Source of the DNA: an uncultured bacterium
Lineage (GTDB): Bacteria > Armatimonadota > Abditibacteriia > Abditibacteriales > Abditibacteriaceae
Length of the DNA stretch: 64,000 nt
Assembly: GCA_963843795.1 (NCBI GenBank)
Contig: CAWJLW010000006.1
Coordinates: 2,678,375 to 2,742,374, forward strand
Reading direction: 5' to 3'
In this document: piece after piece, positions 1-64,000 of the stretch
Position numbering within the stretch: position 1 is the stretch's first letter
Layout of the letters: the number at the start of each line of letters is the position of its first letter
The notes under the pieces: generated by a model
The model's database searches: none
What the model was told of the DNA's origin: nothing
Seen by the model: the letters and a program-made list of their open reading frames with translations, nothing else
Program-made: the position numbers and the translations under genes

Positions 1-370
1 CGCAGATGCGATACGCGCGATGGCGCATCTCGTCATTTTGCGGAAAGAACATCATCGCGACCGCGAGTTCGCTGTCGCTTTTGAGCAGTTTGCCTTGTCC
101 TTTGCCCAAACCGCGTCGCAGCATCTGAGCGGGGATTTGGGTCAAAATTCCCGCGCCATCGCCCGTTTTGGCATCCGCGGCCACGGCACCGCGATGGGTG
201 AGGCGGCACACCGCTTCGATGCCTTTGCGCACGATGCGATGAGATTTTTCACCGCGCGTCGAGGCGACGAAACCAATGCCACACGCATCGCGTTCCATTT
301 CGGGCAACCACAGGCCTTTACCGTCTGACTCGGGCATTCCATAGCGCAAACCCATCGAAGACTGATTCAT
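1..370 (-). CDS. gltB: Glutamate synthase large subunit, 5' end (continues beyond window start)
   Basis: My translation from ATG 370: MNQSS...ERDACGIGFVAS...LTHRGAVAADAKTGDGAGILTQIP, the GltB amidotransferase N-terminus; GGGAGAG SD upstream. Not in the ORF track. Confidence 0.93.
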   Translation of the reverse strand, partial: MNQSSMGLRYGMPESDGKGLWLPEMERDACGIGFVASTRGEKSHRIVRKGIEAVCRLTHRGAVAADAKTGDGAGILTQIPAQMLRRGLGKGQGKLLKSDSELAVAMMFFPQNDEMRHRAYRIC

Positions 371-523
371 AATCTCTCCCAAACCGCTCTGCAAGTACTT
401 GCAGAGAACAAAACGGTGACGAACACCGCGATATTTTTATTTCCGACTTCCATCAATTTAATGGCAAATAACTCGATAACAACGCCAGCGAACTCGCAAA
501 TGCGCCTACTCATACTTATCACG

Positions 524-570
524 CAGCCATATCGGAATTGTTACGGGAATGTTTCGTGTCATGTAACAAT
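524..570 (-). promoter_or_regulatory. Possible nitrogen-regulator operator upstream of gltB
   Basis: ATTGTTAC...GTAACAAT inverted repeat (537-570); minus strand reads GTTAC-N7-GAAAC-N6-GTAAC, similar to actinobacterial GlnR boxes. Confidence 0.3.
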
Positions 571-696
571 TTTTGGCCTTTCAGTGTGCCCGATAAAGCC
601 GCGTAAAACCGCAGCGTGTAGCTGACAATTTCTAATAATTCTTTTCACACCGTTAATTTTCGCACTTTTGGCGCACAATTGGCGAAGTGCGCTGAT

Positions 697-1356
697 ATGT
701 CCTCAAATCCTTCCACCCAAGATTTATCCGGCAATGCCAATCAGACCGCGCCCAATGGCAAAGATCGCAATGCTGATTTGCACGGCTTCGTGCCTGATTC
801 ATGCACGGTCGCGCTGCTTTTAATCGACGTTATCAACGATTTGGAATTCGACGGCGGCGAGAAACTTTTACCGCACGCACTGCCAATGGCCAAGCGTTTG
901 GCAACGCTTAAAAAGCGCGCGCACGAGGCAAAAATCCCCGTCGTTTACGTCAACGATAATATGGGTCGCTGGCAATCGGATTTTCACGCCGTCGTCGATG
1001 CTTGCTGCGATAGCAGAGTGCGCGGCCACGAAATCGCCAATTTGCTAAAGCCCGACGATCAAGATTATTTTGTTTTAAAGCCCAAACATTCCGGCTTTTA
1101 TTCGACGACGCTCGACTTGTTGTTGCAATATCTCGGCGCACGCACTTTAATTCTCTGCGGAATGGCCGGTGATATTTGCGTTTTGTTTACAGCCAACGAT
1201 GCCTATATGCGCGACTTCAACATCATCGTGCCGTGTGACGGTCTGGCTTCTCAAAGCGAAGAAAATAACACGCACGCCGTCGAAATCATGCAGCGCGTTT
1301 TGAAAGCCCAAACGTCGAAGATCGAAGAACTCGATTTGCCAACGTTGTTGAAATAA
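697..1356 (+). CDS. Isochorismatase-family cysteine hydrolase
   Basis: ALLLIDVIND, KPKHSGF, GMAGDICVLFTANDA motifs (D-K-C triad). Confidence 0.88.
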   Translation: MSSNPSTQDLSGNANQTAPNGKDRNADLHGFVPDSCTVALLLIDVINDLEFDGGEKLLPHALPMAKRLATLKKRAHEAKIPVVYVNDNMGRWQSDFHAVVDACCDSRVRGHEIANLLKPDDQDYFVLKPKHSGFYSTTLDLLLQYLGARTLILCGMAGDICVLFTANDAYMRDFNIIVPCDGLASQSEENNTHAVEIMQRVLKAQTSKIEELDLPTLLK

Positions 1357-1398
1357 ACGGCAGACAAATTCTTTCTGCAGGTACTGGCAAAGCGAATT

Positions 1399-1743
1399 TC
1401 ACGCTTTGCCTTTTCGTTTTTCTTTTGCCTCTTTTTTCGGCTCGACTTCTGGCACTTGCATCCACGGCATTCCCGGCACGCCGCGCCGCGATTCTTTCGC
1501 GGTTTCATCCAGCGCGCGCTTGAAACGTTGTAAGCGGCGCACGGTGATAATTATCATCACCAGCAGCGAAATTCCCAGCGCGAAGTTCCACACCATCGCC
1601 ATTGGCACATTGGCTTTGAGGGCGCTTTGACGCGCTAGAAACCACGCCCACAACAAAACGAAGCTCGCCACCATCGCCAAAGTTTCCCACAGCGGATGCT
1701 TTGTCGTTGGCGTCGAATCGGAAGCAGATTTTCGTGAAGCCAT
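1399..1743 (-). CDS. Small membrane protein (2 TM)
   Basis: 114 aa ORF with two hydrophobic helices; TAAACT-N7-ATG upstream. Confidence 0.7.
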   Translation of the reverse strand: MASRKSASDSTPTTKHPLWETLAMVASFVLLWAWFLARQSALKANVPMAMVWNFALGISLLVMIIITVRRLQRFKRALDETAKESRRGVPGMPWMQVPEVEPKKEAKEKRKGKA

Positions 1744-1827
1744 GCATCACAGTTTATCAAACGAGGCAGCAAGTACTTGCAGCACAATTTCCAGCGCGTA
1801 AACTCGCGCCATTCCAAAGGAGAAAAT

Positions 1828-3873
1828 ATGGCCACCACTTCCGGCAAAACGCTCAAACGCCCGCTCCGTTTTCGTCAAGTCCATCTCGATTTTCACACCA
1901 GCGAGAAAATTCCCGGCATCGGCTCTAAATTCAGCAAAGCCCAATTTCAGGAAATGTTGCAACGCGGTCACGTCGATTCGATTACCGTGTTTTCCAAATG
2001 TCATCACGGTTTGAGTTATCACGATACCGCAGTGGGTGTGCGCCATCCACATCTTGAATGCGATTTGTTGCCTCTGCAATTGGAAGCCTGCCGCGAAATC
2101 GACGTTGAAGCGCCGGTTTATCTCTCGGCGGGTTTGGATGAAGCGATGGCGACGCGTCATCCCGAATGGTGCATTCAAAGCAAGGACGGTAAATTGTTCG
2201 ACCCGCTGCGCGCCGGTTGGAAATTGTTGTCGTTTTCCAGCCCGTATCTCGATTATCTGTGCGCCCAAATCGAGGAAGTCGCCAAAAATTACCGGCCTAT
2301 TGGCATTTTTCTCGACATCATTCATCCGCACCGCGATTACTCTATCTGGGCTTTAGCCAAAATGCGCGAATTGGGTCTTGACCCTGCCAACGACGACGAT
2401 GCCGAAGCCTACGCTCAAATCGCGCTACAAAACTATTTCGAGCGCACGACGGCAGCTTGCAAAGTTGTCGATCCCGACATCCGCATTTTCCACAACAGTG
2501 GCCACATCGCCAAAGGCGCACACCAGTTTTTAAATTGGAACACGCATCTGGAATTGGAATCTCTTCCGACCGGCGGTTGGGGCTACGATCATTTTCCGGT
2601 TTCAGCTAAATACGCCGCTACAACCGGCTACGATTTTCTCGGCATGACCGGAAAATTTCACACCACATGGGGCGAATTCGGCGGTTTCAAACGGCCAAAT
2701 GCTCTGCGCTATGAATGCGCCGCGATGCTGGCTTTTGGCTCCAAATGTTCTATCGGCGACCAACTGCATCCCAGCGGCGAAATGAATGTGGACACTTATG
2801 AACTCATCGGCGCCGCTTATTCCGAAGTCGAAGCCAAGCAGGAATGGTGCGATGAAGTGACTGCGGTCAGCGAAATCGCCTTGTTCTCGCCCGAAGCCTT
2901 GCACACCGAAAAATTAGGCGAATATCGTAGCAAAGGCCAGTCGGAAGAAGGCGCTGCCAGAATGTTGCTCGAACTTGGCAGAGGCTTCGATGTGATTGAT
3001 TTAGAGCGCGATTTATCAAATTACAAACTGGTGATTCTGCCCGATGAAATTGTTTTCGATGGCAGCGCACCAACCGAGCGTTTGCGCGAATCGCTGGGCA
3101 AGTACTTGCAGGACGGCGGCAAAATTTTAGCTTCGGGTGATAGCGGTTTAAATGGCACGCGCAGCGAATTTGTCTTCGATTTCGGTCTGAACGTCAGCGG
3201 CAAAAGCGAATGGAATCCCGATTACATCATCGCCAACGCTTTGACGCCGACGCCATTTGTGCGCGGCCCATTCGTGATTCATAACGGTGCATGGAATGTG
3301 CAGCCCCAGGAAGGCACGCAAGTACTTGCCACGCGCGCCAAGCCTTATTTTAACCGCGCGTGGGATCATTTCTGCTCGCATCAGCACACGCCCGATGAAG
3401 CCGAAATTGAATTTCCCGCCGCGACTTTCAACGGCCAAACCGCTTATTTCGCGCACCCGATTTTCAAATGCTACCGCGAACTCGGCCAGCCATTGTATCG
3501 CGATTTGGTGCAAGATTCTTTGCAGTTGCTGATGGGTGCACCCCAAGTCGAAACCAATTTACCCAGCACGGGCCGCGTTTCGTTGCAGGAACAAATCGAC
3601 CAAAATCGCTACGTTTTGCATCTGCTGCACGCCGTTCCAGTCAAGCGCGGAGCCGATAGTTCGCAGTGGGCTTCGGGCGCAACCAGCGTCGAAATCATCG
3701 AAGATTTGCTGCCAATTCACGACGTCGAGGTAACTTTACACCTGCCGCGCACAATTCAATCCGCGCGCTTGGTGCCGGAAAATCGCGACCTGAATTTGGT
3801 GCGTGATAACGACAGCGTGAGCTTCAAGTTGGACAAATTGATTTGTCATGCGATGATTGAGTTGAGTTACTGA
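1828..3873 (+). CDS. GH151-like alpha-L-fucosidase / beta-galactosidase trimerization domain protein
   Basis: FRQVHLDFHTSE, FSKCHHG, ELESLPTGGWGY, GMTGKFHTTWGEFGG motifs; AAGGAG SD before ATG 1828. Confidence 0.82.
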   Translation: MATTSGKTLKRPLRFRQVHLDFHTSEKIPGIGSKFSKAQFQEMLQRGHVDSITVFSKCHHGLSYHDTAVGVRHPHLECDLLPLQLEACREIDVEAPVYLSAGLDEAMATRHPEWCIQSKDGKLFDPLRAGWKLLSFSSPYLDYLCAQIEEVAKNYRPIGIFLDIIHPHRDYSIWALAKMRELGLDPANDDDAEAYAQIALQNYFERTTAACKVVDPDIRIFHNSGHIAKGAHQFLNWNTHLELESLPTGGWGYDHFPVSAKYAATTGYDFLGMTGKFHTTWGEFGGFKRPNALRYECAAMLAFGSKCSIGDQLHPSGEMNVDTYELIGAAYSEVEAKQEWCDEVTAVSEIALFSPEALHTEKLGEYRSKGQSEEGAARMLLELGRGFDVIDLERDLSNYKLVILPDEIVFDGSAPTERLRESLGKYLQDGGKILASGDSGLNGTRSEFVFDFGLNVSGKSEWNPDYIIANALTPTPFVRGPFVIHNGAWNVQPQEGTQVLATRAKPYFNRAWDHFCSHQHTPDEAEIEFPAATFNGQTAYFAHPIFKCYRELGQPLYRDLVQDSLQLLMGAPQVETNLPSTGRVSLQEQIDQNRYVLHLLHAVPVKRGADSSQWASGATSVEIIEDLLPIHDVEVTLHLPRTIQSARLVPENRDLNLVRDNDSVSFKLDKLICHAMIELSY

Positions 3874-3941
3874 AGTGGACAAAACTGTGAAAATAGGCAA
3901 AACCTAAAAAGCGCAAAAATTGTTGGCTAACTGACAAGCAC

Positions 3942-3975
3942 AAAATCGCACTGCAAGTACTTGCAGTGCGATTTT
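3942..3975. terminator. Bidirectional terminator hairpin with GCAAGTACTTGC core
   Basis: 34-bp perfect palindrome with A/T tracts, between convergent genes. Confidence 0.8.
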
Positions 3976-3988
3976 TTACATTTTCACG

Positions 3989-4459
3989 CTATCGCTTGAT
4001 TTGTGGCGTCCAACGATATGCGACCGCGATACGATTCCAGGCGTTAATCATCACGATGGTGCTGGTGAGCAATGCCAGCTCCTGCTCCGAAAAATGCCGA
4101 GAAGCTGCTTCATACACGTCATCGGGAACGTGGCTCTCGGCGACCAGCGTGATGGCTTCTGTCCACGCCAGAGCGGCGCGTTCGCGTTCGCTGTAAACCG
4201 GCGCTTCACGCCACGCGCACAGCAGTTGCAATCTGGCATCGGTTTCACCCAATTTTTGGGCGTCGGCAAAATGCATATTAAGACAAAAAGCGCAACCGTT
4301 GATTTGTGAGGCGCGTAACTTCACCAATTCCACTAACGTTGCTTCCAAACTGCTGTCACTGATTGCACGACCCATAGCGCGCAACGCACCAGTCGTTTCA
4401 GGCGCCAGTTCGTGAAATTTTGCTAACTCTGAGCGCGATTGTGGTTTGTGAATTTCCAT
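3989..4459 (-). CDS. Carboxymuconolactone decarboxylase / AhpD family protein
   Basis: ELVKLRASQINGCAFCLNMH, ERERAALAWTE, INAWNR. Confidence 0.9.
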   Translation of the reverse strand: MEIHKPQSRSELAKFHELAPETTGALRAMGRAISDSSLEATLVELVKLRASQINGCAFCLNMHFADAQKLGETDARLQLLCAWREAPVYSERERAALAWTEAITLVAESHVPDDVYEAASRHFSEQELALLTSTIVMINAWNRIAVAYRWTPQIKR

Positions 4460-4464
4460 AAAAT

Positions 4465-5283
4465 TCAATTGTAGTCGCGCACGACGTTTTCAATCAGTTC
4501 GCGCGCGCTGGCAATATCGCGTTTTTGCGCTTCGCCACCGATTTCGCGTTCGATAATCAATGGCCCGCGAAAGCCGCCATCCAATAACGCGCGCAGCCAA
4601 GGTTCAAAATCGACTTCGCCTTTGCCCAGCGGTTCTTCGTGACCTAAATGGCCTTCTTTAGTCGGCCAGCAGCCATCTTTGCAATGCACGCTGACAATCC
4701 ACGGCGCAAGTACTTGCAGGGCGTCCAAAGGCTTGTCGTTGCCATACATCATCATATTCGCCGGATCAAAATTGACGCGCAGATTATCGCGCCCAACATC
4801 GTTGATAAAGCGCGCTAGGGTGTTCGCAGTTTCCTGACCGGTTTCCAGAGCAAAAATCTGATCGTGCTTTGCCAGTTCGTCGCAAATATCGCGCGTCTGC
4901 TGCACGATTTCATCGTATAACGGATCGCTGGCGTTTTCGGGAATGAAGCCGATGTGGGTTTGCACCTGCGCGACGCCAAGTTGCTGCGCGAAGTGGGCGA
5001 TGTGCAAAAAATGTTCGATGCGCGCCTCGCGCGTGGCGGGCGGAACGAGACCGACGGTGTGCTGCACAGTTTCGATATCAGCGTAACTTTCGCCCGCGAA
5101 ATGCGCAATGACGGCAGAAATTTCAATGGGATGATGCAGCAGCGCCGCCATCAAAGGCGCGGCTTCGAGAGACGCGGGCGGGAAAATCTGCGCAGTTTCG
5201 AGCTGTAAATCTTGCAATTGTTGTAAATCGTGTTCGGGTTCGTCGCCAATGCTCCACGTCGAACCAATAATTAATTTTTTCAT
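4465..5283 (-). CDS. Sugar phosphate isomerase/epimerase (AP endonuclease 2 TIM barrel)
   Basis: ALETGQE, VNFDPAN, VHCKD, IIERE; ATG 5283 overlaps the hisD stop. Confidence 0.85.
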   Translation of the reverse strand: MKKLIIGSTWSIGDEPEHDLQQLQDLQLETAQIFPPASLEAAPLMAALLHHPIEISAVIAHFAGESYADIETVQHTVGLVPPATREARIEHFLHIAHFAQQLGVAQVQTHIGFIPENASDPLYDEIVQQTRDICDELAKHDQIFALETGQETANTLARFINDVGRDNLRVNFDPANMMMYGNDKPLDALQVLAPWIVSVHCKDGCWPTKEGHLGHEEPLGKGEVDFEPWLRALLDGGFRGPLIIEREIGGEAQKRDIASARELIENVVRDYN

Positions 5284-6590
5284 AGTGATTCCTTGTTGTT
5301 CGCCGCCATTTTCACCGCAGCGGCGTGTCCGGGCAAATCTTCCAAGAGCGCGATAATTTCCAAGTCGTCGGCCATTTTCGCAATCGCGCTGGGCGGCGCG
5401 GCCAATAGACTGCTGCGTTTCAAAAACGTCGCAACATCGACGCCACCGGAAAAACGTGCCGTACCGCCCGTCGGCAAGGTGTGTGATGGGCCAGCCATGT
5501 AATCGCCCAACGGCACCGGCGTGTTGAGAAAAATCGCGCCCGCGTGACGAATGTGGGCGCTCAAACCCAGCGCATCGCAGCTCCAAATTTCTAAATGCTC
5601 GGCTGCCGCTAAATTCGCTAGTTCGCACATTTGATTGGTATCGGTCACGCACAGCACCAAACCGTTGGGGAGAGATTGTTCTAAAATTTCGCGGCGCGGG
5701 CTGGCAAGTACTTGCGTTTGTAACTGTGCAAGTACTTGCTGCGAGATTTCATTGCTGTGACAAATCAAACACGCCCACGAATCGGCACCGTGTTCAGCTT
5801 GAGCCAATAAATCGGCGGCGATTTGCGCGCTGAGGTTGTCATCAATTTTGCGATAGTCGCAGACAATTACAACATCGCTTGGTCCGTATAAGCCATCGAC
5901 GCCGACCGCGCCGAAAACGTGTTTCTTGGCCAGCGTGCCGTAGATATTGGCCGGGCCAGCAATAGTATCGACGCGCGCAATCGTTTGGGTGCCATAAGCC
6001 ATTGCCGCAATCGCAACCGCGCCGCCCACTTTATAAATTTCTTCGATGCCGGCAATTTTCGCAGCCGCCAAAATGACCGGATGCAAGCTGCCATCGCGCG
6101 AAGGCGGCGAAGCGAGTACAATTTCGCGCACGCCAGCGACTTTAGCGGGCATCGCGACCGCCAAAACGCTTGATGGCAGCGCGGCGCGCGCGTTGGGCGC
6201 ATATAAACCGGCGCGGTCAACTGGCGTGAAACGCTGGCCCAAAAATGCGCCGTCAGGCGAAATTGTGTGCCAATCGCTGCGTGGCTGATGGCTGTGAAAA
6301 GCGGCGATATTGTCTGCCGCGCGCTGCAAAGCTTTTTTTTGCGCCGAATCCAACGTACGCCACGCGGCCTCGATTTCTGAGGGCGCAACGCGTAATTGTT
6401 CGCGCGTCAAATTTGGGCAGTCGAACTGGCGCTCGAAGCGCAAAACCGCCTCATCGCCTTCGCGGCGCACCGCATCGCAAACTTCGCGTACGATGGTTTC
6501 GATTTTGGGCTGGTCTTCAAAGGCGCGCGCGACGTTGGCTTTTTCCAAAGCGGCGCGGCACGATTCTAAACCGGAAAATACGGGCAACAT
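5280..6590 (-). CDS. hisD: Histidinol dehydrogenase
   Basis: DLLAQAEH, AEHLEI, GDYMAGPSHTLPTGG motifs. Confidence 0.95.
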   Translation of the reverse strand: MLPVFSGLESCRAALEKANVARAFEDQPKIETIVREVCDAVRREGDEAVLRFERQFDCPNLTREQLRVAPSEIEAAWRTLDSAQKKALQRAADNIAAFHSHQPRSDWHTISPDGAFLGQRFTPVDRAGLYAPNARAALPSSVLAVAMPAKVAGVREIVLASPPSRDGSLHPVILAAAKIAGIEEIYKVGGAVAIAAMAYGTQTIARVDTIAGPANIYGTLAKKHVFGAVGVDGLYGPSDVVIVCDYRKIDDNLSAQIAADLLAQAEHGADSWACLICHSNEISQQVLAQLQTQVLASPRREILEQSLPNGLVLCVTDTNQMCELANLAAAEHLEIWSCDALGLSAHIRHAGAIFLNTPVPLGDYMAGPSHTLPTGGTARFSGGVDVATFLKRSSLLAAPPSAIAKMADDLEIIALLEDLPGHAAAVKMAANNKESL

Positions 6591-6648
6591 AAAAATGATG
6601 AAATGAATAAAGCGGCGCGCGTTATTTTAGCAAATGATGGAGAAGACG

Positions 6649-7473
6649 ATGAAAGTTTTGGTCACCGGTAGTTCGGGCATGATTGGCAAGTTCGTGTGCC
6701 GGGAATTGCGCCGTTCGGGACACGAAGTTTCCGAATTCGATCTTGTGCACGGTCAAGATATTTTTAACGTGGAACAAATTTTTCAAGCGATGCAAAATTG
6801 TCAGGCCGTCGTGCATTTGGCGGCGCTGTTGGGCGAGGAAAACCAGAGTTCGGAAGATATTTATAAAGTAAATCTCTTGGGGACGGGAATGATTGTGGAT
6901 ATAGCATCCGATACGGACGTAGAGCGCATCGTGCTCTTTAGTAGCTTGGAAGTGTTGGGCATTTTTCGCGGCGAACGCGCGCCCGATTATCTACCAATTG
7001 ATGACGCGCATTCCTGCTATCCACAATCGCCATATGCAACATCCAAACACGTTAGCGAACAATTGTTGCACGATTGCACATCAATCTACGGCGCAGAAAG
7101 TATTTGTCTGCGTTTGCCGGGCGTTTTCACCGCCGAAACTTACGATTTCATTCGCGAAGCGCGGCGGAAAAATCCGGAATTTGAGTGGCATCCTTTCTGG
7201 CAGTACGGCGCGTTCTTGGACGTGCGCGATGCGGCAACTGCCGCACGATACGCCCTTTCGTGCCCACTTTCCGATCACATCACGCTAAATTTGTGCGCCG
7301 ATGATATTTCTTCGTCCACACTCAATAGCCGCGAATTGGCGCGGTTGGTTTGTCCCGAAGTCGAATGGCGCGGCGGCGCAGAATATGACGGGCAACCGTT
7401 TAAAGCGCTGGTTGATAACCAAAGGGCGAAAGATATTCTAGGCTGGCAGCCGCAATACAAATGGCGTCCCTGA
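6649..7473 (+). CDS. NAD-dependent epimerase/dehydratase
   Basis: VLVTGSSGMIG, HLAA, YATSK. Confidence 0.88.
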   Translation: MKVLVTGSSGMIGKFVCRELRRSGHEVSEFDLVHGQDIFNVEQIFQAMQNCQAVVHLAALLGEENQSSEDIYKVNLLGTGMIVDIASDTDVERIVLFSSLEVLGIFRGERAPDYLPIDDAHSCYPQSPYATSKHVSEQLLHDCTSIYGAESICLRLPGVFTAETYDFIREARRKNPEFEWHPFWQYGAFLDVRDAATAARYALSCPLSDHITLNLCADDISSSTLNSRELARLVCPEVEWRGGAEYDGQPFKALVDNQRAKDILGWQPQYKWRP

Positions 7474-7480
7474 GAATCGT

Positions 7481-7514
7481 AAAATCCCGCTGCAAGTACT
7501 TGCAGCGGGATTTT
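7481..7514. terminator. Bidirectional terminator hairpin with palindrome core
   Basis: 34-bp perfect palindrome plus T7 tract, between convergent genes. Confidence 0.82.
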
Positions 7515-7531
7515 TTTCCATCCGACAACCA

Positions 7532-8527
7532 TCAGCGCGCAGCGGGACGTGCGATGGCTTCTTTTTCTGCCGATTCGTAAATCGCGTCCATCAGTTCGCT
7601 TTGATTCACGCCGTTAATTGGGCTGGTTTGCGCTTCGGCGCGACCCAGAATTGCATCAATGAAATTATCGTCTGGCGATTGCGCTTCGCCTTTAAGTTCC
7701 GGCTCGATTTTTTCGCGGCCTTTCCATACATCGATTTTGCTGCCGCCCCAACCGTCAATCTCGACGCGGCCACCATCGAATGTATAAGTCATGCCCGAAC
7801 CATCGACCGGACAGTTGCCGGCAATCGTCATCGTGGCCAGCACACCGTTTTTGAATTTGATGTTCACGGTGCCGTTGATATCGACCGGCGTGCCCATATT
7901 ATCGACGAACGCCAAAACGGCTTCAACCGGCGCTTCCACGCTCCACACCAATGAGTTGAACATATGCGCGCCGGAATCATACATTTGGCCCCCGCCCGAA
8001 AGTTCGGGTTTCTGGCGCCAAGTTCCCGTCGTGCCCTTTTTCCAGTTCTGGGTTTGCCAGCCAGTCACCGTTTCCAATTTTCCCAATTCGTTATTGCGAA
8101 TCGCATCGCGCAACCAGCGAAAAGCGGGCGTGCACGGCGTATTGTAGCCAACGACAAAAATTTTGCCGGTTTCTTCGGCCTTCTTCGCCAGTTCGTGCGC
8201 CTGACCCGATTCGGTCACCATCGGTTTCTCCATAAACACATGACAGCCCGCGTTCAAGGCTTGCATTCCGTGTTCAAAGTGCATAGTGTGCGGCGTCACG
8301 ATAGTTACGGCGTCAGGCTTGGCTTGAGCATACATGGTCGCAGCGTCGGTAAAAACCTGCGGACGAGGTTCGTAGCCTTCCAAATTTCGGTCGATGTAAC
8401 CGTTGACGATTTCTTCGTTCACGTCGCACAGCGCGACAATTTCGACATCTGAATTTTTCTTGTAACGCCGCGCGTGTTCGCCCGACATCCCGCCGCAGCC
8501 CAGAATCGCCATTTTCACTTTCGCCAT
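7532..8527 (-). CDS. Gfo/Idh/MocA oxidoreductase
   Basis: ILGCGGM, TPHTMH, MEKPM, GGGQMYDSGAH. Confidence 0.9.
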   Translation of the reverse strand: MAKVKMAILGCGGMSGEHARRYKKNSDVEIVALCDVNEEIVNGYIDRNLEGYEPRPQVFTDAATMYAQAKPDAVTIVTPHTMHFEHGMQALNAGCHVFMEKPMVTESGQAHELAKKAEETGKIFVVGYNTPCTPAFRWLRDAIRNNELGKLETVTGWQTQNWKKGTTGTWRQKPELSGGGQMYDSGAHMFNSLVWSVEAPVEAVLAFVDNMGTPVDINGTVNIKFKNGVLATMTIAGNCPVDGSGMTYTFDGGRVEIDGWGGSKIDVWKGREKIEPELKGEAQSPDDNFIDAILGRAEAQTSPINGVNQSELMDAIYESAEKEAIARPAAR

Positions 8528-8783
8528 TGCACTTCTCTCCCTCGAAACCTAAAAATAATGCCCTGCAAGTACTTGCAGGGCGCTTGAGGCCATTTTCGCG
8601 CAGATAAACCTGCGCGCAAGACCGAACAAACCGTTTTTTCGACCACACGACATCATATCGCGTTGCGCTTTCTTTTCATAAATTTAACTCGAAAATTTCG
8701 ACGAGAAACGTAATTTAAAGAATTGTTAGCCTGTTCTTAAAGTCTGTGCTTTCATACTGAGCAGCGAATCGAAAGGAGAACAT

Positions 8784-9452
8784 ATGTTTGAAAAATCACA
8801 AGACAAGTTGAAACAGCCACCGCAAAAAAATGCTGCAAAACCCGGTTTTACTTTGATTGAGCTTTTAGTTGTCATAGCGATCATTGCAATTCTTGCTGCG
8901 ATCTTATTTCCGGTGTTTGCGCGCGCCCGCGAGAATGCGCGCAAAGCTAGTTGCGCCAGTAATTTGAAGCAAATTGGTCTGGGGCTGGCGCAATACCATC
9001 AAGACTACGAGCGGTTTGTCGCCAATGGCCAAACCGAAACCACCAATCCGCGCGTGCGCCTTGATCCTTATATCAAGAGCGATCAGATTTGGGTTTGCCC
9101 CAGCGAAGCGAATGCAACGGTTCGCGCGATGAGTAGCGGGCGCACCGTGAGTTATATGCTGAACAATCAATTACAGGCGCGTCAGGATGCCGATATTCGT
9201 TTCCCGGCACAAATGGTTGTCACTCACGATTCCGATCCCGGCGAACTGGGCTGGAACGAGGGCAACACTTGGGATAGCGGCAAAACTACCGACTGGCCGC
9301 ATTTGCGCGCTAACAATACGGGACGCGAAAGCTATCTCGAGCCTTGGTTCCAACGCCATAACGGAACCTTCAACGCGCTGTTTTACGATGGCCACGTCAA
9401 AAGTATTATCGCTGCGCCGACCACACTCACCGACGACAATTTCCTTCCCTAA
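8784..9452 (+). CDS. DUF1559-type prepilin N-terminal cleavage/methylation protein with H-X9-DG motif
   Basis: [46 protein letters not shown]. Confidence 0.92.
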
Positions 9453-9476
9453 CCTGCACTCATTCAGGAGTTTCCC

Positions 9477-9806
9477 ATGCCACGCTTACACATAATGCAA
9501 GGCACGTCGCGCAAAGCCAAGCGCGCGACTCAACCCAGCCGACCCACTGAAATTACTAAGCGCGAGATTACCAAAGCCGACGCGCTCAAAATCGCTATCG
9601 GCGGCGCCGTTATCGTCGCTTCACTGTTCTTCGGAATGACGAAGTCCAATAATAACAACGCACAACACGAACAGGCGCGAATGCGTGTGCAAATGCAGCG
9701 CGAATCGGGCGCTGTTCCCGGCGACATCGACGCCGATCTTGCGCCCGCGCAGGCCGACGAGGCCGGAAACCAGCGCGAAGAAGAAAACGCCAATTTCCAA
9801 GCCTAA
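9477..9806 (+). CDS. Small single-TM hypothetical protein
   Basis: AGGAG SD; one TM helix; co-oriented between two DUF1559 genes. Confidence 0.65.
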   Translation: MPRLHIMQGTSRKAKRATQPSRPTEITKREITKADALKIAIGGAVIVASLFFGMTKSNNNNAQHEQARMRVQMQRESGAVPGDIDADLAPAQADEAGNQREEENANFQA

Positions 9807-9842
9807 ATATTCACAATTCAACCCTTCTCACAGGAAATTCTC

Positions 9843-10613
9843 ATGTTTTTAACTCAAAATCTACGCCGCACGAACAGGCCCAAGGGCTTTACTTTAATCG
9901 AACTGTTAGTTGTGATTGCCATTATTGCAATTCTTGCAGCGATTCTGTTTCCAGTTTTCGCTCAGGCACGCGAAGGCGCGCGCCGCACCGCGTGTCTGTC
10001 GAATTTAAAACAGTTAGGCACCGCGTTCCAGATGTATCAGCAAGATTACGACGGTCATTTTCACAAAGGCGAAAATATCACCACACCGGCCGTCAATGGC
10101 TTTGGCGCGCACAACGACATCGATGGCTGGACGGAATGGCCATGGTTTTATGGGCCTTATGTGAAAAACGTTGGTGTCTTCGATTGTCCTTCCAGCCCGG
10201 ATGGGACAGAAAACCTGACTGGCATCAACTGGGGCAACGATGGCAATTATGGGTACAATTATGATGGCCTGACACGCGATGTAAATAATCCGGCGCGTAT
10301 TGATGCCGAAATCGAGCGCCCTGCGGAAACTTTCGTTTTCTTTGATTGTGGCGATACTTCCGTGCGCGCGGGTGAAAACAATTGGGACGGCTTAATGGAA
10401 GAACTGGATTTGGACTGGGACAGCAAACGCGAGGGCGCGATTCGTCATCAGGGCCGCACCAACGTCGTGTTCGCCGATGGCCATGCCAAATCGGTCACGC
10501 CAGCGCAACTGCTTAAACGAAACGCCAACAATGTGGCGCCATGGATGATCGATTGGACGGATTGCAACCCGACCTGCACCGAACCTGCTTTCGACCCGAC
10601 GCCGTGGAATTGA
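9843..10613 (+). CDS. DUF1559-type prepilin protein with H-X9-DG motif
   Basis: [33 protein letters not shown]. Confidence 0.92.
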
Positions 10614-10669
10614 TTACTTGTTAAAAACTCAATTGCAGCAACTGCAAGTACTTGCAAAGGACATTTTCG

Positions 10670-12292
10670 ATGAATCGACGTAACTTTCTCGGTGGTCTGA
10701 TGGGCGCGGCCAGCGCTATTTCGTGGCAGCCAGTCACTCAACTTTTCGCCCAAACTTCCAACGTGCCCGCTGCCAATGGCGCCGCTAAGCCCACACAAGT
10801 CGCGCGTGGCATCGTCTTTCACGACGCAGGTGGAAACGGACAACGCACGGCCAACTCCAAAGGGGTGCCTAACGTTGCGGTTTCTAACGGGCGCGAAGTT
10901 GTCGTCACCGATGCTGAGGGGAAATATGAAATTCCAGTGCGTGAGGATGACATTCTGTTTGTCATCAAGCCCGCGGGCTGGGCACCGCCGACCAACGCGC
11001 AGAATTTGCCGCAGTTTTCCTACGCTCACAAGCCCAAAGGTTCGCCCAAATTCAAATACAAAGGTTTCAAACCCAGCGGCGCTCTACCCACTTCGATTGA
11101 TTTTGCGCTCGTGCCGCAAACCGAAAACGAACAGTTTCGCGTTTTGCTGTTCGGCGATCCGCAGCCGCGCAATTTAAAGGAAATCGACTTCACAATGCGC
11201 GATATTCTGGACGAGTTGCAAGGCGTAGACGCCGCGTTTGGCCTCAGTCTAGGCGATGTAATGTTCAACAATCTACAATTTTACGACGAACTCAACGCCA
11301 GTTTCGCCACGCTGGAATTGCCCTGGTATCACACCGTCGGCAACCACGATTTGAATTTCGATTCACCCGATGACGCTCGTTCAGACGAAACTTTCAAAAC
11401 GTTTTACGGGCCTTCAACCTACGCTTTCAACTATGGAAAAACCCATTTTCTGGTGCTGAACAATATCGTGTGGCCCGGCGCGCCCGCTAAAGGCGGCGAT
11501 TATTACGCGGGCGTCAACGCTGACCAGTTGAACTTCGTGCGCAACGCGCTGAAAACCGTCCCCAAAGACCATCTGATTGTCGTCGCCATGCACATTCCGC
11601 CGCACGGCCCAGACGATGACAAAAACTTCCGAATGGATGGCCGTCAGGAACTTTACGATATTCTCAGCCAACGCCCGAAAGTGCTGGCGCTTTCGGCCCA
11701 CACCCACATTCAATTCCACGAATTTCTGGGCGCTGAACATGGCTGGAAAGGCGCACAGCCGCTGCATCATCTCAACCACGCGACGGTGTGCGGCAGTTGG
11801 TGGGCTGGAGCGCCGGACGAAACTGGCATTCCGCACACCACAATGCGCGACGGAGCGCCCAATGGTTATTCGTTCATCGATATTAACGGCGCCGATTACA
11901 CAATTGATTTCAAAGCCGCACGTCATCCGGCCACGCATCAGATGAATATCTGGCTGCCAGAAACTATTAACGCGGGCGAAAAATCTGAAGTTGTGGTGAA
12001 CGTTTTCGCCGGTTGCGACCGCTCGAAAGTCGAAGTGAAAGTCGGTGACCAAGCGTGGATGCCGCTCAAAATGGACGCGCGTCCCGATCCGTTCTACGCC
12101 GCGCAAAAAGAACTCGAAACCATGACCGACAAATTGCTCGGTCGCAAATTGCCCGAAATCGTCAATTCACGCCATTTGTGGGTCGCCAATTTGCCAGCCG
12201 ATTTACCGGCGGGCACGCACATGTTGCAAGTGCGCATGACAGATATGTGGAATCGCAGTTTCAGCGAACGACGTTTGTTTCGCGTTTCCTGA
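10670..12292 (+). CDS. Tat-exported calcineurin-like metallophosphoesterase
   Basis: NRRNFL Tat signal; GDPQ, LGD, GNHD, AHTH motifs. Confidence 0.88.
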   Translation: MNRRNFLGGLMGAASAISWQPVTQLFAQTSNVPAANGAAKPTQVARGIVFHDAGGNGQRTANSKGVPNVAVSNGREVVVTDAEGKYEIPVREDDILFVIKPAGWAPPTNAQNLPQFSYAHKPKGSPKFKYKGFKPSGALPTSIDFALVPQTENEQFRVLLFGDPQPRNLKEIDFTMRDILDELQGVDAAFGLSLGDVMFNNLQFYDELNASFATLELPWYHTVGNHDLNFDSPDDARSDETFKTFYGPSTYAFNYGKTHFLVLNNIVWPGAPAKGGDYYAGVNADQLNFVRNALKTVPKDHLIVVAMHIPPHGPDDDKNFRMDGRQELYDILSQRPKVLALSAHTHIQFHEFLGAEHGWKGAQPLHHLNHATVCGSWWAGAPDETGIPHTTMRDGAPNGYSFIDINGADYTIDFKAARHPATHQMNIWLPETINAGEKSEVVVNVFAGCDRSKVEVKVGDQAWMPLKMDARPDPFYAAQKELETMTDKLLGRKLPEIVNSRHLWVANLPADLPAGTHMLQVRMTDMWNRSFSERRLFRVS

Positions 12293-12310
12293 ACGTTTCC
12301 ATTCGCGCAC

Positions 12311-12346
12311 GAAAAATGCCCTGCAAGTACTTGCAGGGCATTTTTC
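12311..12346. terminator. Bidirectional terminator hairpin with palindrome core
   Basis: 36-bp perfect palindrome between convergent genes. Confidence 0.8.
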
Positions 12347-14345
12347 ATCTCTCAACCGGCTCAATCGTCGTCGTGAAAGTGGCTTTCTCGCCCTGCGTTT
12401 CTAACAAAATCGCCGCGCGACGCTGCGGCGGTGCATCCGGCACATCGGCGCGCATCGCATGAAAAATCTTGTCACAGTTAATGGTCACACGAAACATTTG
12501 GATTTTACCCGCATCGTTTTTGATATTGACCACGAAACTGATTTCGCGCCGGTCGGATAATGCGCCCTGCAACGTCCAATACGCAAAAGCAGGCGGACGC
12601 CCCAAAGCAAAATCGGTCTCTAGATTATCGTTTTTCCAATCGCCGCCATTCCTTTGAATTTCGCCTTGAAGTTGCAGCGATAAACCCAGCGAATGTTCTT
12701 TTCCATCGGTCGTTTCAATTGTCGCCACATCGCGCAATTGTTCACCTTCAATACTCAGCGTGCGCGAGGCTTTGGCGTTCGGACGATATTTGGGCTGCGA
12801 GGCGCTGACAGTTAAATTTCCCGCATCGAACTTCAACAGTTCACCTTCATTCCACAATTCCTGTCCTTCGCCATCGACCAAAAGCGCGTTGTGCGACAGT
12901 GCGCGCCGGTAGTAGTTGGTATGCAGCGGCGAGCCGTATCCGACAGTTCCAGCATCATGCGTGACATCGAAATCGTTCCAAAACGCCTCGAAATTGAGGG
13001 CTTCACTTTGTGCATGCGAACTCGTCAATTGCCCGTAATGAAACCACAATTGCCAGCTTTTCCCGCGCAGCAACGCCATACGACTCGATTTCAAACTGCG
13101 TGAAGCAACCGGCGCGATTTCCGATCCTGCAAGTACTTGCACCGCTAATTTCGGCGGCGGATCAATTAGCGTGTCCCACGAACGCGTTTTGGCGGCTTCC
13201 TGCAAGCCGATTGTTGTTGGAAAAATGCGATATTGACTCGCCAAAAAACCTCGATTAGGTGCTTTGCTGCGCGTTGAATCGGCGGGTGTTGGCAACTGCC
13301 CATTGACAAAGCGAATCGCTAAGGGAGCCAGCATCAAGTTCTGCGCGATGTGCATTTCGCCTTTCAGTTCATCCCCGCGCCCATCCAACATGGCATTAGT
13401 GAACAAATCTTGCAACGCCGACAAAAGATACGAATTGTAACCCAGCGATTGTTCGTACCAGAGATAATCGCCCGTGACGCCTTGCGCGAGTTGCGCGCGA
13501 ATGCCGAATTTGCCATCAATGGCGATTTTCCACAGCGCGTCATCTTTGGCGTATAAAGCCGCTTGCGCCGTCGCCGAGCGCTGCCATGTCGCAATGTTGT
13601 GAATGGTTTGTGTGGATTTGTTCAACAGTTCGGCTTGGGGACGAAACAATCGTTCTATCCAGTACGCTTTCTTTTCGGGTGAAACGTAAGTCCCTAGAGC
13701 GCGCACCGCATTGAGATGATGAGTGAGCAAAACTGCATCATCAAGGGCTTGCGCGGTCAGGCGCGATAAACCTTTATCGGGTTGTAACGGCCATTTTTCG
13801 TAATTATCGGCATAGAAATCGAGCTGCCCACTCACCCAATCGCCGTATTTTTTGTCATCGGTCAAGCGATACAATTTGGCCGCGCGCTCTATCATATCAC
13901 CGTTTTTGGCGCGAAAACTATAAACCCATGCGCCAAATAATTTCGGCGTGAGAGCGACGTGCTCGTTGGGGTCACTACTGGAAACCAGAGAGTTTTCCGT
14001 GGGGATTTCCGGCGTCCATACCAGTCGCGCGCCATTTTTGGGTGACACGAAATCGTGATACCAGCCCGCCACCCATTCCACACGGTCGGCGCGCTTGCTA
14101 ATCCAGTCATCGACTTCCGCGCGCTCTTTGCCCAGCCACTTTTTCCACTCCGCATCGTTTTGAACGCGCAATTTCGCGCTCGCCCAATCTTCGCGCGGCA
14201 TCCGCAAAACTTCGCCATCGTGCCAAATTTTGTATTCCGCGAACGCCTTTTCCGGCGCGGGCTTGGGAAAACGCTCCGGCTCTTGCGCGTGCGCAAGGGT
14301 TGAAGTTGTCATGGCAAACAATGAAATGGCGAAGCTGATTTTCAT
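12345..14345 (-). CDS. Secreted heparinase II/III-family polysaccharide lyase (oligoalginate lyase-like)
   Basis: Signal peptide; IHNIATW, WYEQSLGYNSY, SHAQ, SHNALLVDG. Confidence 0.75.
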   Translation of the reverse strand: MKISFAISLFAMTTSTLAHAQEPERFPKPAPEKAFAEYKIWHDGEVLRMPREDWASAKLRVQNDAEWKKWLGKERAEVDDWISKRADRVEWVAGWYHDFVSPKNGARLVWTPEIPTENSLVSSSDPNEHVALTPKLFGAWVYSFRAKNGDMIERAAKLYRLTDDKKYGDWVSGQLDFYADNYEKWPLQPDKGLSRLTAQALDDAVLLTHHLNAVRALGTYVSPEKKAYWIERLFRPQAELLNKSTQTIHNIATWQRSATAQAALYAKDDALWKIAIDGKFGIRAQLAQGVTGDYLWYEQSLGYNSYLLSALQDLFTNAMLDGRGDELKGEMHIAQNLMLAPLAIRFVNGQLPTPADSTRSKAPNRGFLASQYRIFPTTIGLQEAAKTRSWDTLIDPPPKLAVQVLAGSEIAPVASRSLKSSRMALLRGKSWQLWFHYGQLTSSHAQSEALNFEAFWNDFDVTHDAGTVGYGSPLHTNYYRRALSHNALLVDGEGQELWNEGELLKFDAGNLTVSASQPKYRPNAKASRTLSIEGEQLRDVATIETTDGKEHSLGLSLQLQGEIQRNGGDWKNDNLETDFALGRPPAFAYWTLQGALSDRREISFVVNIKNDAGKIQMFRVTINCDKIFHAMRADVPDAPPQRRAAILLETQGEKATFTTTIEPVER

Positions 14346-14405
14346 GGCGCGTTTTGAGCGTTTTGTGGGAAGGATGTTGCAAGTACTTGCAGCGTGGTTT
14401 TTGAT

Positions 14406-14530
14406 TTATGGATAAGGCAGCAATTGAAGTCCGGTCATAAATTATAGTCGCCTTGATTCTTAAAAAGCAGTGACACATTCAAAATCAAAGTCGTGACGCC
14501 GATGAGAACATCCGTATCAACAATAGTCAC
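14406..14530 (-). pseudogene. Internally deleted PIN-domain (VapC-like) toxin remnant
   Basis: GTG overlapping the antitoxin stop gives VTIVDTDVLI fused to TTLILNVSLLFKNQGDYN, then after a 1-nt shift MTGLQLLPYP*; both PIN ends with no middle. Confidence 0.6.
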
Positions 14531-14769
14531 GAATTTTCGCCCCATTCCGCTTGGCGCGCACTGCGAACCCAATCCGTGCTGTTTTCTAAATCCTGATTGT
14601 CGCCCCACATTCCGTCGAACGGTTCGCTTGCCAAATCTTCGCTTTTGGGCGATGGTTCGGAAGCCGACGATTGATATTTCTGGCGCAAGAATGCCATAAA
14701 ATCGGCAATTTGGCGTTGCGCTTCATCCGGTAGCGCCGCATATTCTTCGACAAATTGTTGTTGTGTCAT
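14527..14769 (-). CDS. DUF2281-like antitoxin
   Basis: MTQQQFVEEYAALPDEAQRQIADFMAFLRQKY...PFDGMW...DWVRSARQAEW; AGGAAAG SD. Confidence 0.65.
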   Translation of the reverse strand: MTQQQFVEEYAALPDEAQRQIADFMAFLRQKYQSSASEPSPKSEDLASEPFDGMWGDNQDLENSTDWVRSARQAEWGENS

Positions 14770-14855
14770 CGCTTTCCTGCGATTTTCAATTGAATGTTGT
14801 ATATGGCTTTTTGAACGTTTTGGTGGCGCACGGTTGCTACAAGTACTTGCAATCA

Positions 14856-14891
14856 AAAAACCGCTCTGCAAGTACTTGCAGAGCGGTTTTT
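14856..14891. terminator. Terminator-like hairpin with palindrome core
   Basis: 36-bp perfect palindrome with A/T tracts just past the 14903 stop. Confidence 0.75.
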
Positions 14892-14902
14892 ATCAACGGC
14901 GT

Positions 14903-15592
14903 TCAAGGGAGACTGGAATTTGGCACGGTAAGCGAAGTCGCCCACATCATATCCATCTGCGAACCGTTCACGTTCTTGACGTGGCCATCAACGAACAAAA
15001 CATTATAGCGCGGTTCCAGCGGAAATAAAGTGCCGTGCCAGTGGCCGACCGCATCATAGAGCATGTTAATCTCGCTGGGTTTATCAATTTGTCCTTCGTT
15101 CAACTGTCTGGCTGCCAGAGCGCTGCGATAAGAATAGCTGGTGCCATAGCGTTCATAACTTGAAGGATAAGCGTTCATCAGCACTTGATGAAAATCGGGG
15201 CGCAGAAAGCCAATGTCGCTCGGACAACGGAAAAGCGCGGATGATTTGAGATAAGGCTGCAAAACTGTATGCATCTGCGGCAACTTGGGAATGGCGGCAT
15301 AAAATTCGGGATATTTGCCCCACGCTGCGGGATCGGCAGCATCTATAGGATCAATCGCATAAGGAAAACGCCCATCATAATCTTGGAGATATTGCGTGAC
15401 GCCCATGCCAACTTGACGCAAGATTCGACGCGCATGCGATTTCGCGCGCTTTGCCTTGCACCGTGAACAGCACCGGCAACAAAAGCGCCGCCAAGATGCT
15501 GATAATCGCCAACACTACCAGCAACTCGACGAGCGAAAACCCTGAGTTTCGTTGCGTGTCTGGCTCGCGAATTGGAAGTTATGAATGGACAT
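14903..15592 (-). pseudogene. Frameshifted DUF1559-type prepilin gene (or assembly indels)
   Basis: Adding one T near 15537 and removing one base near 15421 restores GFSLVELLVVLAIISILAALLLPV...CASNLRQVGMG...NVLFVDGHVK. Confidence 0.78.
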
Positions 15593-15700
15593 AATTGAGC
15601 AACATGAGAAGAGCTGCTGGCCTCGCTTTCTCTGTTTAAACCAGACCAGCAGCTTATCAGCAGAGTCTGGGCGCTTTTCACCCAGGGAGGATGCCATCAA

Positions 15701-16105
15701 TTATATAGGCACGTCGAATCGGACATACAGACTAGAATCTCCCACTTGCCTCGAGCGGAAATAGAAAATTTCCCCTCTGGGCGCTGTGCCACCAGGAACG
15801 AGGCAAACCTTGCGCTCGCTTTCGTAACGACAGCAATTGTAATAAGGGCCAGACTGGCCCATGCCAAAAACGCCGCCTCCATACCATGGCGATGACAAAC
15901 GACACGACCAACCGTTGTAATACATGGCGGTGTGATATGTGTCCGGCGGACATGGGGTTGTGCCATCAATCACATTGGCACAGACGCCATCTTGAGGGTC
16001 AGCCAATGCGACGCGATAGTTAGAAAGTAGAAAACCAGCGGCAAAGATGAGGGTCAAAGCCAGAAAAAAGCCATTGAAATAGCGAAACAAAACGTTGGTA
16101 TTCAT
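15701..16105 (-). CDS. Secreted cysteine-rich hypothetical protein
   Basis: N-terminal hydrophobic signal ending ALA; six Cys; start overlaps upstream stop. Confidence 0.6.
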   Translation of the reverse strand: MNTNVLFRYFNGFFLALTLIFAAGFLLSNYRVALADPQDGVCANVIDGTTPCPPDTYHTAMYYNGWSCRLSSPWYGGGVFGMGQSGPYYNCCRYESERKVCLVPGGTAPRGEIFYFRSRQVGDSSLYVRFDVPI

Positions 16106-16830
16106 GATACGGAGTCTCCCTTTTGCAGAAAATCATACGGAGGTGCGATCTCGTGGTACACCTCTTTGAAAGCCGGTTGTCCTTTGCGCTTGTCTGGATT
16201 GAAAATCGTTTCGATTTCCACGACGCGTCCGCTGGCACATAAAGAAAGCGTTTTCGCCCCTGAATTGCTGGACTGACTGAGATTGATATCGTGATAACGC
16301 GCGAAGTCGGCGTTGAGCCTGTCCTGGGTCTTGGCTTGGTTATCGTGGTTTTCTTGTTGCAGATTCACCTTGGGAGTCGCGGGATTGGGTTCGCTATACA
16401 CTATTTTGGCCGCTGGTTGCCAAGTGAAAGTGTTAAGTCCCTGGCTGATATCTTCGTCTTTGATATCGCCGCTTGGCCCGAAGCTGGGGTTGGGCTGCCC
16501 GGCCACTTCCGGAAGAGCTTGCCACACCACATTGTGCGCACTGCGGTCGCCAGCGAGCATCTGCTTTAATTCGGCTTTGTGTTGCAGCGCCCACGGCTTC
16601 CACCTGTCGCGCAACATTTTGACTTTGGTCAACCGCGCGGCTTGCAGTTCGGGCGCCATATCCGGCACCACAGGTTCTCGCTGGGCATAGTTGCCCAAGT
16701 TAGCCCGCGCTTTCAAGTAAGAAATGCTGCCCAACACACCACCCGACAGCAAGAATGCTGCTATCGCCAGCAGCAACACGCGCTTCTCCGACTTCGACCG
16801 AGCCGCACCTTCTCTTTCCTTTTCCTTCAT
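16102..16830 (-). CDS. Hypothetical single-TM protein
   Basis: AAGGAGG SD before ATG 16830; N-terminal TM helix. Confidence 0.7.
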   Translation of the reverse strand: MKEKEREGAARSKSEKRVLLLAIAAFLLSGGVLGSISYLKARANLGNYAQREPVVPDMAPELQAARLTKVKMLRDRWKPWALQHKAELKQMLAGDRSAHNVVWQALPEVAGQPNPSFGPSGDIKDEDISQGLNTFTWQPAAKIVYSEPNPATPKVNLQQENHDNQAKTQDRLNADFARYHDINLSQSSNSGAKTLSLCASGRVVEIETIFNPDKRKGQPAFKEVYHEIAPPYDFLQKGDSVS

Positions 16831-16891
16831 TCCAACCTCCTTTATCAAGACAAATTCGCAGACAAAGTTAATCGCAGAAAACACGCTCGTT

Positions 16892-17346
16892 TCACTGAAA
16901 AAACGAATCTGCGGGCACACCTCCTTCCGACTGGCGGGTAATACGCCCGTTTTGAACGCGCGCCATAGCGATCTTTTGGTGGGGACTGAAACGTGTGATG
17001 ACTGCGGAATTGACAGAAGTGAAAATGGACAATTTCTGTCGGGAAATACCTTCTTTGCTCAAGGCATCAAGCTCGTCCTGTGACTGTGGCGACACAATCA
17101 CCACGTCCAAGCGGTTATTCAAACCCATCCGCACCAAATCGGACAGCGGGGCGCAACCACAATCATCGACGGGATAGGAAATGAGCAGGGCATCGGAATG
17201 TTGCGTCCAATTGTAGCCCGTAATCGAAGGTGGCTTGAGACGCGCATCTGCCCGCTACCAGCCGAGAGCAAAAACTGCTGTCAGCAGCAAAAGAAGAACA
17301 GCCAAGTAGGGACTCGTAGCCCACGTGAAGACGTTGCTTTCCGCAT
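16892..17346 (-). pseudogene. Disrupted membrane-anchored hypothetical gene (CGC motif)
   Basis: One frame reads YLAVLLLLLTAVFALGW*RADARLKPPSITG...PVDDCGCAPLSDLVRMG...; in-frame TAG and an out-of-frame ATG at 17346. Confidence 0.4.
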
Positions 17347-17472
17347 AACTCAACCCCAGAAAAACTGATGTGCCTTATTCTTATCACAGTAAAAATACCG
17401 GCACAAGAGCAGAACGAAACTTTTTTGGAATTCTTGGCTGCGCGAAAATTGTGATTTTTCATGAGGCCAGCA

Positions 17473-20400
17473 TCAATACGGCACTTGCAAACACTCTGCT
17501 TTCAACACACTCAGTAATTCCCCTGCGAATTCTTCGCTGGGTTCGACCCAATAATCGGGCGCGACGCGCAGTTGCATCATTTCCAACCCGTTGTCGATGT
17601 GGAGCCACACTTCGGTGTTGCCGTGATGGCGCTTGCAGATGTTCCACAATTTGCCCAACGTTTCCGCCGTCGCGCAATCTTCGCCGATGTGCAGATGCAC
17701 GCAGCCCGCAGCCCATTCCGGAGGCGAGAAAAAGCGCCCGATGCTTTCCACTGCATCGCCCCATTCGCCATTACTCGCCGTCGTGCTGGCCGCAAATTCC
17801 GGCGCGTAACTCGGCGCTTCGGGCACATAGCCGCCATTGGTGCCGTTGCCGTTTGCGCCGTTGGAATACGCGCCGTTGCCATTTGCTGGAGGAGAGTCGA
17901 TATTCGAACGATGGAGCGAAATGCCGTTGCCATTTTGTGGCGTAGCTGGTGTCGCAAGTACTTGCGGAGGCGCTGTATCAAGCGGCGGCGTTTCGGATGA
18001 CTCGGCAAGTACTTGCGGGGTCATAACTTCATCATAATCGGCGACTTCTTCCACGGGAATGAGTTCGATTTCGTCGGCCATGATTTTATACACCGTATCG
18101 CTTTCGGCGTCCTCGTCGTCGTTTGGCTTGAAGCCACCACGCCGCGTATCGGCGCTGATACGACCGCGCACAATTAAACGTGCGTCTTCTGTCACGCATT
18201 CGCCGCATTTTTCGTAGGTTTTGGCGAAGGCCAGAACTTCAATCGAACCGGCCAAATCTTCCAATCCGAAAATCGCCCACGGACGGCTGTTTTTGTCGAA
18301 GCGTTTCATCACGCTCGTTACCAGACCGCCGACTTCGACGCGCGCGCCATCGCGCAAACCTTCCTCGCCGATTTTATCCAGGCCACTGCAACGTCGCTCC
18401 AAAAAGCCGCGCAATGGCAGCAGCGGATGATCGGAAATATACAAGCCCAACAATTCTTTTTCCCACGTCAAACGCTCATCGCGCGAGGCATCGGGTACAT
18501 CTTCCAACGTGCCGGTAGATTTAATTTGTCCGGTTTCGGCGGGTGCGCCGAACAAATCGCCCTGACCTTTGCTGGCCGAAACCGCATCCAACAAAGCGCG
18601 ATCTACGGAATCCAAAGCGGCCTGACGATTGGGATGAATCGAATCGAAAGCGCCACATTTAATCAGCGTTTCGATAGCGCCTTTGCCACAGGCGCGCGGC
18701 GCAACGCGGGTGCAGAAATCGAAAATGCTGATGAAGCGCCCACCTTCTTTGCGCGCCTCGCAAATCGCCGCCACCGGCCCTTCGCCGATGCCTTTAATCG
18801 CCTGCAACCCGAAGCGAATGCTTTCCTCATGGCGCGCGCCGACAACCGTAAAGTCGCGGTTCGATTCGTTGACATCCGGTGCAAGTAACTTGCAGGCCAT
18901 TTTTGCGGCAATCGTCAATGACGACCAGCAATTTGTCTTTCTTTTCCAGCAAAGACGTCATCTTGCAAGCCATAAATTCCGGCTTGTAATTCGTCTTCAG
19001 CCATGCCGTCCAATACGAAACCAAACCATAATACGCGGCGTGACTTTTGTTAAACGCGTAGCGTGCGAAGGCCTCCATGCGCTCGAAAATTTCGGTCGCG
19101 TCGGCGTTGCTGATTTTGTTGGCTTTGCAGCCTTCCAGAAACAGCGGTTTCATCGCCGCCATTTCGTCGGCTTTTTTCTTCGACATCGCTTTCATCAGCG
19201 ATTCGGCCTGACCGCCGGTGAAGTTGGCCAGCACCGTCGAGGCTTGCATCACTTGCTCTTGATAGAGCAGCATGCCGTAAGTGTCTTTCAAGACGGCTTC
19301 GAGTTTGGGATGCGGATAAGTCACTTTGCCGCCGAAACGGCCTTGAATGTAGCGCGGAATTTCGTCCATCGGGCCGGGACGATACAAAGAAATCTGCGCG
19401 ATGATATGTTCCAGATTTTCCGGTTTCAGTTCGCGCAGTAATTTGCGCATTCCGGTGCCTTCCATCTGGAAAACCGCGATACCGTCACCTTTGCCCAACA
19501 TATCGTACACGCGCTTGTCGTTGAGTTCGATGGATTCAAGGTCGATTTTTTCGTTGTGGCGACTTTCGATGAGTTCCAGCGTATCGTTGATGACGGTATT
19601 GTTTTGCAAACCCAGAAAGTCCATCTTCACCAAGCCGACTTTTTCGACCGCTTTGGCGTGATACTGCGTGATGATGTCGCCGTCTTTTTCTTCCAACGGC
19701 ACCAGTTCGTCCAGCGCTTCCTTGCCAATGACCACGCCGCAAGCGTGGCGACTCGCGTGGCGCGTGAAACCTTCGATTTGCTGCGCCGTATCGAGCAGGT
19801 TTTTGACCTGCGAATCGGAAGAATATAAATCGCCGAGTTCTTTGACTTCTTCAATCGCTTTGGCAATCGAAATCGCGTGGCCCGGAATCGCGGGAATCAT
19901 CTTCGACACGTTATCGGCCAGCTTCAAATCCAAGCCCATCGCGCGCGCCGAATCGCGCACTGCCGCGCGCGCGGCCAGAGTTCCGAACGTGATAATCTGC
20001 GCGACTTTTTCCTTGCCGTACTTATCGCTGACGTATTTCAAAACTTCGTCGCGTCGTTTGTCGGGAAAGTCCACGTCAATATCGGGCGTGCTTTTGCGTT
20101 CAGGATTCAGAAAACGCTCGAACAGCAAACCATACGGCAACGGATCGAGGTTGGTGATGCCCAACACATACGACACCAAACAGCCCGCCGCCGAGCCGCG
20201 ACAGCCGACTAAAATGCCGCGACTTTTACTCCAGTTGATGAAATCCTGCACCACCAGAAAATAGCCGGGATAACCTTTGTCAATGATAATTTGCTGCTCA
20301 TACGCCATGCGCTTGCGCGCTTCGGCTTCGCGCGGATGGCCTTTGGGATAGCGCGATGGGAAACGTTCTTCGCACAGATGCTTGAAATACGAAGTCAAGT

Positions 20401-21289
20401 CGTGGCCTTGAGGCACTTCGTAATGCGGAAAATGCGTGGTTTTGAGATCGAGTTCCACGTTGCACATTTCGGCGATGCGAATGGTGTTTTCCAGCGCTTC
20501 GGGAACGTGCTTGAACTTTTCCCACATCTCATCGGCGCTTTTTAGATAAAAGTTCGGCCCGTAATGCAACGCCGCTTTATCCAATGTGCTGTTGGTGCCG
20601 ATGCAGACCAGAACTTTATGCATGCGCTCGTCGCTGGCTTTGAGATAATGCGCGTCGTTGGTCGCAACGAGCGGAATTCCGGTGCGGTGATGAATGTCAA
20701 TCACGCGCTGATTGACTTCGTCTTGCCCCGTCAAATCGTGATCCATCAATTCGAGGAAGAAGTTTTCCTTGCCGAAAATATCGCGGTATTTTTCTGCCCG
20801 ATGCACGGCTTCATCGAATTTTTGCCCAACGATAAGCTGCGGAATTTCGCCGCCCAAACACGCGCTGCCGCAAATGATGCCTTCGGAATGTTCGGCCAAC
20901 ATTTCGTGATCGACGCGCGGCTTATAGTAAAAGCCGTGCAGGTTGGCTTTGGTCGTCAGCTTGACCAAATTTTTGTAGCCCTGAAGATTTTTCGCCCACA
21001 ACGTGAGATGGCGCGTGTGTTTTTGCGAATCGAGTTGCGAATCTTTGTCCTTGTGCGTGCGCGGAGCGACATACGCTTCGACGCCGATTACGGGTTTAAT
21101 GCCTTGTTTCAGGCACGCTTCGTAATGGTCAATCGCACCGTACATCACGCCGTGATCGGTGATGGCGGCGGCGGGCATATCCATTTCGGCGGCGCGTTTG
21201 GCGATGTCGCCGATGCGATTGGCGCCGTCGAGGAGCGAATATTCGGAATGAACGTGCAAATGACAAAAACCACAGGGACACTTCGACAT
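17473..21289 (-). CDS. dnaE: DNA polymerase III alpha subunit, split by a +1 frameshift near 18887
   Basis: HLHVHSEYSLLDG PHP domain, PDIDVDF, KMDFLGL, YAFNKSHA in ORF 18827..21334; PDVNES, IRFGLQAIKG, EKELLGLYISDHPL in ORF 17473..18918. Confidence 0.95.
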
Positions 21290-21485
21290 AATAATGAGAA
21301 AATTCAGAGAAATTCGGAGGAAAGCGGCGCGCAAATCGCGGGCAGCCCATTAGGTTTTAGCACAGCGCGACGCCGATAAACAGACTTGACGCGCGGTTCC
21401 AAGGCAGGTATCGCGCAACTTTTCGCGTGCCTGATGCGCGGCGTCGCTTTGTCCACAACTTTATCCCCAAAACAGGAAATTTTCT

Positions 21486-22277
21486 ATGCATAACTTTCAG
21501 TCAAAAGGCCGCGTTTTAATCACTGGCGCCTCCGGTGGCATCGGTCTCGAACTGGCGCGCTGTTTCGCGCGCGGGCGCTACGATTTGGTTTTGGTCGCGC
21601 GCCGCGAAGACGAATTGAATAAAGTGCGCGATGAATTGCAAACGCGCCACAAAATTACAGCGCAAGTACTTGCAGCAGACTTGAGCGAACCAGACGCGCC
21701 AAAAAACATCCTGCAAGTACTTGCAGAGACGCCAATTGATATTCTGGTGAATAATGCTGGTTTCGGTGATTTCGGGCCGTTCGCCCAGTGCGACGAAGAA
21801 AAAATGCTGAATGAATTGGCAGTTAATATCACAAGTTTGACGCACTTGACGCGCTTGTTTTTGCCGCCGATGCTGAAACGCAAGCACGGACGAATTCTCA
21901 ATGTGGCATCGACCGCCGCATTTTTGCCCGGCCCGTTGATGTCGGTTTATTACGCCAGCAAAGCCTACGTTTTGAGCTTTTCCGAAGCAATTACCAATGA
22001 ACTTGAAGGCAGCGGCGTAACAGTGACGTGCTTGTGTCCCGGCCCGTCGCCGACCGGTTTTCAAGAGCGCGCCGAGATGAAATCGTCTAAATTAGTGGAT
22101 GCAACGATGATGGATGCGGCAACAGTGGCGCGCGCCGGTTATCGTGCGTGTTTGCGCGGACAAGCGGTAGTGATTCCGGGCCACATGAATGCAATAGCTA
22201 CCTTTGCCACGCGCTTCATGTCGCGCGAATTAAAAGCGAAGTTGGTGCGGCGCGCGCAAGATTCTAAGACGAAATAA
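21486..22277 (+). CDS. Short-chain dehydrogenase (SDR)
   Basis: ITGASGGIG, NNAG, YYASK. Confidence 0.92.
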   Translation: MHNFQSKGRVLITGASGGIGLELARCFARGRYDLVLVARREDELNKVRDELQTRHKITAQVLAADLSEPDAPKNILQVLAETPIDILVNNAGFGDFGPFAQCDEEKMLNELAVNITSLTHLTRLFLPPMLKRKHGRILNVASTAAFLPGPLMSVYYASKAYVLSFSEAITNELEGSGVTVTCLCPGPSPTGFQERAEMKSSKLVDATMMDAATVARAGYRACLRGQAVVIPGHMNAIATFATRFMSRELKAKLVRRAQDSKTK

Positions 22278-22284
22278 GTCGCAG

Positions 22285-22314
22285 AAACGGCCTGCAAGTA
22301 CTTGCAGGCCGTTT
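22285..22314. terminator. Bidirectional terminator hairpin with palindrome core
   Basis: 30-bp perfect palindrome between convergent genes. Confidence 0.78.
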
Positions 22315-22331
22315 TGAGGTCAGTAGCGAAT

Positions 22332-23348
22332 TTAAACTTCAACATCGACGCTGCGACCTTCGCGCGCGCTTTGCATCGCGGCAAAAACCGCCGCCAGCGA
22401 ATGAATGTTGTCGGCGCCCGAAGTCGGCGCGGGAACGCCGCTGCGAATTGCTAAGGCGAATTCGTGCAAAGTTGCGCTCAATTCACTGAATTCTAGGGGC
22501 AGCGCTTCAATGGTTTCGATGTTTTGGTTTTTGCTCCATTTTTCCGAACGCGAAATTTGCACTTCGTCGTCCACAAAATGCAGCGCGCCTTCGCTGCACT
22601 GCAAACGCCAATCGCCGTTCCAACTCGTGCTGCGACCGCGCGCGCTCCAATCGCCGGAATAAGAAAACGGCGTACCATCATCCAGTTCCATCAGCATCTT
22701 TAAACCCGCGTCGTGCTCATACCAACTCCATTTCGGATTGAAACTTTGTGCCGTGATGCGCGCGATGTTGCGTCCGGTAACAGCGCGAATCAAATCCAAA
22801 TGATGAATCGCCATATCCACCAGGAGCGGAAATTCCATCGTTTCGCGAAAACTGCCGGTGAAATCGGCGGGAATGTAGAAATCCAAATCGCCGTGACCAA
22901 ATTCGCCAACCACTTTTTGTTCGAGCAGCGTTTTCAGCATTTGCACGCCCGCGCGATAACGATAATTCTGGCTCACCACCAGTTGCAAACCGGCTTCGTG
23001 CGCTAAACGGCGCATTTCTTGCGCATTTCCCAGACTATCGGCAAACGGTTTTTCAGTAATCAAATGTAAACCATGGGCAAACGCCAACTTCGCGTGCGGC
23101 AAATGTACCGTCGGTGGCGTCACGGTGAGAATGGCATCGGCTTCGACGATTGGCAAAGCGTCTTCTAAGGACGTGAAAGTTGGGCCATCGAAACCAATTT
23201 CGGCGCGAGCTTTTTCCAGTGCTTCAGGCACGATGTCAACGAGCGCGACCAGGTCGAAATCGGGCGATTGGCTGCTGGCACCTTTGAGCCAACTGCCGCC
23301 GTGTCCGCTGATGCCACATTGAATAAGACGAAGTTTTGGTGAATTCAT
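22332..23348 (-). CDS. Gfo/Idh/MocA oxidoreductase
   Basis: TEKPFA, SQNYRY, DMAIHHLD; likely ATG 23348. Confidence 0.88.
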   Translation of the reverse strand: MNSPKLRLIQCGISGHGGSWLKGASSQSPDFDLVALVDIVPEALEKARAEIGFDGPTFTSLEDALPIVEADAILTVTPPTVHLPHAKLAFAHGLHLITEKPFADSLGNAQEMRRLAHEAGLQLVVSQNYRYRAGVQMLKTLLEQKVVGEFGHGDLDFYIPADFTGSFRETMEFPLLVDMAIHHLDLIRAVTGRNIARITAQSFNPKWSWYEHDAGLKMLMELDDGTPFSYSGDWSARGRSTSWNGDWRLQCSEGALHFVDDEVQISRSEKWSKNQNIETIEALPLEFSELSATLHEFALAIRSGVPAPTSGADNIHSLAAVFAAMQSAREGRSVDVEV

Positions 23349-23374
23349 GGCGCTTATTTTATAATGTGTTGCCC

Positions 23375-23902
23375 ATGACTTCATCAAAGTTTTCCGTTCC
23401 AACTCTTGGCCAACCGTTACCGGCTTTTGAACTGCCGGTCGCACTACCGCAAGTACTTGCACCCGAAAATACTTTTGTAAAAGCCGCTGCGAGTGCTTGC
23501 AGTTCGGAAAGTTTGCGGGGACGCGCGCACGTTTTATTCGTGTATCCGCGCGACGCCACTGCGGGCTGCACGCTCGAAGCCAACGGTTTTCGCGATTTAT
23601 ACCAAGCATTTGAGAAGCTGGGCGTGGGAATTTTGGGCTTGTCGCGCGATACCGTTGGCACTCACCGAAAATTTATCGCAGCACAAAATTTACCGTTCGG
23701 GCTTTTGTCTGATAAAGAACAGCATTTATTGAAAGCGTGGGATTTAATCGTGCCCGGCACGATGTATGGCAAGCCGGTCACCAAAGTTCTTCGCACCACG
23801 TTTTTAATTGATGAAAATTTGGTCGTGCGCCAAATCTGGCGCGATGTAGTGCCCGAAGGTCACGCCACTCAGGTGCTTCGATACAGTGAACAGAATTTGT
23901 AA
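23375..23902 (+). CDS. bcp: Peroxiredoxin Bcp/PrxQ
   Basis: YPRDATAGCTLEANGFRD, LPFGLLSD, RTTFLID. Confidence 0.85.
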   Translation: MTSSKFSVPTLGQPLPAFELPVALPQVLAPENTFVKAAASACSSESLRGRAHVLFVYPRDATAGCTLEANGFRDLYQAFEKLGVGILGLSRDTVGTHRKFIAAQNLPFGLLSDKEQHLLKAWDLIVPGTMYGKPVTKVLRTTFLIDENLVVRQIWRDVVPEGHATQVLRYSEQNL

Positions 23903-24016
23903 ATTAATCAGGCGTTCCAAAATTCACTGCATCTCGTCGCGAAATTTCATCTAAAGTGACGCCGGGTTTCTGACGCGTTATGTAATTCCTGTCACAATTG
24001 AGATGGAGGTTTTCTC

Positions 24017-25825
24017 TTGTCCAAATCGTTTCCCACATCATCCGAAGTTCAAAACGCGCCCGCTTCCAATGGCGCTGATAATTCCAATTCTGTGCCCACC
24101 AATGGCGTTTCCAATGGCCCTGGCGGTGGCAAAATGCCGCCGCGCGTCGTGACAGTTGGCGCTCAAGCGCCTGAAACCAAAATCGCGCCGCAGCCAGTTG
24201 CGGCTTTCAACGCCGCCGACCCACCGAAAAAGCGGGGCCATTTTTGGAAAGCTCTTGGGACGCTGTTGCTGGTTGTCGGTGTTGGTGGCGCGCTGTTCGC
24301 CAACTTCACCAAGCAAGGCCAGCAAATCACCAAAGATTTCAACAAAACTTTTGTTCCCGGTGCCAAGGCCTTATACGCAGCGAAGCAAAATCCCGACTAC
24401 ATTTTTACGCAGGCAGGCAGCGATCACGTCAATATTCTGCTAATTGGCCGCGATGTCAATTACAAGCAGGTTTTTGATAAGCGGGGCCGAAATATCGCGC
24501 ACGTGATCGACACCGACGCTGCTGCGCGTTCGGATTCGATGATTATCGTTTCTCTCGACCGCAACGGCAAAGTGATTCGGATGCTGTCGCTGCCACGCGA
24601 TGCGCGCGTTCATTTGCCACCCAACAAAGAAAACGTCGAAATCGCCAAGCTCAACGCCGCGCATGCTTACGGTGGGCCGGAACTGTTGATAAAAACGTTG
24701 CACGACGAGTTCGGTCTGACAATTCAGCATTACGCGGTCATCAAATTTGATGGTTTCAAGAAAGTTATTGATGAAGTCGGCGGCGTTTATGTCGATGTCA
24801 TCGGCGCATTAAAGCGTGACGGTTCGCGCGGGCGACTGAAATACGACGACGACTGGGGCAACTTGCACATCGATTTGCAGCCCGGCAAACAATGGTTGAA
24901 TGGCCAGCAGGCGCATGATTATGTGCGCTTTCGCATGGACTTGGAAGGCGATCCGGGCCGCATTCGTCGTCAGCAAAGCTTGATGCGCGCCCTGGCGCGT
25001 CGTCTGCGCGATATCTCGCCTTTTCAGTTGCCAAGCGTGGTGAAACAAATTCGCGAGCAGTTCGAAACTGATATGGACGACACGCAACTGATGTCGGCGG
25101 GCTTTTTCGCGCAGGGCTTGGGCGAAGGAGCCAAAGTGCAGCCGGTCACCATGTATGGCACTTATTATAAACGCGGTTCTGTGCTGTTGAACAAGCCACG
25201 CAACGAAATGCTGTTGCAAACGATTTTCGGGCCGACCTTTGACCCGAATCGTTTTTTGGTCGAATCGCCTTGGACGCGACGTTGGGAATTTGGCCCTGAG
25301 GACAACGCCGATAAAGCCAATCCCGACACGCGCGCCTTGTTAATTCAAGCCGGTTTAATCAAGCCCGGCCCTGGCGACCGCGTGGCCGCCAATAGTTCCA
25401 ACAGCGATCCTTCGGGTTCGACGGGAGCGCCCGCTATCGAAAGTGGCTCGCTGAACTACGAAGAACCCGACGCCAATCGCGATCACGGACGAACCGGCAC
25501 GCACTCCCAACTGTTCAACGATTCCAGCGCCAGCGATTCCAGCGCCAGCGTTCCAAGCAACACCGGACGCCGCGCCGACGAGCCATCACTGATTGGCAAC
25601 AGCGCCGCACTGAACGAACGTACAGGAATTCAACCGCGCCGTCGCGTGCGCACTCAAAGCGACGAAAGCGCGAGCAGCACGGTGCAAGCACCCGCAAACT
25701 ATGCCGTTCCCGATGGCTCTTTTGGCACAGGTGCGCGTAGCGAAAGCCCAATCCCACAACCAGAAAACGGCCAGACTATACACAGCGAATTGAACGTCGA
25801 AAGCCCGATTCCACGTCCTGAATGA
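24017..25825 (+). CDS. LytR-CpsA-Psr (LCP) family protein
   Basis: TM helix, then NILLIG, RSDSMI, SLPRD, KLNAAHAYGG, YVRFR, DPGRIRRQQ. Confidence 0.9.
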   Translation: MSKSFPTSSEVQNAPASNGADNSNSVPTNGVSNGPGGGKMPPRVVTVGAQAPETKIAPQPVAAFNAADPPKKRGHFWKALGTLLLVVGVGGALFANFTKQGQQITKDFNKTFVPGAKALYAAKQNPDYIFTQAGSDHVNILLIGRDVNYKQVFDKRGRNIAHVIDTDAAARSDSMIIVSLDRNGKVIRMLSLPRDARVHLPPNKENVEIAKLNAAHAYGGPELLIKTLHDEFGLTIQHYAVIKFDGFKKVIDEVGGVYVDVIGALKRDGSRGRLKYDDDWGNLHIDLQPGKQWLNGQQAHDYVRFRMDLEGDPGRIRRQQSLMRALARRLRDISPFQLPSVVKQIREQFETDMDDTQLMSAGFFAQGLGEGAKVQPVTMYGTYYKRGSVLLNKPRNEMLLQTIFGPTFDPNRFLVESPWTRRWEFGPEDNADKANPDTRALLIQAGLIKPGPGDRVAANSSNSDPSGSTGAPAIESGSLNYEEPDANRDHGRTGTHSQLFNDSSASDSSASVPSNTGRRADEPSLIGNSAALNERTGIQPRRRVRTQSDESASSTVQAPANYAVPDGSFGTGARSESPIPQPENGQTIHSELNVESPIPRPE

Positions 25826-25835
25826 ACATTTGTTC

Positions 25836-25888
25836 AACCAAAGCGCCCTGCAAGTTACTTGCGCAAGTACTTGCAGGGCGCTTTGGTT
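25836..25888. repeat. Tandem double-core hairpin (first core has an extra T)
   Basis: AACCAAAGCGCCCT-GCAAGTTACTTGC-GCAAGTACTTGC-AGGGCGCTTTGGTT. Confidence 0.85.
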
Positions 25889-25961
25889 TTATGGGCCAAT
25901 AAATTGCAATAAAATCAATCTCTTTCGTCACAAACACTCTTATATTTAAAAAGGATTTCTT

Positions 25962-27008
25962 TTGAAAGCCATGATTTTAGCCGCCGGTGTCGGCAGCCGT
26001 CTCGATCCCTTAACGCGTTGTGTGCCCAAGCCGATGGCGCCGATTGTCAATAAACCGGTGATGGAACACATCGTTCACCTTTTAGCGCGTCACGGTTTCG
26101 ACGAAGTGATTTGCAACACCCATCATCTGGCCGATCATATCGAAAATTATTTCGCAAAAACGGGGGCTGATGAACTCGGCGCGCAAGTGCAGTTCAATCG
26201 CGAAGCCGAATTGATGGGTACGGCGGGCGGCTTGAAGCGCATCGCAGTAGAACGCGATTTTTTTGCGGCACAGGAAACGTTTTTGGTTTCGGGCGGCGAC
26301 GATTTAACCAGTCTAGACTTATCAGCAATGCTCAAGCAGCATCGCGAAAGCGGCGCCGTGGCGACGATTGCCTTGACCAAAGTTGACGATCCATCGCAAT
26401 TCGGCGTTGTCGTGTTGGATGAAAATAATCGCATCCAAAAGTTCGTCGAGAAGCCCGCGCCTGGAACCGAGCCGTCTAATTTGGTCAACACCGGCGTCTA
26501 TTTGTTCGAACCAGAAGTTTTCGACCTGATTCCGCCCGATCAATTCTACGATTTCGGCAAGGAGTTATTCCCGCTCCTGCTGGAAAAAGGCGCGCCATTT
26601 TACGGTTTCGAATCGGACGATTACTGGCGCGATGTGGGGAATTTGCGCGAATATCGCGATTGCCACGACGATTTTTTCAAAGGCGACATCGCTTTAAACA
26701 TCGGCTTGAATGCCGACGAAAATGGCAATTTCATCGGCAAAAATTGCACGATTGATGCGAGCGCAAAGCTCGAAGCGCCGGTTGTGATTGGTACAGGAAC
26801 GAAAATCGGAGCTAACGCCGTTGTCAAAACAATGAGCGTAATCGGCGAAAATTGCGTGGTCGGTGACAGCGCGCAAATCGTGCATTCCATCTTATGGGAC
26901 GGTGCCAAAGTGGGCGAAGGAACGCATTTGGAACGCTCGATTGTTGGCTATGATGTGGATGTGAAATGCAACGCGGCAATTTTTGACGCGGTGATTGTGC
27001 CAGTTTAA
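25962..27008 (+). CDS. NDP-sugar pyrophosphorylase (mannose-1-phosphate guanylyltransferase-like)
   Basis: AMILAAGVGSRLDPLT..PKP, FVEKP, WRDVG, C-terminal hexapeptide repeats. Confidence 0.9.
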   Translation: MKAMILAAGVGSRLDPLTRCVPKPMAPIVNKPVMEHIVHLLARHGFDEVICNTHHLADHIENYFAKTGADELGAQVQFNREAELMGTAGGLKRIAVERDFFAAQETFLVSGGDDLTSLDLSAMLKQHRESGAVATIALTKVDDPSQFGVVVLDENNRIQKFVEKPAPGTEPSNLVNTGVYLFEPEVFDLIPPDQFYDFGKELFPLLLEKGAPFYGFESDDYWRDVGNLREYRDCHDDFFKGDIALNIGLNADENGNFIGKNCTIDASAKLEAPVVIGTGTKIGANAVVKTMSVIGENCVVGDSAQIVHSILWDGAKVGEGTHLERSIVGYDVDVKCNAAIFDAVIVPV

Positions 27009-27030
27009 AATTTCTTGTGGGATGTAACTC

Positions 27031-27062
27031 AAAGTGTGATGCAAGTGCTCGCATCACACTTT
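27031..27062. terminator. Bidirectional terminator with degenerate core GCAAGTGCTCGC
   Basis: AAAGTGTGATGC-N8-GCATCACACTTT between convergent ORFs. Confidence 0.72.
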
Positions 27063-27068
27063 TGCGCT

Positions 27069-27320
27069 TTAAGAACCACGCCGGTCGGCTGAATTTTGGC
27101 GTCGGTCGGTTCCGAGCCGGAGCGTTTTACGACGCTCGGTTGATTGTCGTCTTTCCCTTACACGACGATCAGAGGCCACCATCGAGTAACTGTCTGGCAG
27201 TGTAAAACCACCTGAGTTTGGCAGAGATGTGCTGCGAACGCGATTGTAGATGATTTCTACCCGTTCGCGCACAAACTCCGAAGTGTCGAACGATTCTTTA
27301 CGGCGCGGATCATTTTCCAT
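27069..27320 (-). CDS. Small basic hypothetical protein with DRR/ERR repeats
   Basis: Bounded by a sigma70-like promoter upstream and a terminator downstream. Confidence 0.55.
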   Translation of the reverse strand: MENDPRRKESFDTSEFVRERVEIIYNRVRSTSLPNSGGFTLPDSYSMVASDRRVRERRQSTERRKTLRLGTDRRQNSADRRGS

Positions 27321-27448
27321 TTCATACACCTGCCCTGGACACATTTCGTCTCGTTAGCGTGCCCGAACTGATTTCTCGCGTTCGTTAAAGGCGCGAGCTG
27401 CTGCGATGAAGTTCTGGAATTTCCTATTTATTAGCGAACGTAAGTGCT

Positions 27449-27478
27449 ATTATAATTGCTTACGGCACCTAAAGTCAA
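27449..27478 (-). promoter_or_regulatory. Sigma70-type promoter TTGACT-N18-TATAAT
   Basis: Minus-strand match; -10 box flanked by a CGTAAG...CTTACG inverted repeat. Confidence 0.55.
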
Positions 27479-27524
27479 ATCTGTTTCCACAAAACAACTC
27501 GCGGCAGTGAATAAAATTTCTCAA

Positions 27525-27584
27525 AAACGTAAAAAGCGCGCTGCAAGTACTTGCGCAAGTACTTGCAGCGCGCTTTTTACGTTT
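27525..27584. repeat. 60-bp perfect palindrome with tandem double core
   Basis: AAACGTAAAAAGCGCGCT-(GCAAGTACTTGC)x2-AGCGCGCTTTTTACGTTT; probable terminator of 27599..28372. Confidence 0.9.
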
Positions 27585-27598
27585 CGATTCAGCAATCT

Positions 27599-28372
27599 TC
27601 AGCCTACGAAATTGGCTTTTTCGCGGTTCATCGCGTGGTTCCAACCGCGCAGCGTCAGGTGACAATCGGGATGAGTGTTGCCTTCCTCGACTTTATCGTC
27701 ACCCGCGTGCATTTGAATCAGAACGGTTTTGCGTACATCGTTCGAGCGATTGGGCATCGAGCCGTGGAGCGTCAGGTAATTGAAAAAGACCACATCGCCT
27801 GCTTCGGCTTCACAAGTCGTGGCATTTTCCAATGGATAATCGTCCAACGCACCGTTGTCGCTTTGGCCCTGTGCGTCTTGCAAACGGCCCAGTTTGTGCG
27901 AACCGGGATAAACGCGCAAACAGCCCATTTCATCGGTCGCGCGCGAAACGTGAATCACGCCCGCCATCATAGAATTTTTCTCGGTTGGAAAGTAACCCCA
28001 ATCCTGATGCATGGGAAATGGCGAACCTTTTTCCGAAGGTTTCTGAAATAACTTGGAATGATGCAAAATGATGTCTGGGCCAATCAGCGCTTGCACGATA
28101 TCCAGAAATCCTTCGTGTTGCATGGCGCGCAGCCAGTGCGCCGAATAATTTTGCACGTTGTGCGTGTGAAAAATGACCGAATCGCCGCCATCAATTTTCT
28201 CCATCGCCGCGCCGCCCCATCGCGCGTTGCTGGCGGTGCCACTGGCTTGCAACTGCGCCACAATAGCATCGAAATCTTCGCCCAACGTCGCGATTTCATC
28301 GGCGCTAAAAACGCCGCGCGCGTGGTAATAACCGTTCTCGTCCCAAAACTGCTTAATTTCCTGTGCGTTCAT
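27599..28372 (-). CDS. Phytanoyl-CoA dioxygenase (PhyH) family
   Basis: MHQD, GCLRVYPGSH, LHGS..N...R; GGAG SD. Confidence 0.9.
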   Translation of the reverse strand: MNAQEIKQFWDENGYYHARGVFSADEIATLGEDFDAIVAQLQASGTASNARWGGAAMEKIDGGDSVIFHTHNVQNYSAHWLRAMQHEGFLDIVQALIGPDIILHHSKLFQKPSEKGSPFPMHQDWGYFPTEKNSMMAGVIHVSRATDEMGCLRVYPGSHKLGRLQDAQGQSDNGALDDYPLENATTCEAEAGDVVFFNYLTLHGSMPNRSNDVRKTVLIQMHAGDDKVEEGNTHPDCHLTLRGWNHAMNREKANFVG

Positions 28373-28451
28373 ATTTTCTCCGTTGTGGTCTGAAACGATA
28401 GCATCACATTTTTGTCGCACCAATGCAAGATGTCGCCCACAGGAGATTTTC

Positions 28452-29330
28452 ATGTCCGATGCTTATCGCCGCGCGCCACAAGGTTTCACGCCCGCGCAAC
28501 GCCAACAATTCGACCGCGAGGGCTATTTATCCATCGAAAACGCGCTGTCCGCAGACGAAGTCGCAGCGTATCTCGAAGCCATTGAGCGCAACATTGCCCA
28601 TGACGAAAATTTTGCGCCCGACAAGTTCTACGCACGCGAACACATCGTCCAATGTGACCCGATTTTCACTGAGTTAATTGACCATCCGCGTCATGTTGGT
28701 TTCGCCTATGATTTTTTCGGTGAGTTATTGAAATTGCACATCTCGCAATTTTTCGTGCGTCCTCCGGGCGGTGGCCACAACGCCTGGCATCCCGATGGCG
28801 CGCGCGCCGTTCCGTATGGCGTTTTCGCGCCGCAGTTACCGATGCAAATCAAAGTTGCGCTCTGGCTCACCGATTTGCCCCATCCCAAAATGGGCAATTT
28901 GGTTGTGCGGCCCGGCTCGCAGCACGAGCAGTATTTCGATGGCTACGACACGCACGACAGCGTGCCGGACGAGAAAATCATCTGCGCCAAGCGCGGCACA
29001 ATGACCCTATTGAATGGCAATATCTGGCATCGCGTCGAACCGAACGAATCCGACGTGGTGCGCAAAAATATCTTTTTAGCGTATTGTCCCTCGTGGATTG
29101 TCGCCGCCGATCATCTGCGCAGCGACCCTGAATGGCTGAAAACTTTGAATCGCGAGCAGCGCATTATCATGCGCGATTACGATTACGCTTACGATCACAC
29201 CAAACCGCCCGCGCAAGACTTCCCGCTCTTTCTCGACCGCGAAACCGGTTTGGATCACGACCCAGATTTATATCACGAGCGCGTGGCGAAACATCGACGC
29301 AAGCGCCTGTTGGCGCACGAAAAAGCGTAG
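28452..29330 (+). CDS. Phytanoyl-CoA dioxygenase (PhyH) family
   Basis: WHPD, GNLVVRPGS, WHRV..N....R; AGGAG SD. Confidence 0.88.
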   Translation: MSDAYRRAPQGFTPAQRQQFDREGYLSIENALSADEVAAYLEAIERNIAHDENFAPDKFYAREHIVQCDPIFTELIDHPRHVGFAYDFFGELLKLHISQFFVRPPGGGHNAWHPDGARAVPYGVFAPQLPMQIKVALWLTDLPHPKMGNLVVRPGSQHEQYFDGYDTHDSVPDEKIICAKRGTMTLLNGNIWHRVEPNESDVVRKNIFLAYCPSWIVAADHLRSDPEWLKTLNREQRIIMRDYDYAYDHTKPPAQDFPLFLDRETGLDHDPDLYHERVAKHRRKRLLAHEKA

Positions 29331-29389
29331 TTTTGGTGAGAAAAATGTGCTGCAAGTATGCTGCAAGTACTTGCAGGGCGCTTTTGTTG

Positions 29390-29707
29390 TCACTCAGAGT
29401 CGTGTGAGCGGCAAAACCGGTAATCTTTTCGCGCGCTGATTAACAAAGCTATCGCAAAGATCAGATGAAAAGCGGCAACGATTATCGTGCCCCACGATGG
29501 AAACCAGTAATTTATCAACGCTGCTAATGCCCAGAAAAAATAAGGAAACAAGGGAAAAATGGGGAAAATACTGACGCTGCGACGTAAATTTTCCGGCGTG
29601 CCGCGCCGAATCTCTTGCGCCCTGACTTGAGCTGCGCACGCCACACCCCACAGCCACCACACAGCGAACAAAAATATCGGCAGTAACCAAGGCGAGATTG
29701 CGTTCAT
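29390..29707 (-). CDS. Small membrane protein (3 TM)
   Basis: 105 aa hydrophobic ORF filling the gap. Confidence 0.6.
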   Translation of the reverse strand: MNAISPWLLPIFLFAVWWLWGVACAAQVRAQEIRRGTPENLRRSVSIFPIFPLFPYFFWALAALINYWFPSWGTIIVAAFHLIFAIALLISARKDYRFCRSHDSE

Positions 29708-29736
29708 AACACTAAAATTTTAGCCTTCCACCAACA

Positions 29737-29772
29737 CAAACGCGCCCTGCAAGTACTTGCAGGGCGCGTTTG
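29737..29772. terminator. Terminator-like hairpin with palindrome core
   Basis: 36-bp perfect palindrome 20 nt after the S9 peptidase stop. Confidence 0.72.
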
Positions 29773-29791
29773 GCTTTTAAAACCGAAGTTT

Positions 29792-32296
29792 TCAATCATG
29801 ACGCGGCTCGACTTTCATCAAATTGCGCACGAAGAAATCCCACACGCGGCGCTTGCCATACGGCGAGCCTTGCGTGCCGTGTCCCGCGCCCGGCACCACC
29901 AATAAATCGAAATCTTTGTCGGCCTTGACCAGCGCGTCCACCACTTGCATCGTGCTCGCGGGATCAACGTTGGTGTCCATTTCGCCGACCATCAGGAACA
30001 GTTTGCCGGTGAGGTTTTTGGCGACGCCGATGCTGGAATTTTCTTCATACGACTTATCGACCGGCCAGCCCATCCACTGCTCGTTCCACCAAATTTTGTC
30101 CATGCGATTGTCGTAGCAACCGCAATCAGCGACTGAGGCTTGGTAAAAATCACCGTGCCGCAAAATCGCGCTCAAAGCGTTCATGCCGCCCGCCGAGGTG
30201 CCTTTGATTCCCACGCGCGTGGCGTCGATATACGGATATTTCTGCGCGGCGGCTTTGATCCACAATTCGCGGTCGGGCAAACCGGCATCGGAAAGGTTTT
30301 TCCAACACACGTCCATGAAACTTTTCGAGCGATTGGTCGTGCCCATGCCATCAATGATGACCGTGATAAAGCCCAGTTCGGCTAAATCCTGCGTATTCAC
30401 GGAATCGGAAAACGCCAAGGGCACCACAGAAATGCCCGGCCCGGCGTAAATATCTTCCACCACCGGATATTTTTTGTTCACATCCAAATTCGTCGGGCGA
30501 ACAATCACGCCATAAATATCGGTCGTGCCATCGCGCCCTTTGGCGACGAATGGTTCGGGAAATTTCCAGCCGGTTTTCAGCAGTTCGCTCGCATCGGCGC
30601 GCTGCAATTCCGAAAGCATTTTGCCGTCGCTGCTGCGGTGCAATTCCCAGACAGGCGGCAAATCGACGCGCGAATATTGATCGACGTAAAATTCGTTGTC
30701 CGGCGAAAAGGTCACGTTATGCGTGCCATCGCCTTGCGTCAAAATCGTCAGGCCAGTGCCATCGAAATTGATGCGACAATAATCGACGTAATACGGATTG
30801 TGATTCGGGTGAGCGCCGCGCGTGCGAAACCAAATCTGGCGCTTCTCTTCATCGACGCGATCCACTTCGCGCACTACGAAATTGCCTTTGGTAATCTGAT
30901 TTTTGACTTTTCCAGTCAGCGTGTCATATAAATACAAATGATTCCAATTGTCGCGTTCGCTCATCCAAATCGCTTCGTGCGTTTTGTCCAAACGCCGCAA
31001 AAACGTCTTGCCGCTGTATTCGATGAACGTCTTGGACGTTTCATCAATTAAGCTGCGCGTTTGCCCATCGGTTTTCACTTCGACCAAGCGCAGCAATTGA
31101 TGGCCGCGCTGATTGTACAAAAAGGTGAAACGCGAAGAATCCTTATCCCATTCCAGCCAGCCAATGTCCCACGGATTGGCAAATAAATCGTCTTTAACTG
31201 CGATGTGCTTCTTGTTCACCACATCGAACAATTGCGGACGTTCGTGGCGCACGCGATCGCCGGGTTTGAGATATTGATTTTCGTGCAACTTCGGCTGCAC
31301 TTGGTCGGGCGGCGAAGATTCCACGAAATACACTTTATGTTCTTGTTCTGGCTCGACTTTCATCAGCGTGAAAAACTTGCCATCCGGCGACCATTGCGGT
31401 TCACCTTCGTAACGATTCTGCGCCGTACCGTCTGTGGTCAACGGCGTTTCGGATTGGGTTTTCACATCGCGCAAGGCGAGATTGAAATTCTTAAAAATCA
31501 CCTGCTGCGTGCCATCGGGCGATAAGTTAGCCTCGCGGCGCGGCGCACGTTTTTCCATGTCGACCATTTTGCCGTCGATAATCGCCACGCCGGGCACATC
31601 TTCGCTGAGAAACGTCGCCCAATCTTCGCCCGCGAGTTGAATCAGCCACGCGTGGCCGGCGAATGTGGTGCGCTTGAGCGTATCGCCCGCTTTAATCGCG
31701 CCGTAATCGTGACGCTTGCCATCAGAGTCGATCCAAAACAGCGCGGCGTCTTTGCCGCTGCGATTGATAAAAGTGACAACCGTCGCCGCGCCGGTTCCGA
31801 CCGAACGCCGCGCGTCGCGCACATTGCGCGCTTTGATTTGGCCCAAAGCATCGGCCTCGATTTTCTTGAGCGCATACGTCGCCAAATCCAACTGCCAAAC
31901 CTGCGCATTCTGCAAAAAGCGCAGCGTGTTGTCTTTTTGAAATTCCAAACGTTCGATGGGCAAACGTTCGGCATCAACTTTTTCGCCCAAAGCCGCTGCA
32001 AGTACTTGCGCCAGCTTTTGATGATCGAACGCGGGCGCTTTCGGCGTTTTGGCGTTTGGATCAACGCGAATAAATTGGTGGCGTCCGTCGAGTTCATCGC
32101 TGCGATACCAGAACTGCGCAGTCTCGCCAATCCAAAACGGACGTAATTCGGCGCGCGCGACTTTATTGCGCGTATTATCGCGCAGTTTCAATGCGCGCTC
32201 ATAATCGGCGCGCGAACCTTGCGCGCGCGCAGCATCGTGTGCCAGCGGAAGCGTTGTCATCATTAAAGCCAAAGCAAAGGTGTGAAGCGTTTTCAT
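29792..32296 (-). CDS. S9B (dipeptidyl peptidase IV-like) peptidase, secreted
   Basis: Signal peptide; DPP IV beta-propeller; GTSAGG, DTNVD, GAGH catalytic motifs. Confidence 0.9.
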   Translation of the reverse strand: MKTLHTFALALMMTTLPLAHDAARAQGSRADYERALKLRDNTRNKVARAELRPFWIGETAQFWYRSDELDGRHQFIRVDPNAKTPKAPAFDHQKLAQVLAAALGEKVDAERLPIERLEFQKDNTLRFLQNAQVWQLDLATYALKKIEADALGQIKARNVRDARRSVGTGAATVVTFINRSGKDAALFWIDSDGKRHDYGAIKAGDTLKRTTFAGHAWLIQLAGEDWATFLSEDVPGVAIIDGKMVDMEKRAPRREANLSPDGTQQVIFKNFNLALRDVKTQSETPLTTDGTAQNRYEGEPQWSPDGKFFTLMKVEPEQEHKVYFVESSPPDQVQPKLHENQYLKPGDRVRHERPQLFDVVNKKHIAVKDDLFANPWDIGWLEWDKDSSRFTFLYNQRGHQLLRLVEVKTDGQTRSLIDETSKTFIEYSGKTFLRRLDKTHEAIWMSERDNWNHLYLYDTLTGKVKNQITKGNFVVREVDRVDEEKRQIWFRTRGAHPNHNPYYVDYCRINFDGTGLTILTQGDGTHNVTFSPDNEFYVDQYSRVDLPPVWELHRSSDGKMLSELQRADASELLKTGWKFPEPFVAKGRDGTTDIYGVIVRPTNLDVNKKYPVVEDIYAGPGISVVPLAFSDSVNTQDLAELGFITVIIDGMGTTNRSKSFMDVCWKNLSDAGLPDRELWIKAAAQKYPYIDATRVGIKGTSAGGMNALSAILRHGDFYQASVADCGCYDNRMDKIWWNEQWMGWPVDKSYEENSSIGVAKNLTGKLFLMVGEMDTNVDPASTMQVVDALVKADKDFDLLVVPGAGHGTQGSPYGKRRVWDFFVRNLMKVEPRHD

Positions 32297-32437
32297 GGAA
32301 TAAAGAGCAGATAATTTCGCCTGCAAGTACTCGCAGATACCAAATCGGTAGTATACCAGCGGAGAGTTTGACCCGAAGCGCGCGCAAGTACTTGCAGCGT
32401 CCTCAATGCTGGCGTTGGCTTTGCTGGTAGCATCGTT

Positions 32438-33634
32438 ATGCAATTAAATTTTCAATCTTCTATTCGTTGTTTTTTGCCGTCAATAATTATTTGCGTACCT
32501 CTATGCGTTTCTTCTATCACGCGCGCTGCTGAAAAGCCGGGTTTGGAAGAGCAAAGTGTGGCCGGTGTAGACATCACCGGTTTGAACGAAACCGAAATGA
32601 AGCGGCGTTTGGGCCGCGAACTGCAATCGAAACTCGATTACAAAATCAATCTCAATGGCGGCGCGCGTTCCGTTGTGCGGCGGCGCGGCGATGTCGGAAT
32701 TGTGCTGGATTTGGGTTGGATGTTAGCGCGCGCACAGCGCGGCGATAAATATGTGCCACTGAAATTGAGCGTTGATAACGCCAAAGCCATGCGCGCTTTA
32801 GAACGTTTGGCACCGGAATACGAAGTCGAATTGCGCGATGCGCGCCTTGTTAGCCGGAGAAAAGGCATGGAGACAATTCCCGAAATCGTCGGCCAAACCT
32901 TGAATTTAGGTGGCAGCGTGCCGCGCTTGAAACAGGAAGTCGAAAAAGATGCCGGAGCGCCCACTTACGAATTGATGGTGCGCAAACAAAACCCGCGCCG
33001 CACGACCAAAGCGTTCAAAGGCATTGATGGGCGTTTGGCCAGTTTTTCGACCGATTACGACAGCAGCAATTTCGGTCGCACGCGCAACATGGAAATCGCC
33101 GCGCAAGCCATTGACAGCACGTTGATTCAGCCGGGCAGCATATTTTCGCTGAATGACCTTGTCGGCGAACGCACCGCCAAACGCGGCTATAAGGAAGCGA
33201 TTATTTTCGTCGATGGCAAAAAAGAGCCGGGCTTGGGCGGCGGCGTGTCGCAAATTACTGGCACAGTTTTCAATGCCGCGCTGCTGGCCGGTTTGCCGAT
33301 TGTGACTTACACCACGCATTCGCGTCCGGTTTCGTATATCTCGCTGGGCCGCGATGCCACCGTGAGTTGGGGCAACTTCGATATGAAGTGGAAAAACGAC
33401 ACTGAAGCGCCGATTTACATTTCCTATGTTGTGAAAAATGGCACCGCGACCGCGACCCTGTTCGGCAAGCGCACCAAAGGCCAAAAAGTGCGCCTGAACG
33501 TGGTTTCCGAGCGCTTGGGCGTGCGACGGATTAAAGCGAAATTGTATCGCACGATTCTGGTAGATGGTAAAGTGGTAACGAAACAAAAAGTCGGCGATTC
33601 CGATTACGATTGGAAAAAAGACGACGAAGATTGA
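32438..33634 (+). CDS. VanW family protein
   Basis: RTRN, FSLNDLVGER, GGGVSQ, THS, GRDATV. Confidence 0.88.
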   Translation: MQLNFQSSIRCFLPSIIICVPLCVSSITRAAEKPGLEEQSVAGVDITGLNETEMKRRLGRELQSKLDYKINLNGGARSVVRRRGDVGIVLDLGWMLARAQRGDKYVPLKLSVDNAKAMRALERLAPEYEVELRDARLVSRRKGMETIPEIVGQTLNLGGSVPRLKQEVEKDAGAPTYELMVRKQNPRRTTKAFKGIDGRLASFSTDYDSSNFGRTRNMEIAAQAIDSTLIQPGSIFSLNDLVGERTAKRGYKEAIIFVDGKKEPGLGGGVSQITGTVFNAALLAGLPIVTYTTHSRPVSYISLGRDATVSWGNFDMKWKNDTEAPIYISYVVKNGTATATLFGKRTKGQKVRLNVVSERLGVRRIKAKLYRTILVDGKVVTKQKVGDSDYDWKKDDED

Positions 33635-33649
33635 AGCGTAAAAATGCTG

Positions 33650-33692
33650 AAAGCGCGCTGCAAGTACTGCGCAAGTACTTGCAGCGCGCTTT
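33650..33692. repeat. Tandem double-core hairpin (first core lacks one T)
   Basis: AAAGCGCGCT-GCAAGTACTGC-GCAAGTACTTGC-AGCGCGCTTT. Confidence 0.85.
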
Positions 33693-33721
33693 TTCTTGGA
33701 TTGCGGCACAACGAAAAATTA

Positions 33722-34876
33722 ATGAACACAATGTTAGAGAAGAATTTGGCGGTGAGCCGGGCCGAACAAGTTGCGACGCGTGTGGCGTTTTTCATTGCGG
33801 GCTTTGCTTTGGGCGCGTGGGCGCCCTTAGTGCCTTACGCCAAGATGCGCGCGGAATTGAACGAAGCACAGTTGGGCATCTTGCTACTGTGCATTGGCGG
33901 CGGGTCGATGCTGACGATGCCCTTTTCAAGCGTTTTGGCCGCTCGTTTTGGCTGTCGCGCCATCCTGACAACGACTTCGTTGGTGATGGGCCTGAGTCTG
34001 CCATTTCTGGCTTGGTTATCGAGCGTGCCCGCTCTGGCAGCCGCGCTGCTGCTTTTCGGAGCATCGTTGGGACTGTTCGATGTGACGATGAATATTCTCG
34101 CGACTATTATGGAGCAGCGCAACACGCGTTCACAGATGTCGAGTTATCACGGCTTTTTTAGCGTCGGAGGTTTGGTCGGCTCCGTGCTGATGAGCGGCTT
34201 GCTCTGGTTGGGTTTCACGCCACTGCTTTCGATTGCCTTTCCCGTGGCGCTCATCGGGTCGCTACTGATTTTGTTCGGGCGCCATTGGCTCAGCGAAAGC
34301 ATTGAAAGCGATGGGCCGCATTTCGCGTGGCCGCGTGGCAAGGTTTTTCTGCTGGGTATCTTATGCTTTATCACATTTTTGGTCGAGGGCGCGATTTTGG
34401 ATTGGGGCGCAGTTTTCTTGACTACGCTGCGTGATGTGGCCAAGTCGCAGGGAGGTTTTGGCTACGCCGCCTTTGCCGTCGCCATGACAATCGGGCGTTT
34501 GACCGGCGATTATTGGGTTGCATTTCTGGGGCGCAAAGCCATTCTGCTTGGCGGCGGTATTTGCGCTGCGCTGGGCCTGGCTCTGGTCGTTACCGTACCG
34601 ATTGCACTCGTGGCGCTACTGGGATTTGCGCTGGTGGGAATTGGCGCTTCCAACATCGTGCCGATCTTTTTCACGCAGGCCGGACGCCAGAAAATCATGG
34701 CACCCGGCGCGGCCATCGCCGCAATTACCACGATGGGTTACGTGGGAGGTTTGGCTGGTCCGGCTCTGATTGGCTTTGTCGCGCACGCGAGCAATCTCGC
34801 CATCGCTTTAGGTTTGGTCGCGCTCTCGCTGTTTGCGGTTCCGTTGACCACAAAACGCGTCATGGCAGAGAATTGA
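33722..34876 (+). CDS. MFS transporter (YbjJ-like)
   Basis: About 12 TM; AWAPLVP, HGFFSVGG, EGAILDWG, MTIGRLTGD. Confidence 0.88.
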   Translation: MNTMLEKNLAVSRAEQVATRVAFFIAGFALGAWAPLVPYAKMRAELNEAQLGILLLCIGGGSMLTMPFSSVLAARFGCRAILTTTSLVMGLSLPFLAWLSSVPALAAALLLFGASLGLFDVTMNILATIMEQRNTRSQMSSYHGFFSVGGLVGSVLMSGLLWLGFTPLLSIAFPVALIGSLLILFGRHWLSESIESDGPHFAWPRGKVFLLGILCFITFLVEGAILDWGAVFLTTLRDVAKSQGGFGYAAFAVAMTIGRLTGDYWVAFLGRKAILLGGGICAALGLALVVTVPIALVALLGFALVGIGASNIVPIFFTQAGRQKIMAPGAAIAAITTMGYVGGLAGPALIGFVAHASNLAIALGLVALSLFAVPLTTKRVMAEN

Positions 34877-34884
34877 AGCACGAA

Positions 34885-34928
34885 AAAGCGCGCTGCAAGT
34901 ACTTGCGCAAGTACTTGCAGCGCGCTTT
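34885..34928. repeat. 44-bp perfect palindrome with tandem double core; bidirectional terminator
   Basis: AAAGCGCGCT-(GCAAGTACTTGC)x2-AGCGCGCTTT between convergent genes. Confidence 0.9.
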
Positions 34929-34942
34929 CTGTTGCTCGATTT

Positions 34943-35632
34943 TCACTGAATCGCTGAAGCAAATTGTCCGCTGCTTTGACGTTGTTCGACCAGACGGCGA
35001 TCTTCGTTCAAGCGATCTTCGATGCGGCGACGGTCTTCGTCGCGGCGCTCGTTTGCCAACTGCTGATCTTCGGCTCGGCGGCGTTCTTCTATTTGCTTGA
35101 TTTCAATTTCGCGCTCGATGCGACGCTTTTCATCTTCCAGTTTGCGCTGTTCACGCTTTAAGCGGTCGTCGTCGCGGCGACTGGCAAAACGCTGTTCGTC
35201 TTCGGGCGTTTTACCAGGAAAATCTTTCAAACCGCTGCCGTCAGCGCGCGCGCCCTCGACTAAAACGACCGGTGTTTCCGCTTGCGCTTGAATATCTGCC
35301 ATCGGATCTTCATCTGAAACCACCGAATCGGGAACCGGCGTTTCGCCATTTTCTTTTTGTTCCTGCGCCAATTCTTCTTTTGTCATCTGAATCGGCGTAG
35401 AGTTTTTGGCTTCGGGCAGCGAGCGCGGCGCTTCGCCGGTGCTGATAACCCAGTTAATCGCCACAGAAGCGATGGCGACGCTAAGCGCGCCACCAGCAGC
35501 GGCCAAACTCCATTGCGTGGCGCGCGGGAATTTGAGCGGATGCGACAACAACAAGAAAAACGGATGCGTAGAAGTGTCTTTGTTGTCGTGATCGGGGTCG
35601 GGCAGCGGTTGCGTGTTATTAGACATATTCAT
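34943..35632 (-). CDS. Hypothetical single-TM protein with charged coiled-coil C-terminus
   Basis: CAGGAG SD; TM helix; E/R/D-rich tail. Confidence 0.7.
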   Translation of the reverse strand: MNMSNNTQPLPDPDHDNKDTSTHPFFLLLSHPLKFPRATQWSLAAAGGALSVAIASVAINWVISTGEAPRSLPEAKNSTPIQMTKEELAQEQKENGETPVPDSVVSDEDPMADIQAQAETPVVLVEGARADGSGLKDFPGKTPEDEQRFASRRDDDRLKREQRKLEDEKRRIEREIEIKQIEERRRAEDQQLANERRDEDRRRIEDRLNEDRRLVEQRQSSGQFASAIQ

Positions 35633-35702
35633 CTCCTGCAAGTACTTGCAGGCAGTTTACCGCAAGTACTTGCAGCGCATTTGCTCCGTTAAACTGCGCC
35701 CC

Positions 35703-36728
35703 ATGCACAATTTTCCTCCTTTAGACGAAGTTCGCTGGGGCATCATCGGTTGCGGCGATGTCACCGAAATCAAAAGCGGCCCCGCGCTGCAAAAAGTCGC
35801 GCACAGTCGCCTTGTCAATGTCATGCGGCGCGATGGCGACAAAGCGCGCGATTATGCCCAACGCCACAACGTGCCGCGTTATACAAACGACGCACAAGAA
35901 ATCATCGACGACCCCGAAGTGAACATCGTCTACGTCGCTACGCCGCCCGATGCCCATGAGGAAATGGCGCTGCGCGTGGCGGTTGCTGGTAAACCGTGCT
36001 ACGTCGAGAAACCAATGGCGCGTTCTTACGCCGAATGTGCGCGCATGGTGCAAACATTTCAAAGCGCGAATTTGCCACTATTTGTGGCGTATTATCGGCG
36101 CGCGATGCCGCGTTTTGTGCGCGCGAAACATCTTATCGAAAGCGGACATTTGGGCGAAATTACCAGTTTGAATTATCGAATGTCGCAGTTTCCCGCGCGC
36201 GATAACGAAATGTGGCGCTTGCATGCGAAAATCGCGGGCGCCGGTTTGTTCCTCGATTTAGGAAGTCACACTTTAGATGTTTTAGATTGGATGCTGGGCC
36301 CACAGCAAAACGTGAGCGGACACGCCGAAAATCGTGGCGGTCATTATGAAGTCGAAGACTTTGTTGAATTGAATTTCAGCTTGGCCAACGGCGCGACCGG
36401 AAATGGCGTATGGAATTTCAGCACGGACAAAAGCGAAGATGTCATTACCGTGATGGGCACGAAGGGAAGTTTTCAAATGTCCACCTTCGGCAGCGATCCG
36501 ATTCGCTTGACAATTGATGGCAAAACTCAACTCTTGGAAGACATGATGCCGGCTCATGTGCAACAACCTTTAATTGAGAAAATCGTGGCCGATTTGCGCG
36601 GCGGCGAGCGCGCGCCCAGCACCGGCGAAAGCGCCGCGCGCACTTCGCGCGTCATGGACATCGCACTGGAAAGCTTCTATCACGGGCGCGATGACGAATT
36701 TTGGAAGCGTGACGATTGGCGCAAATAA
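35703..36728 (+). CDS. Gfo/Idh/MocA oxidoreductase
   Basis: WGIIGCGDV, ATPP, VEKPMA, DLGSH. Confidence 0.9.
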   Translation: MHNFPPLDEVRWGIIGCGDVTEIKSGPALQKVAHSRLVNVMRRDGDKARDYAQRHNVPRYTNDAQEIIDDPEVNIVYVATPPDAHEEMALRVAVAGKPCYVEKPMARSYAECARMVQTFQSANLPLFVAYYRRAMPRFVRAKHLIESGHLGEITSLNYRMSQFPARDNEMWRLHAKIAGAGLFLDLGSHTLDVLDWMLGPQQNVSGHAENRGGHYEVEDFVELNFSLANGATGNGVWNFSTDKSEDVITVMGTKGSFQMSTFGSDPIRLTIDGKTQLLEDMMPAHVQQPLIEKIVADLRGGERAPSTGESAARTSRVMDIALESFYHGRDDEFWKRDDWRK

Positions 36729-37609
36729 TGACTGTTTTTGATGCTTACAACCGTTCGGTGCAGCGTTTAATCGAAGCATTAAATTTACCGCGCGACGAGG
36801 CTTGCGTGCGCGCGCGTTTGTTGCTGGACCAAATCGTGCAAACGCGGCACGCACATTTGTTAGTGCCGCTGCAAGAACTTGCCGAAGACCAACTCTCGCG
36901 CTGGCAAACCCTGTTGGGCGAAGCTCTCAGCGGGCGTCCACTGCCGTATATTTTGGGCGAATGGGAATTTTGGGGATTAGGTTTTCGGGTCGATGAGCGC
37001 GTGCTCATTCCGCGACCCGAAACCGAAATTCTGGTCGAAGCGACTTTGCAGCGTTTAAAAAATATCGACGCGCCGCGTATCGGCGATTTGGGAACCGGCA
37101 GCGGTTGCATCGCGATTTCACTGGCTCACGAACGCAGCGATGCAACGGTTATTGCCACCGATTTATCAAGTGACAGCTTGCAATTGGCGCAGCAGAATGC
37201 GGCGCGTCTGGGTGTGAAAAATCGGATCGAATGGCGAATCGGTGAAATCGGAAATTGGGGAGCGCCGTTGCAGGCTGCGGCAAGTACTTGCCGCGCTCTT
37301 TTCGATGCGATTGTGTCGAATCCGCCTTATATTCCAGCGCGCGAAATCGAGAATTTGCAAATCGAAGTGCGCGCTTACGAACCGCGTCGCGCTCTGGATG
37401 GCGGTGCAGACGGTGTGCGCGATTATCGTTTGATGGCAACACAATTGAAACCTTTTTTGAAACCAGATGGCTTTCTTGCGCTGGAATTTGGGCACGGACA
37501 GTTTGCAACGTTGCGGGAAATTTTTGAAAATGAAGGCTGGCAAGTCGGCGCGCCATTGTGCGATAATGCCGGTCTGGAACGCGCGCTGATTGCGACGAAA
37601 AAAGAATAA
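36728..37609 (+). CDS. prmC: Release factor glutamine methyltransferase
   Basis: PLPYILG, VLIPRPETE, DLGTGSGCIA, SNPPY, ALDGG. Confidence 0.93.
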   Translation: MTVFDAYNRSVQRLIEALNLPRDEACVRARLLLDQIVQTRHAHLLVPLQELAEDQLSRWQTLLGEALSGRPLPYILGEWEFWGLGFRVDERVLIPRPETEILVEATLQRLKNIDAPRIGDLGTGSGCIAISLAHERSDATVIATDLSSDSLQLAQQNAARLGVKNRIEWRIGEIGNWGAPLQAAASTCRALFDAIVSNPPYIPAREIENLQIEVRAYEPRRALDGGADGVRDYRLMATQLKPFLKPDGFLALEFGHGQFATLREIFENEGWQVGAPLCDNAGLERALIATKKE

Positions 37610-37624
37610 AAGCACAGGGAATTT

Positions 37625-38311
37625 ATGAGCTCACATCAACACGACGAAAATTGTTCACACGATCACGACGATGATTTCGGCCCTAACGAAGAACGCTGCG
37701 TGGTCTTTTTCGGCGATAGCATCACCGATTGCGGCCGCGACCGACAGGCGATTTCACCAAACGTCGGCCTGGGCAGCGGTTACGCGATGCTGGCGGCGGC
37801 ACAAATTTTAAGCGACGATCCGGGCGGTAACTGGCAATTCTGGAATCGCGGAATCGGCGGCAATCGCATTTACGATCTCGAAGCCCGTCTGCAAAGCGAT
37901 GTGCTCGATTTGAAGCCCGACATGGTTTCGATTCTCATCGGAATCAACGATACGTGGCGGCGCTACGATAGCGGCACCACATCGTCTATCGAAGACTTTA
38001 CCGAATCGTATCGGCGCATTTTGAGTGCGTTAAACGATAACGGCATCGGAGTGATGATGCTGGAACCATTTCTCTTGCCGGTGCCCGAAGATCGCCGTGC
38101 GTGGCGCGCCGACTTGAACCCGCGCATTGAAGCCAGCCGCGATTTGGCGCGCGAATTCAGCGTGCCTTATTTGCCGCTCGACGGCGCGTTTGCAGCGGCT
38201 TCCACGCAAGCACCACCAGATTTTTGGCTGCCTGATGGCGTGCATCCGTCCCTGGCCGGACACGGTTTGATTGCGACCGCGTGGCTCGAAATGGCGCGTC
38301 AATTGTTGTAA
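37625..38311 (+). CDS. SGNH/GDSL hydrolase
   Basis: GDSITD, NRGIGG, GIND, DGVHP. Confidence 0.92.
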   Translation: MSSHQHDENCSHDHDDDFGPNEERCVVFFGDSITDCGRDRQAISPNVGLGSGYAMLAAAQILSDDPGGNWQFWNRGIGGNRIYDLEARLQSDVLDLKPDMVSILIGINDTWRRYDSGTTSSIEDFTESYRRILSALNDNGIGVMMLEPFLLPVPEDRRAWRADLNPRIEASRDLAREFSVPYLPLDGAFAAASTQAPPDFWLPDGVHPSLAGHGLIATAWLEMARQLL

Positions 38312-38393
38312 AAAATTACCGAGTTCGCAGAATTTTTAAGTCGTGGCAAAATTTGTCACTTTTACGAGTGGTTTGTTCTGTGAACTCTGTATT

Positions 38394-38822
38394 TCATTGT
38401 GCGCGTGCCTCTTTGACGGCGGCGCGCAGCTTGTCGCGCAAAGTGTAGGACGCCATTTGATTGGAATTACGCGGGCGATAAGCGGTTTCGTGCCAGATGA
38501 TGCGGTTTTGGAGATCGCGAAAGGTGAGCTCGCCCCAGAACGCGCCGTTGCTCCAGCGTGTATTAGCATCTACTAAAGCCTGTGCCTGGCTCTTATCGCG
38601 CGTCCATTTGAAGCCCAGATTGGCGATGTCGCGCTGCAAACGGCGCTCGAAACCTTTGTCGCCGCGCCAATTAGCGGCGTAGAGAAAATAAACATTTTTC
38701 AGTGAAACCGAGCTTTTGTTTTTGTTTTTCTCTGCTTTGGCAATAGAAATTGAGGATAAAGAAACTAGCCCCGTTACAATAACGACGCTGCCAATGAGTA
38801 TTGAAATAGTGCGGATTTTCAT
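38394..38822 (-). CDS. Secreted hypothetical protein
   Basis: Signal peptide ending AKA; 142 aa. Confidence 0.7.
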   Translation of the reverse strand: MKIRTISILIGSVVIVTGLVSLSSISIAKAEKNKNKSSVSLKNVYFLYAANWRGDKGFERRLQRDIANLGFKWTRDKSQAQALVDANTRWSNGAFWGELTFRDLQNRIIWHETAYRPRNSNQMASYTLRDKLRAAVKEARAQ

Positions 38823-38923
38823 AGACTTCTGGACGCATCATCAAGCGAAAAGTGCCCCTGCAAGTACTTGCAGCGCGCTTTTGTGGCGCGTGTAATCTGT
38901 CACAATAAAAATAAAGGAAAATT

Positions 38924-40078
38924 ATGAGTAAGCATCGTGTCGGAATTATTATGAACGGCGTCACCGGGCGCATGGGCACCAATCAACATTTGCTGCGTTC
39001 CATCGCTGCCATTCGCGAAGACGGCGGCATCAAATTGGGCAACGGAGAAACAATCTGGCCCGATCCAATTTTGGTCGGACGCAACGAATATAAACTCAAA
39101 GAATTGGCACAACGCAGCGGTGTCGAGCGCTGGACGACCGATTTAGAAAGCGCACTGCAAAACCCGGACGACACGGTTTATTTCGATGCCCAACTCACCC
39201 AACTGCGCGCACCCGCTGTGCAGCGCGCCATCGAAGCTGGCAAACACGTTTATTGTGAAAAACCAACTGGCGTTTCGGTCGAAGAAGCCTACGGACTTTA
39301 CGAAATGGCGCGCGATGCGGGCGTGAAACATGGCGTTGTGCAAGACAAATTGTGGCTGCCCGGCTTGCAGCGTTTGCGCGTTTTGATTGGCAGCGGCTTT
39401 TTTGGAAAAATTCTCAGCGTGCGCGGCGAATTCGGTTACTGGGTTTTCACCGGTCACGACCAAATCGTGCCGCAACGCCCAAGCTGGAATTATCGCAGTG
39501 AAGATGGCGGCGGCATTATCGTCGATATGCTGTGTCATTGGCGTTATGTGCTGGATCATTTGTTCGGCGAAGTTCAAAGCGTGTCGTGTTTGGGCGCGAC
39601 GCACATCGAAGAGCGCATCGACGAAAACGGCAAGCCTTATAAGTGCACCGCTGATGACGCGGCTTATGCAACTTTTGAACTGGAAGATGGCGTGGTTGCA
39701 CAGTTCAATTCGAGCTGGTGCACGCGCGTCAACCGCGACGAATTGTTGACGCTGCACGTCGATGGCACCAACGGCAGCGCGGTCGCGGGTTTGCGCGATT
39801 GTAAAATTCAGCCGTATGGCGCGACGCCGCGTCCGACGTGGAATCCCGATATTCCCAGCCCGATTGATTTCAAGGAAGGCTGGATGGAGATGCCAGATCA
39901 GCAAATTTTCGATAACGCATTTCGCGCGCAGTGGGAACTTTTCCTTCGCCATGTCGTGCTTGACGAGCCGTTTCCCTATGATTTGCGAGAAGGTGCCAAA
40001 GGCGTGCAATTGGCGCAGGCCGGTTTAGATTCGTGGCAAAAACGGTGTTGGGTCGAATTGGAGAAGTTGGACGCGTGA
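38924..40078 (+). CDS. Gfo/Idh/MocA oxidoreductase
   Basis: MNGVTGRMG, YCEKP, RGEFGYWVF, DMLCHW. Confidence 0.9.
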   Translation: MSKHRVGIIMNGVTGRMGTNQHLLRSIAAIREDGGIKLGNGETIWPDPILVGRNEYKLKELAQRSGVERWTTDLESALQNPDDTVYFDAQLTQLRAPAVQRAIEAGKHVYCEKPTGVSVEEAYGLYEMARDAGVKHGVVQDKLWLPGLQRLRVLIGSGFFGKILSVRGEFGYWVFTGHDQIVPQRPSWNYRSEDGGGIIVDMLCHWRYVLDHLFGEVQSVSCLGATHIEERIDENGKPYKCTADDAAYATFELEDGVVAQFNSSWCTRVNRDELLTLHVDGTNGSAVAGLRDCKIQPYGATPRPTWNPDIPSPIDFKEGWMEMPDQQIFDNAFRAQWELFLRHVVLDEPFPYDLREGAKGVQLAQAGLDSWQKRCWVELEKLDA

Positions 40079-40313
40079 AATTGAAAAATTTGTGTCTCGA
40101 ATAAAGGTGCAAGTACTTGCATTGCGGTGCAAATCGGTGTAATCCATAAAGAGGTCAAAAAATTTACGCTGCAAGTTACTTGCAGTCATCTATCGGAATA
40201 CGCAACGTTTTTTTCGTTGTGCAAGCCATCGCAATCGGCGTCGTATCGAGCCGAACTTGCGATGGCTTTTCTGTTTTGCGTTCGCTTTAGTTTGTCACTG
40301 AACCTCAACGATT

Positions 40314-42056
40314 ATGGATGTTTACCGGAGATTATTCAACGAAGTGCGCGCCCATCCCGCTTTGGTGGCGGGCGCATTGGGCTTTAGTTTGTTGATGGCG
40401 GCCATGGAAATGGTGCCTTCGCTGCTCACGCAGCCGCTAATTGATGAAGCGCTCAAAAAGCAAAATGCCCGTTTGCTCACCTGGCTGGTTCTGGGCATTG
40501 TTGCCGCACAAATTTTACGCACCGGCACGCACTGGGCGCGCATGATTTGTACCGGTCGCCTGGCGCAAATGGTGTTGTATCAGATGCGCACCAAATTGTA
40601 TGAACATTTGCAAAAGCTTTCGCTTTCGTTTTATTCCAACCGGCGCACCGGCCAGATAATGAGCCGCGTCACTAATGATGTCAACGTATTGGAACAATTC
40701 ATCGTCGAGGGTTTGCGCGACATCATCGTTAACCTGTTCAAAGTCATCATCATTATGGGAATTCTGGTTTATACCAATCCCGAACTCGCTTTGATGACAT
40801 TGATTCCGACAATCCCCCTTGCGTGGGGCACGCGCACTTTTGGCGCGCATATCAAGGGCAAATACCGCACGATGCGGCGACGTTTGGCCGACATGAACTC
40901 GATTCTTTCCGATACGATTGCAGGTATTCAAGTGGTACAGGTTTTCGGTCAGGAAGAAGCCGAACTCGACAAATTTCGCAGCAAATCGAAAGACTTTTTG
41001 GATGCTGGTCTGGCCTCACAAAGTTTGCAGGCGATGTTTTATCCCAGCGTCGCTTTCGCTTTTGGCATCGGTCAGGCGATTGTGTGGATTTTTGGTGGGC
41101 GCGAAGTGATTCGCGGCGATTTGCAAGTCGGGGAACTGGTGATGTTTTCCGGTTTAGTGGCGCAGTTTTATGCGCCAGTGCAGGTGCTCTCGCAGATGAG
41201 CAACCTGTTCGCTTCGACTGCAGCCAGCGGCGAGCGCGTGTATGAAATTTTGGATTTGCAGCCCGATATTCGCAATGAAGAAACGCCGCGTGCGCTGCAA
41301 AATGTCGCCGGTGGCGTTTCTTTTGAAAACGTGACGTTTGGCTACGATGGCGGCGAACCGGCGTTGCGCGGTGTCACGCTCGAAGTTTTGCCCGGACAAA
41401 CCATCGGTCTGGTGGGGCCATCGGGTAGCGGCAAAAGTACTCTGGTATCGTTGATTTCGCGCTTTTACGATGCAACTGAGGGCGCAGTAAAAATCGACGG
41501 GCAGGACGTGCGCGAAGTCGATCTCAAAGATTTGCGCGCCAACATTTCCGTCGTTTTGCAGGAAGCTTATTTGTTTCACGGCACAATTCGCGACAACATC
41601 GCTTACGGACGCCCGAACGCGACATTTGAAGACGTTCTTTCGGCTTCAGTAGCCGCCAACTGTCACGAGTTCATCATGAAAATGAGCGACGGCTACGATA
41701 CGCACGTCGGCGAACGCGGCACTAAATTATCTGGCGGACAGCGCCAACGTTTGTCGATTGCGCGCGCGATTTTAGACGATCCACGCATTTTGATTCTGGA
41801 CGAAGCGACAAGCGCCGTCGATACCGAAAGCGAGGCCCTGATTCAGGAAGCGCTGGACAATCTGATGCGTGACCGCACCACAATCGCGATTGCTCATCGC
41901 TTGAGTACGGTGAAAAATGCCGATCAACTGGTCGTGATGGAAAATGGCCGCATCATCGAAAAAGGCACGCATGATGAACTGGTCGCCAACGAAGACAGTT
42001 TGTATAAACGATTGGTGGATCGACAAACACAGTTAAGCAGCGCGACGTTGGAATGA
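40314..42056 (+). CDS. ABC transporter permease/ATP-binding fusion (exporter)
   Basis: TM domain plus GPSGSGKS, LSGGQRQR, ILDEATS. Confidence 0.93.
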   Translation: MDVYRRLFNEVRAHPALVAGALGFSLLMAAMEMVPSLLTQPLIDEALKKQNARLLTWLVLGIVAAQILRTGTHWARMICTGRLAQMVLYQMRTKLYEHLQKLSLSFYSNRRTGQIMSRVTNDVNVLEQFIVEGLRDIIVNLFKVIIIMGILVYTNPELALMTLIPTIPLAWGTRTFGAHIKGKYRTMRRRLADMNSILSDTIAGIQVVQVFGQEEAELDKFRSKSKDFLDAGLASQSLQAMFYPSVAFAFGIGQAIVWIFGGREVIRGDLQVGELVMFSGLVAQFYAPVQVLSQMSNLFASTAASGERVYEILDLQPDIRNEETPRALQNVAGGVSFENVTFGYDGGEPALRGVTLEVLPGQTIGLVGPSGSGKSTLVSLISRFYDATEGAVKIDGQDVREVDLKDLRANISVVLQEAYLFHGTIRDNIAYGRPNATFEDVLSASVAANCHEFIMKMSDGYDTHVGERGTKLSGGQRQRLSIARAILDDPRILILDEATSAVDTESEALIQEALDNLMRDRTTIAIAHRLSTVKNADQLVVMENGRIIEKGTHDELVANEDSLYKRLVDRQTQLSSATLE

Positions 42057-42775
42057 AGCACAGCGCGCATCACGAGGCAAAAATGCAATATCTTTCACCC
42101 GAAACTATCAAAATCTGGCGCATCGAAGACGACACTTTGGTGATGAAAATTGAAGGTCGCAAATTGTTTCTCGGACCGCCGCGCCGCGCGCTGCCCATTA
42201 GCGACGCTGATCATTGGATTGTGCTCAACGATAGCGAAGGCAAAGAAATCGGAATTTTGCCTTCGCTGGACGGTTTGCCCGCAGAAGCGCGCGAATTGCT
42301 GAGCGCTGAACTCAAACGCGAATATACGCTGGAGCGTATCACCCGCATCATCAACGTCGAACGCGAACCGCTAACCGGACAAACCCACTGGCGCGTTGAA
42401 CTCGCGCCACCCGACGAGGAAAACGCCGACAACCTTATCGTTGAACCGGCACGCGGCAAAAACCTTTTAACGACCGATTTAAAAGCGTTGGTCAAAAGCT
42501 CCAACAGCAACGTTTCAAACGGCACTTCCAACGATGAAGAAAGCGAGAAAACGGGCAAGCTTTCGAAAGTGACAAGCCGAATCTTAAACCGCGACCGCAG
42601 CGACGAAGAACCGTCGCGCTTGGAACGCTTGTTCACGATTTCGGGACAGGAAGATGTTGCCGTCGCGCGCTATCCTCAAATTTTCATTGTCGACACCGAA
42701 CGCCGACGCTACGAAATTACCAATTGCGACAAGCTCGATTTAGAATCGCGCCGCGCCGCCGACCGCTTCTTTTAA
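42053..42775 (+). CDS. DUF1854-like protein
   Basis: RRALPIS...L.DSEGKEIG; IVDTERRRYEI....LD..SRR; coupled to the ABC exporter. Confidence 0.7.
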   Translation: MKHSAHHEAKMQYLSPETIKIWRIEDDTLVMKIEGRKLFLGPPRRALPISDADHWIVLNDSEGKEIGILPSLDGLPAEARELLSAELKREYTLERITRIINVEREPLTGQTHWRVELAPPDEENADNLIVEPARGKNLLTTDLKALVKSSNSNVSNGTSNDEESEKTGKLSKVTSRILNRDRSDEEPSRLERLFTISGQEDVAVARYPQIFIVDTERRRYEITNCDKLDLESRRAADRFF

Positions 42776-42799
42776 AGCGATGACTTTGCAACAACACAA

Positions 42800-42833
42800 A
42801 AAACGTCCCTGCAAGTACTTGCAGGGACGTTTT
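42800..42833. terminator. Terminator hairpin with palindrome core
   Basis: 34-bp perfect palindrome ending in a T tract after the operon. Confidence 0.78.
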
Positions 42834-42843
42834 GATTGAGATT

Positions 42844-42872
42844 TTGAGAAAAATTAGAAACAATGTTATAAT
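42844..42872 (+). promoter_or_regulatory. Sigma70-type promoter TTGAGA-N17-TATAAT with extended -10
   Basis: Direct match, TGtTATAAT, upstream of ATG 42965. Confidence 0.6.
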
Positions 42873-42964
42873 CAAATTCATTCCGCTACGAGCGCGACTT
42901 AGAAAATTCAGTGATTGTGCAGTTTCCAGCGTTGCGCTTGTGGCCAATTATCGAGGAGATTTCC

Positions 42965-43288
42965 ATGCCTTCCGCGAATTCGACATCTGCCACACCGACC
43001 GTCGCCAAACGCTCCAAAAGTTCCACCTCGACTGCCAAAGTCAGCACGCGCAAAACCGATGGTCTGGCGCACAGTGCACAGGCCACAGCTGCGCTTTTGG
43101 CCGAATCGCGCGCGCACTGCGGACAATGTGGTCGTGAACTGCGCCATGTGCCGTTTCTGCTGAAAAACATCATGTGCCGCGATTGTTACGGCCTGGATCG
43201 TTATCGTCGCACCGCGCCGAGTTCATGGAAACCCGAACAGCAGCGCGAAGTCTTGCTCTCCGATCAAAAAAGCGCTGGGGCCAAATAA
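42965..43288 (+). CDS. Small zinc-ribbon-like protein
   Basis: GAGGAG SD; CGQC...CRDC. Confidence 0.65.
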   Translation: MPSANSTSATPTVAKRSKSSTSTAKVSTRKTDGLAHSAQATAALLAESRAHCGQCGRELRHVPFLLKNIMCRDCYGLDRYRRTAPSSWKPEQQREVLLSDQKSAGAK

Positions 43289-43382
43289 ACCTAATCTGCC
43301 CCTTTTTACGACGGCGCTTTTTGGCGCCGTCGTTTTTTTGTATGTCGCTTTTGTATTTTGTCGATTTCGTCTCACCAAACTT

Positions 43383-44222
43383 ATGAAACCTATTTTCCGT
43401 TCTTGCATTGTCGCCGCACTTCCTTTTGTCGCTATCGGCTGTGGCACCGCGACTGGTAACACCGCAACCGCGCCCTCCGAAACCGCGACCGACACCAATG
43501 TCTCCAACATTTCCACGATCAATGCCGACGCCATCACCAGCACCAACGACGCTTCCACGCCAGACACGATGAACAGCGCAGCACCGGAAAGCCAAGTAAA
43601 GAGTAACGACACGATGGCTGAAAAACCAGCGGCCGATAACTCAAAAACTTATCGCAAGGCCGCGATGCCGCCGGGCGCGCCCGCCGATTATACCGCCGCG
43701 ATGAAAGCTGCTGCGGTGCCGATGCCGCCTAAAGATTTCAAGGTCGCCGACGCACCGCGCTTGAAAGTAACCACTAACAAAGGCAGCTTTACGCTTCAAC
43801 TCAACGCCAAAGAAGCGCCGCTTCACACCAAAAGTTTTGTTTATTTATCGAAACGCGGCTTCTACAATGGCACAGTTTTTCATCGCTTTGCCGATTTGAC
43901 CGGCACGGGTGGCAACATCATTCAAGGCGGCGATCCGCTGTCGAAAAAACCCGCCACCAAGCAGTATGCGGGCTTGGGCGGGCCGGGCTATGAAGTGCCG
44001 CGCGAAAAGAACAAGCTCACTCATGAAAAGCTCGTCATCGCGATGGCGCGTTCAAGCGATCCCGATTCGGCGGGCAGCCAGTTCTATATCACCCAAGCCG
44101 CCGTGCCGTTTTTGGATGAAGGCGATGGCTACACCGTTTTTGGCAAAGTCACTCAGGGCGCTGATGTCGCCATGAAATTACGTCAAGACGATAGCATCAA
44201 GACCATCGAACTGTTGAAATAA
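43383..44222 (+). CDS. Cyclophilin-type peptidyl-prolyl isomerase, lipoprotein
   Basis: Lipobox AIGC; FYNGTVFHR, IQGGDP, AMARS, SAGSQFYI, YTVFGKV. Confidence 0.92.
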   Translation: MKPIFRSCIVAALPFVAIGCGTATGNTATAPSETATDTNVSNISTINADAITSTNDASTPDTMNSAAPESQVKSNDTMAEKPAADNSKTYRKAAMPPGAPADYTAAMKAAAVPMPPKDFKVADAPRLKVTTNKGSFTLQLNAKEAPLHTKSFVYLSKRGFYNGTVFHRFADLTGTGGNIIQGGDPLSKKPATKQYAGLGGPGYEVPREKNKLTHEKLVIAMARSSDPDSAGSQFYITQAAVPFLDEGDGYTVFGKVTQGADVAMKLRQDDSIKTIELLK

Positions 44223-44228
44223 TCGTTT

Positions 44229-44273
44229 CAAAATGCCCTGCACGTAATTGCCACTTACTTGCAGGGCATTTTG
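44229..44273. terminator. Hairpin with perfect arms and a corrupted double core
   Basis: CAAAATGCCCTGCA-cgtaattgccacttact-TGCAGGGCATTTTG. Confidence 0.65.
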
Positions 44274-44288
44274 TGTTTTGCAATTTTT

Positions 44289-44561
44289 ATGTTTACAGTT
44301 CGTTTATATACGCGGCGCAGCTGTCGTTTGTGCGACACCACGCGCGCCGATTTGGAAGCCTTGCGTGACGAATTTTCGTTCGTGCTGCAAACTATCGATA
44401 TCGATAGCGATGAAGAGTTGAGCAAACGGTTCTGCTGCTCGATTCCCGTCGTCACCATCAATAATGGCCAACGCTTGGCCTTGCGTATCGATCAAACCCG
44501 CCTCCGGCGTGCCTTTGCTTTGGCACAAAAACGCCTCGACGACCAGTCCGCTTCGCCTTAA
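44289..44561 (+). CDS. Glutaredoxin-like protein (DUF836)
   Basis: LYTRRSCRLCD, IDID, IPVV. Confidence 0.78.
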   Translation: MFTVRLYTRRSCRLCDTTRADLEALRDEFSFVLQTIDIDSDEELSKRFCCSIPVVTINNGQRLALRIDQTRLRRAFALAQKRLDDQSASP

Positions 44562-44604
44562 TTTTTGCGCGGCAAGTACTTGCTGCGCGATGCTCATCGC
44601 CGCT

Positions 44605-45411
44605 ATGAAATTTATTCGTCCCCTGCTGTTTTTTGCCGTTCTCGTTTCCAGCACAACCTACGCCGCAGAAGACCCGACTCCAAACGCGGCAGCGCCCATA
44701 AACCGCGACGCGCCTTTGGCCACGCAAGCGCCGCCTGCCCAAGACGCGCAACTTGTGACAGAAGACATTTCCAGCGCTCCGACAACCTCTGATTCCGCGC
44801 CGCAAGTACTTGCCGATGATAAATCGCAGCCTTCAAAAGCCACGCCGCGTTCACCACGCGGCGAAACGGTGCGCGCGATGGCGCGGCGCTTGAAGTTGCC
44901 CTTGCCGCTTCCCAAAGCGCGCATCGAAATCTATAAATCGCTGCGCCGTCTGGATGTTTATAGCGGGCAGGTTTTGCTGAAAACTTATAGCGTTGCGTTA
45001 GGTTCGCAGCCGGTCGGTGCCAAACAGCATCAAGGCGATGGACGCACTCCCGAAGGCAGCTTTCGCATTTGCCGCCGCGATAACCTGACCTCGAACTTTC
45101 ATATTTTTCTGGGCTTGAGTTATCCTGAAGTGCCCGACGCCGAGCGCGGTTTGCGCAACAATCAGATCACGCCGCGCGAACACCAAGTCATTCGCAATCG
45201 GCTGGCGGCGCGCTCCGCACCACCGTGGCGTACTAATTTAGGCGGTTGGATTGGAATTCACGGCGGCACCGATGCGGCGTTTGCACAGAAATTGAAGCAG
45301 CAACGCAACTCGCCCGATTGGACAGCGGGCTGCATCGCATTGACCGACCGCGAAATCGAGGAGATTTACGCAGCAACCACAATGGGCACGCCTGTCAACG
45401 TTCATTCTTGA
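44605..45411 (+). CDS. L,D-transpeptidase (YkuD family)
   Basis: GDGRTPEG, LSYP, IGIHGG, WTAGCI; signal peptide. Confidence 0.88.
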   Translation: MKFIRPLLFFAVLVSSTTYAAEDPTPNAAAPINRDAPLATQAPPAQDAQLVTEDISSAPTTSDSAPQVLADDKSQPSKATPRSPRGETVRAMARRLKLPLPLPKARIEIYKSLRRLDVYSGQVLLKTYSVALGSQPVGAKQHQGDGRTPEGSFRICRRDNLTSNFHIFLGLSYPEVPDAERGLRNNQITPREHQVIRNRLAARSAPPWRTNLGGWIGIHGGTDAAFAQKLKQQRNSPDWTAGCIALTDREIEEIYAATTMGTPVNVHS

Positions 45412-45589
45412 TTATTGACAGAGCGCTTTTTATAATTTCAGCAGCAATATGTTTTTCTGCTTCAACTTATAAATATGTTTGAAAATTTGACGATTCGGGT
45501 ATAAATAAAGGCTTACACGTTTTCTAAGTAGTAAAATTTGGAATTCGATTGGCTCAATATCGGCCAGGCAAACTCAGGGAGACATCATC

Positions 45590-46393
45590 ATGAAAATTAA
45601 TTTCAAGTCAGAAACCGCGCGAGCGAGCGGTGAATCACCCAAAGCGGTGAAACGTGCATGGAGCACGCGCAACTGGCGTTTGCGCGCGTTCACGCTTATC
45701 GAACTTTTGGTCGTGATAGCGATCATAGCGATCCTCGCCGCAATTTTGTTTCCGGTTTTCGCCCGCGCTCGTGAAAACGCGCGTCGCGCGAGCTGCCAGA
45801 GCAACTTGAAGCAGATCGGATTGGGCGCATTGCAATATGTGCAAGATTACGATGAAACCTACAGTGGTAGCTTTCGCGACAATCCGAATACGGCACGCGT
45901 TTCTTATGCTGAAATGCTGCAGCCATACATTAAGAGCACGCAAATTTTCACTTGCCCCAGTGCTACTACCGGGCAGCGTTTGGACAATGATGGCATAAAC
46001 AATTGCGCAGCCAACCCGATCACCTGCAATGCCAACATTAGCTACGCTTACAACAGCATTACTGATCCTAACATCGGAAACGCCAACGGAGACCGCGCTA
46101 ACAACCCGGCTTCAGCCATTACCGATCCTGCAACGACAATTTTGTTGATGGATGGTCGCAACAGTTTTTACAACGTGTGGCGCACAGATGAAACCGACGT
46201 GAAGGGCAGCTTTTACGGCAGCAACTGGAACGGTAACAACACAGCTGGTGCGAACACACAAACCCCCACTCCTCGTCACTTGGAAGGCGCCAACTACCTG
46301 TGGTATGATGGACATGTCAAGTTTGGCAGAAGCTCACGCTACAGCAATGGTGGCCCTTATTACTGGTATATCGCCAAGCCGGCCACCCCGTAA
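45590..46393 (+). CDS. DUF1559-type prepilin protein with H-X9-DG motif
   Basis: [33 protein letters not shown]. Confidence 0.92.
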
Positions 46394-46404
46394 TTTCAAA
46401 ACGC

Positions 46405-48114
46405 ATGAAGGTCATTTCCCATCCAAAGCGGACGGAAACCAATCACTCACTCGAAAACCGAGCAAAAAAGCGCCGTGCCCAGAGGGCGGCGCTTTTTTGC
46501 TCGGTGCTACTGGTGATGCTGGCAGGTTGGCTGTGGCTTGAAGTGTGGCCTCTGACAGTGCGACGCGAAGCGTATTTGCCCGAACTCGAAGCGATGACGC
46601 TCCGTTGGCCTTATGATGGGCCGCTGTTAAGTTTGACTGGCGCACGCCAAATCGACGCCCACGAATACGGCCCGGCCATAGAATCGTTGCGGCGGGCGGC
46701 AGCCGCCGGTGAAAACGATCCCGAAGTGTGGCTGAATATGGCCGCTGCATTTGATGCTCAGGGCGAGCGCGCTCAGGCTTTAGCCATGATGCGTCTGGCT
46801 TTGGAAGCCCAACCTAACAATGCTCAGTTACAGGCTGCCGTGGCGCGCATTGCCCAAATTCCAGTTCCGGCACCGGCTGGTGCGTTGGCTCCGGCTTTTG
46901 CGCCCAATGGACCGCAAGCCATCATCGACGCTAATACGCGGGGCAGCTTTCTTAATGGTCTGGCGCAATGGTGGGGACATCGCAACCCCGAACAAAGTGG
47001 CACTACCACACGCCGTTTGTGGGCAGCGCAGGAACCGCAAAATGCATTCGCGCAAAGGTTATGGGGACAGGCATTACTGCGCAATCGCCGTCCGCTCGCC
47101 GCTGCCGATGTGCTGCGTCATGCCATCGCTTTAGAGCCAGAAAATGACGATGCACATTTGAGTATGGCTACAGCACAGGAAGATTTAGGTCAAACCACAG
47201 CGGCTGCCCTGGAATATATCGAAGTGCTAAAAATTCAGCGCGATTCTTTGCCTGCATTGTTGGGTTTGGGGCGCGCGCTCCAAAAAGGTGGCCGCATTGG
47301 AAGCGCCGTGCGCAGCTTTCGACGCGCGACCAAAGTCGCGCCCGATTCGCTGGAAGCCTGGACAAGTCTGGGACGCGCCACTCAATTGAGCGGCGTAGGT
47401 TACGACCAATCGGTTGAAGCCTACGAAAAAGCGTTGCAACTGGCGCCGGATGACATGGAATTTCTCAATGATTACGCAATTTCGCTGGATCGCTTATCCA
47501 AACAGGAAAAGGCCGAAGCCGTTCTGCGCCAGCGCTTGAAAATCGCTCCCAACGACGCTTTGAGCCATTACTTGCTGGGCATGGTGTTGATGAACAGCAA
47601 TCCGACGCCCGAACGTATTGAGGAATCCGAAAAGCACACGCGCGAAGCCTTGCAATTGAATCCGGGCAACCCGCTCGCCAGCATTCAACTGGCACAATTG
47701 CTGTTTCAGCAAAATAAACAAAGCGATGAAGCACTGGCGCTCTTGAAAGACGCAACACAACGCGATCCTTTCAACCGCAACTCTCAATTGCTTCTGGCGG
47801 GGTTGTATCGACGCAGAGGCGAAAAAAAGCTGGCCGATCAGACTGCTGCTGCCGGCGCAGCGCTATTTAAAAATCAACAACTGATCGCTGACTTGGAAGA
47901 AAAAGAACGCGACGGCAAACTTCCAAATGCCGAGCGCCAACGCTTGATCAATTTGTATGTCAAAACCGGCCAAAACGATAAAGCCGAACGCCAGCGCCAA
48001 ATCATCGCGGTGCTCAAAACCAATCCCCAATCTACCGAGCACGAGCAACTCCAATTCAAGCAAGCCGTCGATGAAGTGCTGGGTAAACCGCAAAGCCCCA
48101 TCGAAGAAGATTGA
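46405..48114 (+). CDS. Membrane-anchored TPR protein
   Basis: N-terminal TM; repeated A..L.P TPR-type helix pairs. Confidence 0.85.
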   Translation: MKVISHPKRTETNHSLENRAKKRRAQRAALFCSVLLVMLAGWLWLEVWPLTVRREAYLPELEAMTLRWPYDGPLLSLTGARQIDAHEYGPAIESLRRAAAAGENDPEVWLNMAAAFDAQGERAQALAMMRLALEAQPNNAQLQAAVARIAQIPVPAPAGALAPAFAPNGPQAIIDANTRGSFLNGLAQWWGHRNPEQSGTTTRRLWAAQEPQNAFAQRLWGQALLRNRRPLAAADVLRHAIALEPENDDAHLSMATAQEDLGQTTAAALEYIEVLKIQRDSLPALLGLGRALQKGGRIGSAVRSFRRATKVAPDSLEAWTSLGRATQLSGVGYDQSVEAYEKALQLAPDDMEFLNDYAISLDRLSKQEKAEAVLRQRLKIAPNDALSHYLLGMVLMNSNPTPERIEESEKHTREALQLNPGNPLASIQLAQLLFQQNKQSDEALALLKDATQRDPFNRNSQLLLAGLYRRRGEKKLADQTAAAGAALFKNQQLIADLEEKERDGKLPNAERQRLINLYVKTGQNDKAERQRQIIAVLKTNPQSTEHEQLQFKQAVDEVLGKPQSPIEED

Positions 48115-48189
48115 GCCGTAAACTTCAACGAATTTTCAATCTTTCAAGGCTGCTGCAAGTACTTGCAGGGCGTTTTGCCCTATCTCGTT

Positions 48190-49947
48190 ATGCTGCAATT
48201 CTTCAAAAATTCGTCTGCTCACTGGATGTTCGTTTCTGCTGTCGGCTTTTGCTTGCCGATGATTTCCGGCTGTCAGCCCAAAGCGACCACGAGCAAAGCC
48301 AACACCGATCTGCAAAACGCAGCCACCCAAAGCCCAACAAAAACACCAACGCTGCCGGTTCATTTCGCCGAAGTTGCGGCGCAGGCCGGATTGAATTACG
48401 AGTGGAAAATCAAGGGTAAAAGACCTCTGAACATTTTGCAAACCATCGGCAACGGCTGCGCATTTCTCGATTATAATCGCGACGGCAACTTAGATGTTTT
48501 ACTAGTCGGTAACCAACCCGCGCTGTTTCGTGGCGATGGGCATGGGAAATTCGTCGAAGTCAGCGCCCAAAGCGGAATATCCAAACTATCGGCGCATTTT
48601 TTGGGCTGTGCTGTGGGCGACTACGATAACGATGGCTGGGCCGATATTTATCTTTCCGGCTATGGCACCGGCGTTTTGTTGCATAACGAGCGCGGACAAA
48701 AGTTTGCCAATGCGACGCCGTCTGCAATGAAACCTCAGCCTTGGGGCACTTCGTGCGCGTGGGGCGATGTGAACGGCGACGGAAAGCTCGATTTGTTTGT
48801 CAGCAATTATGTGCGCTTTGGGCCGGGAAAAGATATTCCGCAAATGTGCGAGTCGCACGGCGTGAAAGTGGCCTGCGGCCCGCGATTTTACAAGCCGATC
48901 AAAGGCGTGTTTTATCAAAATTTGGGCGCGGGTCGCTTCGTACGAAACGATGCGATGATAAACATGAGCAGCACGCACGGACGCGGTTTAGCCATCGCTT
49001 TTGCTCCGCTCGACGACAGTGGCCATCCCACTTTGGCGATGGCTAACGATGAACTTCCAGGTGATTTATTGGCTCCTGAGATCAAAAAAGGCACGGCCAA
49101 ACAGGGCGCACCAAATTATGAAAACATCGCTCTTGCGGCGGGCACGGCCTTCGACCGTGGCGGCAACGTGCACGGCGGCATGGGTGCCGATTGGGGCGAT
49201 TACGACAGTGACGGAAATTTAGATCTTTTCATCACAACTTACGAAGGCGAAAATAAATCGCTCTATCGCAACGAAGGCGAACAGATTTTCACCGATGCTT
49301 CTTATCAAACCGGAATTGCGGCTTCGAGCATGCCCAATGTGGCGTTCGGCTGTAAGTGGATCGATTACGATAACGATGGCTGGCTCGATTTAATTTTCAC
49401 CAGCGGTCACATTCAAAACAACGTGCGCGAACTTTATCCCACCGCTTCCTACCGGCAAAAAACTTTGCTGTTTCACAACAAAGGCGGTCAGCGTGTGATG
49501 TTTGAAAACGTCAGCGAATCCGCTGGACCAGCTTTTTCGCAATCAATTGTTGGACGTGGCTTGGCAAAAGGCGATTACGACAACGATGGCCGCGTCGATG
49601 TTCTGATTGTCGATAGCGAAGGTAAACCACTCTTACTGCACAACGAAACGACAAACGCCGGCAACTGGGCTGGCATTCAGTTGGTCGGCATTAAAAGTCC
49701 GCGCGATGGCCAAGGCGCACTGTTAACGGCAACAATTGGCGCGCAAAAACGCGTGAGCCATTGTCAGACCGGTGGCTCGTATCTTTCGGCTTCGGACGTG
49801 CGTGTGCATTTCGGGCTGGGAACTGCCGATAAAATCGACAACCTGACGATTCAATGGGCCAGTGGACAGCGCGATGTCATGAAAAATCTGCCCGCGAATC
49901 GTTATCTAATTATCGAAGAAGGCGGAAAATTGCTTAACAAAAAGTAA
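48190..49947 (+). CDS. CRTAC1 / ASPIC-UnbV family FG-GAP repeat protein, probable lipoprotein
   Basis: Repeated DYDNDG..D motifs; SYLS....HFGLG; ISGC lipobox. Confidence 0.9.
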   Translation: MLQFFKNSSAHWMFVSAVGFCLPMISGCQPKATTSKANTDLQNAATQSPTKTPTLPVHFAEVAAQAGLNYEWKIKGKRPLNILQTIGNGCAFLDYNRDGNLDVLLVGNQPALFRGDGHGKFVEVSAQSGISKLSAHFLGCAVGDYDNDGWADIYLSGYGTGVLLHNERGQKFANATPSAMKPQPWGTSCAWGDVNGDGKLDLFVSNYVRFGPGKDIPQMCESHGVKVACGPRFYKPIKGVFYQNLGAGRFVRNDAMINMSSTHGRGLAIAFAPLDDSGHPTLAMANDELPGDLLAPEIKKGTAKQGAPNYENIALAAGTAFDRGGNVHGGMGADWGDYDSDGNLDLFITTYEGENKSLYRNEGEQIFTDASYQTGIAASSMPNVAFGCKWIDYDNDGWLDLIFTSGHIQNNVRELYPTASYRQKTLLFHNKGGQRVMFENVSESAGPAFSQSIVGRGLAKGDYDNDGRVDVLIVDSEGKPLLLHNETTNAGNWAGIQLVGIKSPRDGQGALLTATIGAQKRVSHCQTGGSYLSASDVRVHFGLGTADKIDNLTIQWASGQRDVMKNLPANRYLIIEEGGKLLNKK

Positions 49948-49979
49948 TGCTGAGGTCGTTGTGAAATTTTATATGATTG

Positions 49980-50007
49980 AGCGTGTTGCAAGTACTTGCA
50001 ACACGCT
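49980..50007. terminator. Terminator hairpin with palindrome core
   Basis: 28-bp perfect palindrome followed by a T tract, between convergent genes. Confidence 0.75.
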
Positions 50008-50010
50008 TTT

Positions 50011-51415
50011 TTATTGTGCATCTTCGTCATTTTCAGCTCTACCGTTAGATGACGACAATTCGTTTTCGCGACGTGCTAATAAGTCCAGCGTTTTGCGCAG
50101 CGCTTCATCCAGCTTTTGGCGCGCGGTTTCATCGGGCAAATGTTCTTTACCACATTCGTTTACCAGTTGAGCGTGGCGGCGCAGTTCGGCACAGGTTTCG
50201 GCATAGTGCGTGCGTTCTCCCACAGCACAGATAGCCCGCAACATCGCGTCTAACACCGAAACAAATTCGCCGCCGTTGTTACGAATCTGGTCGAAAGCCA
50301 CATCCAGCAAATCATGAAAACTCACTGGCTCGATGACCACACGCAGTGCACCGCGCTCATCATAACGCAATCGCTCGGGGAATTTGCGCTCGGTCAAATC
50401 GCACAAAATCACGCTCAATTGATATAAAGCATTCACCGCCGTATAAGGGTCATTAGTTGAAGGCGAAAGCGCGCGCACTGCCACTTCGACCAGTTGCAAC
50501 AAACCGAATTCGATGTCTTGACGCAGGGTGCGCTGTTTGCCCAGGGCAAAACCTTTGCGCAAATCGCGGCACGCTACATCGGTCAGGCGCGCGGGCGGGT
50601 AAGCGTACAAAAGCGTATTGCCGCGCACTACAAAATCGCCGGGACGATGAATGATTTTGAGTTGAATATCGTGGTGCTGAGCCGCTTGCAGCAAAGTTTC
50701 TTCATCGACAAGTTGCACATATCCCGAATAATCTGAAAGTACTTTTGACACCTAACTCTTCAAACTTTGGCTCGTTGACAAATTGGGCTTCGTCGCCGTA
50801 ATCGGGCGAATTCTCTTCGTCGTAACCAATGCGCTCGGGAAAAATATGAGAGGCTGTGCCTTGTACTTCTTTGCGCACCTCTTCGAGCAAAGTGGAAATT
50901 TGAATCGACGACGTAATGTGGTGGATGAAATAAATCAAGACGCCAATATTCACCGCTGCCAGCGCTAAAGCGAAGGTGGTCGAAATATGCGGCACGACGC
51001 GCACCGATTCGATGTCGCGGACCGCGCGCTGAATGAGCAAACAGTACCAAAACGTCGCCACGAAAATTCCCAGCACTACCTGATTGCCACGGTCGTTCAT
51101 GAAATTACGCAGCAAGCGTGGCCCGAAATTCGAAGACGCCAAAGTAAGCGCGGCGATAGTAATTGAAAACGTGGTGCCCGCAACGGTAATCATCGACGAA
51201 CCAATTGAAGATAAAATGCTGCGCGTGCTTTGCACGCCGCCGGTGTAGAGAAACGGAAAAGTCGAGACCAGATCGCGCGCGTTGAGGTGCTGATCCATAT
51301 CTAAAAAGCCAGCCGCTGCGCCGGTCATAATGAGCACGATGAGAGCCGGCACGAACCAGAACGTGCTCATCAGGGTGCTGTAAATGCCATTGACACGCTC
51401 TTTTAAAATTCTCAT
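50011..51415 (-). CDS. DUF2254 membrane protein, split by a +1 frameshift near 50743
   Basis: FWFVP, FSITI.ALTLASSNFGPRLL in 50702..51415; SGYVQ, PGDFV, RALSPSTNDPYTA in 50011..50751. Confidence 0.85.
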
Positions 51416-51452
51416 AATGCAAAATATGGCGCTGCAAGTACTTGCAACTTAT

Positions 51453-52493
51453 TCAATCCGTGTCAACATTTTCGGCATGCACATTTTCAGCGCTGCGCCC
51501 GATAGGACGCGGTCTGGGAACCGAATTTTTGCCAACGGGCCAGCCTTCTCGCTGTTGAGTGCGGTCACCATCGGTCGCTTCGGTTTGGTCGTGCAGTAAA
51601 AGTTGCTGGGTGGGAAAGGGCAAGTCAATTCCGGCATCGGCGAGGCGATTTTTAATATTTTCCAGAATGCGGTCGCGCGAATGCAGAATTTCCGCCTGCT
51701 GCGGCGGTTCTATCCACCACAGCGCGCGCAAATTCACGGTAAAGTCGGCCAGATCGACGACGACAACTTTGGGCGCCGGATCATCCAGAGCTTCGGGTTC
51801 CTCTTTCAAGACTTGCAAAATTACATCGCGCGCGGTTTTGATGTCGTCGCCGTAGCCGATGCCGATGTCATATTCCAAACGCCGCGTGGGAAACGCCGTG
51901 TTGACCACAACCGATTCCGTGTAAAGTTCGCCGTTGGGAATCACGACGCGGCGCCCGTCGTAAGTTTTGAGATAAGTGGCGCGCGTCTGGATTTCCACAA
52001 CCGTCCCCTCGAAACCCTTGAACGCGATCTGGTCGCCAATGCGAAAAGGTTCAGTCACCAAAATCAAAATGCCCGCCAGCAAGTTCTGCAAAATATCTTT
52101 GAAAGCGAAACCAATCGCCACGCCGGAAATGCCCAACAGTTGCACCAGTTGGCCAGGTGTAAAATTGGGAATTGCGATAACCATCGCAACCATCAGGCCA
52201 ATTAACATCAAACTCCAATAAGCCAAACGCCCGAACACCAAACCTATGTTGCTATTACGTCCGGTGCGGTCGTTGAGATTTTTTACCATTGTGCGCACGC
52301 CACGCGCCACAAAATAAAAGATGATAAAAACAATCAGCGCCGCCACCAAAAACGGCAAGCGGGCCAGAAAACCGTTCAGCATTCCCTGCAACGTGCTGTA
52401 AATCGTTTGCGGATCGGGCTGTACTCCGCCCAGCGAATTCACTGGCACCGGAGTTGGAATGGCATTATCGGATGGTGAAGAAAGCGGTGGCAT
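51453..52493 (-). CDS. MscS mechanosensitive channel family protein
   Basis: GVAIGFAFKDILQN.LAG, PFRIGD, TYDGRRVVIPN, IDLPFP; AAAGGA SD. Confidence 0.92.
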   Translation of the reverse strand: MPPLSSPSDNAIPTPVPVNSLGGVQPDPQTIYSTLQGMLNGFLARLPFLVAALIVFIIFYFVARGVRTMVKNLNDRTGRNSNIGLVFGRLAYWSLMLIGLMVAMVIAIPNFTPGQLVQLLGISGVAIGFAFKDILQNLLAGILILVTEPFRIGDQIAFKGFEGTVVEIQTRATYLKTYDGRRVVIPNGELYTESVVVNTAFPTRRLEYDIGIGYGDDIKTARDVILQVLKEEPEALDDPAPKVVVVDLADFTVNLRALWWIEPPQQAEILHSRDRILENIKNRLADAGIDLPFPTQQLLLHDQTEATDGDRTQQREGWPVGKNSVPRPRPIGRSAENVHAENVDTD

Positions 52494-52625
52494 CAGAAAT
52501 GTCCTTTGTGTTGCAACGATTTTTGGCAATAAAGCTATGACTATAACCGGCAAAACGGCTGCCGCGAATACTTGCGGCACAACTTGCACGTTCGGTTTGA
52601 CCATTTCGATACTGTTTATTTCACC

Positions 52626-53201
52626 ATGAGCGCCAACTCTAACACCGAACTGCCCAATCTCAGTGGGCAAATGCCAACCGATGCCGAAGGTTCCAGCACG
52701 CTAGGACGCGATGCCGCCGAATCAAAGCAAACGCCGCTACGCGAAAATCTGGATGTGCGTGGCGAATTGACTCTGGCTTTATTGCCGACTCTGACGATTT
52801 TGTTGGTGCTGGGCTTAATTGAAGCGTTGAGCAATCAGCGTTTGTTGTTCGCTTCTTTGGCTTCGAGCGCGTTTTTGATTTATCTCGATCCCGGGCATAA
52901 AACCAATACCATGCGCACGCTGCTCATCGCGCATACCCTGGCCGCGCTAACTGGCACCTTAGCTCATCTAATTTTCGGCGATGGCTATCTTTCGGCGGGT
53001 GTCGCGATGGTGGTTTTGGTCATCACGATGATTGTGCTCAACGCCGTTCATCCACCCGCCGTTTCCACAGCGTTGGCTTTTGCGTTTCGTCAGGCACCGG
53101 AATCGAATTTAGCGTTGTTTGAATTATCGCTTTTAGTGGTTGTACTTTTGGTCGCATTGCAACGCGGCGCGACTTGGCTGTTGGCACGACTGCAACGCTA
53201 A
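52626..53201 (+). CDS. HPP family membrane protein
   Basis: LFASLASSA, VHPPA, several TM helices. Confidence 0.88.
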   Translation: MSANSNTELPNLSGQMPTDAEGSSTLGRDAAESKQTPLRENLDVRGELTLALLPTLTILLVLGLIEALSNQRLLFASLASSAFLIYLDPGHKTNTMRTLLIAHTLAALTGTLAHLIFGDGYLSAGVAMVVLVITMIVLNAVHPPAVSTALAFAFRQAPESNLALFELSLLVVVLLVALQRGATWLLARLQR

Positions 53202-53233
53202 ACGCCCGCTGCAAGTACTTGCAGCGGGCGTTT
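53200..53233. terminator. Bidirectional terminator hairpin with palindrome core
   Basis: 34-bp perfect palindrome between convergent genes. Confidence 0.8.
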
Positions 53234-53248
53234 TTAAGTCGCGAACGA

Positions 53249-54733
53249 TTAAATTTTCGGCAGTTCGAAGCCTTTGCGATATTCGCGGCTGCGATATTCT
53301 TTGGCTCGAGGCGTGAGAATTTCGCGTTTCACCGGATCGCATTCGATCACGAAACCGGGTTCGGCGATCTTTTCGACGATAGAGCCAAGTAGCATCACTT
53401 CGGTGATGGGCGCAGCATAGTTGCCGAAGTTGGATTTGGGGAAAGTCCACGCTTCTTCGCCGCGTGCCGCCATGATCCATTCTTCTTTGTGACCGGGCGA
53501 ACGCGGGATGGTTTTTTCGGGACGCTTGGCTTCGCGCATGAACTTTTCGGGAATCAGGCGCGGGCTTTCGCCATAGTCACCAGCCACCAGAAGTTTGCCT
53601 TTTGTACCGATATACAACGAACCGGTGCCGGGCAAATCGCGCTTATCGGCGGGACGATCTTCATCATTTTTGAGTTCGTCCGGCACTGGCGGACGCAAGC
53701 CGCCTGAATACCAGTGCGCCACGAAACCGGGGCGATTGTCTTTGGCCGGAAATGTCCATTTGAAGTGCGTTTGTTTGGCGAACGTGTATGGGCCGGGTTC
53801 AATCACTTCGAGCAGTTCGACTTTGGACGGATAATCGGGCATTGTAGACCAATAAGGCGCATCCCAAGTGTGGCAGCCCATATCGCCGACTGCACCGCAG
53901 CCGAAATCTTTCCAGCCGCGCCACTCGAACGAGTGCAGATGCGTGTGATAAGCGCGTTCTGCTGCGGGGCCAAGCCACACATCCCAGTTCAACTGGTCGG
54001 GCTTGGGCACTTCTTCGATTTTCAGATTGCCCTGCGGCCACACCGGGCGGTTCGTCCAGGTGTGAATTTCCACTACATCACCAATCAAACCCGCATTAAT
54101 CCATTCGACCGTCAAACGGTTGCCTTCGCCAGCATGACCCTGGTTACCCATTTGCGTGGCGACTTTCTTTTGCAAAGTCGCTTCTTGCATCAAACGCGCT
54201 TCCTCAATGCTCCACGTCAACGGCTTTTCGCAGTAAACGTGCTTGCCCGCCAAAATCGCATGGAGAGAAGGCAGCGCGTGGTTGTGATCGGGCGTGGCCA
54301 CAATGACCGCATCGGCTTGATCGAGGTGCGCATCGAACATTTTGCGCCAGTCAGTGTATTGTTTGGCATTAGGCGCTTTCTCGACCAAGCTGCCGTAACG
54401 CGTCGGATCAACGTCACAATAGGCGAGACACTCGTTGCCGCCCACTTGTGTATTGTTGGGATCGGAGAAAATATGATGTGCACCCGCCTGACCGCCAGTT
54501 GCGACGTGCAAAAGCTTCAATTTTTGTTTGCCCGGTTCGGCAGCGCGTGCGATGAACGGCCCGAAAGCGCGCGATGAAAGCGCAGGTGCCAGCGCTGCGC
54601 CCGCCGCGAGACCAACCGCGCCCGTTAAAAAGCCACGTCGCGTCACAATGCGCGGCGCATCTTTAGGGGTGTTTTCTGTGGACGCCAGATCGGTTTCAAC
54701 AGCGTCGTTTTCTACATGTTCGTTTTCTTTCAC
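53249..54733 (-). CDS. Tat-exported Gfo/Idh/MocA oxidoreductase
   Basis: TRRGFL Tat motif; ATPDH, YCEKPL, TQMGNQ, GDMGCH; GGAGG SD before GTG. Confidence 0.9.
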   Translation of the reverse strand: MKENEHVENDAVETDLASTENTPKDAPRIVTRRGFLTGAVGLAAGAALAPALSSRAFGPFIARAAEPGKQKLKLLHVATGGQAGAHHIFSDPNNTQVGGNECLAYCDVDPTRYGSLVEKAPNAKQYTDWRKMFDAHLDQADAVIVATPDHNHALPSLHAILAGKHVYCEKPLTWSIEEARLMQEATLQKKVATQMGNQGHAGEGNRLTVEWINAGLIGDVVEIHTWTNRPVWPQGNLKIEEVPKPDQLNWDVWLGPAAERAYHTHLHSFEWRGWKDFGCGAVGDMGCHTWDAPYWSTMPDYPSKVELLEVIEPGPYTFAKQTHFKWTFPAKDNRPGFVAHWYSGGLRPPVPDELKNDEDRPADKRDLPGTGSLYIGTKGKLLVAGDYGESPRLIPEKFMREAKRPEKTIPRSPGHKEEWIMAARGEEAWTFPKSNFGNYAAPITEVMLLGSIVEKIAEPGFVIECDPVKREILTPRAKEYRSREYRKGFELPKI

Positions 54734-54895
54734 AATTTCCTCCGGTATTAGTTGCAAATTAGCAACAAATTAGCAAAATGACAAAGTTAACGCCCGCAAG
54801 TACTTGCGGGCGGTTTTGAGAACTACAAAGTTTAGAACTTCGTGGCGCTTAAAAGTTACAGCAACTTTTTGCATCTTTTGAGCTTACGCTTGAGC

Positions 54896-56680
54896 TTACC
54901 ATTCGGGATCAGCGGTTAACATTTCCGTCGCCGATTCAGCGTCCAGTGGCCCAGCGAAATAATAACCCTGCCCGTAATGACATTTTAAAGCGCGCAAATG
55001 TTCTAACTGCGCTTCGGTTTCAACGCCTTCGGCGATAACATCCATCCTCAGCGTGTGCGCAAGCGCGACAATGGTACGCACGATTTCTTCGTTTTTCTCC
55101 GCTGCGTCCATTTGTGAAACGAACGACTGGTCGATTTTCAAAACATTAAACGGAAAACGATGCAAATAACTCAGGCTGGAATAACCGGTTCCGAAATCGT
55201 CCAGACTGAGTTTAATGCCATACGCTTTGAACTGATTCAAAGTTTTAATGGCAGTTTCGGGATCATCCATTAAGGCCGATTCGGTGACTTCAAGTTTTAA
55301 ACTGCCGCCATCTAAACCACTGATTTGCAAGATTCGGTCGATCTGCTTCACCAAATCGGGCTGTGTGAACTGACGCGCCGATAAGTTGACCGACATGATA
55401 AGGCTGGAATTGCGTCCCCCGCGTTTTTGCCATGTCGCCAATTGCCGACACGATTCGCGCAAAACCCACTGCCCGATGTGATTGATTAAACCCGTGTCTT
55501 CGGCGATGGGAATGAAGCGGGCGGGCGAAATTTTGCCCAATTTGGGATGGAACCAGCGCACGAGAGCTTCAAAACCAATCACACGGCCCGTTGCCAAAGA
55601 AACTAAAGGCTGATAAAAACAGCGAAATTCCTGACGTTCCACTGCGCGGCGCATATCGGATTCGAGCTGCATCGCTCCACTATCGTTGCGAGCGCGATCA
55701 CTGCTTTGCCACACTTCATAACGCCCGCGCCCTTTTTCTTTAGCGCGATACATCGCGGCTTCGGCGTTGCGCATCAGGTTTTCCATACGCTCGTCGCGCC
55801 GTCCCAATGCCACACCAATCGAAGCATTAGAATAAACTTCCTGGCTTTCAATCGTTAGCGACATCGCCAAACGTTTTTGAATGCGGTCCAGCAGCGGCGT
55901 CACGTCTTTAATATCGCTGATGTCGTCGAGCAAAATTCCAAATTCGTCGCCGCCCAGACGCGCCAGCAAATCGTTGGGCCGCAAAACGGCTTCCAATCGA
56001 CGCGCGATGCCAATGAGCAATTGGTCGCCCGCATTGTGACCGAGCGTATCGTTGACGACTTTGAAGCGATCCAAATCTAAAAACACCACAGCGAACTGTG
56101 GCTGATTAGTATTTTCGCGGTTAGCCGCGCGCTTGAGCAGAACGCCAATGCGTTCTACAAATAAATTGCGGTCGGCCAAACCGGTGGTTTTGTCGTGCCA
56201 CGCGTGACGCATCAAACGTTCTTCAGCAGTTTTTTCTCGCGAAATGTCGCGCACCGAGCCGCACCAACCATCAGCGCTTTTCTCTCCGTCTGCGCCGTTA
56301 TCGCTTTCGCGCGGCCACACGCTCCACGAAGTCCACAGCGCCGTGCCATCTTTGCGATTAATTTGAATTTCGTAGTCGTTGAGCGCTCTTTGGCTTTGCA
56401 ATTTTCGCAACACTGCTTCAGCAGCGGCGCTTTCAAAAAAAAGCGCGGAAGAAAATAACGATGGAGTCAGATCGAGAAACTCGGTCGGCGATTCATAGCC
56501 GAAGCAGCGCGCCATCGCCGGATTGGCCGCGCATAACACGCCGTTGGAACTACATTCGAAAAACCCTTCGCGAGCGTGCTGCCACAAAGCCGAATCACGC
56601 GCTTTGGGTGCGCCAGTGGCCGCAGACGCGGATGCTTCGCCGTTGCCCGCATTGGTTTTGCCGAAATTCCACAATGCCAT
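54896..56680 (-). CDS. PAS-GGDEF-EAL diguanylate cyclase/phosphodiesterase
   Basis: PAS/PAC, RLGGDEF, FEALVRW, DDFGTGYSS; start may be 56710. Confidence 0.93.
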   Translation of the reverse strand: MALWNFGKTNAGNGEASASAATGAPKARDSALWQHAREGFFECSSNGVLCAANPAMARCFGYESPTEFLDLTPSLFSSALFFESAAAEAVLRKLQSQRALNDYEIQINRKDGTALWTSWSVWPRESDNGADGEKSADGWCGSVRDISREKTAEERLMRHAWHDKTTGLADRNLFVERIGVLLKRAANRENTNQPQFAVVFLDLDRFKVVNDTLGHNAGDQLLIGIARRLEAVLRPNDLLARLGGDEFGILLDDISDIKDVTPLLDRIQKRLAMSLTIESQEVYSNASIGVALGRRDERMENLMRNAEAAMYRAKEKGRGRYEVWQSSDRARNDSGAMQLESDMRRAVERQEFRCFYQPLVSLATGRVIGFEALVRWFHPKLGKISPARFIPIAEDTGLINHIGQWVLRESCRQLATWQKRGGRNSSLIMSVNLSARQFTQPDLVKQIDRILQISGLDGGSLKLEVTESALMDDPETAIKTLNQFKAYGIKLSLDDFGTGYSSLSYLHRFPFNVLKIDQSFVSQMDAAEKNEEIVRTIVALAHTLRMDVIAEGVETEAQLEHLRALKCHYGQGYYFAGPLDAESATEMLTADPEW

Positions 56681-56912
56681 AAAATCCTCGTCCGACTTTA
56701 GCGCTCGCACACCGATGATCTAAAGTGTGAAAACGCGATGCGCCGTGCGTTGCGCCGCCTAATGCTGCGTTCATCGCACCAATTTTTATTTTCCCAGATT
56801 TGTCACAACTTAAACACTCTTAGCACATTGCATTAAGTATGTCGCATTGCACCTTAATTGGATATGCCACGAATTGGCCTCGTTACAAATCACTTCTTTC
56901 ACCCATTGGTCT

Positions 56913-56956
56913 GCTACGAATTGGCCTTGCAAGTACTTGCAAGGCCAATTCGTAGC
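56913..56956. repeat. 44-bp perfect palindrome with the 12-bp core, between divergent genes
   Basis: GCTACGAATTGGCCTT-GCAAGTACTTGC-AAGGCCAATTCGTAGC. Confidence 0.88.
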
Positions 56957-57105
56957 GTGAGCCAGCTGCAGTTGCAGCTGTGAATTGCGGCTGTGAAATC
57001 ACGAAGCGAAAACGGTTTGCTATCCTTGAAAGCGGATAATTGCATTTCGACCCATTCGGCTGCAGATGCACCATTAAAATAAATTAATGCGACAGCGTGG
57101 AAACT

Positions 57106-58161
57106 ATGAGCAAAATTTTACTGATTACGGGCGGCACCGGCTTTTTGGGCTGCCATATCGCGGCACGTTTTCTTCGCGATGACTGGCAAGTTCGCTTGTT
57201 TGATCTGGCTCCTTTGGACGAACCCGAACTGCTGGAAGCCCAAATCGAGGGCCGCGTGCAAACGATTCACGGCGATGTCGCCGACCGCGCTGCTGTGATG
57301 AAGGCCAGCGAAGGCGTGACAGCGACGATTCACACCGCGGCGGCGTTGCCTATTCAAGGTGACCGCGACAAGATTATGGACACCAACGTTGGCGGCACTC
57401 AAAACGCGCTCGAAGGCGCGCGCGAACATGGCGTCGAGAAAGTGGTGCATATTTCATCGACCGCAGTTTACGGCGTGCCCAAAATTCATCCTTTATACGA
57501 AACCTCGCCGATTGTGCCCTTGGGCTTATATGGAATTTCCAAAGTCGAAGCCGAAGCGCGCTGCGACCGCGCTCGCGAAAATGGTGTTGATGTGACAATT
57601 GTTCGCCCCAAAACTTTTATTGGAACCGGTCGATTGGGCATTTTTCAAATTTTGTTCGAATGGATTCGCGAAGGCCGCCGCATTCCAATTATCGGAACGG
57701 GTAACAATCAGTATCAACTGATGGCAGTTAGCGATCTGGTCGATTTGCTGTATCGCAGCGTAACAATGCCCAATCGCAACGAAACTTTCAACGCGGGCGC
57801 GCGCGAATTTGGTACCGTCCGTGAAGATTTGAATGCCGTGTTGCGCCACGCCGGAACCGGCGCGCGCTTATCGCCGCAACCGCCGTGGTTGGTGCAGCCC
57901 ATTTTGCGGGCGCTGGAAATTGCCAAATTATCGCCACTGGTCGAATGGCATTATAAAACGGCGAATATGGATTCGTTTGTCGATTGCTCGCACGCCGAAG
58001 AAGTTTTGGGCTGGCGCACCGAAAAATCGAACGCGCAGACTTTGATCGAAACTTACGATTGGTATCTCAACCATTACGAAGATTATCTCGATAAAGTTGG
58101 CCTCACGCATCGTGTTGCGTGGGATCAAGGCGCTTTGAACTGGTTTCGTAAAATTAGCTAA
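57106..58161 (+). CDS. NAD-dependent epimerase/dehydratase
   Basis: ITGGTGFLG, ISSTAVYG, YGISK. Confidence 0.9.
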   Translation: MSKILLITGGTGFLGCHIAARFLRDDWQVRLFDLAPLDEPELLEAQIEGRVQTIHGDVADRAAVMKASEGVTATIHTAAALPIQGDRDKIMDTNVGGTQNALEGAREHGVEKVVHISSTAVYGVPKIHPLYETSPIVPLGLYGISKVEAEARCDRARENGVDVTIVRPKTFIGTGRLGIFQILFEWIREGRRIPIIGTGNNQYQLMAVSDLVDLLYRSVTMPNRNETFNAGAREFGTVREDLNAVLRHAGTGARLSPQPPWLVQPILRALEIAKLSPLVEWHYKTANMDSFVDCSHAEEVLGWRTEKSNAQTLIETYDWYLNHYEDYLDKVGLTHRVAWDQGALNWFRKIS

Positions 58162-58220
58162 AAAGGCGCTGCAAGTACTTGCGCCCGTAATTGCAGCGCA
58201 CAATTTCCCTTTCGTTTTTC

Positions 58221-59402
58221 ATGCTGCTCGATTTTGAAGGTCAACGCATCAGTGGGCGCGAACCGTTCGCCACGCTCGAAGCGCGCGGCAATGTGGCGCA
58301 TTGGAAGAATGTGTCTGCCACGCCAAGTGCAAGTTGGCAAAACGAAACCGATTTTTTCGCGGCATGGCGCGCGCTCAATGCGTGGGGCAAAATCCATTTT
58401 CCATCTGGCGGCGCTCTGGGGTTTTTAAGTTACGATTGGGCGCGCGTCCTCGAACCACGCGCTTTTTCCCAACCGTGCGCGAAAAATGAAACGCAGTTGC
58501 CGGATGTGCGCGTGACGTTTTTTCGTCATCTTGATGAAGCACCCTCGCCGCCCGCAGGAGAAAATTTAGGGCGCGTCTCGACGCTGGGAAGTGAAGCCGA
58601 AGCTGATGGCAAGTACTTGCAGGACGTGCGATGTGTTCAAGATTTCATTGCGCGCGGCGATATTTATCAGGCCAACTTAACGCGCCGTTTCGAGCAGGAA
58701 TTGAACTGTGCGCCGCGCTCATTATATGAACGTTTGCGCGCAAACCACGCAGTGAATTTCGGCGCGTTTCTGGAATGGGACGACTGGCAAATCGTTTCCA
58801 ATTCTCCCGAACGTTTCGTGCGTTTGCGTAATCGCGAACTTTTGGCGCAGCCGATCAAAGGCACTATCGCGCGCGGACGAAATGCGCAGGATGATGCCAA
58901 ATTACGCGCGCAATTGCAATTTTCGCCCAAAGACCGCGCGGAAAATGTGATGATCGTTGATTTGCTGCGTAACGATCTGGGTCGGGTTTGCGAATGGGGC
59001 AGCGTGCGTGTGCCGCGTTTGTGGGCGATTGAAACCTTCGGCACACTGCATCATTTGGTTTCGGATGTAAGCGGCATTTTGCGCGAAAATTTGGACGGTT
59101 TGGATGTCTTACGTGCCTTATTTCCATGCGGCTCGATTACCGGTGCGCCGAAAATTCGCGCGATGCAAATTTTAGACGAGTTAGAGCCAGTGAAACGCGG
59201 CGTCGCGATGGGTGCACTGGGCTATTGGAAATTTGGTGGCGATATGGATTGGAACGTCGCCATTCGCACTGTGACATGCCGCGAAGGTCGCGCCGAATTT
59301 CATTGCGGCGGCGGCATCGTGGCCGATAGTCGCGCCGAGGATGAGTGGCGAGAATTGCAATTGAAAGCGCGCGCGCTGCGCACTGCCCTGGCAATGCTGT
59401 GA
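58221..59402 (+). CDS. pabB: Aminodeoxychorismate synthase / anthranilate synthase component I family
   Basis: GDIYQANL, SPERF, PIKGT, AENVMIVDLLRND, FPCGSITGAPK. Confidence 0.85.
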   Translation: MLLDFEGQRISGREPFATLEARGNVAHWKNVSATPSASWQNETDFFAAWRALNAWGKIHFPSGGALGFLSYDWARVLEPRAFSQPCAKNETQLPDVRVTFFRHLDEAPSPPAGENLGRVSTLGSEAEADGKYLQDVRCVQDFIARGDIYQANLTRRFEQELNCAPRSLYERLRANHAVNFGAFLEWDDWQIVSNSPERFVRLRNRELLAQPIKGTIARGRNAQDDAKLRAQLQFSPKDRAENVMIVDLLRNDLGRVCEWGSVRVPRLWAIETFGTLHHLVSDVSGILRENLDGLDVLRALFPCGSITGAPKIRAMQILDELEPVKRGVAMGALGYWKFGGDMDWNVAIRTVTCREGRAEFHCGGGIVADSRAEDEWRELQLKARALRTALAML

Positions 59403-59472
59403 ACTGTGTGGCAAGTACTTGCCACTGCAATAACGCAGCAACTACGCTGTCGGGTTATAATTTTTTGGAATC

Positions 59473-61113
59473 GTGACACTGTTCTATCTCCTTAACGGCT
59501 GGGCCGGACGCATTGCATGGTTGGACGAAGCGATGCGTTTTTTTTACGTGTGCGCCGTGCCCCTTTTGTGGACGGGCGTCGCATGGTCACTGCTGCTGGC
59601 CCCGCGCCCGCGCCTTTCCGCTGCGCCGCGCATTTCGCGACGCGCGCTAGCGGGCGCCGGTTTGGTCGCGCTCGCGGGCTGCTTTGCGCTCTGGTGGGCG
59701 ATTATTGCGATGGCGCAGACCGCTTGGGATACCGATGTTTTCTCGCCGCGCCCTTTTGTCACACATTGGGTCAATGCTCTGGTCGTAGAACCCAACGATA
59801 ATTCTTATCCTTGTCTGGAAGTGATGCTGGCCGCTTGTGGGGCCACGTTGTTGTGGGCTTTTTCGCCGCGCACCGGCGTTGTGGCATGGTCAATAGTGGC
59901 GCTTTATGGATTCGCACGCATTTACTGCGGCAGCAATTTTCCGATTGATGTGGGCGCGGCTTGGCTCAGCGGCTGTGCTGTTACGGCGCTGGTTTTAGCG
60001 ATTTGTCGGTTGCCGCTCACTATTCATTCGCGCGATACGCGTCTGGTTTGGCGGCGGCGGCATCAAGCTGCACTTTCGAGCTTTGCCATTGCACTGATTT
60101 TAGGTGTTGCTCTGCTCGATGTGATGCGTTCGCCACGCAGCGGCACGACTGGAGGCACACCTAAGACTGCCGCGCTCGAGGCGCCGCGCATCGAAGGCCG
60201 TGCGCAAGCCGCGCCGCTGGCTCAGCACGATTTCTCGCCAACGCCCATAGGCGAAGGTGTGCCCGAAGGCGCAGCGACGTTGAAAAGCGACGCGGAGCAC
60301 AACGCAACACCGGCGTTGCCGCTTGATGATCGTTACGGACGCCAGCCAAAAATGGAAAAGCAGTTGCAAGTGGCTTTCGAGCGCGCCAAGCTGATGCACG
60401 ACATCGTTCATATCGAAGTCGCGCAAGTCACGATTGGAACTTCGCCATTTCGTGTAGCGGGCATTCAATTTCAAGTTGTGCCGGGCCGAGCCAACGAACG
60501 CAAATTATCCGCGCAAAGCGCCGCTCGCATCGTGCGCATCTGCTTTCAAACCCTGCCAACTCTGGCCAACGTTGATATATTGGGCGTAATTTTCCCAACC
60601 GAAGCGTCTAGCGCAGCGGGTCAAACCTTCGGAGAAGGTGGCGCACCCGCACCGGCCAACGAAGCGCCACGCGCGCTGCCGGTTTTCACGGCCTCCATTC
60701 AAAAACAAAACCTGATTCTGGCCAACGGCCCGGCGTGGCTCAACGCGCCCAAAGTCGATGATGGATTGTGGTTGCGCGCGCGCTCGCGACTTTTCATAGA
60801 TCCCGAAATTTTGCCCTCAACCGCCGAATCTCAACCAACACCAGTCCCCACACCGACCGTTCTGCCCACACCAACAGAGGTTCCAACCGCGACGCCACTC
60901 CCCAAACCAACCGTTGTACCGACAGCGAAACCAACCGGGAAACCAATCGTTCCAATTCCCGCGCTGGTGAAACCACAGCCCAAGCCAGCGGTAGCTCAAT
61001 CAAAATCAACGGCTAAACCGCAACCAAAAGCTGCAGCGCGACGCATGGCACCACGTAGATATGTGACAAAAAAACGTCGTTATCGATCAACAAAAAGGCG
61101 AAAAACACGCTAA
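59473..61113 (+). CDS. PAP2-like membrane domain fused to an extramembrane domain and Pro/Thr-rich basic tail
   Basis: PRPF, SYP, ARIYCGSNFPIDV; PT repeats; K/R-rich end. Confidence 0.72.
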   Translation: MTLFYLLNGWAGRIAWLDEAMRFFYVCAVPLLWTGVAWSLLLAPRPRLSAAPRISRRALAGAGLVALAGCFALWWAIIAMAQTAWDTDVFSPRPFVTHWVNALVVEPNDNSYPCLEVMLAACGATLLWAFSPRTGVVAWSIVALYGFARIYCGSNFPIDVGAAWLSGCAVTALVLAICRLPLTIHSRDTRLVWRRRHQAALSSFAIALILGVALLDVMRSPRSGTTGGTPKTAALEAPRIEGRAQAAPLAQHDFSPTPIGEGVPEGAATLKSDAEHNATPALPLDDRYGRQPKMEKQLQVAFERAKLMHDIVHIEVAQVTIGTSPFRVAGIQFQVVPGRANERKLSAQSAARIVRICFQTLPTLANVDILGVIFPTEASSAAGQTFGEGGAPAPANEAPRALPVFTASIQKQNLILANGPAWLNAPKVDDGLWLRARSRLFIDPEILPSTAESQPTPVPTPTVLPTPTEVPTATPLPKPTVVPTAKPTGKPIVPIPALVKPQPKPAVAQSKSTAKPQPKAAARRMAPRRYVTKKRRYRSTKRRKTR

Positions 61114-61167
61114 TGTGCGCCATTCCAAACAAAGTTTAGTGCCCGAACTGGCTGCAAGTACTTGCCT

Positions 61168-61965
61168 ATGATTTCTGAAGTTTCCAATCATTCTTCCAAC
61201 GCCACGCCGTTCGATCATTCGGCGCCGGAGAGCACACATTGGGTTTGGTGGCGCTGGCTGGCGTTCACGGTCAGTTTGGTGGCTATCTGGTTTGGCTATA
61301 TGGCGTGGCGCCCGCCCGGCCCGATTTTGGGCATTCGGCACGTCGAGCATTTGGGCCGCGACACGCCGTATGTGGCGCTGAATTTCGATGACGCGCCGCA
61401 TCCGGTTATCACGCCCTTGCTGCTGGCTTCGCTCAAACGTTCCGGCGTGCCAGGCAATTTTTTCGCGGTCGGCGATGGTCTTAAGCGCTATCCCGAACTG
61501 GCGCGGCGCTTGGTGCAGGAAGGCCACCTCATCGCGAACCATTCGCAAAATCATCACAATCTCACGCGACTGGAAGACGAAACTTACCAGCAGGAAATCG
61601 AGCCGTGCTTTGAAGCCATCGCCCATACTTATCGCGACGCCGGAATTGATAGGCAGGCGCATATGTTCCGACCGCCGGGTGGTGGCATGAATCGCAGCGT
61701 GATGAATTATCTGTGGCAGCGTGACATCACGCTCGCGTGGTGGAGCAACAATGTCGGTGATTGGGCTCGCCCTCCGGGTTGGAAAATAGTTAACACGGTC
61801 ACTCCGCATCTGCGCCCTGGCGACATCATTCTGCTGCACGACGCGCCCGGCGGTTACGGCACGCCGCAAGCGATTCCCGCCATCGTGCGCGCCGCGCGCA
61901 AACAAAACCTGGAATTCGTTCACATGCCCGATCAATGGCAAACCGGACAACGCGCGCTGAAATAA
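61168..61965 (+). CDS. Polysaccharide deacetylase (NodB/CE4)
   Basis: LNFDDAP, NHSQNH, FRPPGG, DW, IILLHD. Confidence 0.9.
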   Translation: MISEVSNHSSNATPFDHSAPESTHWVWWRWLAFTVSLVAIWFGYMAWRPPGPILGIRHVEHLGRDTPYVALNFDDAPHPVITPLLLASLKRSGVPGNFFAVGDGLKRYPELARRLVQEGHLIANHSQNHHNLTRLEDETYQQEIEPCFEAIAHTYRDAGIDRQAHMFRPPGGGMNRSVMNYLWQRDITLAWWSNNVGDWARPPGWKIVNTVTPHLRPGDIILLHDAPGGYGTPQAIPAIVRAARKQNLEFVHMPDQWQTGQRALK

Positions 61966-62041
61966 AATCGAGGAAAGACGCTCGATTTGCGCGGCAAGTA
62001 CTTGCTACCGACCAACACGCACGACGCACCCTTTCTCGACC

Positions 62042-62968
62042 ATGAACGATTTGCTGTGGGGCTACTCCAAAGCGCTTTACGCGACGTGGTTGTTTTACCG
62101 CCCTGACAATTTGCTCATCGACTGCGGTGAGGGCGCGGCAACCACTTTGGGCAACGGTGGCTACGGCGTCGAGCGCGTTTTTTTGACGCACGGACACGTC
62201 GATCACATTGCGGGTTTGCCAGTGCTTTTGTGGAGCCGCGCCAGTGGCATGGGCGATGTAGATAAAACGCTGACGATTTACTATCCGCGCGGCGACGAGC
62301 TAGTCGCGCAGATGAAAAATTATCTGCACTCGGCGCGTGCAAACTGGCCATTCGAATTGCGCTGGCACGAGCTTTCACCCGGCGACACGATTGATTTGAC
62401 CGCGCCCAATCAGAGCCACGCGCGCCGCATCGAAGCCTTCGCCACGCATCACATTCGCGGACAACTCACGCTGGGCTACAAAATTTGTGAAGCGCGCCGT
62501 CGCCTGCGCGCACCCTGGAACAGTTGGCCCAAAAACCAAGTTCAAGACTTGGCGCGCGAATTGGCGCACCAATCGGGCGCCAAAGGACCGCGCGAACTCA
62601 GCGAAGATTACCTCGCGCCACTGATTGCGTGGAGCGGCGATAGCGGACCTCTGAATGTGGAAACTGTGCGCGATTGCGAAATTTTATGCCACGAAGCGAC
62701 GATATTAGAAGCCGAAACGCGCAAAGGTCGTACTCATTCCACTTTGGACGAAGCGCTCGAAGTAGCACAGAACGCACAAGTTAAAACGCTGCTGCTTTAT
62801 CATTTTTCGGGACGCTATCGCAGCAGTGAAATCCGGCGCGCCGTGCAAAATTTGGCCGATACACGCAAACTGAAGTGCGCAGTCTGGTGTTTGATTCGCG
62901 ACCGGTTACAGCCGGTCTGGCCCGCAGAACCTATAGCTCTGCAGGAGGAAACCCATGAAAAACCGTAA
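62042..62968 (+). CDS. rnz: Ribonuclease Z (Thermotoga-type), metallo-beta-lactamase fold
   Basis: GYSKALYATW, IDCGEG, LTHGHVDHIAGL, SGDS, HEAT, HST, HFSGRY. Confidence 0.8.
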   Translation: MNDLLWGYSKALYATWLFYRPDNLLIDCGEGAATTLGNGGYGVERVFLTHGHVDHIAGLPVLLWSRASGMGDVDKTLTIYYPRGDELVAQMKNYLHSARANWPFELRWHELSPGDTIDLTAPNQSHARRIEAFATHHIRGQLTLGYKICEARRRLRAPWNSWPKNQVQDLARELAHQSGAKGPRELSEDYLAPLIAWSGDSGPLNVETVRDCEILCHEATILEAETRKGRTHSTLDEALEVAQNAQVKTLLLYHFSGRYRSSEIRRAVQNLADTRKLKCAVWCLIRDRLQPVWPAEPIALQEETHEKP

Positions 62969-63467
62969 GCTCATCGCCATCGCCTTGCCGCTCGTCGCGC
63001 TGGTTTTCAGCGCAACTGCGCACGCTCAACAATTCAATACGCGACAGGGCAATGCTCAAAACAACCCGCGAGGCAATGCTAACAATCGTGGCTTGTTGCC
63101 TTTGCCGCCGGGCATTGCGAACCTTATTGCCGTCGATGCGCAAAACAGTTTGCTGGCCGAGACCGATGGCGAAAATGGCGAACCGCGCCAGTATTTTGGC
63201 CTTGAAATGCGCCACGTTTACGCGGGTGCCATCGCGCGCTTGTTCGGCGGCGAAGTCATTCCTACCGCGCCCTTCGTTTCTCCCTACTTCGTTGGAAACA
63301 ACGGTTTTGGTGCAAATAACGGTTTCGGAAACACTAATGGCGGTTTCAATGGAAACAACACTTTCAACAACGGCGGCCTTAGCAACGGCACCAATTTCGG
63401 AAACAATGGTTTCGGAAATAACGGCTTAAGCAATAACTTCAATAATTTTAATAACGGGATGCGTTAA
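62955..63467 (+). CDS. Secreted hypothetical protein with Asn/Gly/Phe-rich tail
   Basis: GGAGG SD; signal peptide ending AHA; GNNGF repeats. Confidence 0.75.
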   Translation: MKNRKLIAIALPLVALVFSATAHAQQFNTRQGNAQNNPRGNANNRGLLPLPPGIANLIAVDAQNSLLAETDGENGEPRQYFGLEMRHVYAGAIARLFGGEVIPTAPFVSPYFVGNNGFGANNGFGNTNGGFNGNNTFNNGGLSNGTNFGNNGFGNNGLSNNFNNFNNGMR

Positions 63468-63554
63468 GAGCGTGGCCGCACGGCGCTGAATTGGCCCAGC
63501 AAGTGCTTGCGGGGCCAAAGGTGTGTGCGCTGCACTAACTGACTGAAACAATCA

Positions 63555-64000
63555 ATGGCGATCATTACAAAAAACAAAGCGGAAATCATTGCGATGCGCA
63601 AAAGCGGTCGCGTGGCGCAGAAAATTTTGCGCGAACTCGGCGAAGCGACACAAAGCGGCCAAACGCCGCGCGACATGGATAATCTGGCGCGTGAACTGTT
63701 CACCAAATACAAGGCGCGCAGTTGTTTTCTGGGCCATCATGGCTATCCGGCGACAATCACGGTTTCGGTCAATGAGGCCGTTGTGCATGGCATTCCCAAC
63801 AATATCGAATTTGAAAACGGCGATATCGTTTCCCTCGACGTGGGCGCTCTGGTCAACGGCTGGATTGGCGACAACGCGTGGACTTTCGGTGTCGGCGAAC
63901 TTTCCGAAAAAGCCGCACGACTATTGAAAATCACTGAAGAAGCGCTTTTTCTCGGTATCAAGCAGGCCAAGCCGGGAAACCGCGTCGGCGATATCGGCCA
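63555..64000 (+). CDS. map: Methionine aminopeptidase type I, 5' part
   Basis: My translation from ATG 63555: MAIITKNKAEIIAMRKSG...GYPATITVSVNEAVVHGIP...GDIVSLDVG...GWIGDNAWT. Confidence 0.93.
   Translation, partial: MAIITKNKAEIIAMRKSGRVAQKILRELGEATQSGQTPRDMDNLARELFTKYKARSCFLGHHGYPATITVSVNEAVVHGIPNNIEFENGDIVSLDVGALVNGWIGDNAWTFGVGELSEKAARLLKITEEALFLGIKQAKPGNRVGDIG

Follow-up and report, generated by a model that had tools for sequence, protein, structure and literature searches.

Along 64,000 nucleotides from an uncultured bacterium of the Abditibacteriaceae (the whole stretch analysed, here called the window), one 12-bp perfect palindrome, GCAAGTACTTGC, recurs in and between genes, which raises the question of what has multiplied this word and what reads it. 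An earlier note on the window had reported about 50 exact copies, about 35 intergenic and 15 intragenic, with about 12 near-variants, and had offered DNA uptake, methylation-directed repair or recombination, or nucleoid protein binding as the role of an unrecognised, lineage-specific motif. It had also proposed looking in the genome for a methyltransferase, a RAYT/HUH nuclease and competence genes. Its counts hold: there are exactly 50 copies, from 391 to 62005, and 0 in 100 dinucleotide shuffles of the window; gene calls place 36 copies between and 14 within genes, and 22 of the 50 extend to TGCAAGTACTTGCA. Near-variants with one mismatch (4, with 0.17 expected), with two mismatches (6) and with an indel or heavier decay (about 7) are in line with the earlier estimate. 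The features are the following, with strand given for copies in genes.

391..62005: 50 dispersed exact copies of GCAAGTACTTGC, out of 2,567 in the whole genome
3942..3975: perfect hairpin with A and T tails, tipped by a copy; it separates two convergent genes and resembles a bidirectional terminator (z -6.6)
5704..5739, minus strand: two in-frame copies in hisD (5280-6590), read as QVLA
7481..7514: terminator-like hairpin in a convergent gap, tipped by a copy (z -7.6)
12311..12346: terminator-like hairpin in a convergent gap, tipped by a copy (z -8.3)
17954..18016, minus strand: two in-frame copies in the C-terminal half of dnaE
18881..18893, minus strand: copy with one extra central base, an apparent frameshift that splits the only dnaE
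25850..25874: decayed copy adjoining an exact copy in one hairpin; similar at 29352, 33660, 44240 and 58186
27525..27584: abutting copies at 27543 and 27555 that form the stem of one long hairpin (z -10.9)
34895/34907: second abutting pair in the same hairpin arrangement as 27543/27555
37280..37291, plus strand: in-frame copy in prmC, encoding ASTC where conservation is poor
42800..42833: terminator-like hairpin in a tandem gap, tipped by a copy (z -6.8)
53200..53233: terminator-like hairpin in a convergent gap, tipped by a copy (z -5.7)
56913..56956: longest perfect palindrome of the window around a single copy, in a divergent gap, with 16 bp added to either side of the 12-mer
58609..58620, plus strand: in-frame copy in a pabB-like gene, read as KYLQ, without extended hairpin

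A highly iterated, apparently lineage-specific word

Genome-wide counts confirm that the word is a real, highly iterated signal and support its being lineage-specific. The 4.3-Mb genome holds 2,567 exact copies on all 11 contigs, so that the enrichment is not confined to one of them, against 506 one-mismatch copies and an order-5 Markov expectation of 7.4 after masking; the density is 0.6 per kb and the mean spacing 1,575 bp. All 12 positions are constrained, with CTGCAAGTACTTGCAG as the looser consensus, and one-off variants are spread over every position without concentration at the first or last base (110, 40, 62, 154, 60 and 80 for position pairs 1 to 6). Copies are spaced more evenly than an exponential distribution predicts (423 gaps of 200-800 bp observed vs 626). 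Of 36 full 100-kb bins, 34 contain 51-83 copies, the four around the skew-inferred terminus contain 54-64 each, and no origin or terminus bias was found in the host genome, nor any broad gap across 22 stretches of the relative G009.

Elsewhere in the phylum, 400 genomes contain 0-3 copies each. A looser form recurs at about one copy per kb in 33 metagenome loci, which come from several other assemblies. Among the matches listed for species representatives, the 16-mer has at least 36 single matches in unrelated taxa. Viral contigs gave only single matches in the 155 loci of at least 4 kb examined, from 226 stretches found; in the three with the most AGTACT the flanks are random, and the host genome has no homologue of them. 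No Rfam match was found within the window. Short-read support comes from contigs of one public run, which may be the source sample; they cross the sites at 31998, 35638 and 35662 without difference. In the literature searched, mostly main texts of open-access papers, neither the word nor comparable signals in Abditibacteriaceae are described. The earlier note's reading of a lineage-specific motif outside the described systems is supported.

Hairpin tips, tolerant codons and mobile islands

About 70% of the copies are intergenic (3.0 per kb vs 0.20 per kb in genes), many of them at the tips of terminator-like hairpins. The word is present in 275 of 445 convergent spacers, where 66% of its copies lie within palindromes extended by at least 6 bp, and its core occurs in 699 of 1,102 crude candidates for a hairpin followed by T4, both strands counted. 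It folds as a compact stem with a 4-base loop. The perfect arms reach up to 33 bp beyond the 12-mer and vary between sites, the common part being only 12-16 bp; loopless palindromes are also present in relatives without the word. At such tips the word is predicted to double as a terminator.

Within genes, which hold 29% of the copies, 745 were observed vs 4.8 expected from codon use. By reading frame the in-gene copies divide into 494, 142 and 115 of 751, and 64% of the 751 are without palindrome extension. Protein sequences have been reshaped to accommodate the word: QVLA is the most over-represented tetrapeptide of the proteome (566 vs 38.5 expected), and ASTC (133 vs 4) and KYLQ (104 vs 5) are likewise in excess. 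The sites fall at poorly conserved positions, with a residue identity of 0.39 vs 0.59 in 200 orthologue pairs, and alignment gaps are commoner near them (26% vs 14%, and 46% vs 14% in a second comparison). Different genera share site positions to a modest extent (6 of 73, with 0.72 expected), and the signal weakens when shared Val-Leu columns serve as the control (2 of 9 vs 13 of 194). The split of dnaE at 18881..18893 is best explained by an assembly error at the motif; central insertions of one base occur at 2.6% of sites, and in this assembly only. Comparison with proteins of relatives revealed 9 frameshifts, of which 1 is at the motif, numbers too small to bear on a general link to GTAC.

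Two mobile islands lack the word. The two largest word-free gaps, 26 kb each, correspond to IS-rich or type I restriction islands, and contig C3, which bears a contractile-injection cluster, carries 3 copies in 40.6 kb.

Dialects of the family and known systems

Of 27 family genomes, 10 carry a signal word, with at least six different words among them; in the other 17 no signal was found. Besides five other AGTACT palindromes, relatives use the non-palindromic words AGTACGGTCGAA and CAGCCACG, the latter in about 3,000 copies. These lie on both strands, partly as inverted pairs (32 of 55 sites in G006, 16 of 36 in G016). In G013, G017 and G020, candidate dialects turned out to be tandem repeats or longer elements and were discarded. 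The host palindrome belongs to a set of dialects that spans the family, and because this set includes non-palindromic words, the closest analogy moves from the cyanobacterial HIP1 towards the DNA uptake sequences DUS and USS.

The DUS of Neisseria occurs in about 1,900 exact vs about 810 one-mismatch copies, spaced by 1,150-1,500 bp, with 34-42% in genes (PMC2397512). Compared with DUS and USS (PMC2397512; bioRxiv 10.1101/2025.10.24.684340; receptor ComP, PMC3868556), the present system has in common thousands of exact 10-12-mer copies at about 1.5-kb spacing, about a third of them in genes with a frame bias and at permissive positions, a strong link to terminators (here predicted from sequence), lineage dialects, scarcity in islands and the presence of competence genes. 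It differs in its unrelated word and other phylum, in a host dialect that is a perfect palindrome forming a hairpin tip, where DUS and USS form a pair of stems, in yielding no ComP-like candidate among the pilins inspected and in a signal that is patchy within the family. Being unrelated in sequence and palindromic, the word is not a member of DUS/USS but at most a work-alike.

HIP1 and the alternate HIPs (PMC4390886; PMC13756078; bioRxiv 10.1101/2024.09.10.611283) are likewise palindromes iterated roughly once per 1-1.5 kb, with alternative words in related lineages and a conserved orphan methyltransferase in the genome. When methylated, HIP1 raises transformation (PMC4390886; PMC13756078; bioRxiv 10.1101/2024.09.10.611283); a methylation-directed ratchet has been modelled (PMC4390886), and the cause of its accumulation has been an open question for thirty years (PMC13756078). 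HIPs are, however, 5-8 bp long and mostly GC-rich, whereas the word has 12-16 bp and 50% GC, sister words that are not palindromes, a candidate methyltransferase whose distribution fits poorly and one-off variants that are not biased to the first and last base. Methylated RAATTY of Campylobacter, with CtsM, is a palindromic self-mark proposed for selective uptake (as cited in PMC10046745), and here too an adenine methyltransferase is at hand; the present word is twice as long, has species-specific flanks and would be methylated only hypothetically. The E. coli SlmA-binding sequence is a 12-bp palindrome with the same AGTACT centre, but its reader is a TetR protein and its sites stay clear of the terminus (PMC3020112); the word is neither excluded from nor confined to one chromosome domain, unlike SlmA, Noc, parS or matS sites. 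REP sequences with RAYT/TnpA-REP are reported to be abundant spacer palindromes, often after stop codons (PMC3733652); the word has no conserved 20-40-bp body, many in-frame coding copies and no convincing RAYT locus. Unlike Chi and KOPS, which are polarised along replication, the word is a palindrome without polarity, and no local strand bias of CAGCCACG was found in 16 stretches of G007.

Candidate readers of the word

With moderate confidence, the word may be regarded as a self-DNA signal for natural transformation that is spread by molecular drive. A sequence-specific step of transformation, be it binding to a receptor on the pilus or a subsequent event in transport or recombination, would favour word-bearing DNA, and the favoured fragments would recombine into the chromosome, so that new and repaired copies spread by molecular drive. 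Purifying selection would then decide where copies persist, namely in spacers, at hairpin tips and at tolerant protein positions, and shifts in the specificity of the reader would rewrite the word by lineage into dialects. Among the three roles named by the earlier note, uptake fits best and binding of a nucleoid-occlusion type is disfavoured. The competence genes it had suggested looking for are present (ComEC, ComEA, DprA, PilT, PilC, prepilin peptidase and minor pilins). All 27 family genomes have ComEC and 25 of them have ComEA, the 17 without a found signal being included, and these genes therefore do not discriminate. Two aligned pilins of the pilus cluster are not net basic in the host genome, no dialect-linked pattern was seen by eye in them or in ComEA, and the neighbours of ComEC and ComEA include nothing particular to signal-bearing genomes; a single-sequence pilin model built without alignment (pLDDT 35) was unusable. 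Against the uptake reading it counts that DUS and USS are not palindromes and that a strict 12-16-bp palindrome would suit a homodimeric cytoplasmic reader; the intergenic bias is equally expected of any tolerated protein-binding site, and the modest sharing of site positions between genera counts against uptake as well.

Such a reader, an abundant homodimer acting in nucleoid organisation, repair or termination, with a recognition helix that drifted between lineages, is unlikely to be the explanation. The 12 constrained positions, the even spacing and the likeness to the SlmA site (PMC3020112) speak for it. The lack of terminus or origin bias in the host genome and in the G009 stretches, and the non-palindromic dialects within the family, speak against it, and no TetR protein was found in the host genome G000 (92% complete) or in G001 (63%). 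The host genome has four ParB proteins, three of them in an island or on small contigs, G009 has a single one, and no consistent Noc-like ParB emerged. Selection that rewrites proteins at each of 2,500 sites would also be harder to obtain than drive.

It is slightly less likely still that, as in HIP1, an orphan methyltransferase marks GTAC or AGTACT and that methylation-directed repair or recombination ratchets the flanks into the longer palindrome, with a role in uptake that is secondary or, as in Campylobacter, dependent on the methyl mark. The earlier note had seen no cognate enzyme in the window; outside it, the host genome encodes one orphan N6-type adenine methyltransferase, the only beta-class enzyme found there, and no C5 or D12 enzyme was found in G000. 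The orphan enzyme is better conserved in relatives than PrmC (56-75% vs 43-54% identity), no gene adjoins it consistently throughout the family, and every AGTAC-type genome (7 of 7) encodes it. In 11 genomes, which make up a single clade of the methyltransferase tree, GTAC has nearly disappeared (observed/expected 0.00-0.08), and basecalling error at a modified base might produce the central insertions, which could equally come from hairpin formation. However, the enzyme also occurs in 13 genomes without a found signal and in 2 with CAGCCACG, and was not found in G016, which carries CAGCCACG; G002 and G016 avoid GTAC (0.28 and 0.11) without it. One-off variants are not confined to the ends, and the best solved relatives of the enzyme are distant. 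The enzyme is a candidate partner of the word, but one with a poorly fitting distribution. A HARE-HTH/Mrr nuclease beside the methyltransferase was rejected as a general cause of GTAC avoidance (3 of 31 genomes; in G000 only a distant Mrr), and the R.PabI family gave 0 matches in 27 genomes with an equally silent positive control.

A selfish element of the REP or MITE kind, mobilised by an HUH transposase or Ssn-type nuclease, is very improbable: the hairpin context, the long perfect arms, which suggest a symmetrising process, and the gaps near in-gene sites would suit it, but the arms differ by site around a short common part, 29% of the copies sit in frame inside genes, and loopless palindromes occur in relatives without the word. 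The search for a RAYT/HUH nuclease gave one weak Y1 transposase match without a flanking array in G000 and none in G006, and both GIY-YIG matches of G000 lie in long open frames (450 and 672 aa). That the word is a favoured terminator tip without a DNA-level role, as its compact stem and presence in most crude terminator candidates might suggest, or an assembly artefact, is scarcely credible and largely refuted by the in-gene copies, mostly unextended, with their proteome imprint, and by independent assemblies, dialects and short-read support.

To our knowledge, only two bacterial families are established as users of sequence-specific uptake signals. Tentatively, and with less confidence than the uptake role itself, Abditibacteriaceae may have evolved, independently, a third family of DNA uptake sequences, which would be the first to include palindromic dialects and would possibly be licensed by the orphan adenine methyltransferase. 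If true, it would bridge the pilin-read DUS and the methylation-dependent HIP1 and RAATTY, and a single family that has gained, lost and altered its word, with GTAC nearly eliminated in sister lineages, would constitute a natural experiment on the origin of such signals. With several dialects in a third lineage, some of them palindromic and others not, and with close relatives in which the word is missing or avoided, molecular drive, co-evolution of receptor and word and the role of methylation become testable by comparison. The word marks foreign islands and can help to sort contigs of these bacteria in metagenomes, and it may be the key to transforming this barely cultured group.

Abundance and placement of the word

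The earlier note had counted about 50 exact copies of a 12-bp palindrome with an AGTACT core, and GCAAGTACTTGC was indeed recovered 50 times within the window and in none of 100 shuffles. The division into about 35 intergenic and 15 intragenic copies held in outline, our own gene calls giving 36 in spacers and 14 in genes. Enrichment extends beyond one contig, with 2,567 copies in the 4.3 Mb of the window's own genome, on 11/11 contigs; Markov models predict, after masking, from 0.1 (order 3) up to 57 (order 7). The looser genome-wide consensus is CTGCAAGTACTTGCAG, and T-rich tails lie 8-11 bp outside the word, chiefly at spacer copies. At three sites spanned by short-read contigs, from a run that is possibly the source sample, no difference was seen. 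Thirty-three metagenome loci, selected through a single 22-mer match, hold 278 copies of AAGTACTT in 268 kb, and 27 of them are alignable to the genome at 66-76% identity. Judged by homologue names (Abditibacterium utsteinense at 77%), the host would be placed in Abditibacteriaceae. No published description of the system was found in the literature searched.

Genome-wide placement was analyzed with 3,486 genes from a simple caller of our own (86% coding; the C-terminal half of dnaE missed). Of the copies, 751 are genic, 39 lie at gene edges and 1,777 in spacers, a density of 0.20 per kb in genes vs 3.0 per kb in spacers. The word occurs in 275/445 convergent, 1,085/2,185 tandem and 230/467 divergent spacers. 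Two 26-kb gaps are word-free, one an IS-rich region and one a type I restriction island. Contig C3, with 3 copies in 40.6 kb, carries at L149-L150 a contractile-injection-like cluster of extracellular type (sheath, baseplate, Pvc16, AAA ATPase) that is almost devoid of the motif.

One additional central base is present in 66 copies, one of which splits a gene of the window:
17473-21334, minus strand: dnaE, the only copy in the genome, split by one additional base within the motif copy at 18881
The equivalent variant is almost absent in relatives (0/278 and 0/95 in their samples, 0-3 per genome in four others), and the extra base is therefore probably a sequencing error at the word, arising from a modified base or a hairpin; modified bases can cause basecalling errors. 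Further genes of the assembly, pilC and pilus-tip genes, appear split too and, together with dnaE, point to indel errors of long reads.

Imprint on proteins

Among 843 peptide positions able to encode the word, 745 do so (codon use predicts 4.8), and the peptides QVLA (15-fold), ASTC (33-fold) and KYLQ (21-fold) are over-represented in the proteome; those of shuffled words are not. Against 200 orthologues out of 440 kb of the relative G009, residue identity at in-gene sites is 0.39 vs 0.59, and alignment gaps lie near 26% of sites vs 14%. Peptide over-representation and these site comparisons indicate that the word is acquired at the expense of protein sequence. Six of 73 in-gene sites coincide with an AGTACT of G009 (0.72 expected), sometimes with different amino acids, a coincidence weakened by a Val-Leu control (only 2/9 vs 13/194); in a same-genus genome 6/14 coincide (0.14 expected). 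Some site positions thus appear, on sequence comparison, older than the present dialects.

Dialects in the family

Exact GCAAGTACTTGC occurs 0-3 times per genome in 400/400 other genomes. Six of the 27 family genomes have 2,813-4,733 copies of AGTACT each; the other 21 have 1-285. Consensus words in sampled DNA are:
CAAAGTACTTTG: G001
TCGAGTACTCGA: G009, G015 and G019
CGAGTACTCG: G012
The word of G006, AGTACGGTCGAA, is non-palindromic (55 sites per 73 kb, 32 as inverted pairs). A second, unrelated and non-palindromic signal, CAGCCACG, was observed at about 0.65 per kb in G007 (3,091 copies), G016 (3,503) and G018 (2,676), the reversed control giving about 300; G013 and G010 are at background level. 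Inverted pairs of it are common in G016 (16/36), where it is lengthened to about 16 bp, rare in G007 (8/68) and lacking in G018 (0/21). From 17 family genomes without detected signal, 16-117 kb each was sampled, so weaker words may escape notice.

A rough tree from two genes in 23 genomes, whose backbone is weak, shows genomes with AGTAC-containing words interspersed with non-carriers and CAGCCACG carriers in a separate clade, from which we infer that the signal is repeatedly gained or lost in the family.

Longer repeats were also seen. In G013 a MITE- or REP-like one occurs as inverted pairs with roughly 130 bp between the partners (L064:2498-2642, L013:1358-1490). Locus L158 (G017:C44:100001-120000) holds about 10 same-strand copies of another at intervals of 0.4-6 kb, similar to an integron attC cassette array.

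Candidate readers and explanations

The competence genes that the earlier note proposed to look for are present: ComEC, ComEA, DprA and a pilB/pilT/pilC/prepilin-peptidase/minor-pilin cluster. ComEC, however, is in 27/27 and ComEA in 25/27 family genomes. None of the pilins inspected is conspicuous as a candidate reader. Three genes of the window are prepilin-like and belong to a large set of paralogues (>20 in the genome):
8784-9452
9843-10613
45590-46393
Signal-free G010 has short open frames for ComEA (62 aa, L229) and ComEC (558 aa, L133), by decay or assembly error. The word behaves like the DNA uptake sequences of Neisseriaceae (DUS) in every sequence-level test run and may by analogy serve in uptake, but it lies outside the known sequence families of DUS and of Pasteurellaceae USS. 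A self-tag linked to transformation and spread by drive is, from these patterns, the somewhat favoured explanation. Comparisons drew on literature on DUS/USS (PMC2397512; bioRxiv 10.1101/2025.10.24.684340; PMC3868556), HIP1 (PMC4390886; PMC13756078; bioRxiv 10.1101/2024.09.10.611283), Campylobacter (PMC10046745), SlmA (PMC3020112), REP (PMC3733652) and PMC7371117.

That the word is the site of a cytoplasmic dimeric binder seems unlikely; its density is even along both replichores, and no TetR or Noc-like ParB was found in the genome. Noc, parS, matS, Chi and KOPS served as known systems for comparison.

A product of a methylation and repair ratchet is a doubtful reading. The methyltransferase sought was found in part: the only beta-class N6/N4 enzyme found is an orphan encoded outside the window, a candidate for GTAC/AGTACT specificity. 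It is matched in 22/27 family genomes (2 broken), 0/4 outside the family and 7/7 genomes with AGTAC-containing words; 13 genomes carry it without detected signal. GTAC is nearly gone in 11 other carriers, and two genomes without the enzyme likewise avoid it. In sampled loci, observed/expected GTAC is 0.00-0.08 in G005 (one AGTACT in 6 Mb), G008, G011, G014, G007, G018, G013, G022, G024, G262 and G221. In H. pylori, as one study describes, GTAC scarcity can accompany an old GTAC restriction-modification system (PMC2588503), which makes a GTAC-specific agent in the past of Abditibacteriaceae plausible by analogy. Directly upstream of the methyltransferase, in G005, G014 and G221 only, lies a HARE-HTH plus Mrr nuclease gene:
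L217:576-1373
L183:1029-1901
L400
In the window's genome the upstream region (L146:8097-14037; C6, about 2,518-2,524 kb) is a gene run with little or no Pfam match, two genes of which are paralogues (68% identical).

A mobile repeat is very improbable; no short GIY-YIG candidate was found in the genome, and no convincing RAYT for the RAYT/HUH nuclease that had been suggested.

The palindrome is extended by at least 6 bp at 66% of convergent, 26% of tandem and 12% of divergent spacer copies, its arms differing at every site and reaching 33 bp; relatives without the word also have loopless palindromes. In a crude scan counting bidirectional candidates twice, 699/1,102 hairpin-plus-T4 candidates contain the word core, and 6/6 folded spacer examples, picked for visible arms, are predicted as strong hairpins; 2/2 folded in-gene examples are not. 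Terminators alone, or an artefact, are hardly credible.

The transformation self-tag and the methylation ratchet would overlap if a methyl mark were required for uptake.

Follow-up and report, generated by a model that had tools for sequence, protein, structure and literature searches.

The window, as the whole 64-kb stretch of Abditibacteriaceae DNA analysed is called here, contains 50 exact copies of GCAAGTACTTGC, a 12-bp perfect palindrome (Table 1). Fourteen of them are coding by the called genes: 11 are read as QVLA, two as KYL and one as ASTC. A preliminary description of this DNA placed 15 copies in coding sequences, 12 of them in the QVLA frame. All 15 coordinates and the KYL and ASTC counts are exact, but the copy at 23449 lies upstream of its gene. 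It reads QVLA only in an 87-codon upstream extension of ORF 22332-23609; since the Gfo/Idh/MocA domain begins at residue 111 and translation is called from the ATG at 23348, this copy is most likely intergenic. The reported copy pairs are all real, at a spacing of 24 bp in hisD and of 51 bp in both dnaE and an SDR gene.

Table 1. Exact copies of the palindrome in the window
Positions	Strand	Context	Details
391..402		intergenic, divergent genes	
1769..1780		intergenic, divergent genes	
3098..3109	+	coding, KYL frame	GHL6-domain gene 1828-3873
3318..3329	+	coding, QVLA	GHL6-domain gene 1828-3873
3953..3964		intergenic, convergent genes	extended palindrome with A/T tracts
4706..4717	-	coding, QVLA	xylose-isomerase-like gene 4465-5283
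5704..5715	-	coding, QVLA	hisD residue 293; collinear with 5/5 orthologs
5728..5739	-	coding, QVLA	hisD residue 285; collinear with 5/5 orthologs
7492..7503		convergent	centre of terminator-like hairpin, -24.1 kcal/mol, z -7.2, GUAC loop
8565..8576		intergenic, divergent genes	
10644..10655		intergenic, tandem genes	
12323..12334		convergent	terminator-like hairpin, -26.2 kcal/mol, z -8.3
13129..13140	-	coding, QVLA	heparinase II/III-like gene
14379..14390		intergenic, tandem genes	
14868..14879		tandem genes	terminator-like hairpin, -24.9 kcal/mol
17954..17965	-	coding, QVLA	DnaE variable linker, after OB fold
18005..18016	-	coding, QVLA	same DnaE linker, 51 bp from 17954 copy
21662..21673	+	coding, QVLA	SDR gene
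21713..21724	+	coding, QVLA	SDR gene, 51 bp from 21662 copy
22294..22305		intergenic, convergent genes	
23449..23460		between divergent genes	100 bp upstream of called start at 23348
25863..25874		intergenic, tandem genes	abuts degenerate copy
27543..27566		convergent genes	two abutting copies
29363..29374		intergenic, convergent genes	
29749..29760		intergenic, convergent genes	
31998..32009	-	coding, QVLA	S9 peptidase gene
32384..32395		intergenic, divergent genes	
33671..33682		intergenic, tandem genes	
34895..34918		convergent genes	two abutting copies
35638..35673		divergent genes	two copies 24 bp apart
37280..37291	+	coding, ASTC	prmC
38860..38871		intergenic, divergent genes	
40109..40120		intergenic, tandem genes	
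42811..42822		intergenic, tandem genes	
44572..44583		intergenic, tandem genes	
44802..44813	+	coding, QVLA	YkuD L,D-transpeptidase gene
48155..48166		intergenic, tandem genes	
49988..49999		intergenic, convergent genes	
51434..51445		intergenic, tandem genes	
53211..53222		convergent	terminator-like hairpin, -28.2 kcal/mol
54796..54807		intergenic, tandem genes	
56929..56940		intergenic, divergent genes	
58171..58182		intergenic, tandem genes	
58609..58620	+	coding, KYL	pabB
59411..59422		intergenic, tandem genes	
61154..61165		intergenic, tandem genes	
61994..62005		intergenic, tandem genes	

Abundance and spacing in the genome

The genome under study (G000; other G-numbers denote related genomes) carries 2,567 exact copies against 0.2 expected, about one per 1.7 kb (0.6 per kb), of which 799 are coding and 1,762 intergenic (69% intergenic). 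For the coding copies the expectation is 0.16-0.17 (order-2 and order-4 Markov models), and shuffled control palindromes of the same composition occur 0.2 times on average and twice at most. One-mismatch variants number 506 and are spread across all 12 positions, with 140 in the central four. Exact copies are absent from two 26-kb IS-rich stretches and one 32-kb island. No description of this palindrome system was found in the literature searched.

The copies are spaced more evenly than random (CV 0.74-0.87 in G000; 0.56-0.69 in samples of five relatives), and at the kilobase scale coding copies occupy the gaps between intergenic ones in four genomes. When genes are grouped by zero, one or two motif-bearing flanks, the coding copies per kb are 0.45/0.22/0.12 in G000, 0.94/0.79/0.26 in G009, 1.11/0.75/0.52 in G012 and 0.28/0.14/0 in G006; six control words show a drop of about one quarter at most. 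Intragenic position is barely tied to which flank bears the copy (131 near, 152 far), and short-range depletion of coding-coding pairs is absent in G000 (<100 bp: 22 seen, 17 expected). Coding density is 0.23 and 0.22 per kb in genes with and without a match in the relatives, a weak test since the relatives are only partly sampled.

Close pairs (16-130 bp apart) display 10.5-bp phasing (Rayleigh 20.2, n=143; the largest value in 300 jittered sets is 9.2), which rises to 27.3 when one mismatch is allowed, and the intervening DNA is unrelated. This phasing could be explained by a dimeric protein that is abundant on the chromosome (an organiser of the nucleoid, or a loader), whose sites would provide coverage each 1-2 kb with neighbours on the same helix face. 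The sharpness of the palindrome (2,567 perfect against 506 one-off copies) and the gap-filling also favour such a protein, as does the E. coli SlmA site GTGAGTACTCAC (PMC3020112), likewise a 12-bp palindrome with AGTACT at its centre, which matches the G009/G012 core over its inner 8 bp. However, SlmA is a TetR protein with sites that avoid the terminus (PMC3020112), whereas a TetR_N (PF00440) match is absent from G000 (92% complete) and G006, the sites here number thousands, and there is no hole at the GC-skew maximum (each full 200-kb bin beyond the first holds 112-144 copies). HU is represented by one ordinary match in 5/5 genomes, motif-bearing and motif-free alike; G017 is motif-free (0 in 160 kb) though nested among carriers; and the phasing is testable in G000 only, because G009 and G012 have few close pairs. 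A chromosome protein as the cause is considered quite unlikely.

REP elements associated with RAYT transposases are intergenic palindromes that form stem-loops near gene ends, and many copies of GCAAGTACTTGC resemble them. An origin as a mobile element of the REP kind, or simply as a preferred loop in terminators, the copies in genes being strays, could account for the intergenic majority, for the occupation of 274/435 convergent regions, for the extension of 63% of convergent copies by at least 7 bp, for the folding of 4/4 intergenic examples as strong hairpins and for a weak Y1 transposase match in G000. Against it, 223/433 divergent regions are occupied too, the 799 coding copies (0.17 expected) are collinear with orthologs, and a third of all copies are in-frame substitutions in genes. 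There is no fixed longer unit (219 different 7-base arms occur among the 511 long hairpins), no four copies cluster within 400 bp, a Y1 transposase match is absent in G006, and transposition would leave gaps unfilled. As a cause this explanation is very improbable and largely refuted; it remains as a secondary use. Extension to a long hairpin is found in 2% of coding copies against 63% of convergent ones, and the motif is therefore more than a terminator loop, as previously proposed.

Coding copies and their peptides

QVLA is the commonest tetrapeptide of the G000 proteome. Among 2,824 confident genes, 494/554 QVLA peptides are coded CAA GTA CTT, against about 0.3% from codon usage; in the called genes of the window this holds for 11/11. 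GTA and CTT are indeed minority codons (7% of Val and 8% of Leu, motif masked). The preliminary statement that all QVLA copies use these codons is true by definition for the motif, and the peptide count provides the independent test. In every dialect-bearing relative the proteome is likewise enriched in the peptide that its dialect encodes; the dialects spell RVLE in G009 and QSTL in G001.

The frame bias stressed in the preliminary description is present (486/154/127, or 63/20/17%) but ordinary. It ranks as amino-acid availability (73/17/10%) and not as codon usage (23/73/5%), although it still departs from the former (chi2 52). Enrichment over amino-acid frequencies is higher for ASTC (40x) and KYLQ (24x) than for QVLA (16x), and in G009 the bias is nearly gone (74/69/49). 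Frame bias was already described for the uptake sequences USS and DUS in PMC2817400, and it is the least new part of the finding.

In ortholog alignments QVLA replaces residues that the relatives have, mostly by substitution at poorly conserved sites; gaps occur in 27/223 alignments, not above matched controls (16-19%). At hisD residue 293, for example, the aligned residues are QVAR, QVLG, QIAS, QIEG and QTST. A different dialect stands at the aligned site in 13/128 alignments (2.25 expected), as in the DnaE copy at 18005, where G001 bears its own QSTL. Same-core metagenome relatives have 17/36 aligned sites in common, against 1.4% in matched controls. All the tests (frames, dialect peptides and orthologs) agree with the proposal that a force acts on the DNA and that protein selection filters its outcome. 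The term "uptake sequence" applies to the motif by way of comparison.

Dialects, candidate readers and the origin of the sites

The motif is carried by 7/31 genomes of the class, confined to two genera. Their species dialects centre on AGTAC, with about 0.7-1.2 core copies per kb in the seven genomes, and all retain GTAC. The G006 unit has GTAC in its arms; about 52/353 half-sites are alone and directional, and the rest form inverted pairs. G017 likely represents a loss of the motif. Genera g2 and g5 show strong avoidance of RAGTACTY (0-45 against 60-418 for controls), and some force therefore acts on it family-wide. A second directional word, CAGCCACGGCG, unrelated to the first, is observed in another sub-clade of the family.

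The explanation preferred here, at somewhat under even odds, is that GCAAGTACTTGC serves as a HIP1/DUS-like species self tag for DNA uptake or recombination. A sequence-specific reader protein would recognise the tag, and tagged fragments would be preferentially recombined in. A mutation creating a site on a site-free fragment would gain a transmission advantage, which would disappear once another site lies within 1-2 kb. Protein selection would purge sites at constrained residues and so set the frame split, shifts in the flank preference of the reader would produce dialects and re-spell old sites, and terminator use would be a co-option.

Dialects, even spacing, gap-filling, empty islands, permissive sites, dialect swaps at aligned sites, the lone half-sites of G006 and the presence of competence genes (comEC, comEA, dprA, comM, together with a type IV pilus cluster) count for the tag. 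Its density (0.6 per kb for the 12-mer, about 0.7-1.2 for the core) is comparable with the 0.80 and 0.89 per kb given for USS and DUS in PMC2817400. DUS dialects around a common core are known in Neisseriaceae (PMC3630211), and HIP1, likewise palindromic, is described as increasing transformation (10.1101/2024.09.10.611283). On the other side, the known USS and DUS lack palindromy (PMC2817400), neighbouring coding copies show no short-range depletion, intragenic position hardly follows the motif-bearing flank, coding density (a weak test) is alike in genes with and without a match, uptake does not predict the 10.5-bp phasing, and competence genes are equally present in motif-free relatives: comEC occurs in 27/27 family genomes and comM is matched in 23/27, the gene being split in G006 and G009, which bear the motif. 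No reader protein was found: the pilus cluster, its pilin set included, is the same in three motif-bearing and two motif-free relatives, and no receptor-pilin candidate stands out.

Gap-filling does not separate the uptake tag from the methyl-directed repair ratchet that Elhai proposed for HIP1, since that model also predicts saturation at one site per kb (PMC4390886, section 3.4). Here biased mismatch repair would fix new sites, one per repair tract; an orphan adenine methyltransferase would mark GTAC, and a putative strand-choosing nickase would read core and flanks. The palindromic sites, the retention of GTAC, the RAGTACTY avoidance and the MutL-, MutS- and MutS2-like genes found by motif search agree with the ratchet. 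So does an orphan N6/N4 methyltransferase in 7/7 motif genomes (one match in G000, without a conserved neighbour gene; its nearest structures are those of beta-class enzymes, M.RsrI among them); neither a Dam-type nor a C5 enzyme was matched in G000. However, the same methyltransferase occurs in 14 motif-free genomes, G017 included, and GTAC avoidance does not track its presence. One-off variants affect all 12 positions, whereas HIP1 varies mostly at its ends, and the G006 unit, with GTAC in its arms and lone directional halves, also speaks against it. The ratchet is regarded as rather unlikely, if conceivable.

Comparison with known systems and significance

HIP1 (GCGATCGC) and the alternate HIPs of cyanobacteria, as described in PMC4390886, PMC5861425, PMC13756078 and 10.1101/2024.09.10.611283, are likewise hyper-abundant palindromes near one per kb that occupy intergenic DNA as well as every reading frame; particular lineages have alternatives of their own, sites are conserved between genomes and an orphan methyltransferase is present; in these sources their function is debated between repair, chromosome architecture and transformation. 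GCAAGTACTTGC, whose host has its nearest relatives among Abditibacteriaceae, differs in phylum, in sequence (neither GCGATCGC nor a GC-rich alternate) and in length (at least 12 bp), in its intergenic majority incorporated into terminator-like hairpins, in the dialects of close species around one core, in variants that are not end-concentrated, and in having no methyltransferase tied to it.

DUS of Neisseriaceae and USS of Pasteurellaceae, according to the accounts in PMC2817400, PMC3630211 and PMC2397512, are similar in density, even spacing, scarcity in genes, frame bias, peptide enrichment, permissive sites, absence from acquired DNA, terminator use and shared-core dialects; the directional lone halves and inverted pairs of G006 also recall DUS. 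In these accounts, however, DUS and USS are non-palindromic, their tripeptides are enriched about 2-fold, far less than QVLA here (about 20-fold), and preferential uptake is experimentally shown; no ComP-like receptor was identified in the present clade.

Comparably abundant motifs have been described from the two uptake-sequence families and as HIP1 in cyanobacteria, the role of which is still unsettled after three decades. The clade adds an independent example: it has several dialects, has likely lost the motif in G017 and includes motif-free sister genera; the reader is therefore searchable by gene-content comparison, and uptake, repair and architecture models can be weighed against one another. 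In this organism a DNA signal has made one tetrapeptide the commonest in a proteome. It is possible, and is put forward tentatively, that Abditibacteriaceae join two other bacterial families in having a sequence-specific uptake signal, and that theirs is the first palindromic signal of this kind: the AGTAC core would be recognised by a reader present in two genera, whose shifted flank preference would have re-spelled orthologous protein sites (QVLA, RVLE, QSTL) and raised species barriers. If so, the unrelated word CAGCCACGGCG would mean that uptake signals arose twice in one family.

Copies of the palindrome and their reading frames

The 12-letter palindrome of G000, the genome that holds the window, is GCAAGTACTTGC. 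The window contains 50 exact copies, and all 15 coordinates of the preliminary description were exact. Genes were called with a purpose-written caller (dicodon model, motif masked; 3,337 genes, 85% coding), on which every coding and intergenic class count depends. Of the 15 copies previously placed in coding sequences 14 stand (11 reading QVLA, 2 KYL and 1 ASTC). The copy at 23449 is not counted as coding, since it lies in an upstream ORF extension, ahead of the called start and the Pfam domain. The other 36 window copies are situated between genes.

Throughout G000 (4.30 Mb, 92% complete) the motif occurs 2,567 times, about 0.2 copies being expected; 799 copies are coding, 1,762 intergenic and 6 located at contig ends. 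Of the 435 convergent regions 274 contain it, as do 223 of the 433 divergent and 1,084 of the 2,458 tandem ones. One-off variants number just 506 and are distributed across all positions, while 2,567 of the 3,241 AGTACT sites belong to the complete 12-mer. The gene dnaE in the window, as well as pilC, gnd and one large pilin gene outside it, is fragmented, likely by assembly indels.

Coding copies are read as QVLA (506), KYL (160) or ASTC (133). QVLA outnumbers every other tetrapeptide in 2,824 confident G000 genes (554 occurrences; its permutations average 41), and 494 of the 554 are spelled CAA GTA CTT, where GTA is a 7% and CTT an 8% codon, as the codon choice reported from the window had indicated. 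Enrichment relative to amino-acid frequencies is 40-fold for ASTC, 24-fold for KYLQ and 16-fold for QVLA. The frame split (63/20/17%) is ordered like amino-acid availability (73/17/10%), unlike codon usage (23/73/5%), and still deviates from availability (chi2 52); the 11/2/1 split of the window does not differ from that of the genome (P 0.47). The availability order and the enrichment of all frames bear out the earlier proposal that protein selection only filters the frame. Selection for a peptide is ruled out as the source of the bias, since all frames are enriched and the peptide varies with the dialect, i.e., the species-specific version of the motif. Such frame bias is ordinary: PMC2817400 already reports it, together with peptide enrichment, for USS/DUS, and PMC5861425 describes HIP1 as enriched in every frame.

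Enrichment of QVLA over outgroups, an expectation of the same proposal, was found in G000 and its same-core relatives, and the others carry the peptide of their own dialect. Per 100,000 residues (samples of relatives comprise 23,000–109,000 residues), QVLA occurs 48 times in G000, 30 times in metagenome relatives whose core is CAAGTACTTG and 1.7–5.8 times in six other sets. The corresponding rates are 45 for RVLE and 49 for SSTR in G009, 52 for QSTL in G001 and 15.5 for STVE in G006.

Dialects, substitution and phylogeny

The exact 12-mer of G000 has 0–3 copies in 40 of 40 relatives, and its inner 10-mer 0–9 copies in 26 of 26 family genomes. Dialect words were obtained by de novo counts on fetched stretches of relatives (see table). 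Whole-genome counts of RAGTACTY reach 2,695–4,371 in six genomes (controls 54–255) and 0–396 in the remaining 25 of the 31 genomes of the class. In a survey of 401 phylum genomes with a completeness of 70% or more, which covered RAGTACTY alone, only G000, G009, G012, G015 and G019 exceed 481. G006 has 1,293 + 1,340 copies of its own word, which occurs 0–28 times in the other 26 of 27 genomes. There, 116 word pairs per 400 kb have a spacing of precisely 15 bp, and solitary half-sites make up about 52 of 353; a purely directional word is ruled out because most halves are paired. Metagenome relatives (loci L150–L228, JAABUM/JAABUK/JAABUR contigs, 64–79% nucleotide identity) carry the looser CAAGTACTTG dialect, about one core per kb.

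Dialect words and coordinates of features
Feature	Genome or locus	Coordinates	Remark
Dialect CAAAGTACTTTG	G001, same genus as G000		common core
Dialect WTCGAGTACTCGAW	G009, G015, G019, L004		common core
Dialect CGAGTACTCG	G012		common core
Dialect RAGTACGGTCGAWW	G006		common core
dnaE	window	17473-21334	split over two frames, break near 18810-18830
DUF1559 prepilin-type gene	window	8784-9452	
DUF1559 prepilin-type gene	window	9843-10613	
DUF1559 prepilin-type gene	window	45590-46393	
32-kb island	G000, contig C3	1-32,000	tail-sheath, tube and baseplate-like genes, by visual inspection of the sequences
comM	G006		split
comM	G009, contig C1	2145624-2176085	split by ~29 kb of other DNA

The same word is hyper-abundant in two genera and avoided in sister genera: RAGTACTY is strongly avoided in genera g2 and g5 and in G025 (0–45 copies, controls 60–418), and GTAC is nearly zero in the G005 and G008 samples. 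One g2 sub-clade has a second, unrelated abundant word, CAGCCACGGCG, in G007 (locus L065; 526 + 525 copies), G018 (L132; 413 + 426) and G016 (L070; 125 + 106), with 0 copies in G002 and 3–14 for controls. This directional word could be either uptake-like or Chi-like. G016 has an additional longer repeat, which starts with GTAG and has AGCCACG in common with CAGCCACGGCG. A repeat containing TGTACGTACA (27 copies, L066 on G021:C21) is probably a CRISPR array.

Substitution was distinguished from insertion by ortholog alignment (best BLASTP matches with an identity of 40% or more, a single one for each gene and group, and five residues aligned to either side of the site, giving 223 alignments over 171 distinct G000 sites). 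Identity is 21–38% at motif residues, 37–49% in the flanks and ~60% elsewhere; for same-core relatives it is 61% at motif residues versus 64% elsewhere. Gaps at the motif (27 of 223 alignments, 12%; 4% for all positions) are below those of equally variable positions (16–19%), which indicates substitution. The two hisD sites align collinearly with five orthologs. The titles of the five top hisD matches name Abditibacteriaceae, Abditibacterium or Armatimonadota. Insertion of copies into genes is ruled out for most sites by the alignments and the hisD collinearity. The core is kept at 17 of 36 aligned sites in same-core relatives (matched controls 1.4%). Of 128 alignments with relatives of other dialects, 13 show the relative's own word (11 distinct sites, 2.25 expected; P 2e-5 for 11), as in ALATLQVLAD versus ALATLRVLES, and G001 has its own at 3 of 6. 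This could reflect the re-spelling of old sites or a repeated use of identical permissive spots, and the matched control accounts for the latter only in part.

The dnaE-only tree was poorly resolved, and rpoB/rpoC were used instead (FastTree, 28 genomes). The carriers (7 of 31 class genomes) fall within the g1+g3+g6 grouping with support of 0.97 (0.59 with dnaE added). The motif may have had one origin or two. Loss of the motif is suggested for G017, because this motif-free genome (GAGTACTC absent from the 160 kb examined) groups as sister of the carrier G012 (support 0.96); G003 is likewise without the motif. In G017 comM has two stops, and 12 of 68 sampled genes, including rpoB and atpD, are broken, which points to assembly errors. 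Competence loss is not readable there, since topA, the neighbour of dprA, is missing together with it and so many sampled genes are broken.

Spacing, phasing and hairpins

Motif spacing is under-dispersed. When intergenic copies are kept in place and coding ones distributed at random, 273 of the latter are expected within 500 bp of an intergenic copy and 135 beyond 1.5 kb, against 166 and 244 observed. Coding density decreases as more flanks carry the motif, whatever the gene length class; for genes with both spacers of at least 60 bp it is 0.31, 0.17 and 0.10 with 0, 1 and 2 such flanks. The effect is repeated in three relatives, and control words hardly change. A simple one-per-fragment rule is opposed by the coding pairs of G000, which show no short-range depletion, and by the position of coding copies in genes (near/far 131/152). 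Exact copies are absent from two 26-kb gaps, in which genes resembling those of transposases and type I restriction systems were recognised by eye, and from the 32-kb island of contig C3, which from its genes resembles an extracellular contractile injection system. Motif density has no hole at the G000 skew maximum. We infer a sequence-specific process working on kilobase stretches. Elhai's repair ratchet likewise predicts that palindromes accumulate up to a saturation density of one per kb (PMC4390886), and this explanation is considered somewhat unlikely.

Pairs spaced by 16–130 bp show 10.5-bp phasing and enclose unrelated DNA; this was assessed in G000, close pairs being rare in relatives, and two of the three window pairs (51 bp) agree with it. 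Binding of the motif by a chromosome protein would fit both the sharp palindrome and the phasing, and is nevertheless judged distinctly unlikely.

The palindrome is extended by a median of 11 bp in convergent copies and 0 in coding copies. Four intergenic examples are predicted to fold, with z between -6.9 and -8.3, and carry U tracts. This is not so for three single coding copies, and the pair in hisD folds back on itself. The arms are diverse (219 types among 511), so the hairpins evolved separately around the motif. REP/RAYT was rejected, and a REP or terminator function alone is highly improbable as the explanation.

Candidate readers and mechanism

The search for a reader, a hypothetical protein recognising the motif, was targeted at competence genes, methyltransferases, TetR, GIY-YIG and Y1 transposase. 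The comEC, comEA, dprA and comM genes and a pilus cluster are present in carriers and equally in non-carriers. The other DNA that splits comM in G009 suggests an integrated element. Pilin-like proteins of G000 number 39 by pattern, and a motif copy is found in only 3. One N6/N4 methyltransferase, nearest to M.RsrI, occurs in 21 of 31 class genomes, including 7 of 7 carriers; this orphan enzyme is not supported as a specific partner, as it is also found in non-carriers. G000 gave no Dam-type, C5 or TetR match, and a SlmA-type site was rejected. A stand-alone GIY-YIG (Ssn-like) nuclease was rejected as well, since the two G000 matches belong to reading frames that are 672 and 450 residues long; Y1 transposase gave a weak match only.

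Among viral contigs, the G009 14-mer has one site per locus in 80 of the 80 loci listed. Several low-GC phage contigs contain multiple G000 12-mers; having no protein match to G000, they are uninformative on phages of these hosts. IMG/VR contigs L295, L297, L302, L315 and L359 (38–46% GC; terminase and DnaB genes, no protein match to G000) have repeated TGCAAGTACTTGCAC-type sites, many in short intergenic gaps; these sites are probably a phage operator or promoter element unrelated to the motif.

The 12-mer was not found in the literature searched, although supplements of genome-wide palindrome surveys may list such words; nothing relevant on palindromes, repeats or competence was found there for the phylum or genus. 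A bias of DNA uptake or recombination may be the best explanation and is tentatively favoured, because it fits the density, dialects, islands, putative terminator use and lone halves in G006. The features of uptake sequences used in this comparison come from PMC2397512 and PMC3630211, and HIP1, also a palindrome, increases transformation according to 10.1101/2024.09.10.611283 and PMC13756078. The motif works like HIP1 and DUS, yet misses one defining feature of each.
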